DNA from: a virus
Taxonomy: Duplodnaviria; Caudoviricetes
Reading direction: 5' to 3' (one strand)
Length of the DNA: 64,000 bases
Virus record (IMG/VR): IMGVR_UViG_2831987924_000001
Shown: piece after piece, positions 1 through 64,000 of the stretch
Layout of the letters: the number at the start of each line of letters is the position of its first letter
How positions within the stretch are numbered: the stretch's first letter is position 1
Notes under the pieces: generated by a model
Database searches by the model: none
Told to the model about the DNA's origin: nothing
Seen by the model: the letters and a program-made list of their open reading frames with translations, nothing else
Position numbers and translations under genes: made by a program

Positions 1-116
1 AAATCCATTTTTACCAATTTCAAATCTTTTCATTGTTTTTAAACAGTCTTCGTTATATATTTTGTTTAATTCTAACAAAATATCACCACCTTTATAATTT
101 ATTTAAAATGAGAAAT

Positions 117-332
117 TTATAAACTCATTATTATGGTATCTGTAACATCAATCTCTTTTATTTCGATTTTCACTATTTTGACATTATCAAAATCTTTTAA
201 TATATAACGTATATCTTCATAATCTAAGTCTTTAGCTAAATATCTGTTTGTAGTAAATTCAATATCATAAATATTTTCATTTACGGGTATAATATTTTTC
301 ACCCAAGAATTACCTACTCTTGCTTTATACAT
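117..332 (-). CDS. small hypothetical protein
   Basis: 71-aa ORF with upstream GGGAG RBS; stop lies in a junction motif. Confidence 0.65.
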   Translation of the reverse strand: MYKARVGNSWVKNIIPVNENIYDIEFTTNRYLAKDLDYEDIRYILKDFDNVKIVKIEIKEIDVTDTIIMSL

Positions 333-372
333 ATGCTTTATCTGCTCCCTTCATTTGATAAAAAACAAGATT

Positions 373-822
373 TTAATTACTCTTAATTTCAATCGTAAGT
401 AATCCAGAATTTGCTTTCACAGACATCAATCTGTTATTATATTCATCTTCTTCATGCCACGGTACATATACAGTTTTAATGCGTTCTTGATTCTCATTTA
501 AAGTATCTATAGTAACAATGTCATTATGTTCCGTAATTCTTCCAAGTATGTTTGGTCTATCTTCAACATTGTTACTCATTGGATTACCTATATACATACC
601 TAATGGCTCGTCTTGTTCAAGACTATTGTATTGAAGTTCACTTTCATCATTATATGAAATTGATAACAATATATAATCAGTTTCATATGTATTATCTTCA
701 TAAAATCCTTTTTCGTCAGTTAATTTCTCTAAATTTCCATATTTTAATTCTTTGATCCTGTCAATTGGAATAATGATTGATTCACAATTTTCAAAACCAA
801 TTTCTATATATTTCCCTTTCAT
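373..822 (-). CDS. hypothetical phage protein (acidic)
   Basis: 149-aa ORF, GAGGTG RBS. Confidence 0.7.
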   Translation of the reverse strand: MKGKYIEIGFENCESIIIPIDRIKELKYGNLEKLTDEKGFYEDNTYETDYILLSISYNDESELQYNSLEQDEPLGMYIGNPMSNNVEDRPNILGRITEHNDIVTIDTLNENQERIKTVYVPWHEEDEYNNRLMSVKANSGLLTIEIKSN

Positions 823-856
823 ACGTGTTCACCTCATTTTGATTAAAATGTGTAGT

Positions 857-1078
857 TTATTCATCTTTAAAAATTTTTTCAAATTCATTCCAAATATCAT
901 ACTTTCTTGCAAGTAATAAAAATTCATCTTCACTTAAATCTGGAAAATAATCTTTTGACTTTGCCCATTTCAAAGCTTCTTCCCAATTGTTGTATTCCTC
1001 GCTTTGAGAAAAGTGAAAAGAATTTAATATTGTATTCATTAAAATTGCTTCAATCTTTTCTTTATTGTTATCTTTCAT
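857..1078 (-). CDS. small hypothetical protein
   Basis: 73-aa ORF, GGAGGTG RBS. Confidence 0.7.
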   Translation of the reverse strand: MKDNNKEKIEAILMNTILNSFHFSQSEEYNNWEEALKWAKSKDYFPDLSEDEFLLLARKYDIWNEFEKIFKDE

Positions 1079-1105
1079 TCTATCACCTCCGATAAAAGAT
1101 GAATT

Positions 1106-1536
1106 TCATTCATAATACTTAATTGTATATCCATCTAACAATTTCAATTCCTTTAACTTCTCATATTCTTCTTTTTCAAGAATTTTTTCATAACCAACAT
1201 GCTTTACCGCGATTTCATATGCAAACACCAAAATTCGCATAAAATCAATATAAGAATCAGCACCACAAATATGATAATATCCATCTATTTCATTATCAGT
1301 TTTATCACCACAATCTTGACCATAAAACCAAAAATGAGAACACCCATCCCATTCTACCAAAACATCTGCAAAAAAAATTCTGTTTCATAAGGGCTTCCAT
1401 CATCATTCCATGAAACAGTCTGCTTAATTGTGCCACTTATTGAAAGTTCATAATTTTTATTTTGTTCGTATGTAGCAATGACATTCCCTTGATTATCGAT
1501 CAATTCGGCTTTTTTAATCATTTTTATTCCTCCCAA
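1106..1536 (-). pseudogene. hypothetical gene split by a frameshift in a T8 run
   Basis: ORFs 1354..1536 and 1106..1360 join into one frame (ETEFFFADVLVEWDGCSH) if the run at 1370-1377 has one more base. Confidence 0.55.
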
Positions 1537-1597
1537 TAAACATGACTTTTATTTAATTTATCAATATTAATAACAAAATATTTTATTTATGTATTTT

Positions 1598-2368
1598 TTA
1601 TAATTTATTTAATTCCGCAATTCTTTTATTAATCATGTCATCTATGTATGATTTATTAATTTCTGTAGCAACATAATTGCGTTTGTGTTTAATGCAACTA
1701 ATTATTTCACTCCCGCTTCCCGCAAATGGAATATAAACCAAATCACCTTCATTACTTGAACATAAGATGATTCTATCACATATCTCTAATGGTTTTTGAG
1801 TTTTATGTCCTACTGATTCTTTTTTCTTCCCAACTAAATTAGGAATATACCAAACATCATCAGGGACTTTTCCTTTTGGGTTTAAACGTTTATCCTTTTC
1901 AGCATATTTACTTTTAATTCTAATTTCATCTGGATTCCATGTATGATTATTAATATCATTAACACAATAAAATAAAGGTTCATGTGCTAATTTAAATTTT
2001 TTATTTGGTGATACCCCACCACTTCTATACCATATAATTCTATTTTTAATTGTAAAATATTTCTGTAATAACAAATCTATTTCAGCCCCAATTTCTTGTG
2101 AATTATAAAGCCAAAGAGAACCATTTGGTTTTAATAATCTTTTATATTCTTTAATATGCGTTTCCATAATATTTAAATAATCTTCTTTTGTTTTATATTC
2201 TAATCCAAAATCTAACTTCCCTGCATCACTAAATCCTTTCACATTATAGTAAGGTGGATCTACAATGATTAAATCAAAACCGTTAAAGTTATCAACGCCT
2301 ACTTCCAATCTTTTCATAAATTTTAAGCAATCTTCATTATATGTTTGATTTATTTTAAGCATACACAT
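1598..2368 (-). CDS. N6-A/N4-C DNA methyltransferase, beta class (orphan)
   Basis: DPPY catalytic motif N-terminal to H-x-TQKP and PFAGSGS SAM-binding motif. Confidence 0.9.
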   Translation of the reverse strand: MCMLKINQTYNEDCLKFMKRLEVGVDNFNGFDLIIVDPPYYNVKGFSDAGKLDFGLEYKTKEDYLNIMETHIKEYKRLLKPNGSLWLYNSQEIGAEIDLLLQKYFTIKNRIIWYRSGGVSPNKKFKLAHEPLFYCVNDINNHTWNPDEIRIKSKYAEKDKRLNPKGKVPDDVWYIPNLVGKKKESVGHKTQKPLEICDRIILCSSNEGDLVYIPFAGSGSEIISCIKHKRNYVATEINKSYIDDMINKRIAELNKL

Positions 2369-2732
2369 CCTCCTCTTTTAGTGCTGATTTATATTGATTA
2401 ACAAATGTTATAAATTGGGTAAAAGCTTGTTTGAAGTCTACTCTTCCTAATCGTGTAAAAGCTCGTTCCTCTTTAAAATTCATTTCAGAAGTTAATTCAA
2501 CTATTCTATAAAAATATCCACCAAAATCTATTTCAAATAATCCTAAAATAACTGTATTCTCATCAGAATAAATTAAATTTTGAATTGACTTATCAAATTC
2601 TTGTTCCGAAAACCATTTGATTGCTGCTTCTAATCGCTCTTTAGCTTCCTTTTTAGTTAATCCAGTTTCTTCCCAGTTACCCAATTTAGCAACGTATCCA
2701 TGTTTTAATGGTAATTTTTCTACAGTAATCAT
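2355..2732 (-). CDS. hypothetical protein
   Basis: 125-aa ORF, AGGAG RBS, overlaps the MTase start. Confidence 0.7.
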   Translation of the reverse strand: MITVEKLPLKHGYVAKLGNWEETGLTKKEAKERLEAAIKWFSEQEFDKSIQNLIYSDENTVILGLFEIDFGGYFYRIVELTSEMNFKEERAFTRLGRVDFKQAFTQFITFVNQYKSALKEEDVYA

Positions 2733-3239
2733 TTAAATCACTCCTTTATGTTTATTTTAATAAATAATTAATTTTCTACAAAACATGACTTTTATATAAT
2801 TCATCTTATTAAAACAAACATATAAGGATCGTCATTTTCATATTTAGTTTTTAGCATATTAACTATATTAACTATAATGCCCACATTTTAACTTCAATAC
2901 CATTCCGGCTTATTCCTACTAGTTTCTGATTTACGTTTCTCTTTTTCATTTAAACACTTTTCACAAAAGAAATAATCAATCCTTGTCCATTCAGTCATAC
3001 CTGTTGTTACATGGTATTCTTGTTTTTTTCTTGCAATCAAAATGAACATACTTATGATCACAAATCATGCACATTTTTCCTCCTTATTAAATTAATATCA
3101 ACCTATTAGATACTTTTTTCCACACCTTTTACAGACAAAACCATCTTTTCCGTCTTTCAAATAAGCATCGTGCCATAATAAGAAGCATATAAGTTTTTTA
3201 AACATTCTTTTCTCCCTTTCTTTTAATACAAATATACTA

Positions 3240-3599
3240 TTACTTTAACAATGCTTTATATGCTAATAAAAAATATTTACCACAATCATTGACTAATATT
3301 TCATCTGGTACATCATTAATTTTACACAGTCTTATATGTTCAAAAAAATGATCTCTTTTTAATCCTAATCTAGTAATAATGGCTTTTAATGCTGTCTGTT
3401 GTGAGCTATCTGTATTAAAATAGGCAACAGCTTTTGAGTTATTTTTAATCTTATTAAGCAAATATTCAATATCACTATGTTTAAATCCAAATGTTTCAGC
3501 AACTGGTGCTACTCGTGGGTATTCTTTATATAAAGGATTTTCTGCAATATTCACATAATCATCTCCTAATAATTTCCATAAAACTCTGTTTTTAATCAA
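3240..3599 (-). CDS. hypothetical protein
   Basis: 119-aa ORF co-oriented with neighbours; start uncertain. Confidence 0.55.
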   Translation of the reverse strand: MIKNRVLWKLLGDDYVNIAENPLYKEYPRVAPVAETFGFKHSDIEYLLNKIKNNSKAVAYFNTDSSQQTALKAIITRLGLKRDHFFEHIRLCKINDVPDEILVNDCGKYFLLAYKALLK

Positions 3600-4009
3600 T
3601 TTTTATGTAGCGTGGATTTAAATATGCTTTAATCGCATTTTGTAATCCTTGATTAACTAACTCAATCGACTCTTTATTTAATTTATCATTTTCAAGAAGA
3701 TTAGCCCAAAATTTAATTTCTTCTTTAGGATCAGGCAACGTCTCGATTTTATTTTCAAAATTCATATTTATACATCCTTTTATAATTTTATTTAATCACT
3801 TTTCGATCAGTGTCTCAACTGCCACACCAAAGCTAAATACCGCCAACATCATCAATCCTAGAAATTGTACAACTGTTTTCGGATTATCATACCATCTCAA
3901 AGCAATAGCCATAAAAACAATGCTAAGAAAAAGAAAGAAATAAAACATCAATTCACCTCCTGTTATTATCTTTAATATTATTATAATTTATTTAATTAGG
4001 TTTGACAAG

Positions 4010-4918
4010 TTAAATTTGAAAATTTTCTTTCTTTAATAGCTCATAAATAAACTGTACACCATTCGGTTTTACTTTTGTTGTTGTAGTATGGAATGATTTA
4101 TTACCTTTATCAACTGGAACATCTGTCACATTAAAATAATCTTCATATCCTCGATTCGGATGATTTGTATACTTGCCATGACTTTTATTCTTGCTCAATA
4201 CACCCTTTAACCGCAAATAATTTGTCAATGCTTGAGCTGAAATTTTAATATTCATACCATACATTTCATTAGCTCTTGTTGAGATCATTTTAGCCACTTC
4301 AGTAAATGTGTATGTACCATTTGAAGCAATAAACTGACCCCAAGCATCAACCATAGGTTTTTGTTTTTCTAATTCCTCTTCTAATTGTTTGATATGTCGG
4401 TTTTTATATTCGTCATATTCCTTAATAGCTAAAGCTTTTTCTAAATCATCTTTGGCGCGAATAATATTTAAAAGCAATCGTTCTTCTTCATCAATTCCTT
4501 TTGTTTTCTGATTATCTGTCAATTCCTCTTGTTGATCAAGTAACGCAGCTCGTACACGTCTGGCAACAACTGAATCACGAAGTAGCATTCCAACATTCAA
4601 TAATGCACGTTTGGAAAACACTGTTACTGATCTTGCTCTTGTTTTTAATCCACTGAGTGACTTGATGTCACGCAGTTTCTCTCCACTGAGTGACACAGCT
4701 CCATTTTCCATTAATTCATCTTTATTACGGACATAAAGCTGGCGAATAACATCTTCACTTACTTCATACCATTCTGCAACCATCTTTGTTGTCATTAGTT
4801 CTGTATTAGGTAAAGTAAAAATTTTCCCAACTTTATCTAACACTTCTAAACGATTCATATATTTTTGACGTAAATCTTTATCCTCAACAAATTTATCAAT
4901 TGATACAACGTTACTCAT
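4010..4918 (-). CDS. phage antirepressor-type DNA-binding protein with C-terminal KilAC/ANT domain
   Basis: N-terminal TTKMVAEWYEV...RALLNVGMLLRDS region, coiled coil, then KP-V-AWGQF...TFTEVAK...TTTKVKPNGVQFI. Confidence 0.8.
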   Translation of the reverse strand: MSNVVSIDKFVEDKDLRQKYMNRLEVLDKVGKIFTLPNTELMTTKMVAEWYEVSEDVIRQLYVRNKDELMENGAVSLSGEKLRDIKSLSGLKTRARSVTVFSKRALLNVGMLLRDSVVARRVRAALLDQQEELTDNQKTKGIDEEERLLLNIIRAKDDLEKALAIKEYDEYKNRHIKQLEEELEKQKPMVDAWGQFIASNGTYTFTEVAKMISTRANEMYGMNIKISAQALTNYLRLKGVLSKNKSHGKYTNHPNRGYEDYFNVTDVPVDKGNKSFHTTTTKVKPNGVQFIYELLKKENFQI

Positions 4919-5383
4919 TTTACCCTCTCCTTTTATATTAATTTATATAAATGCATTATTTTAATTAGTCTTCTTTTTAACTAATGTTTATATAATGTCA
5001 CAAATTAATCCTACCATTAAAAATATAAACCAATAAGAAGCAGTCGTTGTTTGCTTGTCAAATAATTCATTAATCCCCCTACTAGTCAATTCATCTATAT
5101 TAAATAATGATAGAAGCCAAGCTATAAACAAAGATCCTGATGTATTAATAATAATCACTACCTTTCAAATTCAAAATGTATTTTACTTGCCACTTTCAAT
5201 TCTGTTTTTAATATATCTCTCCAATCTATCTAAAACATTTTCTGCTACTTCAAAAAAGTAATCAATATGACTTCCTTTATTTTCATAGTATCTCTCCTTC
5301 AATGTTGCTAAATGTTTTTTCATTTCTTCAATTTCTTTAACCATTATTATTTACCTCCATTTCTCAATAGAATCGTTCATTTA

Positions 5384-5578
5384 TTAAGAAATAAAATCAA
5401 ACAATAGTTTTATCACATTCTTTTTTATTGATTGAGAAAATCCCAATGTATGCCCATTATGCACAGGTATATAAAGAATTTCCCCATGTTCATTCTCTTT
5501 TGCTAAATATTCTAAAACTCCATCATTCCCGATCACTTTCCAACCTTTATCTAAAAGTTCTTGTTTGCTTTTCTTCAA
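5384..5578 (-). CDS. small hypothetical protein
   Basis: 64-aa ORF with GGTGGAG RBS. Confidence 0.55.
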   Translation of the reverse strand: MKKSKQELLDKGWKVIGNDGVLEYLAKENEHGEILYIPVHNGHTLGFSQSIKKNVIKLLFDFIS

Positions 5579-5619
5579 TGCAAATCTCCACCTTTATTTA
5601 AAAGGATTCTTTCGTTCGA

Positions 5620-5856
5620 TTATAACCAACTTCCGTATTTAAAGTTTCCTTTAACATGTATTTGATTATCAACTAACTCTACATCAAAATAAGGGAAGTA
5701 TTTTTGATATTTCAGTATCTCTTCATAAGTTTCATATGTGATTTTTTCTCCATACACTGTTTCACCAATTTTGACGCTAAATTTACATGGATTATCATGA
5801 TGTATACTCCAGCACCGTTCTAACACATTCTTTGTTGACTCATCAAATCTTTCCAC
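5620..5856 (-). CDS. small hypothetical protein
   Basis: 78-aa ORF in the minus-strand array. Confidence 0.55.
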   Translation of the reverse strand: MERFDESTKNVLERCWSIHHDNPCKFSVKIGETVYGEKITYETYEEILKYQKYFPYFDVELVDNQIHVKGNFKYGSWL

Positions 5857-6416
5857 TCCATAAAATCATCCCTTTGTATCCAAATAAAATGATTATTTGA
5901 CCGTTAGTAAATTCCCTACTACAATCATAATCATTATGCCGCTCCATATCACATAAGGCAACCAATCCATTTTACTTTCTTCTAAAATATCATCTATGTT
6001 TTTATTTGTCACTAAAAAATTATAATACATTTTTTCGAATCGCTTAATCATTATTTTATACACCTCTTATTATATATTTTATTTAATAAGGGAATCAATC
6101 AAATCTTAACAACCCTGTACTTCTCATTTGTTTTATACACCACAACATCATCCATAACTATAATCTTGACTTTTCTGAATTCCTTCTTTAATTCATTGAT
6201 AATTTGTACTCTCTCCTTGAAACTGCTATATGGAATTGCTCCACACACCATGTATATTCCTCCTTAATTATAATTTATTTACATAAACATATATTTCTAT
6301 AACGCCCCACCAAACAACAACGTTAAAAAGAAAGCAGAAAATACAACAGCAGCCCATCGTGTTTCTTTATCACATACCACTTCTTTAAACATTTCCATCA
6401 TGTTAACCACTCCTTA

Positions 6417-6635
6417 TTATAATTTATTTTTAATATTTTTCCATTCTTCTTGGAGATAGTCACTGGAGACAACGCAATTTTCTCGATACCACTGAATAGC
6501 CTCTTCAAGATCAACTAATTTTTGCTTTTCATATTCAGTTAATTCATTGAACTCAATAATTCGCTGCAAATGTTTAATTTCATCAATAATGCCACGGTAT
6601 AAAAAACGTGATACGCTAAATGGTACATGAGGCAT
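6417..6635 (-). CDS. small hypothetical protein, paralog of 8460..8687
   Basis: shared VP-x5-LY-GII...EA-x-WY-ENC-VSS-Y pattern. Confidence 0.7.
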   Translation of the reverse strand: MPHVPFSVSRFLYRGIIDEIKHLQRIIEFNELTEYEKQKLVDLEEAIQWYRENCVVSSDYLQEEWKNIKNKL

Positions 6636-6666
6636 AGATATTCCCCTCTCTTTTAATTAAAATAAT

Positions 6667-7179
6667 TTACCACCAAAACCACACAAACGTTTCACCTTCA
6701 ACAAACGGATCAACAATTTCTTTTTTAAAGTGCTCCCTACAATATTCTTCTGTATAAGGTATCAATTTTAATAATTTATCTTTTTCGAAAATGGTCATAA
6801 ATCCATTTTCATCTACATCGTCAGGCAGTACGGTCGTCCATTCCTTCATTCCTTTTCTCTGATAACCGACTTCTTCAACAAATACTCCAACCTCTGTTGC
6901 TTCATAAGTTTCGAATGGATAGTCAAAAGGAAACATAATTTTCTCATCTGTTTTTAGTGAAATGAAATATATACCATTCTCATCCGTCATTGTCCATTTG
7001 TAATTATTAAGATCTAAACCTCTTTTAATAAATGTATTTTCCCAATCAATATATCGTTCTTTTCGTTCAATTATTTTATCACCTAAAAATTGTTTAGCTT
7101 TTTCAGCGGCAATACCTTCGAACACATGAAATTCATCACTGCTATTGACAATTTTGTATAGATAAATGTCTAACCCCAT
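6667..7179 (-). CDS. conserved phage hypothetical protein (MGLD-start type)
   Basis: AGGAG RBS before MGLDIYLY; EVGYQRK motif; ends in WFWW. Confidence 0.75.
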   Translation of the reverse strand: MGLDIYLYKIVNSSDEFHVFEGIAAEKAKQFLGDKIIERKERYIDWENTFIKRGLDLNNYKWTMTDENGIYFISLKTDEKIMFPFDYPFETYEATEVGVFVEEVGYQRKGMKEWTTVLPDDVDENGFMTIFEKDKLLKLIPYTEEYCREHFKKEIVDPFVEGETFVWFWW

Positions 7180-7275
7180 TTCTTTCACTCCTTTTATATT
7201 TTTATTAAACGCCCGACACACAATCCATGTGAAAATGCATCGGGCGTGCTGTTATACGTTCCATAAAACTATTCT

Positions 7276-7485
7276 TTAATTATTTACTAACTCACGATAA
7301 ATCATTACATTGTTTGAAATAACATAAATATCATCACCGTTTTCAAGGCACACAACAAACTTATTGTCATCTTCTTGTATAATCTTTTCTATTTTTAAAT
7401 TACTATATTTATCTCCAACTGTAAGCGTCCAATAACTTTTTCCAACGCTTAAAATACGAAGGCTTTTTATAATTTTTTCTTGCAT
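7276..7485 (-). CDS. small hypothetical protein
   Basis: 69-aa ORF, AAGGAG RBS. Confidence 0.65.
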   Translation of the reverse strand: MQEKIIKSLRILSVGKSYWTLTVGDKYSNLKIEKIIQEDDNKFVVCLENGDDIYVISNNVMIYRELVNN

Positions 7486-7552
7486 GGCGATACTCCTTTT
7501 GATTTAAATTTGCATAAAATCGAGAGTTTATTTGTTTTACATTTTCATCGTA

Positions 7553-7774
7553 CTATGAATTAACACGTATTAAGCTACTTACTAACCACTTCTCTCCTCT
7601 TTTCTTTTTAGCTTCCTCGTCAATCCAATCGATATAAACAAAAGGATTATCGACTTTTTTTACTACGCCTTTGACATAATCTTCTTTTGTAGCAACAACA
7701 TCTCCTTTCATAAAATCAAAATTTATAACCGCGCCATTTATCATGGCTTTTTGCTGAACTCTATTCTTCTCCAT
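7553..7774 (-). CDS. small hypothetical protein (SH3/KOW-like pattern)
   Basis: 73-aa ORF, AAGGAG RBS, KGDVV...GVV. Confidence 0.6.
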   Translation of the reverse strand: MEKNRVQQKAMINGAVINFDFMKGDVVATKEDYVKGVVKKVDNPFVYIDWIDEEAKKKRGEKWLVSSLIRVNS

Positions 7775-7806
7775 TGCCTTTATACTCCTTCCTTCGCTTT
7801 ATGTGT

Positions 7807-8022
7807 CTAATTAGAATTAATAATTGAAAGTGATCGCATTGCCTCCTCAAACGTTTGCCAACTCTCTATAATAGCGCCAAGAGAAAGATCATAAATATCA
7901 TATTCTTCAATTATATACCCATCAACATCTATAATTTCTTCAACAATCATATGTGTTGGCGTTAAATGTTTTATGCTTTCTGAAATGATTTTTGCTCTCT
8001 CGTGCATTTGGAAATCATTCAT
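7807..8022 (-). CDS. small hypothetical protein
   Basis: 71-aa ORF, GAGGAGG RBS. Confidence 0.65.
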   Translation of the reverse strand: MNDFQMHERAKIISESIKHLTPTHMIVEEIIDVDGYIIEEYDIYDLSLGAIIESWQTFEEAMRSLSIINSN

Positions 8023-8459
8023 TACAAAACCTCCTCTTTTTATTTAACATTGTTTATTTTTCTTTATCTGATATTTCCAGAATCTCCACAACATCAGAAT
8101 CAACATAATAACCATTTCCGTTGCATTCTGGACAATCCTCTTCAATAATTATACGATCAACAAGATTATTATATACTTCAACATATCCCTTACCATCACA
8201 AAATGTACATTTTACCTTATCCATTTACAACACCCTTTCCACATTAACTACTTCATCACACACTGGACAATAGGCTTTGTCGTTATCAATTTCTGTTGGC
8301 TCGCACTCTTCGCCGCAAATTGGACATTCGTGCAATACATAGCCGAATTCGGCGAATTCTTGAAGGAGATCAAGCATATCTTTCATATTCTACACCTTCC
8401 CTTGTTTTCTTGTTATTTAAATTTTAACACAAAACCAAAAATTAAATCAATTTTTATTT

Positions 8460-8687
8460 TTATAATTTGTTTATATTTTCTTCGAGAGTAGCAAATTCCT
8501 CTTCAATATACCTTGATGAAACGATACAATTTTCTTTGTACCAATTTACAGCTTCTTTGACATTTTGAAATAGTCGGAGATCGGTTTCAGTTAATCCTTG
8601 TTCGTTTTTGATTTGCGATTTAAGATATTGGATTTTATGAATGATTCCTGAATACAAACAGGCACAAACACCATAAGGTACGTTCAT
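8460..8687 (-). CDS. small hypothetical protein, paralog of 6417..6635
   Basis: AAGGAG RBS; sequence similarity to 6417..6635. Confidence 0.7.
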   Translation of the reverse strand: MNVPYGVCACLYSGIIHKIQYLKSQIKNEQGLTETDLRLFQNVKEAVNWYKENCIVSSRYIEEEFATLEENINKL

Positions 8688-8775
8688 TTTAACACACTCC
8701 TTTTGATTTGTTTGATGATATTATAGCATGACTTGTTGTTAATTACAATATTTATTTTTATAATTTATTTAGATT

Positions 8776-8893
8776 TTATCCACTTTACCTAATCTGAATT
8801 CATGCAAGATTATGGTCTGAATTCATGCAAAGGTAATAGACGATATGCAAACCTAAAAATTTAAAACTCAAAGCTAAATCTGAATTAGTGCAG
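8776..8893. repeat. iteron-like repeats plus a near-consensus DnaA box (candidate origin)
   Basis: TCTGAATTCATGCAA at 8793 and 8816, TCTGAATTAGTGCAG at 8879; TTATCCACT at 8776. Confidence 0.55.
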
Positions 8894-9024
8894 CACCAAA
8901 TCAGACCTAATAATAATATACATAAGAATATAATAACCATATAATAATCAATTAAGAATCAAATAAGAATCAGTAATACAATGCGCCCACGAAAAATCGT
9001 GAGCGCATTGGTAAAATTATGTAT

Positions 9025-9666
9025 TTACATTTTGTCTATATGTACATAATAATGATTATTATATTTTGTATAAATTAAATTATCGAATTCATCATATCCA
9101 TCTTCTTGTAATTTATGTTTTTTGATCGTAATTAATTTTTGTTTCTTTAGTATATCGTTATATTTCTTTATTGTATTAAAGTCAATACCTAATTCTTTAT
9201 GTATTGTTTCTTGACCAATAAAACAAAACTGTTTACTGATTACATCTTTTCTATTTATAAAACTTTCATAGTAATAAAGTAATCTATAACCAATCAATCC
9301 TATATACTCAACTTGATTAATTAATGATAAAGGTAACTGTGTAAATGATTTACTTTTAAATGGAAGAGGATTAAATGTTATTTTTAACGCTCCTTTAGTC
9401 GGAAGGCGTTTAATTTCCTCTTTTATAATTTCATATTTATATAATGTGTTTAATGATTTCTTTAACGTTCTATTATCACTAATAAACAACTTATGCATAA
9501 GGAATTTATGATCAATTTCTAAACAATCTTTATCTTGTTTGGGATTCCGAAAGTAAGCATGTTTAAGTAAAGCATAAACTCCAAAATCATAATGATTAAA
9601 ATCTACACATTGATTACGGATAATCTCATCGGGAATCTGGATATACATCTTCTTTTTATTCTCCAA
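9025..9666 (-). CDS. tandem winged-helix protein, possible replication initiator
   Basis: two repeats of the Y/F-x-Q-I/L-P...Y-x-L-L...HTH pattern seen in Rep-like proteins; iterons downstream. Confidence 0.55.
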   Translation of the reverse strand: MENKKKMYIQIPDEIIRNQCVDFNHYDFGVYALLKHAYFRNPKQDKDCLEIDHKFLMHKLFISDNRTLKKSLNTLYKYEIIKEEIKRLPTKGALKITFNPLPFKSKSFTQLPLSLINQVEYIGLIGYRLLYYYESFINRKDVISKQFCFIGQETIHKELGIDFNTIKKYNDILKKQKLITIKKHKLQEDGYDEFDNLIYTKYNNHYYVHIDKM

Positions 9667-9721
9667 TCATATCACTCCATTTCACGTATTTTTTATTTCA
9701 CATCATTTCATAAAATACTGT

Positions 9722-9907
9722 TTAATTTTTAAAAATAGCTGTAAACTCTTTTAATGCCTGTTCTAATGTACTATCTTTCTCATATAACCAAAATTTCTCT
9801 AAAGTGTCCTCCCTAAGCGCTGCACATATGTATGGGATTTTCTTTTTATTATGTAAAAACTTATGTAATGTGGGTGAATAACAAAAATAATATTTACTTT
9901 TTTGCAT
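9722..9907 (-). CDS. small FYCYS-motif protein, paralog of 41278..41469
   Basis: YFCYSPTLHKFL...KKIPY...FW pattern shared with 41278..41469; AGGAGG RBS. Confidence 0.7.
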   Translation of the reverse strand: MQKSKYYFCYSPTLHKFLHNKKKIPYICAALREDTLEKFWLYEKDSTLEQALKEFTAIFKN

Positions 9908-10160
9908 AATCGCTTAACCTCCTATTTGCCTAACTTTTTAAGGCAACCGTATCTATATTTCACCTCCTTGTAAGGTTGCCAAAAAATACTCAATACTAAT
10001 GTAACATGAATTAAATTTACTTGTAAATATATTTTTATAATTTACTCAAAACAAAAAGGTTGATTATTTATCAGCCGCCAAACGATCTAATTTGACTTTT
10101 TCTTTAACAATCCTTTATAATCCATTTACACACCATTTCTTCACACTTTTAGTGGTGACA

Positions 10161-10193
10161 AAAGCGCACTCCTAAAATGGAATGCGCTTTTTT
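10161..10193. terminator. likely bidirectional intrinsic terminator
   Basis: AAAAGCGCA...TGCGCTTTTTT hairpin flanked by A and T tracts. Confidence 0.6.
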
Positions 10194-10356
10194 ATTGTCG
10201 TTCTAATCAATATTTGTTACAATATTACTTGACATCTCAAAATCAACCGTCGTTCTTATGTTCCAAGCAAGAGTGTACCTATTATGGTACGCTTTTAATA
10301 TTTTATATTTTGCTTTAAATTAGTAGCATTTAAAGCAATTGACTATTATTAAATAA

Positions 10357-10635
10357 TTATTCATATAATCTTCCTAATAATTCTTTTTCCATATATTCCT
10401 TTAACAACTTTACAGTTTCTTCATATGTTTCATATTTTGTGTTATTGTATAGGTCAGTCATTTCTTCAGCAATTTTAAAGGCTAATTCTTTGTCATTGAG
10501 GTTTTCAAAAACAACATAATTTCTTTGATATTCTTTATCGCCAGTTAAGTATTCATTAATAATAAAATATTTATTTTCGTACTCTATAACTACATAACGA
10601 AATCTTTTATCATATGTGTAAAAGATTTCTTCCAT
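10357..10635 (-). CDS. hypothetical protein
   Basis: 92-aa ORF, AAGGAG RBS. Confidence 0.7.
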   Translation of the reverse strand: MEEIFYTYDKRFRYVVIEYENKYFIINEYLTGDKEYQRNYVVFENLNDKELAFKIAEEMTDLYNNTKYETYEETVKLLKEYMEKELLGRLYE

Positions 10636-10975
10636 TTTTTATATCAACTCCTTTAAAAGTGTGAATTTATTTTGTAACCCTAGAGGAGAACTCTAGGGCT
10701 TGTTATTGGTTGGTTATACATTTACTCTTGTAATAATTCTTTAAGCACCATTAAAATTTCTCCAATAATCATAACCGAAGCGTATTCTTGGGCTTTCTGA
10801 GCTTCTTTGAATCGTTCTTCGTACTCTTTGATTTTGTTTTCAATTTTTGTTTGTAAATCCATTTTATTTTCCTCCTTTTGATTCATTTAACTATATTATA
10901 CATTTGTTTTGTGTGTTAGTAAATAAACATTTTTTATATTTTATTAAAATGTTCAGCAAGTTAAACTATTGGCTG

Positions 10976-11182
10976 TTATGTAGTTTTATGCTTTTTCAAG
11001 TATTCGTTTTCATTAAGAAGGTAGCGAATAGTATTAATTAACGTCAACGATTTTTCTTCAATAAGTTTGCGAATGTGTTCATCTTGTATATATCTAAATG
11101 GATCGGTTAGTTCGAGAAAGAAAGTTTCAATTTTAGCTAATTCTTTACGGTCAGTGATGATTTTTGTTTCCATTGCACACAC
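10976..11182 (-). CDS. small hypothetical protein
   Basis: 68-aa ORF, AAGGAG RBS. Confidence 0.6.
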   Translation of the reverse strand: MCAMETKIITDRKELAKIETFFLELTDPFRYIQDEHIRKLIEEKSLTLINTIRYLLNENEYLKKHKTT

Positions 11183-11284
11183 TCCTTTTAAAATGGCTAG
11201 TGATTTTAGAAAGTTTCTGTTATGTTAGATTTTCAAAAATAAGCCAGTGATTCAGAAGTTTGTCTGTTATGATAAAAAATGACA

Positions 11285-11740
11285 TTAATCTATTTTATAA
11301 ATCGTTACTTCATAATCTGCAAAAGCCTTATTTATTAAATTCCATACAATGTTCCAATCACCTCCAGCAAATCCACAGCCTAAACCATGAGGTAAAGCGA
11401 CAGTTAAATTATGTTTCTTTGCTTTCTGTTTAAGTGTTTCGAGTGCTTGAAATAGATGTTCATAATTCGTATATCTTTGACCTCTGCCATAATTAAATTG
11501 ACCGAACAAATTAGCAACATATTTATTTTCATTAACCTTTATTACTTGTACTGTACCTAGTAATATTTCTTTGTTGCTGTTATGCATGTTTACTAGCTGC
11601 TTATATTTTTCAAACACAATAGGATGTTTATTTCTAATCTTTGCTGCCAATCCAAAACCTATTACGCCCTGACAGTTGACTTGGTGTCATATGATGTTTT
11701 CGGTTGCTTGTAATAAGTCGCCTTTTACTTCTTTGATCAT
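11285..11740 (-). pseudogene. macrodomain (Appr-1''-p processing, Poa1p/DarG-like) gene with in-frame TGA at codon 18
   Basis: GGGAGG RBS; reads MIKEVKGDLLQATENII*HQVNCQGVIGFGLA...VALPHGLGCGFAGGDW; TGA at 11687-11689. Confidence 0.85.
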
Positions 11741-12164
11741 TTTTTAACCTCCCAATAAAACATGGATTTTATTTAAAGTTTAAAGCATTTTAAATGCTTT
11801 TAGAAGCAAGTACATGAAACATTCATACTTAAAATAAGCCCATGATATTCTGTGAATCCTATTATTAAAGTTTACAAAAAATGACTGACAATATTTTCAT
11901 TGTGATGTTATGTTGAAAAGTGAGAACGAAAAACGTTTTAAGTAAAAGTCGCCATGATTTTTAAATCTCGCTGTTATGTTAAAAAAGTTAGTACGAAAAA
12001 CGAACACGGCTTAAAATATCGTAGCAACCTTCTTTGCTGCCTGTTATGTGGAAACGTCAATTTTAAGGCATAGGATGGCGTTTATGCGTTCGATTTAATT
12101 TGTAAATATTATTATATTTTCACACATAAACGCCATATAAGCCCGTTCGCCAGTAGTGGCGCTG

Positions 12165-15100
12165 TTATGATACTTTTTGACTTTCTTTATCCTGTTGCAC
12201 TAAATAAGCTATATATCGTTTTGCATCCTCTAATTTATCGGTTGACTTCATTTCATGAATTTCTCGATTGCCTTTAAATATTCTAAAACATCCCCACAAA
12301 CGAGCTGTCCAATAGTCCCCGTACATATAGACACGTTTACGCTCTTTATAGCCCATGTATTCGATTTCTTTTGTCATGACTGTAAATGTAAGTTCATTTT
12401 TTACACTCTCAACAGCTTCCTTTATACGTTGCTCTTTTTCTTTCTGTATTTCGTTCTTTGCTCTGTTAATAGTTGCATCTATTTGCTTTGTTAGTTCTAC
12501 GGACTCCTGTATTAACTTATCATATCGGCTTAGCGCTTTGTCATATTTGCGCTTATTTAAATTTCCGCGCCCGGTCACTGCCCACGATGGGTTCTCACTA
12601 CGATGACGCAATATTTTCACATAGTTGTCAAAATAACGCTTTTTAAATGACTGAAGGGACTTTTTAAGATAATACTTTATGCGCTCGTTGTCGGTTTGTT
12701 CTAGTAAGTCAATGACCTTGCTGTTATATTGAGTAAATAATTCTTGTATTTCCTTTGTGTGATCTCGTTTTTGAGTTCGAAAAATCCAACTTGCCGCATG
12801 TTCAGCTTCTTGTAGACGTTCATCAATGACATAAGTGTCTATATCGTCAATATTAATATCTGGATATGCTTCCCGTTCGCCTACATCTTGGCTGTTATGT
12901 GTATCGTATGAATGAATTAATACATAATCATTTAAAATGTCGCTGTCATATCCTTTGCCAATTTCTTCACCATTAGCACGAATAAGGAAATAAAACGGTT
13001 TTTGTTCGTCTAAATTGGTATTAATACACTCCAATAGTATAGAATCGCTATTTTTAGCTTTAAATAAGCATAAAGGCATTACATTATCCTTTTCTAGACG
13101 TTTTGACAATGTTTTTCGCTGTTCGTCTGTTAGTTCACTGTTATATGAATCAGACAGGAGCGACTGAACAAAATTAAGTCGCTCGTTTGTCTTTTTAGCA
13201 TACCAAAAACCTTGACGTGACCATTTGAAGCCGTATTGTTTCAATTGCTCCCGAATAGCTTCGCTTGGCTTTTCGGAAAAATAAAGTTCTATGCCGTTCT
13301 TTTCATCGTTGATTTTATAGGATACTTGTAGCGTTGTCGCTTGTTCGCTGTTATTGAGTATTTTGGCTTGTAAGTCTTCTAGTGATTCGTTTGCAGGCAT
13401 GTTATTGAGTTTTTTGGCTTCTTCTTGCATTGTGTCATGGTTCATTATGTCATGGTTGCTTTGTTCTTGTAAAATGCCTAGCTCGTGCATGTTGTTGCTG
13501 TTATTGAATTTTTGGGCTTCTTGTATAGTATCATTTACAGCTTTTTCTTTTTGTTCGTTGCCTAGCTTCTGTATGGTGTCGCTGTTATTGGTAAATTCAT
13601 GTAATAACTTAATACCATACACATGACGATCATAATAATCTAACTCATGACTAGAAAAGGCAAAAGAACCATCGAGAAGGAAAGACATATATAGGTCTTT
13701 GCCTTCATTCGTTTTCACATGTAAAACGGCTTGCTTTGCTTCATTTTGACGCTGATAGACAGCTACAAAGGTAAATTTGTCATTGTCTTTGTGACGGTTT
13801 AGAATCTCATTAATTTTAGCGTTTTGACATTCTGAAAGGTCTTCATGATAAAATAATACTTCTTGAAGCGGTTGTTCTTCTTCTGCTACTATTGCAGCTA
13901 TTTCGCTATTTCCCGCGCTGTTATTGCGTTCGCCCGACTGATCGCTTGGATCAGTCGGGCTTTTTGGTGTTTCATCATCATAGAGCATGTAAGTATCAAG
14001 AAAGTTTTTCCATGATTCACGGTCTGATTTTAAAGCGTTTAGATAGCTTTCATATTGTTCTTGTGTCCAGCTATAAGGTTTTTTCATTCCTGCCATTGTT
14101 AAAGCAAAGTTTTCAATATGCTCGGACAGTGGTGCGCTTTTGTATAAATCGCTTGCTTGTACATCAATACGTCCTTCGTATTTTCCACCGTCTTCCCATT
14201 CGACGCGGAAAGCTGTTTTGTCATATCCACCAGTGTCTTTTCTAAAAGCTATATCTTTTATAATTTTGTTAGCTTCTTCCCATGTTGTAACGGTTGTGTC
14301 GTCTTTAATTACTGGTGATTCAGACCATAAAAATGTAATTGATTTTACTTTAATTTTTTGCGTTTGTTCTTTTTCAGTTTGTAACCGTTCTTTTGCTTGT
14401 TGCGTGTTATCGTGTTCCGATTCGGTTACATATTCGGACTTTAGGATATTAAAAAGTTCGCTATTTTGTAAAGCATTAACGGCATTGTAAACGTCAATAG
14501 GTTGCACAAATGAATATTTGTTATTCTCTTTGACGTCATAGTAGGCATTTTGCAAAGTAACGATATAAGGTTTCAAGTCTGTCATACGCAGAGCGTCATT
14601 AAACGGTCTATTTGTTGCGATTAAATCAATAAGTGATTTATGGGCATTGTAAGCGTCCGCTAATGTTTCGACTTGTTGTGGATCTTGTTGCTCTTCCGAC
14701 TGTTCCGCTACTTCTTCCATTTGTTCTTTTGCCTCACCTGCTAACATTTTCGCGAATTGTAAACGATCAGCAGTTTGTTTTGCATACCATATTTTTTTGT
14801 ATTTACTCCAGCGAAAACCTTGCGCCTTTAGCTCGTTTCTTACTTCTTCACTTGGTATGCTTGTAAAAGAAATTTCGATGCCGTTTAATTGTTCGTTTAG
14901 TGTGTATTTAGCTTGTGCTTCTGAATGTCGCGGCTCTTGTTGGGCTTCTTTTGGTTGTTTCGGCTGTTCTTGTTGAGCTTCTTTTTGGCTCTCAAGTGCT
15001 TCTAAATACTCTAAATACATTTTTTCGGCTGTTTCGTTAAATGCTCTATAATAGCAAGCGCGGTCATTTAAATAAGATTCACCATAATTTGCGCGGACTT

Positions 15101-15371
15101 CCGTTTCAATTTTGTTTTTTAGTTCGTTAGTCCATTCTTGACGAGTGAAAACGAATAAATTACCACCTGACAGAATTTCACCTGTTACTTCGCAACGTTG
15201 CACTTGTTCATATTTTGAAATGACTTCTTCGACGGCTTTTTCTGTAGGGAAATTGGTCCATCTAACATTGATCGAGCCGGAACGTTCGCAACGTACAGAA
15301 AACTTTGTAAAAGGAAATTTTTCTTTTAACTCTTGACGGATTTTTTTAGCTGTTTCTTTTGTGTTCATCAT
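12165..15371 (-). CDS. large polyvalent protein (LPD29-like N-terminus, LPD25-like domain, duplicated NGIE...GF-WS...WYAK domain)
   Basis: 1068 aa; KETAKKIRQELK...KFSVR...SINVRW; WSES...GYDKT-F...YEGRID; internal repeat. Confidence 0.75.
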   Translation of the reverse strand: MMNTKETAKKIRQELKEKFPFTKFSVRCERSGSINVRWTNFPTEKAVEEVISKYEQVQRCEVTGEILSGGNLFVFTRQEWTNELKNKIETEVRANYGESYLNDRACYYRAFNETAEKMYLEYLEALESQKEAQQEQPKQPKEAQQEPRHSEAQAKYTLNEQLNGIEISFTSIPSEEVRNELKAQGFRWSKYKKIWYAKQTADRLQFAKMLAGEAKEQMEEVAEQSEEQQDPQQVETLADAYNAHKSLIDLIATNRPFNDALRMTDLKPYIVTLQNAYYDVKENNKYSFVQPIDVYNAVNALQNSELFNILKSEYVTESEHDNTQQAKERLQTEKEQTQKIKVKSITFLWSESPVIKDDTTVTTWEEANKIIKDIAFRKDTGGYDKTAFRVEWEDGGKYEGRIDVQASDLYKSAPLSEHIENFALTMAGMKKPYSWTQEQYESYLNALKSDRESWKNFLDTYMLYDDETPKSPTDPSDQSGERNNSAGNSEIAAIVAEEEQPLQEVLFYHEDLSECQNAKINEILNRHKDNDKFTFVAVYQRQNEAKQAVLHVKTNEGKDLYMSFLLDGSFAFSSHELDYYDRHVYGIKLLHEFTNNSDTIQKLGNEQKEKAVNDTIQEAQKFNNSNNMHELGILQEQSNHDIMNHDTMQEEAKKLNNMPANESLEDLQAKILNNSEQATTLQVSYKINDEKNGIELYFSEKPSEAIREQLKQYGFKWSRQGFWYAKKTNERLNFVQSLLSDSYNSELTDEQRKTLSKRLEKDNVMPLCLFKAKNSDSILLECINTNLDEQKPFYFLIRANGEEIGKGYDSDILNDYVLIHSYDTHNSQDVGEREAYPDINIDDIDTYVIDERLQEAEHAASWIFRTQKRDHTKEIQELFTQYNSKVIDLLEQTDNERIKYYLKKSLQSFKKRYFDNYVKILRHRSENPSWAVTGRGNLNKRKYDKALSRYDKLIQESVELTKQIDATINRAKNEIQKEKEQRIKEAVESVKNELTFTVMTKEIEYMGYKERKRVYMYGDYWTARLWGCFRIFKGNREIHEMKSTDKLEDAKRYIAYLVQQDKESQKVS

Positions 15372-15410
15372 AATTAACTACCTCCATATAATTTATTATA
15401 ATTTACTTAA

Positions 15411-15439
15411 ATTATATCATGGTCATTTAATAAAATCAA
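15411..15439 (-). promoter_or_regulatory. sigma-A-type promoter for the polyvalent protein gene
   Basis: TTGATT-17-TATAAT. Confidence 0.7.
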
Positions 15440-15467
15440 CTTTTTATATAAAACAAAAGCCCACTCT

Positions 15468-15692
15468 TTAAGAGTGGACAGTGTACGGGATAGCGTAGTT
15501 ATTTGCAATCATTTTAATACCTCTTGCTTCTTCTTGCGTTTTTGGGTAAACGGTTAATGTTTGACGATCTCCTTTTATGCTTAAATATCCATATCCTTCC
15601 CTAATCTCTTTTAGACCTTCTCTCACATTGTTGCGCCAAATTTTAAACTCCTTGTCATTGTTACGTTTAATTTTTTTAAGTACGATCATCAT
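15468..15692 (-). CDS. small hypothetical protein
   Basis: 74-aa ORF, AAGGAG RBS, own promoter. Confidence 0.7.
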   Translation of the reverse strand: MMIVLKKIKRNNDKEFKIWRNNVREGLKEIREGYGYLSIKGDRQTLTVYPKTQEEARGIKMIANNYAIPYTVHS

Positions 15693-15733
15693 TTAAACCA
15701 TCTCCTTTATTATTATATTTTCCCTACAAGTAC

Positions 15734-15762
15734 ATTATAAACCTGCTAATTACTAAAGTCAA
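15734..15762 (-). promoter_or_regulatory. sigma-A-type promoter
   Basis: TTGACT-17-TATAAT. Confidence 0.75.
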
Positions 15763-16026
15763 CGACTAAATTATAAAAGTAACATCGTTTTCAACGCACA
15801 TAAACGGCTTATTTTCGCATTTTGCAGCGTTTAAATGGTATAGCATTAGGGTACTATCTAAAACGCAAAATTGGGCGATTTTAAGCGTATGGGAGCGTGT
15901 GAAGTGGATAGGTGAAGGGAAACAAAATGATTGGCTGAATGTGAAAAAATAATAAAAGCAACCTTCTACCATATTGGCAAAAGGTTGCTCGTTATGGTGG
16001 GAATATGTACATTGTATCAGCTCCAG

Positions 16027-16257
16027 TCATACGATTAGGAAGTATTCTTTCAAGCGATGTTTAGCAAGTAACCGATCTATAACTGGCTCTACTTCTTCCG
16101 CATAGGCAAGCTCCTTAATTTCATCATCGGTTAGGTTTGGGTAGACTTCATTTATTAAAAATTCGTATGCTTCTTTTAGTTCCTCGCGCTCCTTTTTAAT
16201 TGCGTAATATGATGAAAAGTTATAGATGATCGCCATTTTTATTACCTCACTTTCCAT
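16027..16257 (-). CDS. small hypothetical protein
   Basis: ORF with GAGG RBS and a TTGATT-17-TATAAT promoter at 16276-16304. Confidence 0.65.
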   Translation of the reverse strand: MESEVIKMAIIYNFSSYYAIKKEREELKEAYEFLINEVYPNLTDDEIKELAYAEEVEPVIDRLLAKHRLKEYFLIV

Positions 16258-16344
16258 ATTATATTTTTCAATATTATTATATTGTTTTCCATTTCAAAAA
16301 TCAACCATTTTTTATATTTTGATACAAAAAATTAACCGATCTTT

Positions 16345-16539
16345 TTATGATCGGTCGAGAATTCCTTGCTTAATATTGTTAATCCAGTCCTCAACATCTA
16401 AATATAAATCATCGAATGATTTTTCAAACGGATACCATTCGGCGAATAAATCAGCGTCAATGTTTTCGCTTTCGACTTCCTCCATTAATTGTAACCATGC
16501 TTTTTTAAAGTTTTCTAATGCTTGTAATGTATGGTTCAA
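16345..16539 (-). CDS. small acidic hypothetical protein
   Basis: 64-aa ORF, AAGGAG RBS. Confidence 0.6.
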   Translation of the reverse strand: MNHTLQALENFKKAWLQLMEEVESENIDADLFAEWYPFEKSFDDLYLDVEDWINNIKQGILDRS

Positions 16540-16607
16540 TTTTATTCACTCCTTTTTTATATAAAATCGTGTTTTTATCGTACCTATGAGGGATTAAAAC
16601 TCGGGAT

Positions 16608-16910
16608 TCACTGACGCAATCGGTCACTCCAAAACAGTAAACGTTCTTTCCACAAATCTTTATCGCAAACTCGCAAAGTATTGTTTTTGTCATAGTAGGC
16701 GACAATGTCGCCCATGTCGAGGGCAACATCCCAAATATTGTCATTGTTATTCCAATTGATTTCCCATCCTCCTTCCCAGTCCGAGAAATCATCATTAAGA
16801 GATGAAGCGTTAAGAAAGCAATATAAAGTTCGTTCATCAACCGGAAAAACTCCTTTTTCCGTGATAACCGCATCATAAGCTCCCGTATGGACATAAATTG
16901 CTTGATACAT
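16608..16910 (-). CDS. acidic hypothetical protein
   Basis: 100-aa ORF, AAGGAG RBS. Confidence 0.7.
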   Translation of the reverse strand: MYQAIYVHTGAYDAVITEKGVFPVDERTLYCFLNASSLNDDFSDWEGGWEINWNNNDNIWDVALDMGDIVAYYDKNNTLRVCDKDLWKERLLFWSDRLRQ

Positions 16911-17022
16911 GTTATCATCTCCTTTTTTTAAATTGTAATAAAATCAATGTCTAAAACACTTTTTAGACACTCATTTTATTACAATTCGCTTGCAGGGAAT
17001 TCAATCCCTGCAAGCTATGGAA

Positions 17023-17277
17023 TTATTGCATAACTATGCTTGTCACATACTTATAATAAACATTGTTATATTCATCTGTTTTTTCTTCAAACAGATGAGC
17101 AAACTTTTTCCCGTGTGCTTTCGCTTCTTCTCTTGCTTCGTCAGTGTCTTCGACAATTTGATAATAGAGCTCTGCTCCTTCTTCAATTCGATCAACGGCG
17201 AATTGTGAATTATAAGTGTAGATTGCGAACATTTTAAACACTCCTTTTTTTAATTTATTTTTTTTGGGATCACTCAC
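17023..17277 (-). CDS. small acidic hypothetical protein (true start probably MFAIY)
   Basis: AAGGAG RBS before the internal Met. Confidence 0.6.
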   Translation of the reverse strand: MSDPKKNKLKKGVFKMFAIYTYNSQFAVDRIEEGAELYYQIVEDTDEAREEAKAHGKKFAHLFEEKTDEYNNVYYKYVTSIVMQ

Positions 17278-17356
17278 CTTATCGTCGGCACAAGCTCCCT
17301 TATGCCGACTGTAAGAGAAGCGATCATTTTTAAAAGTGCACGTCTACCAGCAACGG

Positions 17357-17815
17357 TCAGCGATCAGTATAATCAATGATCACATACTCATCCGGTCGAT
17401 ATTCAACTGTGATGGGACGGATGCGGACGTGCAAGCTTGTCGGTGTGTATTCATCCGTATAGACGATGCCATCGTATTCTTCACCGTCCCAAGCGTCATG
17501 AGACAACCCGACAAGCTCCCCTGTCCGCTGGGAGCGGATAAGCCGGACATCGCGGAACGGTGAGCGGATTTCAAACCATTCTGCCAATTCGTTCGGGAAA
17601 CCCAATTCTTCCCATAGTTCGACTACCGCGTCGAAATCATCTTCTTCTGCTGGAAAATTCGCCGGATTGTCGTTCAATCCACACCAGACGAAATCAGCTG
17701 TCCGGTTCTCAAAGTCGATAGTCACGTATACAACGTCGTCGCCGCGGACTTGATCAAGCCGGTCGGCTTCGGCTTCAAAGTATTTGCGAGCATCAACAGA
17801 AAATTGGACTTTCAT
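17357..17815 (-). CDS. acidic hypothetical protein, GC-richer than its surroundings
   Basis: 152-aa ORF, GGAGG RBS. Confidence 0.75.
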   Translation of the reverse strand: MKVQFSVDARKYFEAEADRLDQVRGDDVVYVTIDFENRTADFVWCGLNDNPANFPAEEDDFDAVVELWEELGFPNELAEWFEIRSPFRDVRLIRSQRTGELVGLSHDAWDGEEYDGIVYTDEYTPTSLHVRIRPITVEYRPDEYVIIDYTDR

Positions 17816-17905
17816 AACTTTCTACCTCCATTCATCGTTCCCAAAAATGCTTCCATTTTTAAATTTCCCCTTTCGATTTTTAATTTTTTTAACCTTTCTG
17901 ATTAT

Positions 17906-17934
17906 AGTATATCACCATTTTATTTAGCTGTCAA
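17906..17934 (-). promoter_or_regulatory. sigma-A-type promoter
   Basis: TTGACA-17-TATACT. Confidence 0.75.
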
Positions 17935-17984
17935 CAATATTTTTTATTATATTTTAGTCGAATTGATCTCATGAAATACTGATT

Positions 17985-18401
17985 TTATTTAGAGTTATGA
18001 AAATCAATAAATTCATTTAACTTGTATATTGACCATTTATAACAATCTGTTAATTTTTGATATTTGTCATGCATACTACACATGTTGTTAATATCTTCAT
18101 TTTCTAATTTTAATAAATCTGTTTCAAGTTCTTTTGCATCCTTATACCAGTCCAAATAAATAATAGAGCATCTAATATAATAATCACCTTCATAATGTTT
18201 AAATAAATGTAATTCCGGTAAATTTCTTTTGATCAACTTAACGGTTAACAATGTATCAGTGATTCTATAAAATTCATTTGCTGAAATCGTAAATAATTCA
18301 TTAAAGTTTGTGATTTCTTTAAATTTAGGCTTAAATGTTGGATTATCAAAAATAGTCATCCCGTTTTTCGTGTAGTTAAATGAAAATATTGCACTTAGCA
18401 T
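17985..18401 (-). CDS. hypothetical protein
   Basis: 138-aa ORF, AGGAGG RBS. Confidence 0.7.
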   Translation of the reverse strand: MLSAIFSFNYTKNGMTIFDNPTFKPKFKEITNFNELFTISANEFYRITDTLLTVKLIKRNLPELHLFKHYEGDYYIRCSIIYLDWYKDAKELETDLLKLENEDINNMCSMHDKYQKLTDCYKWSIYKLNEFIDFHNSK

Positions 18402-18494
18402 TGTGAAGACCTCCTATAAAATCATTTTAAAGTTGATAAATTTAGTTAGGTTGCAGGTGTTCGGCTGTTATTGTGAACACCTGCAGAAATGGTG

Positions 18495-18707
18495 TCACAT
18501 CATCACCGCTTGATCTTGCAACGCATAGAATTTCTCTTTGTCAAAGCCATATTCGCGTTTAAGTCTGTTATACAGCTTATTCATTTTATAAGTGTATTCT
18601 TGCTGCTTTCGCTCCTGCTTCTCAAAGTGTTCAATTGTGCCATCCCATTGATATTCTTGCAATTCATCCATCCATTTTCTAATAAGTAAAGCGTAGACTT
18701 TCATCAT
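18495..18707 (-). CDS. small hypothetical protein
   Basis: 70-aa ORF, AAGGAG RBS. Confidence 0.65.
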   Translation of the reverse strand: MMKVYALLIRKWMDELQEYQWDGTIEHFEKQERKQQEYTYKMNKLYNRLKREYGFDKEKFYALQDQAVMM

Positions 18708-18963
18708 TAATGATCATCTCCTTTTTTTAATGCTTTAAGTATTAAAACAGAATCATGTCGCCGTATTGCTGTTTATATGCTTCGTATTCATCCGGCATAA
18801 TTGAGTAGCATTTTTCCATTTTTACCTTAATGCCTAGACCATTGATCATTTTGTCAATGTAAGCATTCATTTCCTTTTTGTCATCCCATTGTGATACGTT
18901 GATAATAATCATTCTAAACACTCCTTTTTATAATTTTCTTTAAAAGTAATATTTTATCGGCTT

Positions 18964-19026
18964 GCCATCGTCAGGTAGCAAGTTGCCATCTTGCTACGAC
19001 AAGGGAATAACTTCCCTTGTTTCGGC
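18964..19026 (-). ncRNA. hammerhead ribozyme, type II
   Basis: minus strand reads GCC-GAAAC-AAGGGAA(gtta)TTCCCTT-GTC^-GTAGCAAG(atggcaa)CTTGCTAC-CTGACGA-T-GGC; full catalytic core present. Confidence 0.85.
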
Positions 19027-19191
19027 TTATTCTTCGAAAAATTCATCGAGTAAACGATCAAATTCATATATATTAAATTCATGCATATTAATTTGATTAA
19101 CCATTTCACCAGTCATTTCCTCTTTGTCACGAACGAATTCTTCTACACGGTCAGAAATCGAAAAGTTTAAACGTGTAAATTCTTTTTTCAT
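19027..19191 (-). CDS. small acidic hypothetical protein (MKKEFTRLNF...), not in the ORF track
   Basis: AAGGAGG RBS; its stop codon directly precedes the hammerhead. Confidence 0.6.
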   Translation of the reverse strand: MKKEFTRLNFSISDRVEEFVRDKEEMTGEMVNQINMHEFNIYEFDRLLDEFFEE

Positions 19192-19220
19192 TTTTTCATT
19201 TCCTCCTTATAATTTTTAAT

Positions 19221-19340
19221 AAAAACCAAACAACAGCCAGCAAACTGTCGTCGCGTGACCGTCACATGTATTATGGTGCTGCTCCCTCTTTCGAGATCGT
19301 CGCCAGCTCCGCTCGGTTTATTGGCTCTTGTTTAGTTTTT
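19221..19340 (-). ncRNA. unidentified structured 5'-leader RNA
   Basis: long closing stem AAAAACTAAACAA-GAGCCA / TGGCTG-TTGTTTGGTTTTT enclosing a GC-rich core with a GAAA tetraloop; begins just after a promoter. Confidence 0.45.
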
Positions 19341-19359
19341 ATTGCCTTATCTGATTATT

Positions 19360-19388
19360 ATTATACAGGTGATTAGGTGATAAGTCAA
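19360..19388 (-). promoter_or_regulatory. sigma-A-type promoter (extended -10)
   Basis: TTGACT-17-TATAAT. Confidence 0.75.
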
Positions 19389-19617
19389 TAGTTTTTTATA
19401 TTTTAGTTAGATTTTTTGAATAGATCAAAGCAATAAAAAATGACTAGCGGTCAGCTAGTCTTTAAATAATCCATCATTGCAATATATGCTATTGCGTCAG
19501 CATCTTGCAGGCTTTCACCTGCTTCTATGCATGCCTTGTATACAATGTTAGAAGCTTGTTGCATCGTTGATCCTGTTTCCATCGCTTCCATAAAGATTTT
19601 CAGCGCTTTTTCGTGTG

Positions 19618-20160
19618 TCATTGTGAAACCTCCTTCATCATCTGGTAAACTTCTTCCTTCTCATCATCCGAAACATCATATATAGATGTTATGCCTTCCT
19701 CTTTAATATATTTGTATATTTTGTATATCTTTTGATCGGCTTCAAGAAAACTGATCAGAACTTCTTTTTCATGTCGTTTTGGTTTAACTCTTAATACGAT
19801 GTCAAAGAAGTGTATTATATCTAATTCATACAATCCATTTGCATATGCAAGTTTGACTATTTCTAATTTTTCCGCAAACGAAAGTTTTTTATAAATTACT
19901 TCTGCTTGCTTGCGGCTGATAAAGTTTTTTTGTTCATAATAGCGACAAACCGACTGTATAAATTGATCATTATGATGTTTAACAGCTTCATAAATTGCTT
20001 TAGCTTTGACTCGAGCAACGAACAGCCGGAATTTTTCTTGTTCAATTTTCATGCGTTCAATCTCCGGCAACGCGACGCGCTTCCAACATTCTTTTCCGTA
20101 TGGTCGACCATTCCAAAAAAGCGGTTTTTCGATTGGACGATTACAAGCGGCACATTTCAT
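19618..20160 (-). CDS. zinc-finger hypothetical protein
   Basis: CAAC-x-R-x-I...YGKECW; promoter TTGATA-17-TATAAT at 20197-20225. Confidence 0.7.
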   Translation of the reverse strand: MKCAACNRPIEKPLFWNGRPYGKECWKRVALPEIERMKIEQEKFRLFVARVKAKAIYEAVKHHNDQFIQSVCRYYEQKNFISRKQAEVIYKKLSFAEKLEIVKLAYANGLYELDIIHFFDIVLRVKPKRHEKEVLISFLEADQKIYKIYKYIKEEGITSIYDVSDDEKEEVYQMMKEVSQ

Positions 20161-20263
20161 AATTTGTCGCTCCTTTTATATATTTTACTTACTTATATTA
20201 TACACTTATATCATATAAATATCAATACTTTTATAATTTAGTTAAATAAAAAATGGCTAGCAA

Positions 20264-20707
20264 TTAGCTAGCCATATCAAGTGGAATCATATTATGTTTA
20301 ATAAGTAAATCTAAATGTTGATTTTCGATATATTGCCATTCATTAGCATAAATTAGGTTAATCAAATCAACAAGTATCAATTCTTCGTTTTTTGTTAATT
20401 GGTTTCTGAATTTACTCCATAGTTTACGAGCTTCTTTTGTAGACATTTGCTTTAATACGTTCATTGCCTGCTTTCTTTGCTCCTCTTTTTGTTCCATTTC
20501 ATTTTTTACAAATCCTAATTGCTCCAGCTCTTTAGATACTTTTACAAAATCCTTTTTTCCGTGAATCCATTCAGGAATTTCTATGCCTGCTTGTAAGTGT
20601 CTTTTAATGAATAAATCCCATGCAGCATGCGGATCGTTGTTAGTTTTTAAAAGATATTCGGTTACTTCTTCACGCATCCACTTCATTTGTAATTTATTAC
20701 GTCTCAT
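20264..20707 (-). CDS. hypothetical protein
   Basis: 147-aa ORF, AAGGAG RBS, TTTACA-17-TATAAT at 20761-20789. Confidence 0.7.
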   Translation of the reverse strand: MRRNKLQMKWMREEVTEYLLKTNNDPHAAWDLFIKRHLQAGIEIPEWIHGKKDFVKVSKELEQLGFVKNEMEQKEEQRKQAMNVLKQMSTKEARKLWSKFRNQLTKNEELILVDLINLIYANEWQYIENQHLDLLIKHNMIPLDMAS

Positions 20708-21039
20708 TATGTACCATCTCCTTTAGATTTATTATAATTTTATTAATTCCTTTACTTATAATTATAATGTTTATTGTGATGGATGTAAAGGATATTTATA
20801 TAATTTAGATAAATAAAAATGACTTTCGGCGCTCTTTGCCGAAAGTCACGAATGACGAAACGCGAAGCGTAGCGAGCGTTGAGTTATGAGGAGAAAGGAA
20901 AAGAGTAGCGGGAAGGTGCTACTCTTGGATAGATAAAAATTTGGCTAATTACTTTCCTAATTAAGTAAAATATAAAAAAATGAACATTTAAAGGTTATTA
21001 ATACTCATCTAGTATATATAAGGTTATATTGTTCAATTT

Positions 21040-22254
21040 TTAAAATTTATGATCGAGTCGCTTCTTATCTTTATCAATCAATGTTTCTGTAAGTGTTTTA
21101 GTGTTTTCTATATACTTTTCATTTCTTCTAGCAAGCAATAGCTCGTTTTTGTTTTCGGGAAAATAATTAAAGTCGAAAAATATATCATCAATTTCCTTTG
21201 CTTTTTGGTGACGCTTTTCAGCATTTTCTATTATGCGTTCTTTAACAGCGTTATTAAGTAATTCCTCATAGATTGCCTTTTGCATTACTTCCAGTTTATT
21301 ATGTATTAATTCCTTATCTCTGTTTATGTATTTGCGATTTAATACGATATAATAAGCGTCATAATAATAAAGGATATTAGCACGCTCGAAAAGAATGTCA
21401 TTTACTTCTTTATAAAATTTATTAGCTAATCCCTTTTTATATAATTCTCTTATATAATATTTTTTCTCTTTTTCTTGTTTAGTTGCTTCTTTATAGTAAT
21501 TAGTTGTATCTATACCATACTTTTCAAGTATTTCTTTTTCAGTTTCCATGATTAATTCTATTTCTTCATCGTTTGCCTTTTTGTATCGATGTACTGGCTT
21601 TGTTGGATTAGATGGCTCGTATATATATTGTTCTCCTTCAATTTCTTGATCATTGTAAATCGGTTTTTTGTATCTCTTTACTTTTACCTTGCCTAGTTCA
21701 TTTATTTCTATTTGTGAATCTAAATAACATATTGCGGTTACATATGACCAATGTGCCAGTGATTGTTGACGTAAACGTCTTAATGCGGTTTCTATATTGC
21801 TTGTAAGTGTATTATTCGATGATTCGTAGAAATCTTTTATTTCTTCCTCTGAAATATTTATGTATTCAGATAGTTTATTAGTTTTGTCACGATAAAATAA
21901 GTAATTAGTATTAATCATTTTTAATAAGTATAAAAGTTTACTTTTTGAAAGTAATAACGTTCGTTGTTCCTGTTCCGCATATTCTGCAAAGAGATTAAGA
22001 AGTAATATTTCTATGTAATCAATATAATAAGCTGCATTGTTGCCTAATATACGCTTATCGTCTCTTTCTTTTGGCTCGTTGTATATTTCAGTAATGATAA
22101 ATTTGTGACCGTCTTTTGTATATGAGAAATAGCGTTCCCATTCTTTTAATTGTGCTTTCTTGGAGTTTCCTGCCATTACTTTTTCACCTAATACGCTGCA
22201 AAGTTCTTTGTAGTTTTTAAATGTTTGACCTGCTTTGATGTTGGATAGATTCAT
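21040..22254 (-). CDS. conserved phage protein with N-terminal KNYKELC...GNSKKAQLKE domain; probable DNA-binding protein
   Basis: 404 aa, AAGGAGG RBS, TTGACA-18-TACAAT at 22341-22370. Confidence 0.7.
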   Translation of the reverse strand: MNLSNIKAGQTFKNYKELCSVLGEKVMAGNSKKAQLKEWERYFSYTKDGHKFIITEIYNEPKERDDKRILGNNAAYYIDYIEILLLNLFAEYAEQEQRTLLLSKSKLLYLLKMINTNYLFYRDKTNKLSEYINISEEEIKDFYESSNNTLTSNIETALRRLRQQSLAHWSYVTAICYLDSQIEINELGKVKVKRYKKPIYNDQEIEGEQYIYEPSNPTKPVHRYKKANDEEIELIMETEKEILEKYGIDTTNYYKEATKQEKEKKYYIRELYKKGLANKFYKEVNDILFERANILYYYDAYYIVLNRKYINRDKELIHNKLEVMQKAIYEELLNNAVKERIIENAEKRHQKAKEIDDIFFDFNYFPENKNELLLARRNEKYIENTKTLTETLIDKDKKRLDHKF

Positions 22255-22566
22255 GAATCAACCTCCTTTTATTATATTTTAGTTTGGTGTTTGGTTTTAT
22301 TGGTGTTTAATGATCACTACTTTCTATGTGCCTAAAGTTTATTGTATAATAAAATGATGGTTGGTGTCAATGGTATTTTATAATTTGGTTAAATAAAAAA
22401 AAGCTAGTCGAGTGACTAGCTTATCTTTTCATATAATTGGTACATGTTGAATTGTTCGAGATATGAAACGATTTCTATTTTTTCGCCTTGTGGATTGAAT
22501 AGAGTTAAGCCGATGTAGTTTGTCATTGTGAACATCTCCTTGAAATGATTTGTATTGTTTACTATT

Positions 22567-22595
22567 ATTATATTGTATTTAATTAGTGAAGTCAA
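22567..22595 (-). promoter_or_regulatory. sigma-A-type promoter
   Basis: TTGACT-17-TATAAT. Confidence 0.75.
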
Positions 22596-22634
22596 ACATT
22601 TATTATAATTTTGTTAAATAAAAAAAGCAACCTT

Positions 22635-22874
22635 TTAACAAGGTTGCCCAAGTCTTTTCTTTATGTCCATTAGTCTATAGTACATTTGTTCCGCTTCTTG
22701 TTTTACTTGTTTGTAGGTTTTCCCGGCTACTTCGTTTCTATATCCTTTTATCTCGAAGTTGAATTTTGCTACTATTTGAAAATTGTAGTTTCTTGTTTCG
22801 TCTTTGTAAATTTTGCCTACTTCTTTCCCATTTACTAGCATGATGTATTCTTTACCATTTTTAATGAATTCCAT
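22635..22874 (-). CDS. small hypothetical protein
   Basis: 79-aa ORF, AAGGAG RBS, TTGACT-17-TAAAAT at 22920-22948. Confidence 0.7.
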   Translation of the reverse strand: MEFIKNGKEYIMLVNGKEVGKIYKDETRNYNFQIVAKFNFEIKGYRNEVAGKTYKQVKQEAEQMYYRLMDIKKRLGQPC

Positions 22875-22997
22875 TTGTAATAACTCCTTTATTATAATTT
22901 TAATTATTTACTTACTTATATTTTAATGCTTGCATAGTTTAAAGTCAATAGTATTATTATATTTTTATCAAATAAAAAAAGAGTAGTTTTTACTACT

Positions 22998-23354
22998 CTA
23001 TATATAACAGTATCCCAGATCATCGGCTAATTCTGATAATGTCGTATATTTTAATACTTCTTGTAAGGTTGTGCCATTTTCTATACATTCTTGCTCGATG
23101 AGTTTGATAATATCCTCATTTGTGCGTATTTGAATGATAGCAACGTCTAAACGTTCAAGGTCTGTTTTGTATGGTGCATTGTCAATGTCTTTGATGTAAC
23201 CGTAAAATATACCATTGCCTATTGAATCGGCTTGCCATGAATGATCGCATGGGAAAGGGCGTTGAGCGCAAAGGACTGTATAACCGCTTTGAAATGCTTC
23301 TTTCATTTCAGGAGTAAATGAAGGATGTAAAGGATTAATGTATAATGTTTTCAT
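22998..23354 (-). CDS. hypothetical protein
   Basis: 118-aa ORF, AAGGAGG RBS, ATGA overlap with the upstream gene. Confidence 0.75.
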   Translation of the reverse strand: MKTLYINPLHPSFTPEMKEAFQSGYTVLCAQRPFPCDHSWQADSIGNGIFYGYIKDIDNAPYKTDLERLDVAIIQIRTNEDIIKLIEQECIENGTTLQEVLKYTTLSELADDLGYCYI

Positions 23355-23692
23355 GCGATTTCCTCCTTTAAGATGTATTCAGCGATTTCACCTTTTAGTA
23401 TTATTATATTATCTTTTATTAGATCGGATAATGTGTCATATGTACGATGTCCTAACGGTTGCATGTTACGGTCAAAGTCGGTTATTTGATACGTTTTGTC
23501 ATAGAAAGATGGTGAAATGATGTAAGTTAGAAAGTCAGTTTTGATTGTGCATGCTTGGTATTTGGATAGTGTAGTGATCATTTTTTCGGTTTGCTGTTTC
23601 TCCCATGCTTTGTATTGTTGGCGATATTCTTTGTCTTTTAGGTAGCGTTTGGAGTGTTCGAGCCCTTTGAGCGGTTGAAACATGATGATCAT
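23351..23692 (-). CDS. hypothetical protein, first gene of the early array
   Basis: 113-aa ORF, AAGGAG RBS. Confidence 0.7.
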   Translation of the reverse strand: MIIMFQPLKGLEHSKRYLKDKEYRQQYKAWEKQQTEKMITTLSKYQACTIKTDFLTYIISPSFYDKTYQITDFDRNMQPLGHRTYDTLSDLIKDNIIILKGEIAEYILKEEIA

Positions 23693-23715
23693 CTCCTTTG
23701 GGTTACTTTACTATT

Positions 23716-23744
23716 ATTATAATTTAGTTTGATTTGGGAGTCAA
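23716..23744 (-). promoter_or_regulatory. sigma-A-type promoter
   Basis: TTGACT-17-TATAAT. Confidence 0.75.
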
Positions 23745-23760
23745 TACTTTTTTTATAACT

Positions 23761-23801
23761 TGTTTATAATGTGGATAAGTTTGTGGAAAGGATGTGGGTA
23801 G
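23761..23801 (-). promoter_or_regulatory. DnaA box cluster
   Basis: perfect TGTGGATAA at 23770 plus degenerate copies at 23761, 23782 and 23793. Confidence 0.45.
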
Positions 23802-24208
23802 AGTGTGAGTGAAATTTAATATCAATTTGAGATAAATTTATTATATATTTATCTTATTTTGATATTGATGTCATCGCGCTGCCTCGGCTTGTTATGAAAC
23901 CGACCAAATGACTAAATTTGTATTTTGGTCAGTTTTGTTGGGATTAAATGGGATTTTTATTGGCTGCAAGATGGATCATGTGAGAATGAAATATAAAAAT
24001 GATGGTGAGAGCAATCTCCTATATAACAAACATTATGCAGGCAATTCAAAAGGTATCCGGGGCTGTTTTACATCCTAAAAATGGAAATAAATGGAAATTT
24101 TTGGCATAGCACATTCTCTCATGCACCCTTAAAATTTTCCAGTCGATTACCAAAAAATTTTTCTAATTTCTACCAAAAATCACCCATTTTCAATCGCAAA
24201 TGCAATCG

Positions 24209-24387
24209 CAAACCCCTTGATATTCCTGCATTTTTCACACTTCCCACTTTCTCAATTTTACCCATTTTCTCCTCAAAATCCACCAAAAACCCTTGTCATA
24301 CAAGGCTTTTCACGATACACACCCATCGATTCACCTGTCTCAATCTACCCAATCATTCAAAAATCCTTGTCATATCAACATTTTCAC
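24209..24387. repeat. three direct repeats with about 75-bp period
   Basis: AAA(A)-x-CCTTG...TTTTCAC with CCTTG at 24215, 24291 and 24365. Confidence 0.6.
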
Positions 24388-24454
24388 ATATTTCACCCAA
24401 CCTCTCACGATAACCAATTTTCAACCTCACGATAAACAAAAAAAGAGTAGGTCG

Positions 24455-26665
24455 TCACCTACTCTCCATCAACATATCCTTCAAAAACGTATTTCTCTTC
24501 CCACTATGATCTATTCTAATTGCATATCTCAAAGCTCTATGTTCACACAACATAATACATCCCTTACTCGCACGGGTTATTCCAGTATACACAAATTGTC
24601 GGCTTAATAAAGTATAAGAAGAATAATCAAACACAAACAACACAATCGGAATAGTTGAACCTTGACTTCTATGACAAGTAATTGCATAAGCTAGTTCAAT
24701 TTGATCAATCTCATCTCCTTCATAACAAACCACCTCATCTATATCCTCAAATTGAATATACAACTGGTCTTTCCCAACATCTTCAGCTTTACGGACATCT
24801 ACAATGTACCCTATCGTACCATTAAAAATAGAAATATCTCCATTTTCACCAGCTTCATAATTATTACCATTTTGAATAATCTTATCTCCTGCTTTGTAGC
24901 AATAACCATTTCTTGAAATACAAGGTTTCTCATCTGGATTAAATATTTGCTGCAATTCTATATTCAATTTCTTTACACTTAGGTCGCCACGCTCTTTTAC
25001 ACCGCATATCACTTGAAAATCTTGTACTTTATTTTTATATTTTTCACTAATCAATAATACTTTATTTATTATATTTTCTTTATTCCTTTCGGACAACACA
25101 ACAAAATCCTTTAATTCTCCAAATACATGCTTACCAAATTCATCATTACCAAGAATTTGTTTCCCATCTCTAATTATATTAGCACAAGATAAAATCCCTG
25201 ACTTCTGTGCTTGGCGTTGAACAATAGTCAATTCCTGCATTGGAAACACACCAGATTGAATCAGGTCATCAAATACATTACCTGCTCCAATAGGTGATAA
25301 TTGTCCTGAATCGCCAACAATAATTACTTTTGAACCTTCTTTTACGGCAGACAATAATTGATACATGATATAGTTAGAATTCATACCTGCCTCGTCTACA
25401 ACAATGATGGGATATGGCAATTTATTATCTTGATTAAAAGTAAATCCTTTTCCGTTATATCCTAATGCTCTATGTATAGTCATTGCATTTAATCCATGAG
25501 AACTCATGATTTTAGACGCTTTGCCACTTAATGCACAACAAATATGATCGTATTGGTTAAGAATCTTTAATATCGCTTTTAACGTGAACGTTTTCCCTGT
25601 ACCTGCTTTGCCATTCAAAATAAATACATTATTTTCTACAGCTAACCGTATTGCTTGTTTTTGTTCATGGGTATATGTTACATTATTTGCTTTCTCTATA
25701 GCAGCAATTCGTTTATCAACATCTTTTACTTTAATCATGGATTCAGTTTGTAATAAATCAAACAATATTTCTTTGATTCGCTTTTCATAAAAGTAATTTC
25801 TATATAAAGCAACTTTATTGTCGGTTATGTATAGTTCTTTTTGGTCTGTATTTTTTAATTCATCAAGCAGTTTATGTATATGTACCCTATCAATCTCTAA
25901 CAATTTTTCACTTTCATTCAGCATATCCTCTAAAGTAATCCATGAATGACCATTTTGTTCTTCTTGTTCCAATATGTATTTAATTCCAGCGGTAATTCTA
26001 TTCTTATGATGTTTATCATCTCCACGATTTAATGCAAAAGCGTCCACTTTTTTAAATCCAAATCCATGTATATTTGTCAAACAATAAATATTTTCTTTAA
26101 TCTTTTTGGTAGCTAACAATGCACTTCCAAAGTGATCTAATATTTTTTGTGCTTGTTTCGGTGTTAATTTTAATTCATGCAAATCCACTAATATATCTTG
26201 AATTTCTAAGTTGCTTAATAAATCTCTTTTGATTTTTTCAAATCTCACCTTTTTAATTCCTTTAATGCCTTTATAATCGAATGTACCATCTTGAATCATA
26301 TCAATAATTTTGTGGTTTGGATATTTTGCAATAATTGCTTCTGCATATCGTGGGTGCAATATAGTGCGTATGTATAATTGTTGGTCTTCCACAGTTGTTG
26401 GTCTCTTGAATTTGACCATTACAATGTCATATCCATGTCCGTATTTTGGGTGGTTGCTTTCAGTAACAATAACATCATATTCTTTACCAACAAATAATTC
26501 AGGCATTGTGCCACGAATAGTAATATTATTGTATCGGTTTAGTTGAATTTGATCTTTATTGGTTAACGGTTTGACAGCAAATACACCAAAAGATGAATCT
26601 TCGTTATAATAAATTTTTCTATCCACCAATACCTTTAATTCTACTTCTTGTGACAATAACAACAC
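24455..26665 (-). CDS. recD2: RecD2-family SF1B helicase
   Basis: N-terminal OB-like and HhH regions, GKAGTGKT, VVDEA, YAITCHRSQG, YTGITRA. Confidence 0.9.
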   Translation of the reverse strand: MLLLSQEVELKVLVDRKIYYNEDSSFGVFAVKPLTNKDQIQLNRYNNITIRGTMPELFVGKEYDVIVTESNHPKYGHGYDIVMVKFKRPTTVEDQQLYIRTILHPRYAEAIIAKYPNHKIIDMIQDGTFDYKGIKGIKKVRFEKIKRDLLSNLEIQDILVDLHELKLTPKQAQKILDHFGSALLATKKIKENIYCLTNIHGFGFKKVDAFALNRGDDKHHKNRITAGIKYILEQEEQNGHSWITLEDMLNESEKLLEIDRVHIHKLLDELKNTDQKELYITDNKVALYRNYFYEKRIKEILFDLLQTESMIKVKDVDKRIAAIEKANNVTYTHEQKQAIRLAVENNVFILNGKAGTGKTFTLKAILKILNQYDHICCALSGKASKIMSSHGLNAMTIHRALGYNGKGFTFNQDNKLPYPIIVVDEAGMNSNYIMYQLLSAVKEGSKVIIVGDSGQLSPIGAGNVFDDLIQSGVFPMQELTIVQRQAQKSGILSCANIIRDGKQILGNDEFGKHVFGELKDFVVLSERNKENIINKVLLISEKYKNKVQDFQVICGVKERGDLSVKKLNIELQQIFNPDEKPCISRNGYCYKAGDKIIQNGNNYEAGENGDISIFNGTIGYIVDVRKAEDVGKDQLYIQFEDIDEVVCYEGDEIDQIELAYAITCHRSQGSTIPIVLFVFDYSSYTLLSRQFVYTGITRASKGCIMLCEHRALRYAIRIDHSGKRNTFLKDMLMESR

Positions 26666-26868
26666 TCTCCCTTATTATAATTTACTTAAAAAATCTATTC
26701 TACAAAATAAAAAAATCAATATAACCAACCTGCTTAATATAAAACCATTACCCAACAGACTTCACTCGATTTTTTCAATATTTATATTGAGAAAAATAAC
26801 AAAAAACCACCTCCTAACTGAATCGTATAGTATTATTATAATTTATTTAAATTAAATGTCAAGAATAA

Positions 26869-26894
26869 AAAGACCACTCGTTTTGAGTGGTCTA
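26869..26894 (-). terminator. intrinsic terminator after the FtsK cluster
   Basis: AGACCACTC/GAGTGGTCT stem with a T tract on the minus strand. Confidence 0.65.
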
Positions 26895-26900
26895 TATTGA

Positions 26901-27095
26901 TTAAGCTAATACTTTTAACATTCGCATAGCTTCATCGTAGCTGATTTCATTCCAATAGTTGTTAAGGTAAAATGCTTCTGTGTCAAAATCATATCCTAAA
27001 ACATCTCCGTTTGGTAAAATTACAAAATATCTTGTGTCACAATCCCATTCTTGTTCCCAATTTAATAAGATATACGCTTTTAATGTGTTTTCCAT
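26901..27095 (-). CDS. small hypothetical protein
   Basis: GAGGAG RBS, overlaps the FtsK stop. Confidence 0.6.
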   Translation of the reverse strand: MENTLKAYILLNWEQEWDCDTRYFVILPNGDVLGYDFDTEAFYLNNYWNEISYDEAMRMLKVLA

Positions 27096-29209
27096 TTGCT
27101 TAACTCCTCCTCATTTGCAATAATTTTATAACCCCTGCTCTCTTTTTCTAACCAGCCTTCTTCCACTAATTGTTTCATCAATTCAGCTACTTCTGCCGTC
27201 CGTATTCCCATTTGTTGTTGTAGTTCTTTTACCCTTGTTTCTTTAGTGTCGGCAATTATGCGTTTTAGCCGACAGATTGGTGGTTCTTCAATAACGGTTT
27301 CGTGTGGTACGAATTCGCCTTTTAGGTATCTCTTTAAGTTTTCAAAAAACTCCACCTCTTCATTTTCATCCAATGTAATGACAGGGGCTTGGAATCGAAT
27401 AAATTCTTCTGTTTGACCAATGTATTTCACTACACCGTCACCAAAACCAAGTAATTGATATGGGATACCTGTTCCAAATACAGTTTTATATTCATTAGAA
27501 TTGTCAAGACGGAACGAAATTCTTGAAGGAAGATTAGTTTTTATTACGCCACTCATTACTTCTTTATCAGGTCTTTGTGTACAGATAATAAGGTGAATGC
27601 CTGACGCTCTTGCTTTTTGACCAAGACGTTCAATTAGTTCTTCAACTTCTGGATGTTGCATTTTTAAATCGTTGTATTCATCTATAGCGCACACGATGTA
27701 AGGTAGTTTATTTTTATGTTGTTTATTGTAACCTGCAATATTTTTTACTTTTGCTTTAGACATTAATTCATATCTTGTTTCCATTTCATTTACTAGGAAA
27801 TTTAATGTATTAACTGCTTCAGTCATATCAGTTACAACTTTTTCAACATGAGTAACACCTTCATATTGAGTAAATTCTACTTTTTTTGGATCAATGAGAT
27901 ACATTTTTAATTCTTTTGGTGAACGTAATAAAATGAGTGTAATAAGTAATGCATTAACAAATATAGATTTTCCACTGTTAGTTGCTCCGGCTATCAGTAA
28001 ATGTGGGGCTTTTGTTAAACATTTGAATACAGGTTGATTATACATATCTATTCCACATGTGAACGGTAACGGATTTTCTTCTGCAAATTTAATAAAATCA
28101 TGGTTTTCAAGGATTGTTTTAAGATAAATAATATCACGTTGCTTGCAAGGGATAAGGAATGTAATTGTATTCGGTTCATTCCCTTGAATGATAGATAAAT
28201 CAGTTGCCATTGCTGCTTTGATGTCTTCATATCGTCTTTTGATGTCGGAATACACTAATCCTTTTGGAATCTTAAAGGTGACTCGCTGTACAGTTGCGCC
28301 TAGTTCTGTGTCAATGATTTCAATTTTATGATCTTTGATTACTTTTGCTTTTTGTAATGCTTTTGGAATTTCATAAATCAACTCTTCATCTAATTGTCTC
28401 TCCATTTTTTGACCAATCGGCAATAATTGAATAGCTGATTGATGTGTAGATATAATTTCAATGGTTTCTGTTTCTTGTTTTTGTTCAATTGTTTTACTGA
28501 TTTCATCACATAATAATGCTTTGATTTCATGCTCAGATAAGATTTGTCTGTAAGTGTTGTCAAATATTCGATTGGTAGTAAGTTGATGCAAATTCGGCTC
28601 TTTTTCTATAACAAATTCATTATAATAACTTAGTTTATTGAAGATAGTTTGGATTGTTGATATATCTTCATCAACAAACAGTCGGATGTTGAAAAAGTAA
28701 CAACATGATAATATTTTTTCTTCGGCTTCTAAAATGCGCTCTCTTTGCTCGATTTCTGTGAACCTTTCTAAGAAAGATATGACTTTTTTCTGCCCCTTTC
28801 GTATCCATTTGTTGTAACTAGGTGAATCTAATCCGTTTAGATAATCTTCATATTGATCTAAAATGTTGAACATTTGATTTTGGTTTGCTTTTTTAAATAG
28901 AAATTGTATGAATATAGGTTTACCTTGTAGTTTAGAAAACAATTGTATGGTTTGGTCGTGTAGTAACGGTAAGAATGTAGGGAATGCTAATCGTATAGAA
29001 TAGCTAGTTGAAGGTAAATTTTCAAAAGTACAATTGTTAGCGGCTTCTTGAATACGGATATACGGGGGCGTGATTAAACATAAATCACGCCCATTGTATT
29101 CTACACCCCATACACCAGTTAATTTGGAATTGAATATTTTCATTAACAGTTCTTCATCAATTTTATCTATTTGCCAAGTTTTATAGTTCGTTTTAATATC
29201 GGTTAACAT
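27080..29209 (-). CDS. FtsK/SpoIIIE-family DNA translocase ATPase
   Basis: PHLLIAGATNSGKS, IDPKKVEF, IDEY, KARASGIHLIICTQRP; C-terminal wHTH. Confidence 0.9.
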   Translation of the reverse strand: MLTDIKTNYKTWQIDKIDEELLMKIFNSKLTGVWGVEYNGRDLCLITPPYIRIQEAANNCTFENLPSTSYSIRLAFPTFLPLLHDQTIQLFSKLQGKPIFIQFLFKKANQNQMFNILDQYEDYLNGLDSPSYNKWIRKGQKKVISFLERFTEIEQRERILEAEEKILSCCYFFNIRLFVDEDISTIQTIFNKLSYYNEFVIEKEPNLHQLTTNRIFDNTYRQILSEHEIKALLCDEISKTIEQKQETETIEIISTHQSAIQLLPIGQKMERQLDEELIYEIPKALQKAKVIKDHKIEIIDTELGATVQRVTFKIPKGLVYSDIKRRYEDIKAAMATDLSIIQGNEPNTITFLIPCKQRDIIYLKTILENHDFIKFAEENPLPFTCGIDMYNQPVFKCLTKAPHLLIAGATNSGKSIFVNALLITLILLRSPKELKMYLIDPKKVEFTQYEGVTHVEKVVTDMTEAVNTLNFLVNEMETRYELMSKAKVKNIAGYNKQHKNKLPYIVCAIDEYNDLKMQHPEVEELIERLGQKARASGIHLIICTQRPDKEVMSGVIKTNLPSRISFRLDNSNEYKTVFGTGIPYQLLGFGDGVVKYIGQTEEFIRFQAPVITLDENEEVEFFENLKRYLKGEFVPHETVIEEPPICRLKRIIADTKETRVKELQQQMGIRTAEVAELMKQLVEEGWLEKESRGYKIIANEEELSKWKTH

Positions 29210-29315
29210 CTGCTTTCATTCCTTTGATGACGTTATTGCTAAAAATCATCAATACAGTTAGATTTGTAACGATCATTGTTGTATTAAGAATCAAGATTAC
29301 CTCTAATCCAGTCAT
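29193..29315 (-). CDS. 40-aa single-pass membrane peptide, not in the ORF track
   Basis: AAGGAG RBS; MTGLEVILILNTTMIVTNLTVLMIFSNNVIKGMKADVNRY; overlaps the FtsK start. Confidence 0.6.
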   Translation of the reverse strand: MTGLEVILILNTTMIVTNLTVLMIFSNNVIKGMKADVNRY

Positions 29316-29394
29316 TATTTTTCACTCCTTATTGTTTATTTTTAAGTCTTTCTAAATTTTTCTTAATCAATTATTCAATGTACTCTTTTTCTTC

Positions 29395-30546
29395 TTACTT
29401 TTTCTGTTTGTATTTATCAATGTGTGGTTTAATTTCTTTGTTAAAGAATTCAATTGGAACAAATTTCTTTAAGGTGAAAGTGTTGATTAACTCTTTGCCA
29501 ATTGACCATGAATCTTTACCCGTATCCCCTGCTGCCAATACAAAAGTAGGTGGATTTGCTAATCTCCATAAGCCTCCTGCAATAATCATTAGTTTAACAA
29601 TGAATACAAATGCGCCTTCTGGTGTAAAGTTTCTTGTTCCGAAGATGAGAACTCCCAATAAGCAAATGAAGATGGAGTAGGTAATCTGCATTAATGATAA
29701 TTGTTTCATATGTTTCCACCATTTATGGAATAAATGGCGGTAATCATCAAAAATCCAAGTGGTTAATGCTAATGGTGTTAATGTACCTAAAGTAAGAATG
29801 TCAAAATATCTGCGTCCGTTTTTCAGGAATATCGGGAAAAGTAAGCTAATTAATACAAGATCAAAACCAATGACAGCAATTAAGTCTAATGTTGACCAAT
29901 TAAAAGTGATCGCTTGTTCTTTAGCAATGTAACTTCTTCCAATTGATGAGATGGATTGTGATAATTTGTTTAGTAATTCAAATGCTTTTTCATAAAGAAT
30001 TGGCGCAAATCCTGCTCCTGCCACAGCAACAGGGAATCGTTTTAGAATAGTGGAGAATTTCGTATAGTGAATGCTTTTGTGGTTATACATTTTTTTAAGG
30101 CTTTCGATGATGGTCAAGATGATCACTACAGCTACTGAAAGGATAGAAAATACAAGTGTTGTATTAGAGAACCATGCGTTTTTAAATAACCAAATTGGCG
30201 TAATTAATATGAATTTAGATAGCAATTCGTAAATCCATGACAGTAAATTAACAGACATTTGAGGAATGTGTTCAGGTAAATGATTAAACCATTCGATTCC
30301 CTTATTGATTTGTTGCCATATTGTTTCCCACTGTTCTAATGACTCTTGAATTTTTTGTAGTGTTCCTTCATTTTGTAAATTTTCTTTAGAAAATGGATTG
30401 TTTTTTATGTTTCCTCTTTCATATAGCCATTCGCCAATTGTTTGTGCTTTTGCTTGATGAATAGTAAAGAATAATGAAGATGTAGACACTACTGTAAAAG
30501 GTATAGCGAGTTTTTTGATGAGTTTTAGAATGGACTTATAAACCAA
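29395..30546 (-). CDS. polytopic membrane protein, VirB6/TrbL-like architecture
   Basis: signal-like N-terminus (AKA-Q), several TM segments, R-x-F...L-x-L-x-PLAL...W-x-K-x-W pattern; start re-placed at TTG 30546. Confidence 0.55.
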   Translation of the reverse strand: MVYKSILKLIKKLAIPFTVVSTSSLFFTIHQAKAQTIGEWLYERGNIKNNPFSKENLQNEGTLQKIQESLEQWETIWQQINKGIEWFNHLPEHIPQMSVNLLSWIYELLSKFILITPIWLFKNAWFSNTTLVFSILSVAVVIILTIIESLKKMYNHKSIHYTKFSTILKRFPVAVAGAGFAPILYEKAFELLNKLSQSISSIGRSYIAKEQAITFNWSTLDLIAVIGFDLVLISLLFPIFLKNGRRYFDILTLGTLTPLALTTWIFDDYRHLFHKWWKHMKQLSLMQITYSIFICLLGVLIFGTRNFTPEGAFVFIVKLMIIAGGLWRLANPPTFVLAAGDTGKDSWSIGKELINTFTLKKFVPIEFFNKEIKPHIDKYKQKK

Positions 30547-31079
30547 CCTGAAGTGCCTAATAATTTGTTTGCTACAAACCAAATCAGAAGAATTAATGGA
30601 GCTGCGATAATGACTTGAAGAAATCCTCGTAGAATTGCATTGTTCCATTCCTTCACAAGTTTTTCTATCTTTGAGTTTGGTATCATTCTTAACATCCCTG
30701 ACATTACCAACATGATTAATGCTTGTGATACTCCGATCCCTACCGATATTGTTAGAACCCATTTTACTAAACTGATGATTTCTTTTGGAAACGTTGCTTC
30801 TGCTGGATTGTCTACGATTGTTGTTGGAATTGTATTTACAACCTCTGTCGTTGTTGCTGAAGCTATTGTTGGCAGTATGAGTGCCAAAAACGATGTTGCA
30901 GTTACTATGAACTGTTTTGCCGTCTTTTTTATCTTCTTCTTTTCGGATGGTCTTAAACTCATCACCTCCTTGATTAGATTTGGATGTATAAAATTTTCTT
31001 TATTATATTCTGTTTGAAAAGGAATATATTTAACCCCTTGCTGCAAGTTTTTCGCGGAGATCGTCAAGATTGGAGTCAT
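30525..31079 (-). CDS. membrane protein, VirB2/TrbC pilin-like architecture
   Basis: AAGGAG RBS; ASA-type cleavage-like site followed by two hydrophobic helices separated by a charged loop. Confidence 0.5.
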   Translation of the reverse strand: MTPILTISAKNLQQGVKYIPFQTEYNKENFIHPNLIKEVMSLRPSEKKKIKKTAKQFIVTATSFLALILPTIASATTTEVVNTIPTTIVDNPAEATFPKEIISLVKWVLTISVGIGVSQALIMLVMSGMLRMIPNSKIEKLVKEWNNAILRGFLQVIIAAPLILLIWFVANKLLGTSGWFISPF

Positions 31080-31239
31080 TATAAGCACGCTCCTTTCTTG
31101 TTTTGTTATTTCTTTTAATTTGATCAATGTGAACAGAATGGATGTAGTTTAATCCTGCATTAAGACCTAGCACTAATCCAGACAATAAACCAAGTTTAAG
31201 AATGAACTTAGTAGTAACAACAAAAACACCTGTTTCCAT
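31030..31239 (-). CDS. small membrane protein
   Basis: 69 aa, one TM segment, GGAGG RBS. Confidence 0.55.
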   Translation of the reverse strand: METGVFVVTTKFILKLGLLSGLVLGLNAGLNYIHSVHIDQIKRNNKTRKERAYNDSNLDDLREKLAARG

Positions 31240-31240
31240 T

Positions 31241-31435
31241 TTATTTTCCTCCTACTCGGTAATATTTAAATTTACCTTGTTTTTTGATTAGTGTTAATTG
31301 AACTGTATTTTTTAATGTCTGTTTCGCAATTTTATAGCTAATATAAACTGTTGATGTCACTACACACATTGTTTGAATGCCAATTAATGTCGTTAACATG
31401 ATGTTCACACTCCTTTTGTTGTTGTTAGTATACAT
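31241..31435 (-). CDS. small membrane protein (true start probably MLTTL)
   Basis: AAGGAG RBS, hydrophobic N-terminus. Confidence 0.55.
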   Translation of the reverse strand: MYTNNNKRSVNIMLTTLIGIQTMCVVTSTVYISYKIAKQTLKNTVQLTLIKKQGKFKYYRVGGK

Positions 31436-31515
31436 TATGCTTTAAATTACATATTTTGCCTGTCCGTTCAAAATTTTTTTATTTTTATTGAACCGATTCA
31501 AATAAATAAAAGTGC

Positions 31516-31947
31516 CTATTCTGGCACTTTGTAAAACATTTCTTCGATTGGTGGAAAATCAAGTGCAGCCCATATTTTAAGAAAAACTTCTAATGTTGGT
31601 TGAGTGCGATTGTTGACAATAAGATTGATGGTGGATTTATCTAATCCCGTTAGTTCAGCAAGGTCTAATTGTTTTATGTTTTTCTCTTTCAGAATTTTTT
31701 TGATGTTGTTTTTTAATTTGTACTCCCCAGTAATATCAAATCCATGAACAATTTTTTCATTGTATGTCTCAATTTTTCTAATGATTTCTATACAGCAGCC
31801 AGCTATAAAATCTTCAACAGTTGTATATGGTTTATCTTTATTAAATAAGCGATTTTTCTTGTTTTCGTATTCCACGATGTTTTCAATAAATTGTAATGTT
31901 GATTCCCTTAATCTTACTGGTACTTCAATCAGTTTTTCTTTTGTCAT
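31516..31947 (-). CDS. XRE/Cro-C1 HTH regulator with RHH-like N-terminus
   Basis: IKQLDLAELTGLDKSTINLIVNNRTQPTL. Confidence 0.85.
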   Translation of the reverse strand: MTKEKLIEVPVRLRESTLQFIENIVEYENKKNRLFNKDKPYTTVEDFIAGCCIEIIRKIETYNEKIVHGFDITGEYKLKNNIKKILKEKNIKQLDLAELTGLDKSTINLIVNNRTQPTLEVFLKIWAALDFPPIEEMFYKVPE

Positions 31948-32125
31948 GTATAACCCACCTCATTATTGGAGAATATATAAACAGCAACATAACACAAAAG
32001 GAGATGCTAGTCGTCATGTATTTGTTTAAAAAAGGTGTTGAAGAATATATTGAACAAATTATCGATCAAGGGAGAAAACGCTAATGTATTGGCAAGATTA
32101 TGAAAAACCTTCATGGGAAATTCGA

Positions 32126-32737
32126 TTAGAAAATACTCCAGAGTATGTCATACAGAAAACTGGTATGACACGCAAGGAACTGGAAAGACTTCTTCATTAT
32201 TTGCAAGAGGAGGGTATAATAATTGACTTCCCCTACAAAGATGTGTATGAATTGAAACTTTATTGATGACAAGGTGTCGGAAATCATTTGAATAAATTGT
32301 GTCCCATTCAATGTTACAGTATCAGAAGCATGTTGCATTTTTGCTAAAAATGAAGGATTGTTCATGTTTTGGATAAAGTCTATATAGGGGGAGGGATCAA
32401 TAAAGCGTCCTCCCTCTTTTACAGCAAAATGTAAGTGTGCGCCTGTACTATGTCCAGTGTTGCCGGAATAGCCAATTAAATCCCCTGCTTGAACAATATC
32501 GCCTTGTTTGACAGTTATCTGAGAAAGATGTCCATAAATAGCTGTCTTTCCGTCTTGCCATTTGATAAATACACCTTTACCAATGTTAGATGAACCAAAA
32601 TCAACTACTCGTTCTACAATACCATCTTTTATTGAGCGTAATGGTGTGTTTTCGGGCATTGCAAAATCAATTCCCGTATGTGGTCTTGTTCTGAATGGCT
32701 CTTGTTCAAGAAATCGAGATGTGATTCTGTAAGTCAT
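32126..32737 (-). CDS. M23 family peptidoglycan peptidase with hydrophobic C-terminus
   Basis: HTGID, YGHLS, GYSGNTGHSTGAHLHF. Confidence 0.9.
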   Translation of the reverse strand: MTYRITSRFLEQEPFRTRPHTGIDFAMPENTPLRSIKDGIVERVVDFGSSNIGKGVFIKWQDGKTAIYGHLSQITVKQGDIVQAGDLIGYSGNTGHSTGAHLHFAVKEGGRFIDPSPYIDFIQNMNNPSFLAKMQHASDTVTLNGTQFIQMISDTLSSIKFQFIHIFVGEVNYYTLLLQIMKKSFQFLACHTSFLYDILWSIF

Positions 32738-32892
32738 GATGTCACCCTCTTGATGAATTTTTAATTACAAAGTTGAATGAAAAATTTAGGTGATTTTTTT
32801 AAGTTGGATTTATAGGACAAATTTTATAGGTTGTTTTTTAGTATAGAAATTTTGAAGCAATTTTCTCTTTTCCTTTCACACTCTCAAAACCA

Positions 32893-32990
32893 CGTTTCCG
32901 ATGGCAAAAATCGTTTCCCACTATGGGAAACGTTCATGGGAAACGATTGGGAAACCATCGGGAAACGATGAGGAAACGTTGTGGGAAACG
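32893..32990. repeat. iteron array, candidate tubC centromere
   Basis: GGGAAACG-like 8-mers at 32925, 32938, 32949, 32960, 32971 and 32983; inverted copies at 32893 and 32912. Confidence 0.7.
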
Positions 32991-33084
32991 ATAATTAGGT
33001 ATATTGGTATATTAGTTTTTATGAGTTAATAATCGAATGAAATGCTTCATTTTTTGTCCAAAATTATTCACCATATTGCATGAA

Positions 33085-34206
33085 TTAACGTTTAAATTTA
33101 TTAATAAGACTACTTATATCCTTTACCTTTTCTTTTTTCGGTTGCTCATTTTTGATTTTGCTTAAAATATCCACAGCATTTGATTTATAAATAGTACGGG
33201 TTTTGATATGTTCCATTGCTTTTGTAGCCTCTTTCGTTTTTTCTTCTATTGTTTTTAAACGTGAATGACACCAGTCTAATCCAGTTAATACGGTTGTGAT
33301 TATATTTGATTCGCTTGTGTAATACCCTTCAAATAAGTGTAAGGGCATTTTATTATTGAACGGTGAAAAGATTTTTTGGTGATTTAAAATGCTCATAAAC
33401 TCCTCTTCTCCATCAAAGATGATCCCAGCACTAATGATTTGATTGTATTCAATATCTGCGAAGCAGCTTTGATGCCATGATTCTTTGATTAGATTAGCAA
33501 TGTCTGATTCGGAAATTTCGGTTTGATGCTTGAGATCATTTAAATTGCATTGTGCTATTGTACCTAAACCTTTAGTTTGGAATAGTGCTTTTAAATCTTT
33601 CTTATCAAATACACCATATTTTGAACTTTGTTCTGTGTATTGTTCTAATTGTTGAATGATTTGAATGACTTTTTGATTAACGGTTTTATAAAATACATTT
33701 TTCCCAAACTGGAGCGAGTTTGCGCGAAATTTCTCATTGTCGATCGGCAATGTGCAAATATCTAATTGAGATAAATCTTCAAAGCATTCTAAGCAATTCT
33801 TTTGAGATATATAAGCTTCAGTGGAGTCAGGAATAATTGGCATAGAGACAAATACTTTATCGGGCATTTCTTGACAAAGTATTTCCAATAAGACTGGTGC
33901 AATGCCACTTCCACTTCCCCCTGCTGTTGAAAATGGAACAAAAATGATTTCTATAGATGAATGTGAGAAGTTTTCTTTAACAAATGTGGTAGCTAAATCC
34001 CAGTTGTTAGCCATTAAACGTATTGCTTCACTTCTTGCTTTACCAATGCCTTCGCTTCCAATGAGTTTTAATTTTAGATTAACGTATTCAAGCGATTCAA
34101 GGTCACGTTCAGAGTAGTTTATGGAAGCGGAATAAAATCCTTGTTTCGCTGCTTCATCTGCAATATTTCCTCCAGCCTGCCCCAAACCTAAGAATGAAAT
34201 AAACAT
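33085..34206 (-). CDS. tubZ: TubZ-like tubulin/FtsZ-family GTPase
   Basis: GLGQAGGNIA, STAGGSGSG tubulin signature, IDN, FD-x-x-D T7 loop. Confidence 0.85.
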   Translation of the reverse strand: MFISFLGLGQAGGNIADEAAKQGFYSASINYSERDLESLEYVNLKLKLIGSEGIGKARSEAIRLMANNWDLATTFVKENFSHSSIEIIFVPFSTAGGSGSGIAPVLLEILCQEMPDKVFVSMPIIPDSTEAYISQKNCLECFEDLSQLDICTLPIDNEKFRANSLQFGKNVFYKTVNQKVIQIIQQLEQYTEQSSKYGVFDKKDLKALFQTKGLGTIAQCNLNDLKHQTEISESDIANLIKESWHQSCFADIEYNQIISAGIIFDGEEEFMSILNHQKIFSPFNNKMPLHLFEGYYTSESNIITTVLTGLDWCHSRLKTIEEKTKEATKAMEHIKTRTIYKSNAVDILSKIKNEQPKKEKVKDISSLINKFKR

Positions 34207-34490
34207 TACAAACAACTCCCCTCATAAAGTTTTTGAATAGCTTGCAACCCATATTGATTAATGTGAATGAGATGTTTTCTATTACCTGTAGCCACTTCAA
34301 TAAAGTTCATTGCTTCCAGTCGGCAAATGATTTTTCTTAATGTTGGTTCGCTGAAATTTAGTTCTGATACGATTTCTTGTTTTGTTCGTCCACTGAAGCG
34401 TGTTGTTGCTTCTTTATTGATGAGATAGTTAAGCAATTCGATTTCCTCAAGCGTTAAACGTTCCACTAATGATGTGAAATGTTGTTCCAT
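34206..34490 (-). CDS. winged-helix protein, candidate TubR adaptor
   Basis: 94-aa wHTH translationally coupled (TAATG) to tubZ. Confidence 0.7.
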   Translation of the reverse strand: MEQHFTSLVERLTLEEIELLNYLINKEATTRFSGRTKQEIVSELNFSEPTLRKIICRLEAMNFIEVATGNRKHLIHINQYGLQAIQKLYEGSCL

Positions 34491-34643
34491 TTCGCCCCTC
34501 CTTGTTTAAAAATGTTCAAATTAGATATTTGCCGAACGAATATGTGCAAGTTCGCTCAACAAATATCTTGATACAGTTATATGTCAGTGCGCTTGTACAG
34601 TTTGCATGTCACAAAAAATTTTTAAAAATTTTACGATAAGGGG

Positions 34644-34672
34644 TTGATTTAAGTAAAATATAATAATATAAT
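34644..34672 (+). promoter_or_regulatory. sigma-A-type promoter
   Basis: TTGATT-17-TATAAT. Confidence 0.7.
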
Positions 34673-34726
34673 AACATTAGTTAAATAAATTATAATAAAG
34701 GGAGACGAAGAAAGGAGGTGTAAATA

Positions 34727-34909
34727 ATGTCTTATAATAAATCTGAGGAGGTGATCGGTTTTCTAGAACTAAAAATCCTAGAAGACCGAGCAAGTGATGA
34801 AGAGTTGGAGTTTTACGAGAATTACATATGGTTTGGTAAGCTGGATAAGAAGTCTGGTACATATAAAAAATTGCTGAATGAATTAAAACGAGAATGGGAG
34901 GGTAAATAA
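34727..34909 (+). CDS. small hypothetical protein
   Basis: AAGGAGGT RBS, 60 aa. Confidence 0.7.
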   Translation: MSYNKSEEVIGFLELKILEDRASDEELEFYENYIWFGKLDKKSGTYKKLLNELKREWEGK

Positions 34910-35169
34910 TGGGATATTCGAGAGATGAACAAGAAACAGTGTTGGTGTATAGTGATGGCGAATGGAGTGTTTATTCAACTGTGCCAAAGCATATTCGTAA
35001 GTTTTTAGAGATTGCTGAAATGGAAATATTAGAGTATGAGGATGATAGGCCAATAGCAATCAAAGGTAAGTTATCAGAACGTAATATTTCCATCAAAAAA
35101 GAACGTAATTTAAGTGAAGAACAAAGAAGAAAAATTGCAGAAAGGTTATTACAAGGTAGAAAAAGTTAG
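34909..35169 (+). CDS. conserved phage hypothetical protein (EQET...SEEQR)
   Basis: GGAGG RBS, translationally coupled. Confidence 0.75.
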   Translation: MGYSRDEQETVLVYSDGEWSVYSTVPKHIRKFLEIAEMEILEYEDDRPIAIKGKLSERNISIKKERNLSEEQRRKIAERLLQGRKS

Positions 35170-35389
35170 GTGGATTTTTTAATTGTGTAGAATGAAAAAA
35201 TACATAAATGTTTAGGTTTGAGTTTTTAATTATACATAATAAAAATAATTATAATAATATTTGTTTGATTAATTGTATTAGGTTAAGGTAAGAGCTAAAG
35301 TTTTATATTGTACATAATGAAAAAATAGATGGGAAACTGATGTTGGATGGATATGTATTGTTGATATATAAGAAGGACGGTGTTGGTAA

Positions 35390-36091
35390 ATGGGTGTAGT
35401 TAAACGGGATGTACATAAGAATGAATATTTATATCGAGTTATTAGCTTTTCTGATGTAGATTGCATTAAAGGTCTTATTAAACATAGATCAATGATCGAT
35501 ATTTATTATGAACCTGCTTTAAAGCATATTGATGAAATTAATCAAATTGCCATTCAAATTGCCGAAATTGAAATGAATAAAAAGAATCAAGAACGTTTCG
35601 AGAAATTGAAGAAAGAGGGTAAAATTCCTAAAAATAAAAAATATAAATATAAAAAATTTTATAAGAATAAAAGAGATGACATCATTGAAGCAAGCAATAT
35701 TACAGAATTAAATCAAGAATTGATTTGTGTATATGCTGATTTAGATAATTTAATCAAAAAAACATCTTTAACAGACAAACAAAGGGATATTATTGAAAAA
35801 TTCATGTCTGGATTAGATGAATATGACATTGGGTTGCTTTATAAACAACGAGCAGACAAAATTTTAAACATTTTAGATACTGCTTGTGAAAAAATTTGTA
35901 ATGAGTACAAAAAGAGATGGAAATATGTAATGGCTGAACAAGATTATATTAAGGTTGAGTGGGATTATAAGAAATGTAGTAAATGTGGAGAATTGTTACC
36001 TTTAACTGAAGATTTTTATAGAAAACGCGAAGATAGTGCTGATGGATTTAGAAATGAATGTAGAAAATGTGAAGTTTCGGCGAAAAAATAG
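35390..36091 (+). CDS. sigma-70 region-4-like regulator with C-terminal zinc finger
   Basis: LTDKQRDII...G-x-x-EYDIG...ACEKI; CSKC...CRKC. Confidence 0.65.
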   Translation: MGVVKRDVHKNEYLYRVISFSDVDCIKGLIKHRSMIDIYYEPALKHIDEINQIAIQIAEIEMNKKNQERFEKLKKEGKIPKNKKYKYKKFYKNKRDDIIEASNITELNQELICVYADLDNLIKKTSLTDKQRDIIEKFMSGLDEYDIGLLYKQRADKILNILDTACEKICNEYKKRWKYVMAEQDYIKVEWDYKKCSKCGELLPLTEDFYRKREDSADGFRNECRKCEVSAKK

Positions 36092-36142
36092 GGAGAAATT
36101 AAAGACTTTTTGTAGTATGAAATATAGTGAGGAGGTATAATT

Positions 36143-37045
36143 TTGTATTTTTATATTAAAACGCCAGATGGTAAAGTTACAATTACTTTTGATAAAAATA
36201 CAACTTTTGAAGAGAAACTTGAAATTTTAAATAAAAAAATTTTTGATCAATATAAAGATTTTTTAATGGAATATAAACATACAGCTAAAGCAAAGAAAAT
36301 GTTGCTTGATTGTACAAATTTTTTAATTATGGGAAGAAATAATAAAACTACTTTAACACCAAGAAAACTTAAAAGGATTAATGAGAAAGAATTGCCTTTA
36401 ACATATATGAAAAATAAATTTATTGAAGAGTATTTATATGGTTCTCCAAGCGAAGATTATGATGATTACTATGTTTTTGATAGTGAAACAGAATATGTTG
36501 AGCAAGATATACCCAAAGAATTACTTAAAGATTATTGTAATTTGAGAATCAAGGAAATAAATCGAATTGAAGATTCACGAAAACAAAAAGACAATGATGA
36601 TAAAAGTAGTTGGGAGAACTCAAAAACATATAAAATTAATCAATTATACTCCTCTGCCGATAAGTATGGGGAAGTTACAGACGACAGAGTAAGTATATAT
36701 TACATAAGTAAAGATAAATTAGTCGAATACATAAACAATGAAAACCTTAAATTTAAAGGTGATATAAAAACAAAGAAAATATTAGTACATAAAGGTAGAC
36801 AAGGAATAATTGATAAAAATAAACCTTACATAGCTGAATGGAAACGAGTTAATACAAATAATGAGTTCGAATTTAATAAAAATAAATATAAAATATCTAA
36901 CAAATTAAAACAATATCAATTGGACTTAGACAGTAATAAATACATAATGGATTCGGTTTTGTGCTATTACATACCACATGAAGATAAGTATTATTTCTTT
37001 GATGAAAACATTGATGAAATTACTAAGTATGTTAAACAGGTTTAA
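36143..37045 (+). CDS. hypothetical protein
   Basis: 300-aa ORF, GAGGAGG RBS. Confidence 0.75.
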   Translation: MYFYIKTPDGKVTITFDKNTTFEEKLEILNKKIFDQYKDFLMEYKHTAKAKKMLLDCTNFLIMGRNNKTTLTPRKLKRINEKELPLTYMKNKFIEEYLYGSPSEDYDDYYVFDSETEYVEQDIPKELLKDYCNLRIKEINRIEDSRKQKDNDDKSSWENSKTYKINQLYSSADKYGEVTDDRVSIYYISKDKLVEYINNENLKFKGDIKTKKILVHKGRQGIIDKNKPYIAEWKRVNTNNEFEFNKNKYKISNKLKQYQLDLDSNKYIMDSVLCYYIPHEDKYYFFDENIDEITKYVKQV

Positions 37046-37095
37046 TCGCCTGTTTAAAATAAAAATTCTAAAGGAGTAAAAGGAGGAAATTTATT

Positions 37096-37368
37096 ATGAA
37101 TAAAAAGGAATTGATTAAAGATGTTGTGGAAGCTACTGGATTCCCTAAGAAAGATGTGACTGCTGTAGTTGATGCTACATTTGATAAAATCACGAAGGCT
37201 CTTAAAAATGGTGATAAGGTTAAATTGTCTGGATTCGGTAATTTTGAAGTTCGTGAACGTGCTGCTCGTAAAGGAAGAAATCCACAAACGGGTGAAGAAA
37301 TTGAAATTCCAGCAAGTAAAACCCCTGCTTTCAAACCTGCTAAAGCACTTAAAGAAAGTTTAAAATAA
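37096..37368 (+). CDS. hup: HU histone-like DNA-binding protein
   Basis: MNKKELI...[28 protein letters not shown]. Confidence 0.95.
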
Positions 37369-37436
37369 ATTATAAAAATTAATCCGAGTAGGCACTCTCC
37401 CCTACTCGGAAATCTATATAAAGGTGGGTTTGGGGT

Positions 37437-38681
37437 GTGGGGAAATATTATGTAGCAGATACGAATGTTCTTTTAGATTCTATTGAGCAGTTACAAGGAT
37501 ATAAAGTAGTCCTTCTTTCACATACACTTAGGGAATTAGAAAAACATAAATCAAACCATAACTTTCAATTAGCATATAAAGCCCGTAAAGCTAGTCGATT
37601 TATTAAAGAAAATATTGATCAGTTCCATTTTGATTCCAAAGATTATGATGGTAGCTTAATGGGTTCACAATACTCTAAGGACTATGAAGACAACAATATT
37701 ATTAGGGCTTGTTTTGAAAATGATTATGGTTTAATTACTAAAGATGTATTGCTTCAATTCAAAGCTAAATCTTTTGGTATTGAAGTAATTGATTTAAACA
37801 CTGATTTAGATACTGGCTATAAAGGCTATAAAGAGATTTATCTTGATACGACCAAAGATGAAGACAACGTGATTTTAGCTAGTTTATATGAAAATCCTGA
37901 AAATAATACATATAATCTTTTGACAAATGAATACTTAATTGTTTGGGATTTATCTAAACCCACATACAAAAATGGTGTAAAAGTTGGTTATGAACCGATT
38001 GATAAGTTTAAATTTAACGGTCATAAACTAACTAAATTAAATTATAAAAGATTAAATAATACATTCACAGGAAAAGTTAAACCAATTAATGTAAAACAAG
38101 AAATCGCTTTTGACATGCTTCAAGATAATAATATCAAAGTTAAATCGTTATTTGGTAATTTCGGAACAGGTAAAGATTTTTTAATGATTACTCATGCAGT
38201 TGATATGCTACTAGACAAATCTAATAAGATTGAAAAAATCGTATGGGTGCGAAATAACATTCAAGTTGCTGATACAAATGATATTGGCTTTTTACCTGAT
38301 TCACTTGAGGATAAACTAAAACCATTTCTCGCTCCCCTACTCGATCATATTGGTGGAGATGAAGGTTTGAATTTCTTAGGAAATAAGATTGAAATCCAAC
38401 ATTTGGGATTTATTAGAGGGCGAGATATTAAAAACGCCATAGTGTATGTAACTGAGTGCCAATCTAATACAGAAGATCATATTAAGTTACTGTTGGGACG
38501 TGTTGGTGAAGGTTCAATGATTTTCTTTAATGGTGATACACGTCAAGTTGATGCGGATAAATTTAAGTATAACAATGGGGTATTAACTTTAAAAAGACTT
38601 GCTGGCAATCCATTGTACGGTCAAGTTGAATTAGATAAAGTTGAACGTTCTGAAGTTGCTAGATTGGCTGATTTGTTGTAA
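37437..38681 (+). CDS. phoH: PIN-PhoH protein
   Basis: DTNVLL PIN motif; GNFGTGK; IGFLP; FIRGRDI; GD-x-x-Q-x-D; ERS. Confidence 0.9.
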   Translation: MGKYYVADTNVLLDSIEQLQGYKVVLLSHTLRELEKHKSNHNFQLAYKARKASRFIKENIDQFHFDSKDYDGSLMGSQYSKDYEDNNIIRACFENDYGLITKDVLLQFKAKSFGIEVIDLNTDLDTGYKGYKEIYLDTTKDEDNVILASLYENPENNTYNLLTNEYLIVWDLSKPTYKNGVKVGYEPIDKFKFNGHKLTKLNYKRLNNTFTGKVKPINVKQEIAFDMLQDNNIKVKSLFGNFGTGKDFLMITHAVDMLLDKSNKIEKIVWVRNNIQVADTNDIGFLPDSLEDKLKPFLAPLLDHIGGDEGLNFLGNKIEIQHLGFIRGRDIKNAIVYVTECQSNTEDHIKLLLGRVGEGSMIFFNGDTRQVDADKFKYNNGVLTLKRLAGNPLYGQVELDKVERSEVARLADLL

Positions 38682-38762
38682 TTATATTTGGGTGACGCGT
38701 TGGGGGATACGCTCCAACTGCCACATTAAAATTTTACTTAGAGTAAAAGGAGGATTTATAAA

Positions 38763-38954
38763 ATGGCTAAAAAAGTACATTCTGTTTCACTAAAGGGTAT
38801 TTTAGATATGAATAACGTTGAAATTCATGAAATCACTAAAGATGGTGAATTTGTTTATGATTTAAAGAAAATTTTACATGAATTTCATGATAAACAAGTT
38901 AGTTTGGTGATTAAAGAGGAAAATGAGTTGCCTACTAAAGATATGGAAGAATAG
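38763..38954 (+). CDS. yonK: SPbeta YonK-like protein
   Basis: MAKKVHSVSLKG pattern and position before the phosphoesterase gene. Confidence 0.6.
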   Translation: MAKKVHSVSLKGILDMNNVEIHEITKDGEFVYDLKKILHEFHDKQVSLVIKEENELPTKDMEE

Positions 38955-38966
38955 TGAGGTGGTTCG

Positions 38967-40178
38967 ATGGAATACAAACGCAAACCATCGGAATCACTGG
39001 ATGAATATAAAATTAGATTATGTAGAAATAAAGATTTATATGATCTGCGCTGGCAAGATATAAGTGAATTGTGGTATGAAGAGACTGGAGAACAAAAATC
39101 TCCAGATTGGTTTAGAAAATTTTATCGCTACTTTAATGAAGGATATGAATGCGCCCTCAAAGAAAATCCTACCAATGAAGAATATATTAAAGAACTTGAA
39201 GAGAAAAAGATTGAATTTGAAAAAGCTAAATATCAATATCAAGATCAACGTAGAGAATATAACAAACTGATTCGTGAGCAGGCAAGAATTGACCATGTAC
39301 GGAATACTCTAGTTCAAGAAGTAAGAAAACTGAATAATACAAAGCCTCTTCAGTGGTATGAAAGAGTTGTTTACTCTAACAGTGATAATCGTGAAGCGTT
39401 ATTGCTTATCTCTGATACACACTATGGAAAATTTGCGAACAATCATTGGAATCAATTTAATAATGATGAATTTAAGCGTAGAATGAAAGTATTGATTAGT
39501 AAAACGATTCAATATTCAAAAGAGCATCGTGTAAAAACTTTGAATGTATTTATTCTTGGCGATTTGATCGAAGGACTTTTACATAATATCACACGGATTA
39601 CAAGTACAGAAGATGCTGTTTCTCAAACTATACATATTTCTGAAATATTATCTGAAGTCTTGTGTGAGTTAGCGAATGAGTTTGAACAATTGAAAGTATA
39701 TAACTGTCGTGGTAATCATGAAAGAGCGATTCAGAATAAGAAAGAGGAAATTGCAAAAGAAAGCTTTAATGATTTGATTATTTGGTATCTAAAAGCAAGA
39801 TTGGGTAACGTGAAAAATATTCAATTTATGAACAATGAAATTGATGATGAAATTATTGTTGCGGATATTTTAGGTTACAAAATATTTGGGGTACATGGTC
39901 ATAGAGATAAAGTTTCTGATGTTGTACAGAATTTAACGTTAATGACCAAAATATTCCCTGATTATGTATGTATGGGACATTATCATCACCATGAGGAAAA
40001 TGAGGTTCATGGTGTTGAAGTAATTATGAATAGTAGTTTTGCTGGAACAGATGAATATACGAAAAATATTCGTAAAACATCTAAGGCTGCTCAAAAATTG
40101 ATTATCTTTGATAAAGATGAAGGAAGATTGTGTACATATAACATAATTTTAAATAAAAAGGAGAAATTTTATGGCTGA
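38967..40178 (+). CDS. calcineurin-like metallophosphoesterase (YonJ-like)
   Basis: SDTHYG, LGDLIEG, GNHE, HGH, GHYH. Confidence 0.85.
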   Translation: MEYKRKPSESLDEYKIRLCRNKDLYDLRWQDISELWYEETGEQKSPDWFRKFYRYFNEGYECALKENPTNEEYIKELEEKKIEFEKAKYQYQDQRREYNKLIREQARIDHVRNTLVQEVRKLNNTKPLQWYERVVYSNSDNREALLLISDTHYGKFANNHWNQFNNDEFKRRMKVLISKTIQYSKEHRVKTLNVFILGDLIEGLLHNITRITSTEDAVSQTIHISEILSEVLCELANEFEQLKVYNCRGNHERAIQNKKEEIAKESFNDLIIWYLKARLGNVKNIQFMNNEIDDEIIVADILGYKIFGVHGHRDKVSDVVQNLTLMTKIFPDYVCMGHYHHHEENEVHGVEVIMNSSFAGTDEYTKNIRKTSKAAQKLIIFDKDEGRLCTYNIILNKKEKFYG

Positions 40179-40431
40179 TATTTTCAAATTCCAAAAAGAT
40201 GATGAATGTTGTTCTTATTGTCAATTGGTTAATGAATATTTTACATACATTATGGAAGCTGACTCGGCAAATGAAGTTCATGATTTGTTGCATGAATTGG
40301 TATCAAAAGTGAAAGATATGGCTTATTTGGATGGATACAAAAAATGTCTGATTGATGATGTAGAAGCTAAGCTGAATACATTGAATTGTATTGATGGCGA
40401 ATGTGATTGTGGAGAATGTGATTATAATTAA
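40171..40431 (+). CDS. small Cys-rich hypothetical protein
   Basis: AAGGAG RBS, 86 aa. Confidence 0.7.
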   Translation: MADIFKFQKDDECCSYCQLVNEYFTYIMEADSANEVHDLLHELVSKVKDMAYLDGYKKCLIDDVEAKLNTLNCIDGECDCGECDYN

Positions 40432-40505
40432 CAAAAATATAATGGTATGACGGTGAATTAATCGTCCGATGCCACTTCCCTACTTTTAAAATTTGTGGAG
40501 GTGGT

Positions 40506-41135
40506 TTGATGGAGAAAGTTAAAAAGTCTAAACTTTGGGATATTGAATTTGAAACAATTAGCTCTACTCCCCCACTTATTGATTATGTACAATACGAATT
40601 ATTGGAAGATAGGCGTATTTATCTTACTTCTGACATTGGTTCAGACACAATTGAATATGTGAATACGTTAATTGAAAAATTTAATTATGAGGATGAAAAG
40701 AATAGTATTAATCCAGAAGAAGCCAAACCTATCCGCCTGTACATTAACTCATACGGTGGGTCTATATATGATGGGTTGTCTATTGTAAACACTATTCTTA
40801 CTTCAAAGACAAAGGTTATTGGTATTTGTACGGGATACGCAATGAGCATGGGATTAGGTATTTATGTTGCATGTCATGAACGTTGGGCTATGCCGTATAC
40901 GAATTTTATGTATCATGAACTCAGTTCAAGTGCTTCTGGAAGAGCTGAAGAAATTAAACGTGCCACTCAAGAATATGAACGTTTACAAAAGATGTATGAC
41001 CATATTTTGACAAGTCGTACTTCATTATCACAAAAGAAATTGAATACCGTGAAGAAATCGGCAAACGATTGGTTTTTTGATGTTTATGAAGCGAAGAAAT
41101 ATGGTGTGGTACATAAGATTATTGGTGTTGATTAG
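40506..41135 (+). CDS. clpP: ClpP-family serine protease
   Basis: YINSYGG, AMSMG (catalytic Ser), FMYHE (His), DWFFD...EA-x-x-YG. Confidence 0.85.
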   Translation: MMEKVKKSKLWDIEFETISSTPPLIDYVQYELLEDRRIYLTSDIGSDTIEYVNTLIEKFNYEDEKNSINPEEAKPIRLYINSYGGSIYDGLSIVNTILTSKTKVIGICTGYAMSMGLGIYVACHERWAMPYTNFMYHELSSSASGRAEEIKRATQEYERLQKMYDHILTSRTSLSQKKLNTVKKSANDWFFDVYEAKKYGVVHKIIGVD

Positions 41136-41277
41136 TAAAATATAAACAAAATCACAATTTTATATAGTCATCTCCCCTCTCCTTTTCATACATAAAGCCT
41201 TTTTCAAGCATCTGTCACTTGACATCCCTCTTGTGACGGGTGCTTTATAAAGGGTTTTATAAATAAATTATAATGGG

Positions 41278-41469
41278 GTGTTTAATTTGAATAAGAGTGA
41301 TTTGTTTTATTGTTACAGTGGTAAATTGAAAAGATTTCTACTTAAAGAAAAGAAAATTCAATATTTACATAAAGGATTCAATGAAAGAACACAAAAATAC
41401 TTTTGGGTCTTTATAAGAAATGAAGAATTAAATAACGCTTTAACAGAGTGGTCACAAAATAAATTATAA
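41278..41469 (+). CDS. small FYCYS-motif protein, paralog of 9722..9907
   Basis: FYCYSGKLKRFL...FWVF. Confidence 0.7.
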   Translation: MFNLNKSDLFYCYSGKLKRFLLKEKKIQYLHKGFNERTQKYFWVFIRNEELNNALTEWSQNKL

Positions 41470-41523
41470 TTTTAAAATAGATTAATTTGAATAAATAAAT
41501 TATATAGAAAGGAATGATTAATT

Positions 41524-42816
41524 ATGTTAATTACTAAAAATGTTAAAGTTAAATGGTGTAAACAAAATAGAGAACATTATGAAAAATTGGGTTATAAATT
41601 TACAAAATATCTGGATTCATTTGTAGTGAAAATTGAAGATTTAACTTCACAAAGCCATGTTGAAGTAGAAATGATTTGCGATAACTGTAATAAAACAAAA
41701 ATGACGCTTCCTTATAGAGAATATTTAAAAAGATATAAAGATAAAACTTATTTTTGTAACAATTGTAAAAAAGAAATTAAATTCAACGATTTAAAACAAA
41801 GATTTGAAAATAAAGGATATATTTTAGTTTCAGATATATCTGAATATGAAAATGTATTTTCTTATGTTAATTATATTTGTAAAAAGCATAAAGAAAAGGG
41901 TGTTATGAAAATTTTAGTTAATTCATTTAATAATGGTTCAGGTTGTAAATATTGTGGAATTGAAAAGATGATAAATAAAAATAAAAAATCTTATGAAGAA
42001 GTAAAAGAGTTGTTTAAAAGTAAAAATCTAATTCTTTTAACAGATAATTATGAATCTGCTAATCAATTATTAAAATTTATTTGTGAAAATCATAAAGATA
42101 AGGGCGTACAAAAAATTAGATATAGAGCTGTTGCAGACGGACAAGGTTGTAAATATTGTGGCTATGAAAGAATATCAAATAAAATGAAACATAATTACGA
42201 TTTTGTAAAATCAGAGTTTGAAAAAAGAAATTATATTTTATTAGATAAGGAATATAGATGGACAAAAAATAAACTAAAATATATCTGTAAAAAACACCCA
42301 AATAAAATTCAAGAAATTGAATTTAGAGCGTTATATAATCAAAATCAAGGGTGTAAGTTCTGTGCTTTAGAAAAGGTTTCTGGCGAAAATAGCGTACATT
42401 GGAAAGGCGGTATTTCTTCATTATCCGCATATTTAAGAACCTTTTTAAATGATTGGAAAATGGAATCTTTTAAAAAATGCGATTATAAATGTGTTATAAC
42501 TGGCAAGAAATCTAATGGTGATTTTGAAGTTCATCATCTACTATCAGTTGATTTAATTATACAAAAAATACTTTCTGAAATAAACATGGAACTAAAACCA
42601 AAAATTTCAGATTACTCTAAAGATGAATTGAAAATATTGAAAAATTTATTTACAAAAGAAAACAATAAGTTGCATGGAGTAGTTTTAGACCCGAAAATTC
42701 ACCGTTTATACCACAAAATTTATGGATACGGTAACAATACACCTGAACAATTTGAAGAATTTAAAGAAAGATATAAAAATGGTGAATTTGACGATTTGAT
42801 TGGAGAAGCGGTTTGA
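41524..42816 (+). CDS. free-standing HNH homing endonuclease with zinc-ribbon repeats
   Basis: repeated C-x-x-H...GCKYC units; KCVITG...EVHHL...H-x-x-YH-x-x-YG. Confidence 0.85.
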   Translation: MLITKNVKVKWCKQNREHYEKLGYKFTKYLDSFVVKIEDLTSQSHVEVEMICDNCNKTKMTLPYREYLKRYKDKTYFCNNCKKEIKFNDLKQRFENKGYILVSDISEYENVFSYVNYICKKHKEKGVMKILVNSFNNGSGCKYCGIEKMINKNKKSYEEVKELFKSKNLILLTDNYESANQLLKFICENHKDKGVQKIRYRAVADGQGCKYCGYERISNKMKHNYDFVKSEFEKRNYILLDKEYRWTKNKLKYICKKHPNKIQEIEFRALYNQNQGCKFCALEKVSGENSVHWKGGISSLSAYLRTFLNDWKMESFKKCDYKCVITGKKSNGDFEVHHLLSVDLIIQKILSEINMELKPKISDYSKDELKILKNLFTKENNKLHGVVLDPKIHRLYHKIYGYGNNTPEQFEEFKERYKNGEFDDLIGEAV

Positions 42817-42867
42817 TGTTTGATACCGTTTCTCTTTTTATTTTAAACGAAACGGAGGTGAAATTTT

Positions 42868-43707
42868 ATGTCACGTAAGAAACAAGAAAAGAAAAGATGT
42901 TTAAAATGTGAAAGAGAATTAGCTCCACTTAATTTTTATAGCGGTAATGAAATTATATTTCCTGATGGAAAAATACATTTATGTAAGAATTGCTGCTCAC
43001 AAATTATAGATCAACATGGTTTTGAAGGATTCAAAATGATACTTCGCATTATTGACAAACCATTTTTACAAGATGTTTATAATGATGATCCAAAGGCATA
43101 CATAAGACAAGTAAATAGTTTACCTCAATATCGTAATATGACTTATGATGATAGCGATTTTGTAGGTAATACAGTTAATAACACTATTGAAATTAACAAA
43201 GAAAAAGAAAAATTTTTAAATATTGATGATGAGGTTCGGAAAAGATGGATAGGATTCACCTCTGAAGAAGATATTATGTTTTTAGAAAATTTTTATCAAG
43301 AATTAATTGCGACCTATGAATCTAAAACTCCTATTCAAAGAAATTTATATAAAAATATAGCTGAAACACAATTATTAGCTAATAAGGCAAGAGAGCAAGG
43401 AAAAATTAAAGAATATCAAGATTTATTAAAAACCATGAGTACGCTAATGACAGATGCTAAAGTTAAACCGTTACAAGAAACTGGTGCAGAAGATGGTGGT
43501 TTATCTACTTGGGGACAATGGGTTAAAAAGATTGAAGAAACTGAACCCATTCCTGAAGCCGAAGGAGAATTTAAAGATCCTGATGGTATTATGAAATATT
43601 TTCAGAAATTCTTTGTTAATCATTTTGCTAGAGTGTTTGGTTTGGAAGATAGAAACACCATCGAAAAAGATTTAGAAGATATGATGAAGGAAGATGGTGT
43701 TAGATAA
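42868..43707 (+). CDS. probable terminase small subunit (Zn-finger N-terminus)
   Basis: position directly before terL; CLKC...CKNC; WGQWVK-x-IE...P. Confidence 0.65.
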   Translation: MSRKKQEKKRCLKCERELAPLNFYSGNEIIFPDGKIHLCKNCCSQIIDQHGFEGFKMILRIIDKPFLQDVYNDDPKAYIRQVNSLPQYRNMTYDDSDFVGNTVNNTIEINKEKEKFLNIDDEVRKRWIGFTSEEDIMFLENFYQELIATYESKTPIQRNLYKNIAETQLLANKAREQGKIKEYQDLLKTMSTLMTDAKVKPLQETGAEDGGLSTWGQWVKKIEETEPIPEAEGEFKDPDGIMKYFQKFFVNHFARVFGLEDRNTIEKDLEDMMKEDGVR

Positions 43708-45786
43708 TGGCAGGATATAAACATTTTCAAATAGATCGAAATAAATATAAAAATGGAATTATAGATATTTATAAAAAAGAAATTAATCCAAATAAAGTTG
43801 ATGAAAATTTGAGTAAAAATGAACGTTTAAGAAATGGATTTAAAAAATGGAGTTCCTTTTTTCGAAGTAATCCTCATCGTTTTGCCGAATCATATTTAGG
43901 GCTTAAACTTAAAACTTACCAAAAAATTCTATTATATTTAATGTTTCATGTTTCGGCGTTCATGTATTTTGCTGCAAGGGGTCAGGGCAAGAGTTACATA
44001 ATTTCCATTTTCTGTATAATACGTTGTATACTATATCCCAACACAAAAATTGTGATTGCCTCTGGTAATTGTATTGCCGTCTAATGTGGAAACACATTAG
44101 ATCATCAGCGCGGAAGAAAACAGGAAGGCTGAGATGCTAACCTGAGTGGAAGGCTAAGAGTAACATCTTAGTCACACGCAACGCATAGACGGTGAAACTC
44201 CGATTAAGGAGAATATAATCCGTCCACGAGTCCGCGCCACCTAAGTCCTTTAAAGGATATGGTGAAAACGTATGCTGAACTAACGGGAAATGAACCGTTA
44301 GAAGTACAGGATAAAAAGCCTGTACGGTAACATTTTGACAAAGGGGCAAGCCAAATTAATTATAACAGAAAAAATTCAAAAAGAATTAATGCAATATCCT
44401 AATATAGCAAGAGAAATAAAAGAAATTAAAACAGGTAGCAACCAAGTAGTTGTAGTATTTCAAAATGGAAGCACAATTGAAGCCGTAGTTTCGAACGATA
44501 ATGCACGAGGATACCGATGTCAAATTTTAGTGCTTGACGAATTTCGTATGATTAAAGAAGACGTTTATGAAAAAGTTTTAAAACACTTCTTAAACGTACA
44601 ACGTCAACCTCCTTACCTTAATAATCCTAAATATGCTCATTTAAAAGAAGAAAACAAACAGATATTTATTTCTAGTGCTTGGTTTAAAAATCATTGGAGC
44701 TATGAAAAATTTATTGATTATAGAAACGCCATGCTTAAAGGTAAAGATTATTTTGTTTGTGCTTTACCTTATACAGTATCTTTATATCATGGATTATTAA
44801 GTAGAAAATTTGTTGAAGATGAACGTTCTCATGATAATTTTGACCCTATCGCATGGCAAATGGAAATGGAATGTTTGTTCTTTGGGGAATCTGAAAAAGC
44901 ATTTTTTAAATTTGAAGATTTACAAAAAAACAGAAGTTTAATTAAACCATTTTACCCTTTAACAAATGTAGAATATTTAGAAAATAAAGGTAAACGTAAA
45001 AAATCAACTAAAATGGAAGGCGAAATTCGTCTAATTGGTGTTGACGTTGCTATTATGGGCGGTAATGATAACGACAACACCATTTTTACTTGTATGAGAT
45101 TATTACCTAATGGTGATTCATATATTAAACAAGTTCCTTATATTGAAAGTTTAAACGGTCAACACAGTGAGAAACAAGCCATAAGATTAAAACAATTATT
45201 TGAAGACTTTGAAGCAGATTATGTTGTAATGGATACATCAGGTAACGGTATATCTTTATATGATGATTGCGGTCGTATCCTTTATGATGAGGAAAGAGAT
45301 ATTGAATATCCTGCTTGGTGTGCATTTAATAACGATGAAATGAAAAATCGTGTTTTAGATAAAAATGCCTTGCCTGTCATCTATTCTTTAAAAGTCGTAA
45401 AACAAGAAGTAAACCATGATATTGCAATGTCTCTAAGAGCTGATTTAGAAAAAGGTCGGATTAAGTTACTCATTAATGAATTAGATGCAAAAGATTATTT
45501 AACTGAAAAACATGGATTTTTAAAGAAAACTCCAGAAGAACAAGCTATTCTATTAAATCCTTATATTCAAACAACAATTTTAATTAATGAGATGATTAAC
45601 CTTGAATATGAAATTAGAAATGGATTTGTAAAATTAAGTGAAGTTGGCAAAAATAGGAAAGACCGTTACAGTAGTTTGGCTTATTGCAATTACTATGCTC
45701 GTGAATTAGAAACGAAATTAAAAAAGAAAAAGAATGCAGTTGATCCAACTAAACTATTCCTATTCAAATCCCCTACCATAATGTAA
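43707..45786 (+). CDS. terL: terminase large subunit, join(43707..44066,44338..45786), 602 aa after splicing
   Basis: Walker A ARGQGKS; spliced junction IASG|TKGQA; Walker B LVLDEF; nuclease IGVDVA...KDRYSS. Confidence 0.92.
44067..44337 (+). ncRNA. group I intron (ORF-less, 271 nt) in terL
   Basis: exon ends in U; P1 GGTAAT/ATTGCC with U.G wobble; P3 GCGCGGA/TCCGCGC; P7 GCATA/TATGC; terminal G; frame restored. Confidence 0.92.
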
Positions 45787-45802
45787 AGAAAGGATGTGCG
45801 AC

Positions 45803-47263
45803 ATGAGCGATATAGTGATTAATCAACCGACTAAATTAGATTTTGCAAAAATATCTAAATTAATTATAAACGATTTGAATGATTCTACACCATCATCTTC
45901 CATTAATAAAAAATATACAAAAGAAGATATTATTCGATTCATGCAAAATCCACGCAAAAATCAAAAACAATTGCGTGAAGTGAGTCGATATTTATATGAA
46001 GTAAGCCCTAATTATAAACGATTAATTTTATATTTTGCTTGTTTGCCTACATTCGACTATATTGTTGAACCTTATGGATTAAATACAGAAAAAATAAATA
46101 AGAAAACATTTAAAACACAATATCAAAAAACACTTGAATTATTAGAAATAATGAATTTACCACATGAATTTTTAAAAGTGCTAAAAATCGCTTTTAAAGA
46201 AGATGTGTTTTATGGATATGAGCATATATCAGATGATTCTTATTTCATTCAACCTTTAGATCCTGATTATTGTCAAATTTCAAGTATCGAAGACGGTGTA
46301 TATAATTTTGCTTTTGATTTTTCGTATTTTAATAAATATCCTAAAAAGTTAAAACAGTATCCAGAAGAATTTCAACAAAAATATAAAAAATATGAGAAAG
46401 ATAAAAAGAATTATCGTTGGCAAGAATTAGATTCGAATAATACGATTTGCATTAAAGTCAATGAAGAATTAGACTATCCTCTCCCTCCTTTCAATGCGGT
46501 TTTTGAATCGGTATTTGATATTGAGGATTATAAAAAATTAAAGAAAGTAAAAACAAAATTAGACAACTATATGGTATTAACTCAACAAATTCCTATTGAT
46601 GATAAGAATAGTGAACCAAATAATTTTTTGATTGATTTAGATACAGCTATTGCTTTTCATAATCGTGCAGTTCAAGCATTACCTGAAGCAGTTGGGTTAA
46701 TTACCTCTCCAATGAAAATTGATGCAATTAAATTAGATCGCAAACAAACAGATACTGACCAAGTAGCTCAAGCTGAACGTGATTATTATAATGCTGCCGG
46801 AGTTAGTCAATTCTTATTTAACAGTGAAAAAGTAACAAGTGTTGGATTGAGTAAATCCATTAATACAGATGAACAAATTGTTTTTGCTTTATTACGTCAA
46901 TTTGAACGTTGGGTAAATCGTAAATTAAAGAATTTTAATACTAAATATAAATTTAGAATTCGTTTTCTCAATACAACTGTATTTAATGTAGATAATGTGT
47001 TTGAGAAATATTTAAAAGCAGCACAATACGGTATGCCAGTGAAATTGGCATTAGGAGCTTCGCTTGGATTGTCAGGAAGTGAAATGGCAAATATGGTGTT
47101 CCTTGAAAATGAGATTATGGAGTTACATGACACATTAATCCCTCTCTCCTCTTCTCACACACAATCTAGTAAAGGTGAAAAAGGAAGACCACAAAAGTCT
47201 GAAGATGAACTTACTGAAAGTGGAGTTAAAACAAGAGATACAGATGGCAATGTAAGAGAATAG
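45803..47263 (+). CDS. portal protein
   Basis: about 490 aa, immediately after terL; C-terminal GRP...tail. Confidence 0.8.
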   Translation: MSDIVINQPTKLDFAKISKLIINDLNDSTPSSSINKKYTKEDIIRFMQNPRKNQKQLREVSRYLYEVSPNYKRLILYFACLPTFDYIVEPYGLNTEKINKKTFKTQYQKTLELLEIMNLPHEFLKVLKIAFKEDVFYGYEHISDDSYFIQPLDPDYCQISSIEDGVYNFAFDFSYFNKYPKKLKQYPEEFQQKYKKYEKDKKNYRWQELDSNNTICIKVNEELDYPLPPFNAVFESVFDIEDYKKLKKVKTKLDNYMVLTQQIPIDDKNSEPNNFLIDLDTAIAFHNRAVQALPEAVGLITSPMKIDAIKLDRKQTDTDQVAQAERDYYNAAGVSQFLFNSEKVTSVGLSKSINTDEQIVFALLRQFERWVNRKLKNFNTKYKFRIRFLNTTVFNVDNVFEKYLKAAQYGMPVKLALGASLGLSGSEMANMVFLENEIMELHDTLIPLSSSHTQSSKGEKGRPQKSEDELTESGVKTRDTDGNVRE

Positions 47264-47291
47264 TTTTATTTATTGAAAGGAGGTGAAATGA

Positions 47292-48737
47292 TTGGAGAAA
47301 AAAGTTGAAAAATTTATTCCTTTAATCTTTCAAAAAGTTCAAGATTATGAAGCTAATGATACACGTTTTACTAAAGTGAAAATTTGGCTAATGCATATCC
47401 ATGAAAATCTGAATGGAAGCTACTTTTCAAAAGAAGTAGTAACTGAAGCTATTCCTACTCTTGCCAATACACCAATTTTAGCTTTTATTGAAGAAAATTC
47501 TGATGGTGAAATTGATTTTTCAGATCATCGAATGGTTTTAGTTAAAAAAGATGGTGAAATTTCTATTAAATATTTGGGTCAAGCCATTGGTGTGATTCCA
47601 TCTGATAATAATGCTCACTTTGAGACACGATTATGTGACGATGGAATTGAGCGAGAATTTCTTGTTTGTGAGGGTTTAATTTGGAATAAATGGGATGATC
47701 CTATTGATATTTTTAATCGTGATGTGGTTAAGTGGCAATCGATGGAACTACATGATGACTATGAAGGTTATTGGGGCGATGATGGATTATTCCATTTTAC
47801 TAAATTTAAATTCTTTGGTGCTTGTGCATTAGGTAAAGATGTACTACCTGCTATGCATAATGCTACTATTGAAGCTCAATTTTCTTATAATGACATTTTT
47901 AAAGAGATTCAAGAAAAAATGGAGCAGTTTAAAGCTTTTTCTCAAGAAGGAGGTCAAGTCATGGAAGATAATAAAAATGTAAAAACGGATAACAAAACTA
48001 ATTTTGCTTTAACTGCTGGACAACTAAGAGATGAAATCCGAGCTGAATTACACAAAGTATCTTCTATTGATGAGTGGGGATATGAATATCATAGATATTG
48101 GTATGTTGATCATACTGATAATTTAGTTATTGCAGAAGATGGTGAAGATAGTTTTAGATTAGTTGGATTTAATTATACAGTAGAAAATGATAAAGTTACT
48201 ATTGATTTTGAATCCAAAAAACGAGTGAGAATTGTATATGAGTTAATTGAAAATGATACACAACAATTAGAATTTAATATTGTATCTAAAGATAGAGTTG
48301 AATACAATTTGAAAGTAAAAGAAAAAGAACTTGAACAAACTTTCTCTACTCAAAAAGATGAAGAAGTTAATAAAGTCAAACAAGAATTTACTTCACTAGA
48401 AGAAAAATATAATAAATTAGAACAAGAAGTAAATGAACTTCGTCAATTCAAATCTAATAAATTGGCAGAAGAACGCGCTAAAGCTGAGCAAGAATTATAT
48501 GAGCGTTTTTCCGCTGAATTAACTGAAGAAGAAATTGAAGAAGTGAAAGCAGTTGCAAGTGAATATACACTTGAACAATTAGAGGAAAAACTATTTACTT
48601 TAGTTGGTAAGAAAAAAGCTAATTTCTCTAAACAAACTAAAAAAGAAAAACAGCCTGTGAAAATTGCTTTAGAAATTGAAACAAAAGAAAAAACATCTAG
48701 ATATGGAGATTTATTCGAAAGATTTGGTACTAAGTAA
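47292..48737 (+). CDS. prohead protease/scaffold protein
   Basis: N-x-NGS-x-F, QSME, F-x-GAC-x-LG...PAM, followed by a coiled-coil C-terminus. Confidence 0.75.
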   Translation: MEKKVEKFIPLIFQKVQDYEANDTRFTKVKIWLMHIHENLNGSYFSKEVVTEAIPTLANTPILAFIEENSDGEIDFSDHRMVLVKKDGEISIKYLGQAIGVIPSDNNAHFETRLCDDGIEREFLVCEGLIWNKWDDPIDIFNRDVVKWQSMELHDDYEGYWGDDGLFHFTKFKFFGACALGKDVLPAMHNATIEAQFSYNDIFKEIQEKMEQFKAFSQEGGQVMEDNKNVKTDNKTNFALTAGQLRDEIRAELHKVSSIDEWGYEYHRYWYVDHTDNLVIAEDGEDSFRLVGFNYTVENDKVTIDFESKKRVRIVYELIENDTQQLEFNIVSKDRVEYNLKVKEKELEQTFSTQKDEEVNKVKQEFTSLEEKYNKLEQEVNELRQFKSNKLAEERAKAEQELYERFSAELTEEEIEEVKAVASEYTLEQLEEKLFTLVGKKKANFSKQTKKEKQPVKIALEIETKEKTSRYGDLFERFGTK

Positions 48738-48740
48738 TTA

Positions 48741-48769
48741 AGCATCATTCTGTAAAGAGTGGTGCTTTT
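48741..48769 (+). terminator. intrinsic terminator
   Basis: AGCATCATTCT/AGAGTGGTGCT stem followed by TTT. Confidence 0.5.
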
Positions 48770-48807
48770 ATTATTTATAAAAAATAAAAAAATAGGAGGA
48801 ATAAAGA

Positions 48808-49359
48808 ATGGCTTACTCTGTTGTTCGATTGGATAATGTAAAAGCTGCTTACACTGGTCACATTTTTTCAGTTAAAGCTCCAGAAGAATTGCAAAATGGA
48901 TTTGTTGGTCATTTAGGTGGTTTTGTAAATGGCGAGCGTGAAGTTCGCACTCTTGAGAAACCCACTACAGCTTCAATTAGCCAAAAAGGATTGGTATTGA
49001 TTGCTCACTCCCCTATTAACTATGATGAATCTACAATGGCTTCTGCTTCTGAACAAAATTATAAAATTGAAGCTGGTGAAGTTGTTCGTGCTTATGAATT
49101 GCATGAATATGATATCTTCTCTGTAACAAAAGAAGGAATTGATTTAATTGGTGCTGATGCAGGTGTAGGCAACTATGTTGTTGCAAAAGATGGTTCTTTC
49201 AAATTAAAAGAAGTTGCAACTCCTGCTGGTACAGAAGCATTTGTAGGTAAAATTATTGCTCAAGAAGCTGTTGGTACAACAACAGTTGTTGGTGCTAATG
49301 GTGCAGTTGGTCGTGTACTTGAGTATGTAGTTATTGAAGTTATCAAAAACGTAAAATAA
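48808..49359 (+). CDS. probable capsid decoration/structural protein
   Basis: position between scaffold and major capsid genes; strong RBS and codon bias. Confidence 0.65.
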   Translation: MAYSVVRLDNVKAAYTGHIFSVKAPEELQNGFVGHLGGFVNGEREVRTLEKPTTASISQKGLVLIAHSPINYDESTMASASEQNYKIEAGEVVRAYELHEYDIFSVTKEGIDLIGADAGVGNYVVAKDGSFKLKEVATPAGTEAFVGKIIAQEAVGTTTVVGANGAVGRVLEYVVIEVIKNVK

Positions 49360-49400
49360 TTAGTTTTATAAATAAAATATAATAATAGGAGGATTCAGAA

Positions 49401-50399
49401 ATGAAACAAGAATTGGTTAAGCTTTGTGTAGATACAGTTTACAATCGTGTTCAAAACTATTCTAAATATGAAGCTGATGAAGTTATTCGTAAAGCATTTT
49501 TTGAAATTTTGGGTACTGACAAACCAACTTACAAAGATGTTCGCAAACATAAAGTTGAAGTTTTTGAAATTATTGAAGAAGTATTAGATCAAACTATTGT
49601 TTCTGGCATGACTGAAAACAACTTCTTCCTTCAATTTGCGGAAGTCCGCAATCTTGCTTTGGGTGATTCTCAAGAATTCTATGTTCCTGATAACAGTGTA
49701 CTAGTGGCTGCTGAACATGCAGGAAACCATTGGAACATCAGAAGACAAAAATTAGATGTTGGAACAAGCTTTACAGTAAAAACTAAAGCTTATGCTGTGG
49801 CTGTATATGCTGACTTCTTGCAATTCTTAGCAGGTCGTATTGATTTCGCTGGTTTAGTTGCAAAAGTAGCTAAGGCTATGCAAGAAAAATTGAATGAAGA
49901 AGTTTATGCTTCTTTCATGGGTTCAATGAACTACTTACCTGCTCAATTTAAATCTACTGGTACATATGATGAAGACACATTAATGGATATTATTGCTCAT
50001 GTTGAGGCAGCTACTGGTTCTCCTGTTCTTGTAGCAGGTACTCGTAAAGCATTGAGCAAAGTGCTTGCAGGTGTAAATACTACGTTTATTTCTGAAAACA
50101 TGAAAGATCAAGTAAATCGTCAAGGTATGGTTCAATACATTAACGGTATTCCATTGTTACAAATTCCTAACTATCATAAACCTAATACATTTGACTTTGC
50201 TATTTCTGATTCTCGTCTTATGATTTTACCGACTGCTGATGTAAAACCAATTAAAATTGTATACGAAGGAGATTCTTTAGTTAAAGAAGTATCTGATGGT
50301 ACTGATAATATGGATATGTCTCTTGAATACAAATTCATTACACGCTTTGGTGTAAACGTTGTATTTAATACGCTTTATGGTATGTACGAAATCGCTTAA
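49401..50399 (+). CDS. major capsid protein
   Basis: 332 aa, strong RBS and codon bias, position, terminator hairpin downstream. Confidence 0.85.
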   Translation: MKQELVKLCVDTVYNRVQNYSKYEADEVIRKAFFEILGTDKPTYKDVRKHKVEVFEIIEEVLDQTIVSGMTENNFFLQFAEVRNLALGDSQEFYVPDNSVLVAAEHAGNHWNIRRQKLDVGTSFTVKTKAYAVAVYADFLQFLAGRIDFAGLVAKVAKAMQEKLNEEVYASFMGSMNYLPAQFKSTGTYDEDTLMDIIAHVEAATGSPVLVAGTRKALSKVLAGVNTTFISENMKDQVNRQGMVQYINGIPLLQIPNYHKPNTFDFAISDSRLMILPTADVKPIKIVYEGDSLVKEVSDGTDNMDMSLEYKFITRFGVNVVFNTLYGMYEIA

Positions 50400-50420
50400 T
50401 AAATAAATTATAAAAATATA

Positions 50421-50443
50421 TCAGGGGATTTTATATCCCCTGA
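50421..50443 (+). terminator. hairpin/terminator after the major capsid gene
   Basis: TCAGGGGAT/ATCCCCTGA stem. Confidence 0.55.
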
Positions 50444-50472
50444 TTCTATTGAGTAAAAGGAGGAAAATTTAT

Positions 50473-51027
50473 ATGGCTGCTCGTAAACGTACAAATTCAC
50501 CAAAAAACCAAGTAGAAGTAATTCAAGAAAATACTGTTACACAAGAAAATACACAAGAAACAAAGGTTATGCGTAAAAAACAAATTGATTTAGATATGCT
50601 AGTACCTTGTCGCAATGTAACAGATGGTCGTTTGATTTATAAGTCTCGTAAAACAGGGCTACAAACTGTTTGGATGAATCACGGCGATATTGAGTATATG
50701 GATGTAGGCGAATTGCTCACCATGAAAGCTTCGCAACCTAAATTTTTAAATGAACCGTGGTTAGTTATTGAAGATGAAGATATTGTAGAATATTTAGGGC
50801 TAAAACATTTATACAAGCAATTAGTAGATACAGAGGATTTAGATTCCTTCTTTGCAAAAAGTCATGAAGAAATGGCGCAAATTTTAGATTGTATTCCTAA
50901 TGGAACAAAAGATGCTATTGCTACTCGTGCAAGAAAAATGGTTGAAGAAGGTACATTGTATGATAATCGTAAAATTCGCGTATTAGAAGAAAAACTAAAA
51001 ATTGATTTATCTTTGTTTGAAAAATAA
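50473..51027 (+). CDS. virion morphogenesis hypothetical protein
   Basis: AAGGAGG RBS; conserved position after the major capsid gene. Confidence 0.7.
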   Translation: MAARKRTNSPKNQVEVIQENTVTQENTQETKVMRKKQIDLDMLVPCRNVTDGRLIYKSRKTGLQTVWMNHGDIEYMDVGELLTMKASQPKFLNEPWLVIEDEDIVEYLGLKHLYKQLVDTEDLDSFFAKSHEEMAQILDCIPNGTKDAIATRARKMVEEGTLYDNRKIRVLEEKLKIDLSLFEK

Positions 51028-51040
51028 GGAGGTGTCTTAA

Positions 51041-51469
51041 ATGGCAACTCCGTTTAAAGAAGTATACGACAGAGTTTACAATAAGATTTCTGATTATTCT
51101 TTTGTCAAACTAACAGAAGATGAAGTTGAGGAGATATTAGAAAAATATCTTCTTTCTGCAATTGTAAAATTTAAGGGATGTAAGAAAGATTTAAGGGATC
51201 GTGATGAAACATTAAATCAATTCAATCAAGATTTAACTGATGAAGAAAAAGAAATTTTAGCTACCCTTCTTTGTGTTGAATATTTAACATCACAACTTAT
51301 TACTTCCGATTTATTAAAGCCACGTTTAGGCACAAAAGATTGGAATTTATATTCACAAGCCAATCACATAAAAGAGATTCGTGAGATAAGAGATCAAATG
51401 AAATCAGAAGCTAATCAAATGATGATTAGCTATTCTTATTCTGAAAACAGTTTGGATGATTTGCTATGA
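51041..51469 (+). CDS. head-tail adaptor
   Basis: MATPF-x-EVY...LTDEEKEILA; position. Confidence 0.65.
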   Translation: MATPFKEVYDRVYNKISDYSFVKLTEDEVEEILEKYLLSAIVKFKGCKKDLRDRDETLNQFNQDLTDEEKEILATLLCVEYLTSQLITSDLLKPRLGTKDWNLYSQANHIKEIREIRDQMKSEANQMMISYSYSENSLDDLL

Positions 51470-51783
51470 TTAATCAGAATAATCCAATGTTTTTTAGTTA
51501 TTTAGAAACTTTAAAGAATCGATTGTTTAAAATCATTCCCCTATTTGAAGAAAATAATGAGGGAATTTATAAATATATAGATTCTTTACTGTTTGAATTA
51601 GGTGGAATGATTTATGTGGTTAAAGAGTTAAAAAACAATAGTATGTTTTTATCTCTTATCGCAACATTAGAATCTCTTTTAGATGAATCTCTTGCTGGTG
51701 AATACAACATCCCTTTAGTTAGACGCGAAGTATTTCGATGTTTAAATATTGTTGAAAAGTTGCAACAGAAGGCTGGTGAATAG
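51466..51783 (+). CDS. hypothetical structural-module protein
   Basis: ATGA overlap; FKIIPLFEE. Confidence 0.65.
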   Translation: MINQNNPMFFSYLETLKNRLFKIIPLFEENNEGIYKYIDSLLFELGGMIYVVKELKNNSMFLSLIATLESLLDESLAGEYNIPLVRREVFRCLNIVEKLQQKAGE

Positions 51784-51786
51784 CAA

Positions 51787-52428
51787 ATGAGTTTCGAATT
51801 GTATAAAAAGCGTCTTTTATCGTATGGAAATGATGACAAAGATGTAGTTTTAAATAATACTCAACACATGATTAACAAATCATTTGCTGATTCATTCGGC
51901 TATTCTGTTGTAAAAATTGATGATGTTGATACAGAAGTAGTCATTGTCAATAAAGATGACTCAACACAAAAGGAATTGCTATTAAGACCAAACCAAACAG
52001 TTAAAAAAGGTGCAACTGTTCTTATTGGCACACAATATTATCTTGTTACTGATTTTAATGGTAATGGGATTAATCAGAAAGCTAAAATTAAGTTGTGCAA
52101 TAATTTCTTTGTTTTAAAAGGAGAAGTTACACGAATTATTGTTAGTTATGATATATTTGGAGACCCTATTTATGAGGAAATTAATGGGTCTAGTATAGAA
52201 ATTCCTTGTATTGTTGAAACATCAATTACTACTGACGACACAGATGAAGCTATCAATCTTCCAGAAGGAAGAATTCGTGTAACCATTCCTTATACAGAGC
52301 ATGAAGATGTTGCGATTGATAAAGAATTTATAATGTATAATGAAAAATATAAAATTATTGGAATTGATCATACACAATCCATAAACAATGAAGGATTACT
52401 TATTATTCATGGGCAAAGGGTGGTGTAG
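51787..52428 (+). CDS. probable head closure protein
   Basis: beta-rich, 213 aa, position. Confidence 0.6.
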   Translation: MSFELYKKRLLSYGNDDKDVVLNNTQHMINKSFADSFGYSVVKIDDVDTEVVIVNKDDSTQKELLLRPNQTVKKGATVLIGTQYYLVTDFNGNGINQKAKIKLCNNFFVLKGEVTRIIVSYDIFGDPIYEEINGSSIEIPCIVETSITTDDTDEAINLPEGRIRVTIPYTEHEDVAIDKEFIMYNEKYKIIGIDHTQSINNEGLLIIHGQRVV

Positions 52429-52431
52429 AGA

Positions 52432-52905
52432 ATGAATCTGAGAAAAAATTTAATTGATATTTTAAATCGAATATCAAATGATGAAACATTATTACGACTT
52501 CTCTACTACCCTGTTGACCCACTAAATACTTCTAAACTAGATGTAAAAAGTTTAAGTGATTTTTCAGCAATAAAAAAAGAAAGAATTTTTCTTTCTCCTA
52601 AAACAAATGATTTGAATGATAAAGCAATTTGTAGAGTTTGTATGTACATGGGCAATCGAGATAATACACAAAATAAAAAAGTAGCTTTACAAGATGTTGT
52701 ATTTGATGTTTATGCACATATTGACCAATATGATAAAAATGATGCACGAGCTTTGTGGATTTGTGATAGAATTAATGAAATATTACATGATGAATGGATT
52801 ACAGGTGTTGGCAAAATGGAAAGTTATCGCAGCCTTATTATTCCTAACGCACCTTCGGGATACATTGGATATCGAATGATATTTACTTTTGGAAGTGTAA
52901 AATAA
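52432..52905 (+). CDS. probable tail terminator/completion protein
   Basis: position; FDVY...ICDRI. Confidence 0.6.
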   Translation: MNLRKNLIDILNRISNDETLLRLLYYPVDPLNTSKLDVKSLSDFSAIKKERIFLSPKTNDLNDKAICRVCMYMGNRDNTQNKKVALQDVVFDVYAHIDQYDKNDARALWICDRINEILHDEWITGVGKMESYRSLIIPNAPSGYIGYRMIFTFGSVK

Positions 52906-53621
52906 TGAAGGATATTAAAGATTTCTACATACTAGGACTTCCAATTGATACCGAAATTGGTCAATGCGAATTCATTAAAGTAAAGGAGTATCCTGATTAT
53001 TTTGCTGATTTACAAATTATGTCACTTAATAAATTACATATTATCTATAAATATCATGAGATAAATAAAAATCATGAATTGGATGATTTAATTAAAGAAT
53101 TGGAAAAGTTAACTTTATTTGAAATTGTTACAAATATACCTGAACTACAAATAGCTTATTATCGAGTATTTCTTAAAGTATTTGGTAATGAAGAAGCTTT
53201 ATATAAGATTAATAATCAAAATTTTGATTATTATAGAAAATTAATTATGGATATGAATTGTGTTAAAGAAGAGGTTATCAATCCTAATCCAGAGATTCAA
53301 AAATTTATTGAAAAAAGTAAACGTGTAAAACAGCAAGAAAATGAACCGTTGACATTTGCTGATATTGTTTCAAGTGTGGTTGGCTATAATGGATTAAGCT
53401 ATCGTGACATTAATGAAATGACAGTATATCAATTATACATGACATTCCATCGTATTGCTCAAATTAAGGGATATGACACCAGTACTTTATTTGCTACTGT
53501 TTCTACTGAGAAAATTAAAATTGAGAGCTGGTGTAAACATATTAATTTATTTGAAGAAGAAAAACATGCTATAGAATACAATACATTTAAACAAACTACA
53601 GGGAGTATTGTTAATGAGTAG
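52905..53621 (+). CDS. tail-module hypothetical protein
   Basis: translationally coupled ORF; MTVYQL motif. Confidence 0.65.
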   Translation: MKDIKDFYILGLPIDTEIGQCEFIKVKEYPDYFADLQIMSLNKLHIIYKYHEINKNHELDDLIKELEKLTLFEIVTNIPELQIAYYRVFLKVFGNEEALYKINNQNFDYYRKLIMDMNCVKEEVINPNPEIQKFIEKSKRVKQQENEPLTFADIVSSVVGYNGLSYRDINEMTVYQLYMTFHRIAQIKGYDTSTLFATVSTEKIKIESWCKHINLFEEEKHAIEYNTFKQTTGSIVNE

Positions 53622-53675
53622 ATTACATTCTACTCATTAATATAAATTATATTATTTCAAGGAGGAGAATTAATA

Positions 53676-54410
53676 ATGAAATTATTAGTTATGGATACTG
53701 CTGATGTAGTAATGAAAAGAAAATCTGATGGTCATGTTTTTATCACTGCTGAAGCACAATTAACATCGATTAGTCAAACGCTTGGAATTAATGAAAAAAT
53801 TTATGGTGGTATTGGTAATAAACCACTTGCCATTATGAAAGGGCAAAAAGAAGTTACGTCTACACTTCGCAACGCTTTTTATGATTTAGAATTCCTTTCT
53901 ATGACTCAAGGTGTTGCTATTGATGAAAATGGTACTGCAACAGTTTACAAAACTGAAAAAGAATTGACTGTTGTAGATAATGCAGGAACTCTTGAAGTAA
54001 CGATTACAGGAACACCTGTTGATAATACAGTATATGTAAGAAATGCGGCTGGTGAAGTTGAACAGGCAACAGCTACATCTAGAAAAGTGACTATTCCAAC
54101 TGGACATGCTGGTGCAGGTGAAATTGTTTCTGTAACTTATCAAGAAAAAGTTACAGGCAATATTGTTGAATTGGATGCAGAAAAATTTGCTGAAGCATAT
54201 ACACTTGAGTATCATACGATTGCTTATGATCCTGCTACAAATAAAGTTGTAAAAGATATTTATATTCAATTAGATCATGTTGTTCCAACTGGTGAATTCG
54301 AACTTTCTTTAGAAAATGGTACTGCTATTGCTCCTGAAATCAACTTTGAATGTTTAGCAGCTCCGGGCACAAATAAAATTGGACGTGTTATTGAAGTTGA
54401 TCGTGTCTAA
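53676..54410 (+). CDS. major tail (tube) protein
   Basis: strong RBS and codon bias, Thr/Val/Gly-rich, IYGGIGN, position. Confidence 0.75.
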   Translation: MKLLVMDTADVVMKRKSDGHVFITAEAQLTSISQTLGINEKIYGGIGNKPLAIMKGQKEVTSTLRNAFYDLEFLSMTQGVAIDENGTATVYKTEKELTVVDNAGTLEVTITGTPVDNTVYVRNAAGEVEQATATSRKVTIPTGHAGAGEIVSVTYQEKVTGNIVELDAEKFAEAYTLEYHTIAYDPATNKVVKDIYIQLDHVVPTGEFELSLENGTAIAPEINFECLAAPGTNKIGRVIEVDRV

Positions 54411-54515
54411 TTAATAAAAATATAAAAATACATATATAAAATGTCAATTTTATTTAGAGGGTAGATTCTCCCTACCCTCCCCCTATTTTATGAGGAATAA
54501 AAGGAGGTCAAATAA

Positions 54516-55043
54516 ATGGCTCGTAAAAAATCTAATCTGTTGAAAATGACAGATGTTAAAAAGAAATATAAAGAACTTGATACAGTTGAAATTTACACAT
54601 TTGATGATGGAAAAGAATTAAAATTCTCCCCTTTCTTCAAGGTTTCGGTAATTGAAGAATTGCTTCGTGAATTAGCTGAAAAAATGAATTATGCACATGA
54701 AAAAGGCATTGAAATTAACGATGCATTTGTTCTTCATTATATCAATTTCCTCTGCATTAAATATTTCACTCATCTGAAAGATAGTATTTCTGATGAATTT
54801 GAAAAACAATTACAAGAAATGGAATGGCTTATTGATACTGGTTACTATGCAAAAATTATTAATGAAGTGTTCTTACCTCAAGAGCTACATAAAGTAATGG
54901 ATGCGGTGACTGATATTAATAGCCGTGCGATCTTCTTTGAGAAATTAGAAAAAGATTTACAACGTAAATTAGAGAAATTGGATATTTTCCGTATGCAAAT
55001 TTTAAGTAAGTTTGAAGATAACGCTGGAGAAAGCGTGGAATAG
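54516..55043 (+). CDS. probable tail assembly chaperone
   Basis: position after the tail tube gene. Confidence 0.55.
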   Translation: MARKKSNLLKMTDVKKKYKELDTVEIYTFDDGKELKFSPFFKVSVIEELLRELAEKMNYAHEKGIEINDAFVLHYINFLCIKYFTHLKDSISDEFEKQLQEMEWLIDTGYYAKIINEVFLPQELHKVMDAVTDINSRAIFFEKLEKDLQRKLEKLDIFRMQILSKFEDNAGESVE

Positions 55044-55046
55044 ATT

Positions 55047-55469
55047 ATGCCAGTAATCAGAAATATAAATGAATTAAAAAAGTATATAAATGAACAAGCT
55101 AAAAAAGCTTTGCAGAACGGTAAATATGTGAAAAATACGGTTATTGAAACTGGTAAGAAACATGTTGATAAAGATGTTTATTCCGTGTATACCCCAAAAA
55201 TCTACGAACGTACTGGATTATTAAGAGAATCATGGGATGTAGAAAATACTGATGATGGAATTGCTGTGTTCAACACAAGAACAGATGGTGAAAAGTATAT
55301 TCCTGAGACTATAGAGTATGGGATTAATTATGATTATTCTGGATATGGCTATGCATATGAAAAGCCAAGACCATTCATAGCAAACGCGCGTGAAGAATTG
55401 CGTAATTCTAATGCTCTAAAAGAAGCGATGAAAAAGGATTTGAAAGATGTTGGGTTTGATGTTAAGTAA
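55047..55469 (+). CDS. HK97-gp10-like tail/neck protein
   Basis: VY-x-x-YTP-x-x-YERTG-x-L...IEYG...PRPF. Confidence 0.7.
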   Translation: MPVIRNINELKKYINEQAKKALQNGKYVKNTVIETGKKHVDKDVYSVYTPKIYERTGLLRESWDVENTDDGIAVFNTRTDGEKYIPETIEYGINYDYSGYGYAYEKPRPFIANAREELRNSNALKEAMKKDLKDVGFDVK

Positions 55470-55490
55470 GTTTTAAAGGCAATTGTAAAG

Positions 55491-56477
55491 GTGGTGATAT
55501 TGTTGGAGAAAATTAAAGAAGTTACCACTGAAGAGTGGGAACAAGTAAATGAATTCAATAGACAAATTACTCAAGAATTTCTTGAGCAACAACACCTTTC
55601 CCCTCAAACTCTTAAACAATATGAATCTGCTTTAAAAATTTTCTTTAGATGGGTAAAAGATTATTGCCAAAATAAACCTATTACTGAATTAAAACCTCGT
55701 GATGCTTTACGTTATCAAAACTATTTAATTAGTCGCAACCTATCTTCTAATGCAGTTAAATTTAAACGCTCTGCTGTTTCTTCTTTATGTGGTTATATTG
55801 AATTGTATTATGCTGATGAATATCCGTTGTTTAGAAATATTTATAATAAGAAAATTCCTAATCCAGCTAAATCATTAAGATATAATAAAGAACCATTAAC
55901 TGAAGAAGAATTTAATATGTTAATTGAAGAATTAAAGAAACGTGAAGAGTGGCAAATGGTTGCTTATCTAATTTTTACATATACAACAGGCTGCCGTAGA
56001 GAAGAAAGTCGTCAATTACTAAAAGAAGTTGTGAATTATAGTAAAGTAAAAGATCCGAAAACTGGTGAAGAGAAAAATTATTATTTAACACATGAGATTC
56101 GATGCAAAGGAAGAGGCAAAGATGGGAAGATTCGGCGTTTCCCATATGATGATTATACAATGGAAGCTTTGAAAAAATGGCTTGAAGTTCGTGGCGAAGA
56201 TGATTGTCCTTATATGTTTGTGACTAAAACAAAAGATGGTAAAGTAAGACAAATTTCTGCTTCTACTTTTAATTACTGGTGTCAAGAAATCTTTAGTGAG
56301 ATTGTTGGTAAACGTGTCCACCCTCACCTACTCCGTTCAAGTCGTGCAACAAATTTGGCATTAGCCGAAAATAAGTCAATTGATGCTATCCAGAAATTGC
56401 TTGGACATGAATCTCCTGATACAACACAAATTTATATTGTTAAGAATAGTGATGATGAGATTGATGAAATTTTTTAG
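55491..56477 (+). CDS. tyrosine recombinase (position equivalent to SPbeta YomM)
   Basis: TGCRREE (R), KGRG (K), HPHLLR (HxxR), LLGH, TQIY (Y). Confidence 0.92.
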   Translation: MVILLEKIKEVTTEEWEQVNEFNRQITQEFLEQQHLSPQTLKQYESALKIFFRWVKDYCQNKPITELKPRDALRYQNYLISRNLSSNAVKFKRSAVSSLCGYIELYYADEYPLFRNIYNKKIPNPAKSLRYNKEPLTEEEFNMLIEELKKREEWQMVAYLIFTYTTGCRREESRQLLKEVVNYSKVKDPKTGEEKNYYLTHEIRCKGRGKDGKIRRFPYDDYTMEALKKWLEVRGEDDCPYMFVTKTKDGKVRQISASTFNYWCQEIFSEIVGKRVHPHLLRSSRATNLALAENKSIDAIQKLLGHESPDTTQIYIVKNSDDEIDEIF

Positions 56478-56686
56478 AGGAAACTCCCCTTTTATTCAAA
56501 TCCATTTGAACTGGACATATGTACAATAGGTACATGTGTCCAATTGAGGTGGGTTTGGATTAAATCCCTCATTCTTTTGTAAAATTTGGATAGAAATCTT
56601 CTATTCTTCAATATATAATAGAATTAACTCTAGTTTGATAGATGTATGGTATAATATAGTAAACTACTATAAGGGGGAGGAGTAGA

Positions 56687-56863
56687 ATGAGTGTAGCTTT
56701 AAGAGAAAGACCTGTTGTAAAGGGAAATGATGCAAGAAGATTTATTCGAAAAGCAAAAATTAACAATAGAAATTTAATGGATAGAGTCAAAAATAGAATT
56801 AAAAGTTTAGAAAGAGAAGGTATTGATGAAAGCAATGTCAAATATCTTCATAAAACCTATTGA
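56687..56863 (+). CDS. small putative antitoxin upstream of GNAT, not in the ORF track
   Basis: GGAGG RBS; MSVALRERPVVKGNDARRFIRKA...; overlaps the GNAT start. Confidence 0.65.
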   Translation: MSVALRERPVVKGNDARRFIRKAKINNRNLMDRVKNRIKSLEREGIDESNVKYLHKTY

Positions 56864-57353
56864 ATTAAAAGATATGGAAGCAATACAAAAATTTGATTGT
56901 AATAATACATCAATGAATAATTTTTTAAAGAAGGAAGCATATTATTATCATATAGCAAGAGAAGCTAGTACAAGTTTAGTATACCTTAATTCTCAATTAG
57001 TTGCTTATTTTACTTTAACGAGATCTGAATTAAACATTGAATCAGACGAATTTGAAGAAATTACTCATAAAACTTCTTTAGACTTGGCTAGATTAGCAGT
57101 TCAAAAAGAATATCAAAAAAATGGAATCGGCACTTACATTATTGATGAAATTAAAAAGATTGGCTATATGATTAATGAAAGATTTATTACCACTGATGCA
57201 TTATATGAATATTGGAAATGGTATAAAAAAAGAGGGTTTGAATATTTAATTGAAGATGAAATTAAATCAGACAATAACAGAGGATTAGTTTATATGATTA
57301 TGGATTTATATGATGAACGTTTATTAGATGAGTATTTTGATGAAGTAGTTTGA
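56823..57353 (+). CDS. GNAT acetyltransferase, TA-toxin type
   Basis: FDC-x-N-x-x-MN-x-FL, ARLAV...Q-x-x-GIG, DA...WY-x-KRGF. Confidence 0.85.
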   Translation: MMKAMSNIFIKPIELKDMEAIQKFDCNNTSMNNFLKKEAYYYHIAREASTSLVYLNSQLVAYFTLTRSELNIESDEFEEITHKTSLDLARLAVQKEYQKNGIGTYIIDEIKKIGYMINERFITTDALYEYWKWYKKRGFEYLIEDEIKSDNNRGLVYMIMDLYDERLLDEYFDEVV

Positions 57354-57410
57354 AGTAAAATTTCGTTCTAATTGTTGGATCACCTCATAAATTTTAATGA
57401 GGTGATCTAT

Positions 57411-57515
57411 ATGGCTATCCATAAAAGAAAAAAGCCTATTGTAAAAGGTAAAGATGCAGAAAAGTTCATAAAAAAAGCATTAGAAAATCAAAAGAAAATG
57501 AAAAAGAGAAAATAA
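57411..57515 (+). CDS. 34-aa basic peptide, paralog of the upstream putative antitoxin
   Basis: GAGGTG RBS; KPIVKGKDAEKFIKKA versus RPVVKGNDARRFIRKA. Confidence 0.6.
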   Translation: MAIHKRKKPIVKGKDAEKFIKKALENQKKMKKRK

Positions 57516-57692
57516 ATTAGGACTTCACCAAGAGGTGGAGTTTTTATTTTGGAGATGCCACTCCCCTTATCGCTGGCTATTATAAATGAGGATTTTAAAA
57601 TAATTATAAAAATAAAATAGGAGGATAAATTTATTTATCTCTCCTACCCTGTTTGATTTATGTATGTAAAGCCTCAAATGGATTGAGGCATA

Positions 57693-57866
57693 TTATTCAT
57701 ATAATCCTTTTTTCTTGAAGTCTTCGATCAGTAATTCGATGGCTCTATCTAGAAGTTTAGAGATTGGAATGTCTGTTGTTTCGGATAGCTTTCTCAATTC
57801 TTCATGAAGTTTAGGATCAATTGTAGATGTGATTTGTGAACGATGTCTTAAAATTTTCTTAGCCAT
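57693..57866 (-). CDS. ribbon-helix-helix regulator, not in the ORF track
   Basis: GGGAGG RBS; RSQITSTIDPKLHEELRKLSETTDIPISKLLDRAIELL. Confidence 0.8.
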   Translation of the reverse strand: MAKKILRHRSQITSTIDPKLHEELRKLSETTDIPISKLLDRAIELLIEDFKKKGLYE

Positions 57867-58090
57867 ATGATCCTCCCTTTTATTTATATAATACCTTACA
57901 CTTCTTTAAGGTTAATTAAACTTCTATAACATATGATACCACAATGCCGTCACTTTGCAACCACTTTTATAAAAAAATCAGAAAAATTTAATTAAACTAC
58001 TTTACAATACATTAAGTGTAAGGTATTATAAGTACAGAAGGTGCAACAAGTGAACGGCATCAAAAATAACAAATTAAGGGAGGATTCAAG

Positions 58091-58318
58091 ATGAAAAATG
58101 AAATTTACGGGGAAATCACATTGGGTGTTAAAATGCCAGTGAGTGCCAACAACGAAAGACTAGCAATGTTGGAAGCTCATTACAAGGTAAGCAATGAAAT
58201 AACTGACATTGTAGACATAGTGGCAATTGATCACATAACAGGAAAGATACATAAGATTGATATTGTTGATTGGAATATTAATTGGCAAAGATTCTTTCGT
58301 GGAGATGAGGTAGTTTGA
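58091..58318 (+). CDS. small hypothetical protein
   Basis: GGGAGG RBS, divergent from the RHH gene. Confidence 0.65.
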   Translation: MKNEIYGEITLGVKMPVSANNERLAMLEAHYKVSNEITDIVDIVAIDHITGKIHKIDIVDWNINWQRFFRGDEVV

Positions 58319-58445
58319 GGTGGTTTGGTATCTAGGCAGGTGAACTACGGACTGATCACCCGTAGTCGCGCAGCTCAACTCCCCTGCCTCACCTGCCTAG
58401 TTTCTTTTTAATACATAATGGGAGTTGAAATAATGTGGATGGGAG

Positions 58446-59765
58446 TTGGATGATGTGATTGTTCTTGATCAGAAAGTCAAGGTAAAATGGCATGGTAGTA
58501 ATAAAAAACATTATGAATCTTTAGGGTATAAATTTACAAAAATTGGAGATGAATTTGAAGTAGATATTAAACATTTATCTTTAGGTTCTAATGCTCTTGT
58601 TAAGTGTTATTGCGATTATTGTAATGAGCTTTTTAACAGAAAATATTGTCAGGTAAATGAATGTAAATTTCATTTTTGCAGTCAAAAATGTCAAGCATTA
58701 TGGCAGTCTCAGTTTAGAGTCGGTGAAAAATCTTCAAATTATAAAAAAGATATACCTATTGAAGATAGAACAATTACATGTCAATGGTGCAGAAGAAAAT
58801 TTACTGTTATGCCAAGTGAAATAAATAAAACTAAATTTTGTTCAAAAAAATGTAGGCAAGAATGGTATGCTAAAGTATGGTCGCAAAATCCTGAATGGAG
58901 AGAAAAAAGCAAACGCCGAGCTGTAAAAATTCTTTCTGAAGGCAAAATAGAAAAAGTTAATACAGAATGTCAAATAATTGTAAATAATTTGTTAGATGAA
59001 TTAAATATAAAGTATATTAATGAATATAATTGTGAATATGTTACAATTGACAACTATTTACCAGATTATAATTTAATGATTGAAGTTATGGGTACTTATT
59101 GGCATGTAGACCCAAGATTCTATGAGAAGATTTATTATCAAATGCAATTTGACAGAATTATTCATGATAAAAGAAAAAATAGTATCATAAAAAGTTTGTA
59201 TAATATAGATATATTATATTTATGGGAACATGATATATTGAGCAATAAGGAACTATGTAAAGAGTTAATAAAAATGTATATTAATAAAAAAGGGGAATTA
59301 GATGAATACAATTCATTTAATTATGAAATATTGGATGGTTGCTTAATTTTAACTAATAAATATAAGCCTTTTATAGTTTATGATATTGAAGAATTGCATA
59401 ATTTATTTGAGTTAAAATCGGGAGAAAAGAAAAGTTTAAAACAAGAAGACAAGTGGATCAAATTTAATTGTGATTGTTGTGGTAAAGAAACTGAACAATT
59501 AAAATCTAGATATAATAAAGCAAAACATCATTTTTGTAGTCAAAAATGTAAAAAGATTTTTCAACAAAAAGGAAATAATAAAACTTTAGGTGTTGAAGTT
59601 AAATGTGACTATTGCGGAAAACCAAAAATAGTGACTAATTATCAATATAATGATTATCTTGCTGGTAAAAAGAAAAATTTCTTTTGTAACTATGAATGTT
59701 TTAATAAATGGAAAAAGGTAAATTTTAAAGGTGAAAATAACCCGAATTATAAAGGTAGAAAATAA
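58446..59765 (+). CDS. free-standing endonuclease (Vsr/DUF559-like PD-(D/E)xK) with multiple zinc ribbons
   Basis: CxxC...FCS-x-x-C repeats; IDNYLP...IEVMGTYWH...D-x-x-K...LWE. Confidence 0.8.
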   Translation: MDDVIVLDQKVKVKWHGSNKKHYESLGYKFTKIGDEFEVDIKHLSLGSNALVKCYCDYCNELFNRKYCQVNECKFHFCSQKCQALWQSQFRVGEKSSNYKKDIPIEDRTITCQWCRRKFTVMPSEINKTKFCSKKCRQEWYAKVWSQNPEWREKSKRRAVKILSEGKIEKVNTECQIIVNNLLDELNIKYINEYNCEYVTIDNYLPDYNLMIEVMGTYWHVDPRFYEKIYYQMQFDRIIHDKRKNSIIKSLYNIDILYLWEHDILSNKELCKELIKMYINKKGELDEYNSFNYEILDGCLILTNKYKPFIVYDIEELHNLFELKSGEKKSLKQEDKWIKFNCDCCGKETEQLKSRYNKAKHHFCSQKCKKIFQQKGNNKTLGVEVKCDYCGKPKIVTNYQYNDYLAGKKKNFFCNYECFNKWKKVNFKGENNPNYKGRK

Positions 59766-59797
59766 TTATTGTTATAAAAAATCAAAAGGTGATTCCC

Positions 59798-59956
59798 ATG
59801 TTTAATAACTACTCCCCCACTCCACAAGAAACTAAACTAAAAGAATCAATTATTAAAGCACTCAAAGAAGTTGAACTAATACGTGAAGGTAAGCTTCCTA
59901 AGAAAACAGCACGTGAAATGTTAAAAGAGGTTAAGGAGGAATTGTATCCAGAATGA
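59798..59956 (+). CDS. 52-aa antitoxin-like peptide, not in the ORF track
   Basis: AAGGTG RBS; ALKEVELIREGKLPKKTAREML. Confidence 0.5.
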   Translation: MFNNYSPTPQETKLKESIIKALKEVELIREGKLPKKTAREMLKEVKEELYPE

Positions 59957-60160
59957 ATTCACAAAAGAATGGTTTGTTAAAAGAATTAGTTAGTGATGTA
60001 ACAACTAGATTGATTTTAAGATTAAATAAAAAATGTGATTGAGGGTAGAATAATCTCTACCCTCCTCTATTGAAGTGAGAAAATCTTTAAGAATCAAGAA
60101 ATATGTGGTATAATTTTCATAAAAATTGCATATACTACACCTCTAAGGAGGTGATAGTAT

Positions 60161-60343
60161 ATGCGTGAGAAGGAGGAAAAGGAAATGTTAGCTACTTCTA
60201 AAAAATACAAAAGACCAAAAATTGCACATAATAAATTTGCCAATATGAGTAAAAAAGACTGGAAGGAAGCTAATGAACAAAGTAAAAAAACACGTGGAGT
60301 TTCAAGACTTACTTATGAAGATATTTTTGGTTGTCGGGGGTAA
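60161..60343 (+). CDS. small putative antitoxin
   Basis: AAGGAGGTG RBS; overlaps the downstream PemK-like gene. Confidence 0.6.
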   Translation: MREKEEKEMLATSKKYKRPKIAHNKFANMSKKDWKEANEQSKKTRGVSRLTYEDIFGCRG

Positions 60344-60945
60344 TTTGTTTGGTGTCGTTTATCTCTAAAGAAAACTGGTTAAATATTTATAGAGGACATG
60401 AATATGAAGCTGCCCTACCCTATCCATCTGATACAAAAAGACCTCTTTCGTTTTTTATTCCAGATGATAATGATCCAGAAAGAGGTCGAATCGTAGAATC
60501 CAATGGGAATTTTAAACCGATTTATATTAATGGTAAACCAATAGCTAAAGAACAGAAAATTATTATGACAGTTAAACCAAGAAAAGTTGTTGTATTAACT
60601 AATGATGAAATTAATCAAAATGAATATTTTGAATATATTTTAGTCGCCCCTATTAATACAATTAAACCAAATGAAAAACATAAAGAATGGTATCATAAAT
60701 TAATAAATGATGAACATCCGATTTTTACATATATACCCAAAGGTAAATTAGAAAGATATGTAGATTTAAGTCAGACAATGAGTATACACAAAAGTTTACT
60801 TTTACGTAAGAGTGACCATATCCCTGAAGATCGCATGAAAGTAATTGATGATAACTTAGTACAATGTTTAGCACTAGGGATAATAAATGATGATGACATT
60901 GAAGAAACTATATATTTGGAAAATATAGAAAAACAAAATAAATAA
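60331..60945 (+). CDS. PemK/MazF-like toxin
   Basis: KPRKVVVLTN...N...ILVAPI...DLSQTMSIHKSLL. Confidence 0.75.
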   Translation: MSGVICLVSFISKENWLNIYRGHEYEAALPYPSDTKRPLSFFIPDDNDPERGRIVESNGNFKPIYINGKPIAKEQKIIMTVKPRKVVVLTNDEINQNEYFEYILVAPINTIKPNEKHKEWYHKLINDEHPIFTYIPKGKLERYVDLSQTMSIHKSLLLRKSDHIPEDRMKVIDDNLVQCLALGIINDDDIEETIYLENIEKQNK

Positions 60946-61047
60946 TTTTGTATCCAGTCGTCACAAAGACGGCTTTTATTTTTGTCATCCCTCCCCTACC
61001 CTTCTTTTGATGAATATGTTATAATAATGTAAATATTACCAAAAGAG

Positions 61048-61281
61048 GTGAAGGGTGTGAATAAGAAAGAACAAATTAAACTTCAAATAAAAGCCTATTT
61101 GTTTTTTATCGTTGTGGGATTACTTATATTTTTCATATTTATTAAACCGATTATTGGTGGTTTGGTAAATGATTATAAACATGATCGAGAAATAATTACG
61201 AATCGTGAATGGAAAGAGTTTCAAGAGTGGGAACAAAAACAGGAACAAAAAGAATGGGAAAATCAAGAAGTTAATCATTAA
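61048..61281 (+). CDS. small single-pass membrane protein (moron-like)
   Basis: one TM segment; flanked by terminator hairpins with its own TATAAT. Confidence 0.65.
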   Translation: MKGVNKKEQIKLQIKAYLFFIVVGLLIFFIFIKPIIGGLVNDYKHDREIITNREWKEFQEWEQKQEQKEWENQEVNH

Positions 61282-61338
61282 TTAACCACTAACAAATGTC
61301 GTTAGTGGTTTTATTTTTTTGTAAAGGATGGTGGTGAT

Positions 61339-64000
61339 ATGCCTAATAATGATTCTCTAAAAATACTGATAACCGCACAATTAGATGAAAATGCTTCTAA
61401 AGATACTATTCAAAAACAACTTAATACAATTCAAAGTAAATTAAATCTAACAATAGGAATAGATGCTCAACAAATTAGCCAAATTGCTAATCAAGTTAAA
61501 CAGTTACAAGCACAATTTGAAAGACAATCAAAAGGAATAAAAATTATTGATGATGAGAATGTAATATCAAGTATAAATCAAATTAAAAAAGGAATGCCTG
61601 AAATATATACTTCTATAGATAAAGCACTTGAAAAATATAAACAGTTTGGTCAAGTTAAAATTGAAAAATCATTTGATCCTGTAACAAGAGAATTAAATGG
61701 CTTTACATTGCAATTGCAAAAGGCTCAAGGACTTATTGAACGCATTAAATTTGATTTAGTGCAATTAAAAATGCCAGATGGTACTCAAAATGTATTCCAA
61801 GTTACAAATAGAAAGATTACTGATGATACAGAAAAAATTAGAGAAAAGCAATTACAACTAGAACAAAAAGTTGATACTCAAATACAAAAACAAAATGAAA
61901 AATTACAACAGCAATTAGAACTTTTTAAACGTCAAGCAGAAATTAATGCAAAAAACCTACAAAGACGATATGGTGATGCAGTCGACACTAATGCATTGAA
62001 TAATTATTTAGCAAGTGTAAGAAGTTTAAGTGCTTCTACTCCAGATGTAAAACGAAAAATGGATGAACTTAATATGACATTCAAAGAGATTTCTGCGAAT
62101 GTCAAATCATCCTCTTCACATGTTTTAGATTTCGGGGAAGCTTTAAAAACAGCAATGGTAAATTTTGCCGTCTAGTATAGAAATATACTAGATTATTATC
62201 GCGGTATCAAGCGGGGAGGCTGAGATGCTAACCCGAACCGAAGGCTAGGTTTAAAAGCCTAGTCAGGGGCAGAGCATACGGACTGAACCTGCGAAAGCAG
62301 AATATAATGTCCGCACGAGACCGCGACACCCTAACACATTATGGTGAGGGTGAAAATGTATGCCGAGCTTGTGCGAATATGAAGCACAAGAACTATCGGA
62401 TAAAAAGCCGATAGGGTAACATAACTGAAAATTCCCCGTCTGGCTAATTAGTGGTACGGCGATTGTGCAATCAATTAATTTCTTTCAAAAAGGTATTGAG
62501 TATGTGAATGAATTGAACAAGGCTCTCACAGAAATAGCAATTGTTACGGGACAAACACAACAAGAAGTTGCAAAATTGGGTGAAGAATATAATAAACTTG
62601 CTTATCAAATGGGAGTCACTACTAACGAAGTAGCTCGTGCAAGTGTCGAATTCTTGCGTCAAGGTCTATCTCAAGAAGAAACAATGAAACGTGTTCAAGT
62701 TGCTACAGAATATGCAAAAATTTCATCATTAGATTTTAATAAAGCAGCAGAAATTTTAACAGCTACAACAAATTCAATGAATGTAGATATTGAACGTGCA
62801 GCAGACGTGTTTTCAGCATTGGGAGATGCGACAGCAACTGGTGCAGATGAGATTGGGATAGCTTTTCAGCGCGTTGGCGGATCGGCATCAGCTCTGAATT
62901 TGGAATTCGAAAAGGTGGCTAGCTGGATTGCAGTACTATCGTCAAGAACTCGTGAGGGTGCTGCTACTGTCGGTAAATGAGTTGCCGCCTAGCATAGTAA
63001 TATGCTAGTGAAAATCTCCTCTAATTGACTTGGAAGCCCTAACAGATAATGCTGAGGGTGACAAGGCGCAAGCAGGCTGTGTGCCGTGCAGCGTGAACGA
63101 CTGAACGAGGAGACTACCCTTTTGGGTAGAAGCGACAGTCTGAACTCTATGGAAACATAGAGAGTAAGGTTGAAGTGCCTTACCGCCATGTTAATACATG
63201 GTCAGTAGCCCTTTATTCGGGTGAAAGTAACAGAATGAACAGTATCAAAAGCATTCTTGCGAGAATCCAAAACCTAAAAGAAACAGGTTTTGATGAGACA
63301 GATGGTACACAGATAAACGAGGTTGCAAAAGCATTAGCTACAGTTGGCATACAATTAGTAGATGCAAATGGTCAATTTAGAAATTTTGGTCAAGTAATGG
63401 ATGAGATTGGAAATAAATGGAAGAACCTAGATAGCAGGACTAAGGCTTATCTCGCAACTACCATCGCCGGGACGTATCAGCAATCTCGATAAATAGATGT
63501 CGAGACTAAATCCCTTCTGATTAATTGGGGAAGTCCTAACGTAAAGCCGAGGATCACCCACAACAAGCAAGGTCTAATGACCTGTGCAGTTGCAACGACT
63601 GAGCGAAGGGACATCCTTATACAGAGGATGAAGCGACAGTCTGAACTCTACAGAAATGTAGAGAGAGAAGGTCGAGTGTAAAGACACTCTTGGAAGTACC
63701 TTCTCCGCCATACCTATTATCAATAGGTATGGTCAGTAGCCATTGACTGTTTTTCAATGGTGAAAGTAACAGTATGTTCTAAACCTTATGGAAGGTTATG
63801 CTGATACGATTCCACTATACGAACAAGCTTTACAATCGGCTGGCACAACACAACAAAAATTTAATACATATTTAGAATCAAATGAAGCAGCGTTAAATAG
63901 ACTTAAAGCTTCGTGGGAAGGTTTATGGCAATCAAGTTTTGATTCTGAAGCAATTAGAGCAGGAATTAATATTTTAGATGGATTTGTAAAAGTTTTAAAA
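61339..64000 (+). CDS. tape measure protein (partial), join(61339..62159,62428..62974,63238..63490,63777..>64000)
   Basis: spliced frame reads AMV|KFPVW...REGAATVG|NSIKSILAR...AGTYQQSR|FLNLMEGY..., open to the window end; TP901-type TMP motifs. Confidence 0.9.
62160..62427 (+). ncRNA. group I intron 1 in the tape measure gene (268 nt, ORF-less)
   Basis: P1 GGTAA/TTGCC with U.G; P3 TCGCGGT/ACCGCGA; P7 GCATA/TATGC; terminal G; homologous to the terL intron. Confidence 0.9.
62975..63237 (+). ncRNA. group I intron 2 in the tape measure gene (263 nt, ORF-less)
   Basis: P1 CGGTAA/TTGCCG; P3 TCTCCTC/GAGGAGA; P7 GACTG/CAGTC; terminal G. Confidence 0.92.
63491..63776 (+). ncRNA. group I intron 3 in the tape measure gene (286 nt, ORF-less)
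   Basis: P1 TCTCGAT/GTCGAGA with U.G; P3 TCCCTTC/GAAGGGA; P7 GACTG/CAGTC; terminal G. Confidence 0.92.

Follow-up and report, generated by a model that had tools for sequence, protein, structure and literature searches.

The palindromic motif in the window and in the prophage

The window, the whole stretch of 64,000 nucleotides that was analysed, belonged to a prophage of the Geobacillus virus E3 type (~144 kb, 30% GC), in which an 18-bp palindrome with two-fold symmetry, ATAAAA-N6-TTTTAT, occurred between many small genes. The motif observation of the initial annotation was confirmed. The comparison with a shuffled background that it had called for showed enrichment of exact copies (5 compared with a mean of 0.26; 0 of 100 shuffles reached 5) and of copies with at most 1 mismatch (16 compared with 5.4; 0 of 100 reached 16). 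Copies with at most 2 mismatches numbered 66 compared with 56.4, and 11 of 100 shuffles reached 66, so that the 2-mismatch class was not above chance across the whole window. Spacings of 0 to 15 other than 6 gave 0 to 2 exact copies and 3 to 12 copies with at most 1 mismatch, against 5 and 16 at N6.

The three exact copies already annotated (11755, 16561 and 54436) were all present in the scan, together with two that had been overlooked (15430 and 51803). The copies listed as near-perfect were of two grades: those at 1092, 2778, 7263, 7514, 17971, 18940 and 41146 had 1 mismatch each, and those at 103, 843, 1535, 5367, 10653 and 11272 were weaker, with 2 mismatches each. The copy placed at 359 had 3 mismatches in that register and 2 when shifted to 360.

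In the whole prophage, 13 exact copies occurred at N6 and 0 to 3 at each other spacing, and an unbiased scan gave ATAAAA/TTTTAT as the sole hexamer inverted repeat with at least 6 copies at one spacing. The excess was located in intergenic DNA, with 9 exact copies, 28 at up to 1 mismatch and 68 at up to 2 mismatches at N6 (0 to 2, 2 to 10 and 25 to 53, respectively, at other spacings); coding DNA showed little. From 68 copies against 25 to 53, about one in two of the intergenic copies with 2 mismatches should be genuine, single ones being indistinguishable. About 30 to 45 gene junctions of the prophage carry the 18-bp site. The host chromosome had no matching enrichment, and no published description of the motif was found in the literature.

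The motif was enriched in Geobacillus virus E3, five IMG/VR relatives, SPbeta-type phages and Tsamsa, and not enriched in Sundance, KKP_3916 and LC76P1. E3 had 17 exact copies (0 to 4 in spacing controls) and 52 with at most 1 mismatch (7 to 23 in controls). Copies compared with control numbered 24 vs. 2 in G048, 18 vs. 3 in G049, 31 vs. 6 in G050, 7 vs. 1 in G051, 3 vs. 1 in G052, 39 vs. 2 in Goe12 and 25 vs. 8 in Tsamsa. The preference for N6 over other spacings and over everted and direct arrangements held in seven genomes. At the level of sequence, the arms were shown to be common to E3-like, SPbeta-like and Tsamsa-like phages.

Placement of the sites at gene junctions

The site was strictly spaced and intergenic, and formed the entire linker between many co-directional genes. 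In the typical layout, one arm supplied the stop codon of the upstream gene and the other arm abutted the next ribosome-binding site. Both halves of this layout had been claimed before, and both held. ORFs 117..332, 373..822, 857..1078, 1106..1360 and 17985..18401 ended 14 bases into the sites named for them, and a ribosome-binding site directly followed the other arm at about 15 of the 45 prophage sites with at most 1 mismatch. Counting ORFs of at least 40 codons, an arm TAA or TGA was the stop codon at 7 of these 45 sites and at 18 of the 158 prophage sites with at most 2 mismatches; those within the window were 103, 843, 1092, 3578, 17971 and 18940. The 6-base centre differed between sites, also as annotated. 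Only 6 bp per arm were conserved, symmetric double changes of the arms were somewhat over-represented (14 vs. 8.6; P = 0.044), and the sites had no fixed position relative to sigma-A-type promoters.

Among the exact copies (window coordinates, sites without strand), 11755..11772 (centre CATGGA on the + strand) had a hairpin on one side and, on the other, the ribosome-binding site of a macro-domain gene (11285..11650, -). It was identical at 18 of 18 bases to E3 128121, with similarity that spanned the downstream-gene side and went no further than the outer site edge. The gene of a 1068-aa LPD protein (12165..15371, -) was preceded by a sigma-A-like promoter (TTGATT-17-TATAAT) whose -35 box was overlapped by the copy at 15430..15447 (centre TCAACT); this copy was identical at 18 of 18 bases to E3 132622, and similarity stopped 4 nt past the site. 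The copy at 16561..16578 was followed 8 nt on by AGGAG and then by the TTG start at 16539 of ORF 16345..16539 (-), and had no same-centre partner in E3. In the structural-gene block, 54436..54453 lay after gene 53676..54410 (+) and before a terminator-like hairpin; it was identical at 18 of 18 bases to E3 22627, with 100-nt flanks scoring at null level and no tblastx match to E3 in 300 nt. The copy at 51803..51820, in coding sequence 17 nt into ORF 51787..52428 (+), had no partner in E3 and is a candidate only.

Junction sites with 1 mismatch included 1092..1109 (ATGAAATTCATCTTTTAT in gene direction), in which TGA was the stop of ORF 1106..1360 and GGAGG lay 1 nt past the other arm, and 3578..3595, in which the arm TAA ended ORF 3592..3765 and AGGAG and ATG followed. 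At the junction site 18940..18957 (centre GTAATA) the arm TAA was likewise a stop codon, followed by AGGAG and ATG, and the same centre recurred at E3 138210 with unlike adjacent flanks. At 17971..17988 the arm TAA terminated ORF 17985..18401, and a promoter-like site (17934-17906) had its -35 box 37 nt downstream of this copy. Other 1-mismatch copies lay within the 161-nt gap upstream of ORF 2355..2732 (2778..2795, with ~45 nt in common with the 1535 copy), between ORFs 7553..7774 and 7276..7485 (7514..7531; centre TCGAGA, recurring at E3 119188 and G048 54462 with unlike flanks) and after gene 40506..41135 (+) (41146..41163; centre TCACAA, shared with E3 9406 at 17 of 18 bases, only the right flank being weakly similar). 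A candidate at 7263..7280, at the end of ORF 7276..7485, had no partner in E3.

With 2 mismatches, junction sites were found at 103..120 (arm TAA the stop of ORF 117..332, next ribosome-binding site 13 nt on), 360..377 (at the stop of ORF 373..822), 843..860 (arm TAA the stop of ORF 857..1078, GAGG 8 nt after) and 5367..5384 (after ORF 5384..5578). The 103 copy lies in a part covered by no relative and is thus, as a single copy, only a candidate. The copy at 1535..1552 abutted GGGAGG of the next gene and resembled the 11755 copy over ~48 nt, and that at 11272..11289 lay at the stop of ORF 11285..11650. The copy at 10653..10670 (centre GTGTGA, also at the syntenic E3 126957) lay directly before AGGAG of ORF 10357..10635. 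The copy at 56478..56495, directly after the stop of the recombinase gene at 55491, had as its counterpart an exact site at E3 25333 with the same centre, CTCCCC.

Centres and neighbouring genes in related phages

In the aligned genomes of the E3-like group, each copy was shown to have its own 6-base centre, constant in map position and order. An identical centre (6 of 6 bases) was found at the syntenic place in E3 (within ±3 kb) for 18 of the 45 prophage sites with at most 1 mismatch, compared with 0.82 expected by chance from random windows. The order of six centres in gene direction (CCAATC, CTAACA, TTAGCT, TTGATT, ACGATA and TCAGTC) was the same for the prophage, E3 and G051, with a TTAGCT-CTAACA interval of 276, 862 and 998 bp, respectively, and with nearby proteins of 28% to 94% identity.

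Flanks were considered unlike when their nucleotide local score was at null level and tblastx gave no match in 300 nt. Both flanks were alike in 2 of 25 colinear same-centre pairs and neither in about 8, and the rest were one-sided or weak. When one-sided pairs were viewed base by base, identity crossed the 18-mer and ended at most 4 nt from its far edge in 8 of 9. Flank similarity was absent from 5 of 6 same-centre pairs of the prophage and G051. These alignments showed that a copy can be bordered, on one side or on both, by genes that are unrelated between phages. The alignment of relatives that had been proposed as a check thus found genes replaced exactly at sites. Since the centre was kept and the neighbouring genes differed, the copies look like fixed joints for gene swapping.

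When junctions were limited to those at which one flank or both were alike in E3, those with a site comprised 14 breakpoints and 1 colinear junction, and those without a site comprised 63 breakpoints and 29 colinear junctions (Fisher P = 0.06). Most mosaic breakpoints (63 of 77 junctions) therefore had no site at up to 1 mismatch, which counts against reading the sites as joints. Of 28 intergenic sites, 13 had the end of a high-scoring segment at most 20 nt away, compared with 52 of 223 control pseudo-sites, an excess of only about 2-fold. No product of recombination was observed, the one public run that contains this DNA consisting of contigs from a relative. The gene families fam1 and fam4 occupied different slots in different phages, so that exchange was not strictly in register. 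Sharing of centres between distant clades did not exceed chance (3 vs. 0 and 4 vs. 1 in controls), and none of the matching ones was next to homologous genes. Part of the conservation of centres may therefore be due to an array backbone inherited from a recent common ancestor in the few genomes compared, which are mutually kin and not independent.

Possible functions of the sites

With a probability of about 0.5, the 18-bp sites are joints, read by a protein, at which genes cross over between phages. A dimeric (paired) phage protein would read them on double-stranded DNA, and related phages or prophages present in one cell would cross over at them. Exchange would be mostly in register, because partners must match in centre, and every gene would retain its own stop codon and ribosome-binding site. 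Either a site-specific recombinase or short-homology recombination between 18-mers conserved by the protein might produce the crossover. For the former, the candidate is a YomM-like tyrosine recombinase encoded in the tail-gene block (55491..56477, +; 328 aa), weakly linked to the sites as their possible reader. It had Pfam Phage_integrase and SAM-like N domains, kept the catalytic R, HxxR, H and Y, and was 60% identical to its Tsamsa counterpart and 34-35% identical to those of E3 and Goe12. The counterparts in E3, SPBc2 and Goe12 had HxxK instead of HxxR (Lys for the second catalytic Arg), yet these phages carry the motif; no counterpart was found in the partial relatives G048-G052.

Of known systems, the heterospecific lox and FRT sites of Cre and Flp cassette exchange likewise have inverted arms around a short asymmetric centre, with many sites of common arms and differing centres, which fits the kept centre order. 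Differing lox or FRT centres would block recombination within a genome and permit only matched, in-register exchange. Arms of lox, FRT and dif are 11-13 bp, and 13 bp in lox/FRT practice, whereas the phage sites conserve only 6 bp per arm; the phage case would also be natural, with ~45 different centres, a recombinase that is only a candidate and two gene families that change slots. Integrons resemble the array in having one-gene units that all point the same way, with symmetric sites between them whose ends are conserved and whose middles vary. Their attC sites measure 57-141 bp, move together with the cassette and are recognised as folded single strands, whereas the phage sites are 18 bp and positional, a given centre keeping its map position instead of moving with a gene, and no integrase, attI or Pc promoter platform adjoins the array. 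Of the initial annotation's interpretation, real, strictly spaced, junction-bound sites with gene replacement stood, and the integron-like cassette did not.

The pdif sites are 28 bp long (11-6-11). Their arms differ (XerC vs. XerD) and their presumed actors are the host's XerC and XerD, in contrast with the symmetric arms, 18-bp length and fixed map position of the phage sites and the host chromosome without enrichment. According to Mindlin et al. (2019, PMC6449649), such Xer-type pdif/dif sites flank accessory gene modules in different replicons of Acinetobacter plasmids, an arrangement of short sites comparable with the present one. Short repeated regulatory elements are likewise found between the small, dispensable genes of T4-type phages: the promoter-early stem-loops (PeSLs), each a sigma-70-like promoter with a terminator stem-loop. 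According to Arbiol et al. (2010, PMC2839356), recombination at PeSLs has shuffled genes among close relatives; they are near-identical and recombine by homology, also within a genome to give mini-circles, whereas the present sites are 18 bp, have neither promoter nor stable stem-loop and each have a different centre.

A less probable but serious alternative to crossover joints, named in the initial annotation as a transcription-factor operator, is that a DNA-binding phage regulator that works as a dimer has its operators here. It could be a 434-type helix-turn-helix protein or a recombinase-fold protein, and would silence or time early gene arrays from many intergenic sites in the manner of cluster A stoperators. 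The 18-mers would then be the sole conserved stretches between fast-changing genes, so that short-homology recombination and selection leave breakpoints there and swap boundaries are a by-product. In cluster A mycobacteriophages the immunity repressor binds stoperators, asymmetric sites of 13 bp whose orientation follows transcription; they too occur in tens of copies in intergenic gaps of a temperate phage, but the present sites are symmetric and their binder is only putative. Strict dyad symmetry and spacing, intergenic location, 45-52 copies per genome and arms conserved between clades where centres are not all agree with operators, as do the 15430 copy over the -35 box of a good promoter, several copies just upstream of AAATTATAA -10-like boxes, and the YomM-like proteins of E3, SPBc2 and Goe12 without the second catalytic Arg. 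However, position relative to promoters was not fixed, the best promoter-like sites (19388, 17934, 15762 and 4008) had no site at up to 1 mismatch, the host chromosome was not enriched, and many copies lay between co-transcribed genes or behind the last gene of a block (54436; 79017 in prophage coordinates, between convergent blocks). Nor do operators predict that an uncontacted centre is kept in place while both flanks are replaced.

A repeated intergenic element with a tyrosine-recombinase-fold binder is known from the same phage group: SPBRE of SPbeta, present in about ten copies at promoters and bound by MrpR/YopR, which according to PMC10516654 shows that such a protein can be a pure DNA-binding repressor. 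In that paper, the ten ChAP-seq peaks of MrpR are all at SPBRE promoters; SPBRE differs in sequence from the present motif, and both points speak against the operator reading. Six MrpR target genes of SPBc2 had in common an upstream 13-mer, AAAWAATATGTAT, which is not the palindrome, and identity of the sites with this master repressor operator was rejected.

It is improbable that the sites act in mRNA, as an intercistronic AU hairpin or protein site tuning translation or marking early-transcript processing. About 15 of 45 sites lie precisely in the gap from the stop codon to the Shine-Dalgarno, which fits such a role, as do slightly more symmetric arm variants that preserve pairing than expected and the two pair-keeping double changes between E3 96764 and the prophage copy at window coordinate -17469. 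Predicted RNA hairpins were, however, of 0 to -2.4 kcal/mol at 37 °C, 3 of 8 did not fold, and thermophilic Geobacillus is the host of the nearest phage relative. G-U-compatible variants were not favoured in the transcribed direction (2 vs. 3), copies also occurred without a downstream gene (54436 before its hairpin, 79017 between convergent blocks), and an mRNA role does not account for kept centres or swap boundaries.

A by-product of AT-rich composition, TAA stops and U-rich leaders, in line with the TAA within the arm and the chance-level 2-mismatch class over the whole window, was refuted by the spacing controls, that is by the N6-specific excess, and was further opposed by the single such hexamer pair in the unbiased scan and by the centres kept at syntenic places.

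Occurrence and structure of the 18-bp site

The window (C5:1411872-1475871 of a 3.73-Mb genome) was enclosed by an island of about 30% GC at roughly C5:1349000-1492800 (about 144 kb), compared with 51% GC in the chromosome. The nearest record was Geobacillus virus E3 (141,298 bp), to which megablast aligned 23% of window 1-20000 at 78% identity; the whole island aligned with E3 in 67 colinear pieces of 71-100% identity, interrupted by unrelated DNA (blastn). Window 1-34 kb carried minus-strand genes, most of them small, including a DNA methylase, an antirepressor, a 1068-aa LPD polyvalent protein, a RecD2-like helicase, an FtsK/SpoIIIE ATPase and a tubulin/TubZ homologue. A plus-strand block from 35 kb held portal-like genes, tail genes and the tyrosine recombinase at 55491. 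Positions are window-based, and negative values or values above 64,000 denote prophage DNA outside the window.

The motif ATAAAA-N6-TTTTAT occurred in the window 5 times exactly and 16 times at ≤1 mismatch, compared with 0.26 and 5.4 in dinucleotide shuffles, which confirmed the initial observation of the motif. At two mismatches the whole window was at chance level (66 vs. 56.4 in shuffles), and an excess was seen only in the intergenic DNA of the whole prophage, taken separately. Shuffled sequence does not reproduce the AT-richness of the gaps that separate genes, and spacing was therefore used as an internal control. Other spacings of 0-15 in the window gave 0-2 exact copies and 3-12 copies at ≤1 mismatch, and everted and direct arrangements of the arms gave no peak. 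The whole prophage contained 13 exact copies at N6, compared with 0-3 at other spacings within 0-20. When every hexamer was paired with its reverse complement at spacings of 0-24 across the prophage, this motif was the sole pair to reach at least 6 copies (13 vs. 0.83).

Intergenic DNA of the prophage had 9 exact copies at N6, 28 at ≤1 and 68 at ≤2 mismatches, compared with 0-2, 2-10 and 25-53 at other spacings. Coding DNA, delimited by longest-ORF calls with some over-extended starts, showed little excess (4, 17 and 90 vs. 0-3, 4-16 and 77-120); the copies at 3578 and 16561 were in fact junction sites, despite over-extended ORF calls. Outside the prophage the host chromosome was not enriched for N6 at ≤1 mismatch (35 vs. 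21-64), and several of its 8 exact copies were within one repeated element; the idea of a host factor was rejected on both grounds.

The arms were symmetric, making the site an 18-bp palindrome. Information content outside the 6-bp arms was ≤0.3 bit, and the central six bases carried almost no information across sites, in agreement with the variable spacer described initially. In gene direction, the first arm often held the upstream gene's stop codon, as A-TAA-AA or A-TGA-AA (7 of 45 prophage sites at ≤1 mismatch; 18 of 158 at ≤2), the window examples being 103, 843, 1092, 3578, 17971 and 18940. The proximity of the next gene's ribosome-binding site to the other arm, first noticed at several sites, also held: some 15 of the 45 sites had a GGAGG-like sequence 0-2 nt after the second arm, and then a start codon.

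Excess at N6 was strong in E3 (17 exact copies vs. 0-4; 52 vs. 7-23 at ≤1 mismatch). Five relative contigs from IMG/VR, found through their replicative helicase (53-97% protein identity), all had an excess over a control read backwards (24 vs. 2, 18 vs. 3, 31 vs. 6, 7 vs. 1 and 3 vs. 1). Of the large siphophages less closely related, the SPbeta-type phage Goe12 (39 vs. 2) and Tsamsa (25 vs. 8, of which 20 were exact) also had an excess, and SPBc2, also of the SPbeta type, had 14 copies in 50 kb. No excess was present in Sundance (6 vs. 4), Alicyclobacillus phage KKP_3916 (7 vs. 3) or Lysinibacillus phage LC76P1 (9 vs. 7). Large Bacillaceae siphophages of three groups, the model phage SPbeta among them, had in common a short, strictly built site that links genes. 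A search of the available literature returned no description of the motif. The available part of an SPbeta review (PMC8270828) did not mention it, nor did that of the Tsamsa paper (PMC3903500), which contained nothing on conserved palindromes. The features labelled as palindromes in the SPBc2 record (77856-77871 and 82394-82411) differ from the motif in sequence.

Conserved centres and replaced neighbouring genes

Prophage and E3 sites with identical centres, once paired, formed a colinear series. For 18 of the 45 prophage sites (≤1 mismatch), a centre identical at 6/6 positions lay no more than 3 kb to either side of the place expected in E3, compared with 0.82 in random windows, and a further four sites matched at 5/6 (vs. 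1.65). Both flanks were alike in 2 of 25 colinear same-centre pairs. Neither was alike in about 8 (-57691, -22160, -21292, -18493, -7788, -5375, 54436 and 79017), in which the nucleotide local score was at the null (95th percentile of 23 for 100 nt) and no tblastx match occurred in 300 nt. The remaining pairs had one flank alike, or weak likeness. Of 9 one-sided pairs displayed, 8 had identity that crossed the 18-mer and stopped within 4 nt of the far edge; in these, the breakpoints of replacement between relatives, for which alignment had been suggested at the outset, fell at the edges of the motif.

The relative contig G051 (helicase 56% identical) shared a series of centres, in unchanged order, with the prophage and E3, namely CCAATC, CTAACA, TTAGCT, TTGATT, ACGATA and TCAGTC in gene direction. 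Gene content between them differed, the TTAGCT-CTAACA interval being 276, 862 and 998 bp in the prophage, E3 and G051, respectively, and flank similarity was absent in 5 of 6 prophage/G051 pairs. A given centre held its map position while the adjoining genes changed, and the site marked, to the single base, where genes had been replaced. Proteins near sites were 28% to 94% identical, so parts of the array backbone may be of fairly recent date, and conservation of a centre does not have to mean that the centre is under selection. Across clades (prophage or E3 vs. Goe12 or Tsamsa) 0-4 pairs of centres were shared, none beside homologous genes, and this sharing was treated as chance.

Mosaic phage genomes are usually ascribed to random recombination and selection, or to recombination at repeated promoters or terminators. 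Several results counted against dedicated exchange at the sites. The genomes were mosaic throughout: among the junctions that resembled E3 on one side or both, breakpoints occurred at 14 of 15 with a site and at 63 of 92 without one, and the association of motif and breakpoint, junction by junction, was not significant (Fisher; P = 0.06 at ≤1 mismatch, P = 0.36 at ≤2). Ends of HSPs lay ≤20 nt from 13 of 28 intergenic sites and from 52 of 223 control pseudo-sites. The families fam1 and fam4 occupied differing slots between phages, and the conserved arm was only 6 bp long. No public RNA run with this sequence was listed. One public DNA run matched a fifth of sampled words, as contigs of a relative, and none of the contig joints in it (4958/5610, 15912/16345 and 17007/17260) was on a site at ≤1 mismatch.

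Mechanisms that may act at the sites

The most likely mechanism, with a probability of about 0.5, is one in which a paired protein would read the sites on double-stranded DNA and the sites would serve as crossover points between matched copies. If so, these phages would have a built-in means of swapping accessory genes in register, e.g., anti-defence genes and methylases, and the sites would supply dozens of naturally occurring recombination sites that exclude one another. The initial proposal of exchange at the sites stood insofar as genes were swapped there, with similarity ending at site edges, and failed in that the array was not an integron. The architecture of tyrosine-recombinase sites was likewise matched in part. 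Inverted arms flank a 6-8 bp centre in lox, FRT and dif core sites, as they do here (6-6-6, strictly N6), but the arms recognised by the enzyme are about 11-13 bp in lox/FRT/dif-type sites and were 6 bp here, with ≤0.3 bit beyond.

The candidate enzyme, the only tyrosine recombinase of the window (55491..56477, plus strand), lay in the tail-gene block, 36 kb from the array. It had Pfam Phage_integrase and SAM-like domains, and alignment with archaeal XerA structures showed the Arg, hairpin Lys, HxxR, His and Tyr to be kept. Its gene was the positional counterpart of SPBc2 yomM and E3 GP28. The protein was matched strongly and over its full length in Tsamsa (60%) and Goe12 (36%), and partially and weakly in Sundance, LC76P1 and KKP_3916. 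The five IMG/VR contigs (G048-G052) had no match, an absence that is uninformative in contigs 10-58% complete. The alignment had HxxR in the prophage and Tsamsa and HxxK in the E3, SPBc2 and Goe12 counterparts; not all phages with the motif therefore have an enzyme with a canonical active site. All 236 prophage ORFs were profiled for matches in E3, Goe12 and Tsamsa and none in Sundance or KKP_3916. The only full qualifiers were a tape-measure fragment and a 3D-domain cell-wall protein; the YomM-like recombinase fitted save for its weak partial match in Sundance, and no other DNA-acting protein tracked the motif, small DNA-binding proteins included.

It is doubtful that the sites form, with a dedicated apparatus, a natural counterpart of recombinase-mediated cassette exchange common to SPbeta-like, E3-like and Tsamsa-like phages. 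A phage-encoded tyrosine recombinase, made late in infection, would then join matched 18-bp sites of co-resident related genomes, and the approximately 45 differing 6-bp centres would act as addresses, giving swaps in register and no scrambling within a genome. With the stop codon within the arms and the ribosome-binding site next to them, every swap would yield intact genes.

The main rival to matched crossover, that the sites are operators and recombination is a by-product, is somewhat unlikely; it would imply a new regulator with about 45 targets per genome. A second group of copies lay directly upstream of AAATTATAA -10-like boxes, and the copy at 15430 overlapped the -35 box of a near-consensus promoter. 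Site and promoter had no fixed relation, and the four strongest promoter-like sequences of the gene strand had no copy.

Action of the site as a hairpin in the transcript would agree with a slight excess of arm variants that keep pairing (14 vs. 8.6, P = 0.044) and with one orthologous pair carrying two pair-keeping double changes. Free RNA structure was not favoured, however, as eight sites folded at 37 °C gave 0 to -2.4 kcal/mol and 3 of the 8 were unfolded. A cruciform or a protein-held hairpin is possible.

The site was also compared with known elements. SPBRE, the operator of MrpR, a repressor of SPbeta with a recombinase fold that binds about ten promoters (PMC10516654, available part), was rejected, as the 13-mer common upstream of six MrpR targets in SPBc2 (yonP, yonT, yonX, aimR, yopM and yopV), AAAWAATATGTAT, differs from the palindrome. 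PeSLs of T4-type phages, units of a strong sigma-70-like promoter and a terminator stem-loop (PMC2839356, available part), were rejected since the sites had no consistent promoter and weak hairpins (0 to -2.4 kcal/mol). Modules of pdif type use host Xer sites (PMC6449649, available part); they were rejected on the symmetric arms and on the absence of an N6 excess in the host chromosome (35 vs. 21-64). The integron-like cassette array proposed in the initial annotation was not upheld, the sites being 18 bp long and positional and the recombinase remote from the array. In integrons each cassette has its own attC site, an imperfect palindrome about 57-141 bp long in which R''-L''/L'-R' boxes occur; this type of site was rejected given 18-bp sites with 6-bp arms and a centre tied to map position; nor was an integron integrase with attI and a promoter found heading the array, the sole window recombinase being 36 kb away. 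In pdif sites the XerC and XerD arms, which host XerC/XerD read, are unlike (11-6-11). Stoperators are asymmetric, bound by the immunity repressor and in one orientation relative to transcription, and a site of that kind was rejected on symmetry. The ComK box (consensus AAAA-N5-TTTT) was rejected because shifted spacings, N5 included, had no excess.

Other features of the prophage

Two other tyrosine-recombinase-like genes of the prophage (333 and 341 aa; -11632..-7825, L011/L012 region) flanked a gene annotated in E3 as a DNA sulfur modification protein. Their order matches the yopP-yopQ-yopR module of SPbeta, which makes one of them a candidate MrpR-like master repressor. The LPD protein as a query had no match among 47 other genomes of the host's family and none in IMG/VR, where relatives were reached through the helicase only. 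To the left of the window (L010:6930-10349) a DNA polymerase III alpha-like gene was read as two ORFs (585 and 420 aa) lying about 400 nt apart; its E3 counterpart was a single 1014-aa gene. At window 35390-37368 (plus strand) two ORFs of 233 and 300 aa, the first with PHROG 'sigma factor' matches, preceded an HU-like gene. The pair occupied the place of yonO, a single-subunit RNA polymerase next to yonN in SPBc2, and had no sequence match in Goe12.

An FtsK/SpoIIIE ATPase (709 aa), a weakly TrbL-like protein (455 aa) and an M23 peptidase were grouped at window 27080-32737 (minus strand); judged by sequence, this is a conjugation-like DNA-translocation set in a siphophage genome. Directly downstream of the TubZ-like (tubulin/FtsZ-family) gene, eight CGTTTCCC-like words spaced 11-13 bp apart occurred on both strands (window 32893-32990). 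The genes beside these repeats were at 33085-34215 and 34206-34490 (minus strand), and the small gene adjoining the TubZ-like gene had weak winged-helix matches. The region looks like a TubZ/TubR-type partition locus with centromere repeats within the prophage.

At window 10973-12049, ACATAACAG occurred four times on the minus strand, within the long non-coding gaps that surround the macro-domain gene. The window had 6 copies (0.59 expected), which may be iterons or an origin. A TAAATAAATTATAATAA-like box was repeated in many gaps (window 3960-4010, 6260-6300, 15370-15410, 20220-20260, 22370-22410, 22880-22990 and others), with a perfect -10 and often no good -35, and may be a phage-specific early promoter type. 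A second inverted pair in the unbiased prophage-wide scan was AATCA-N5-TGATT, with 9 copies compared with 1.17 at other spacings.
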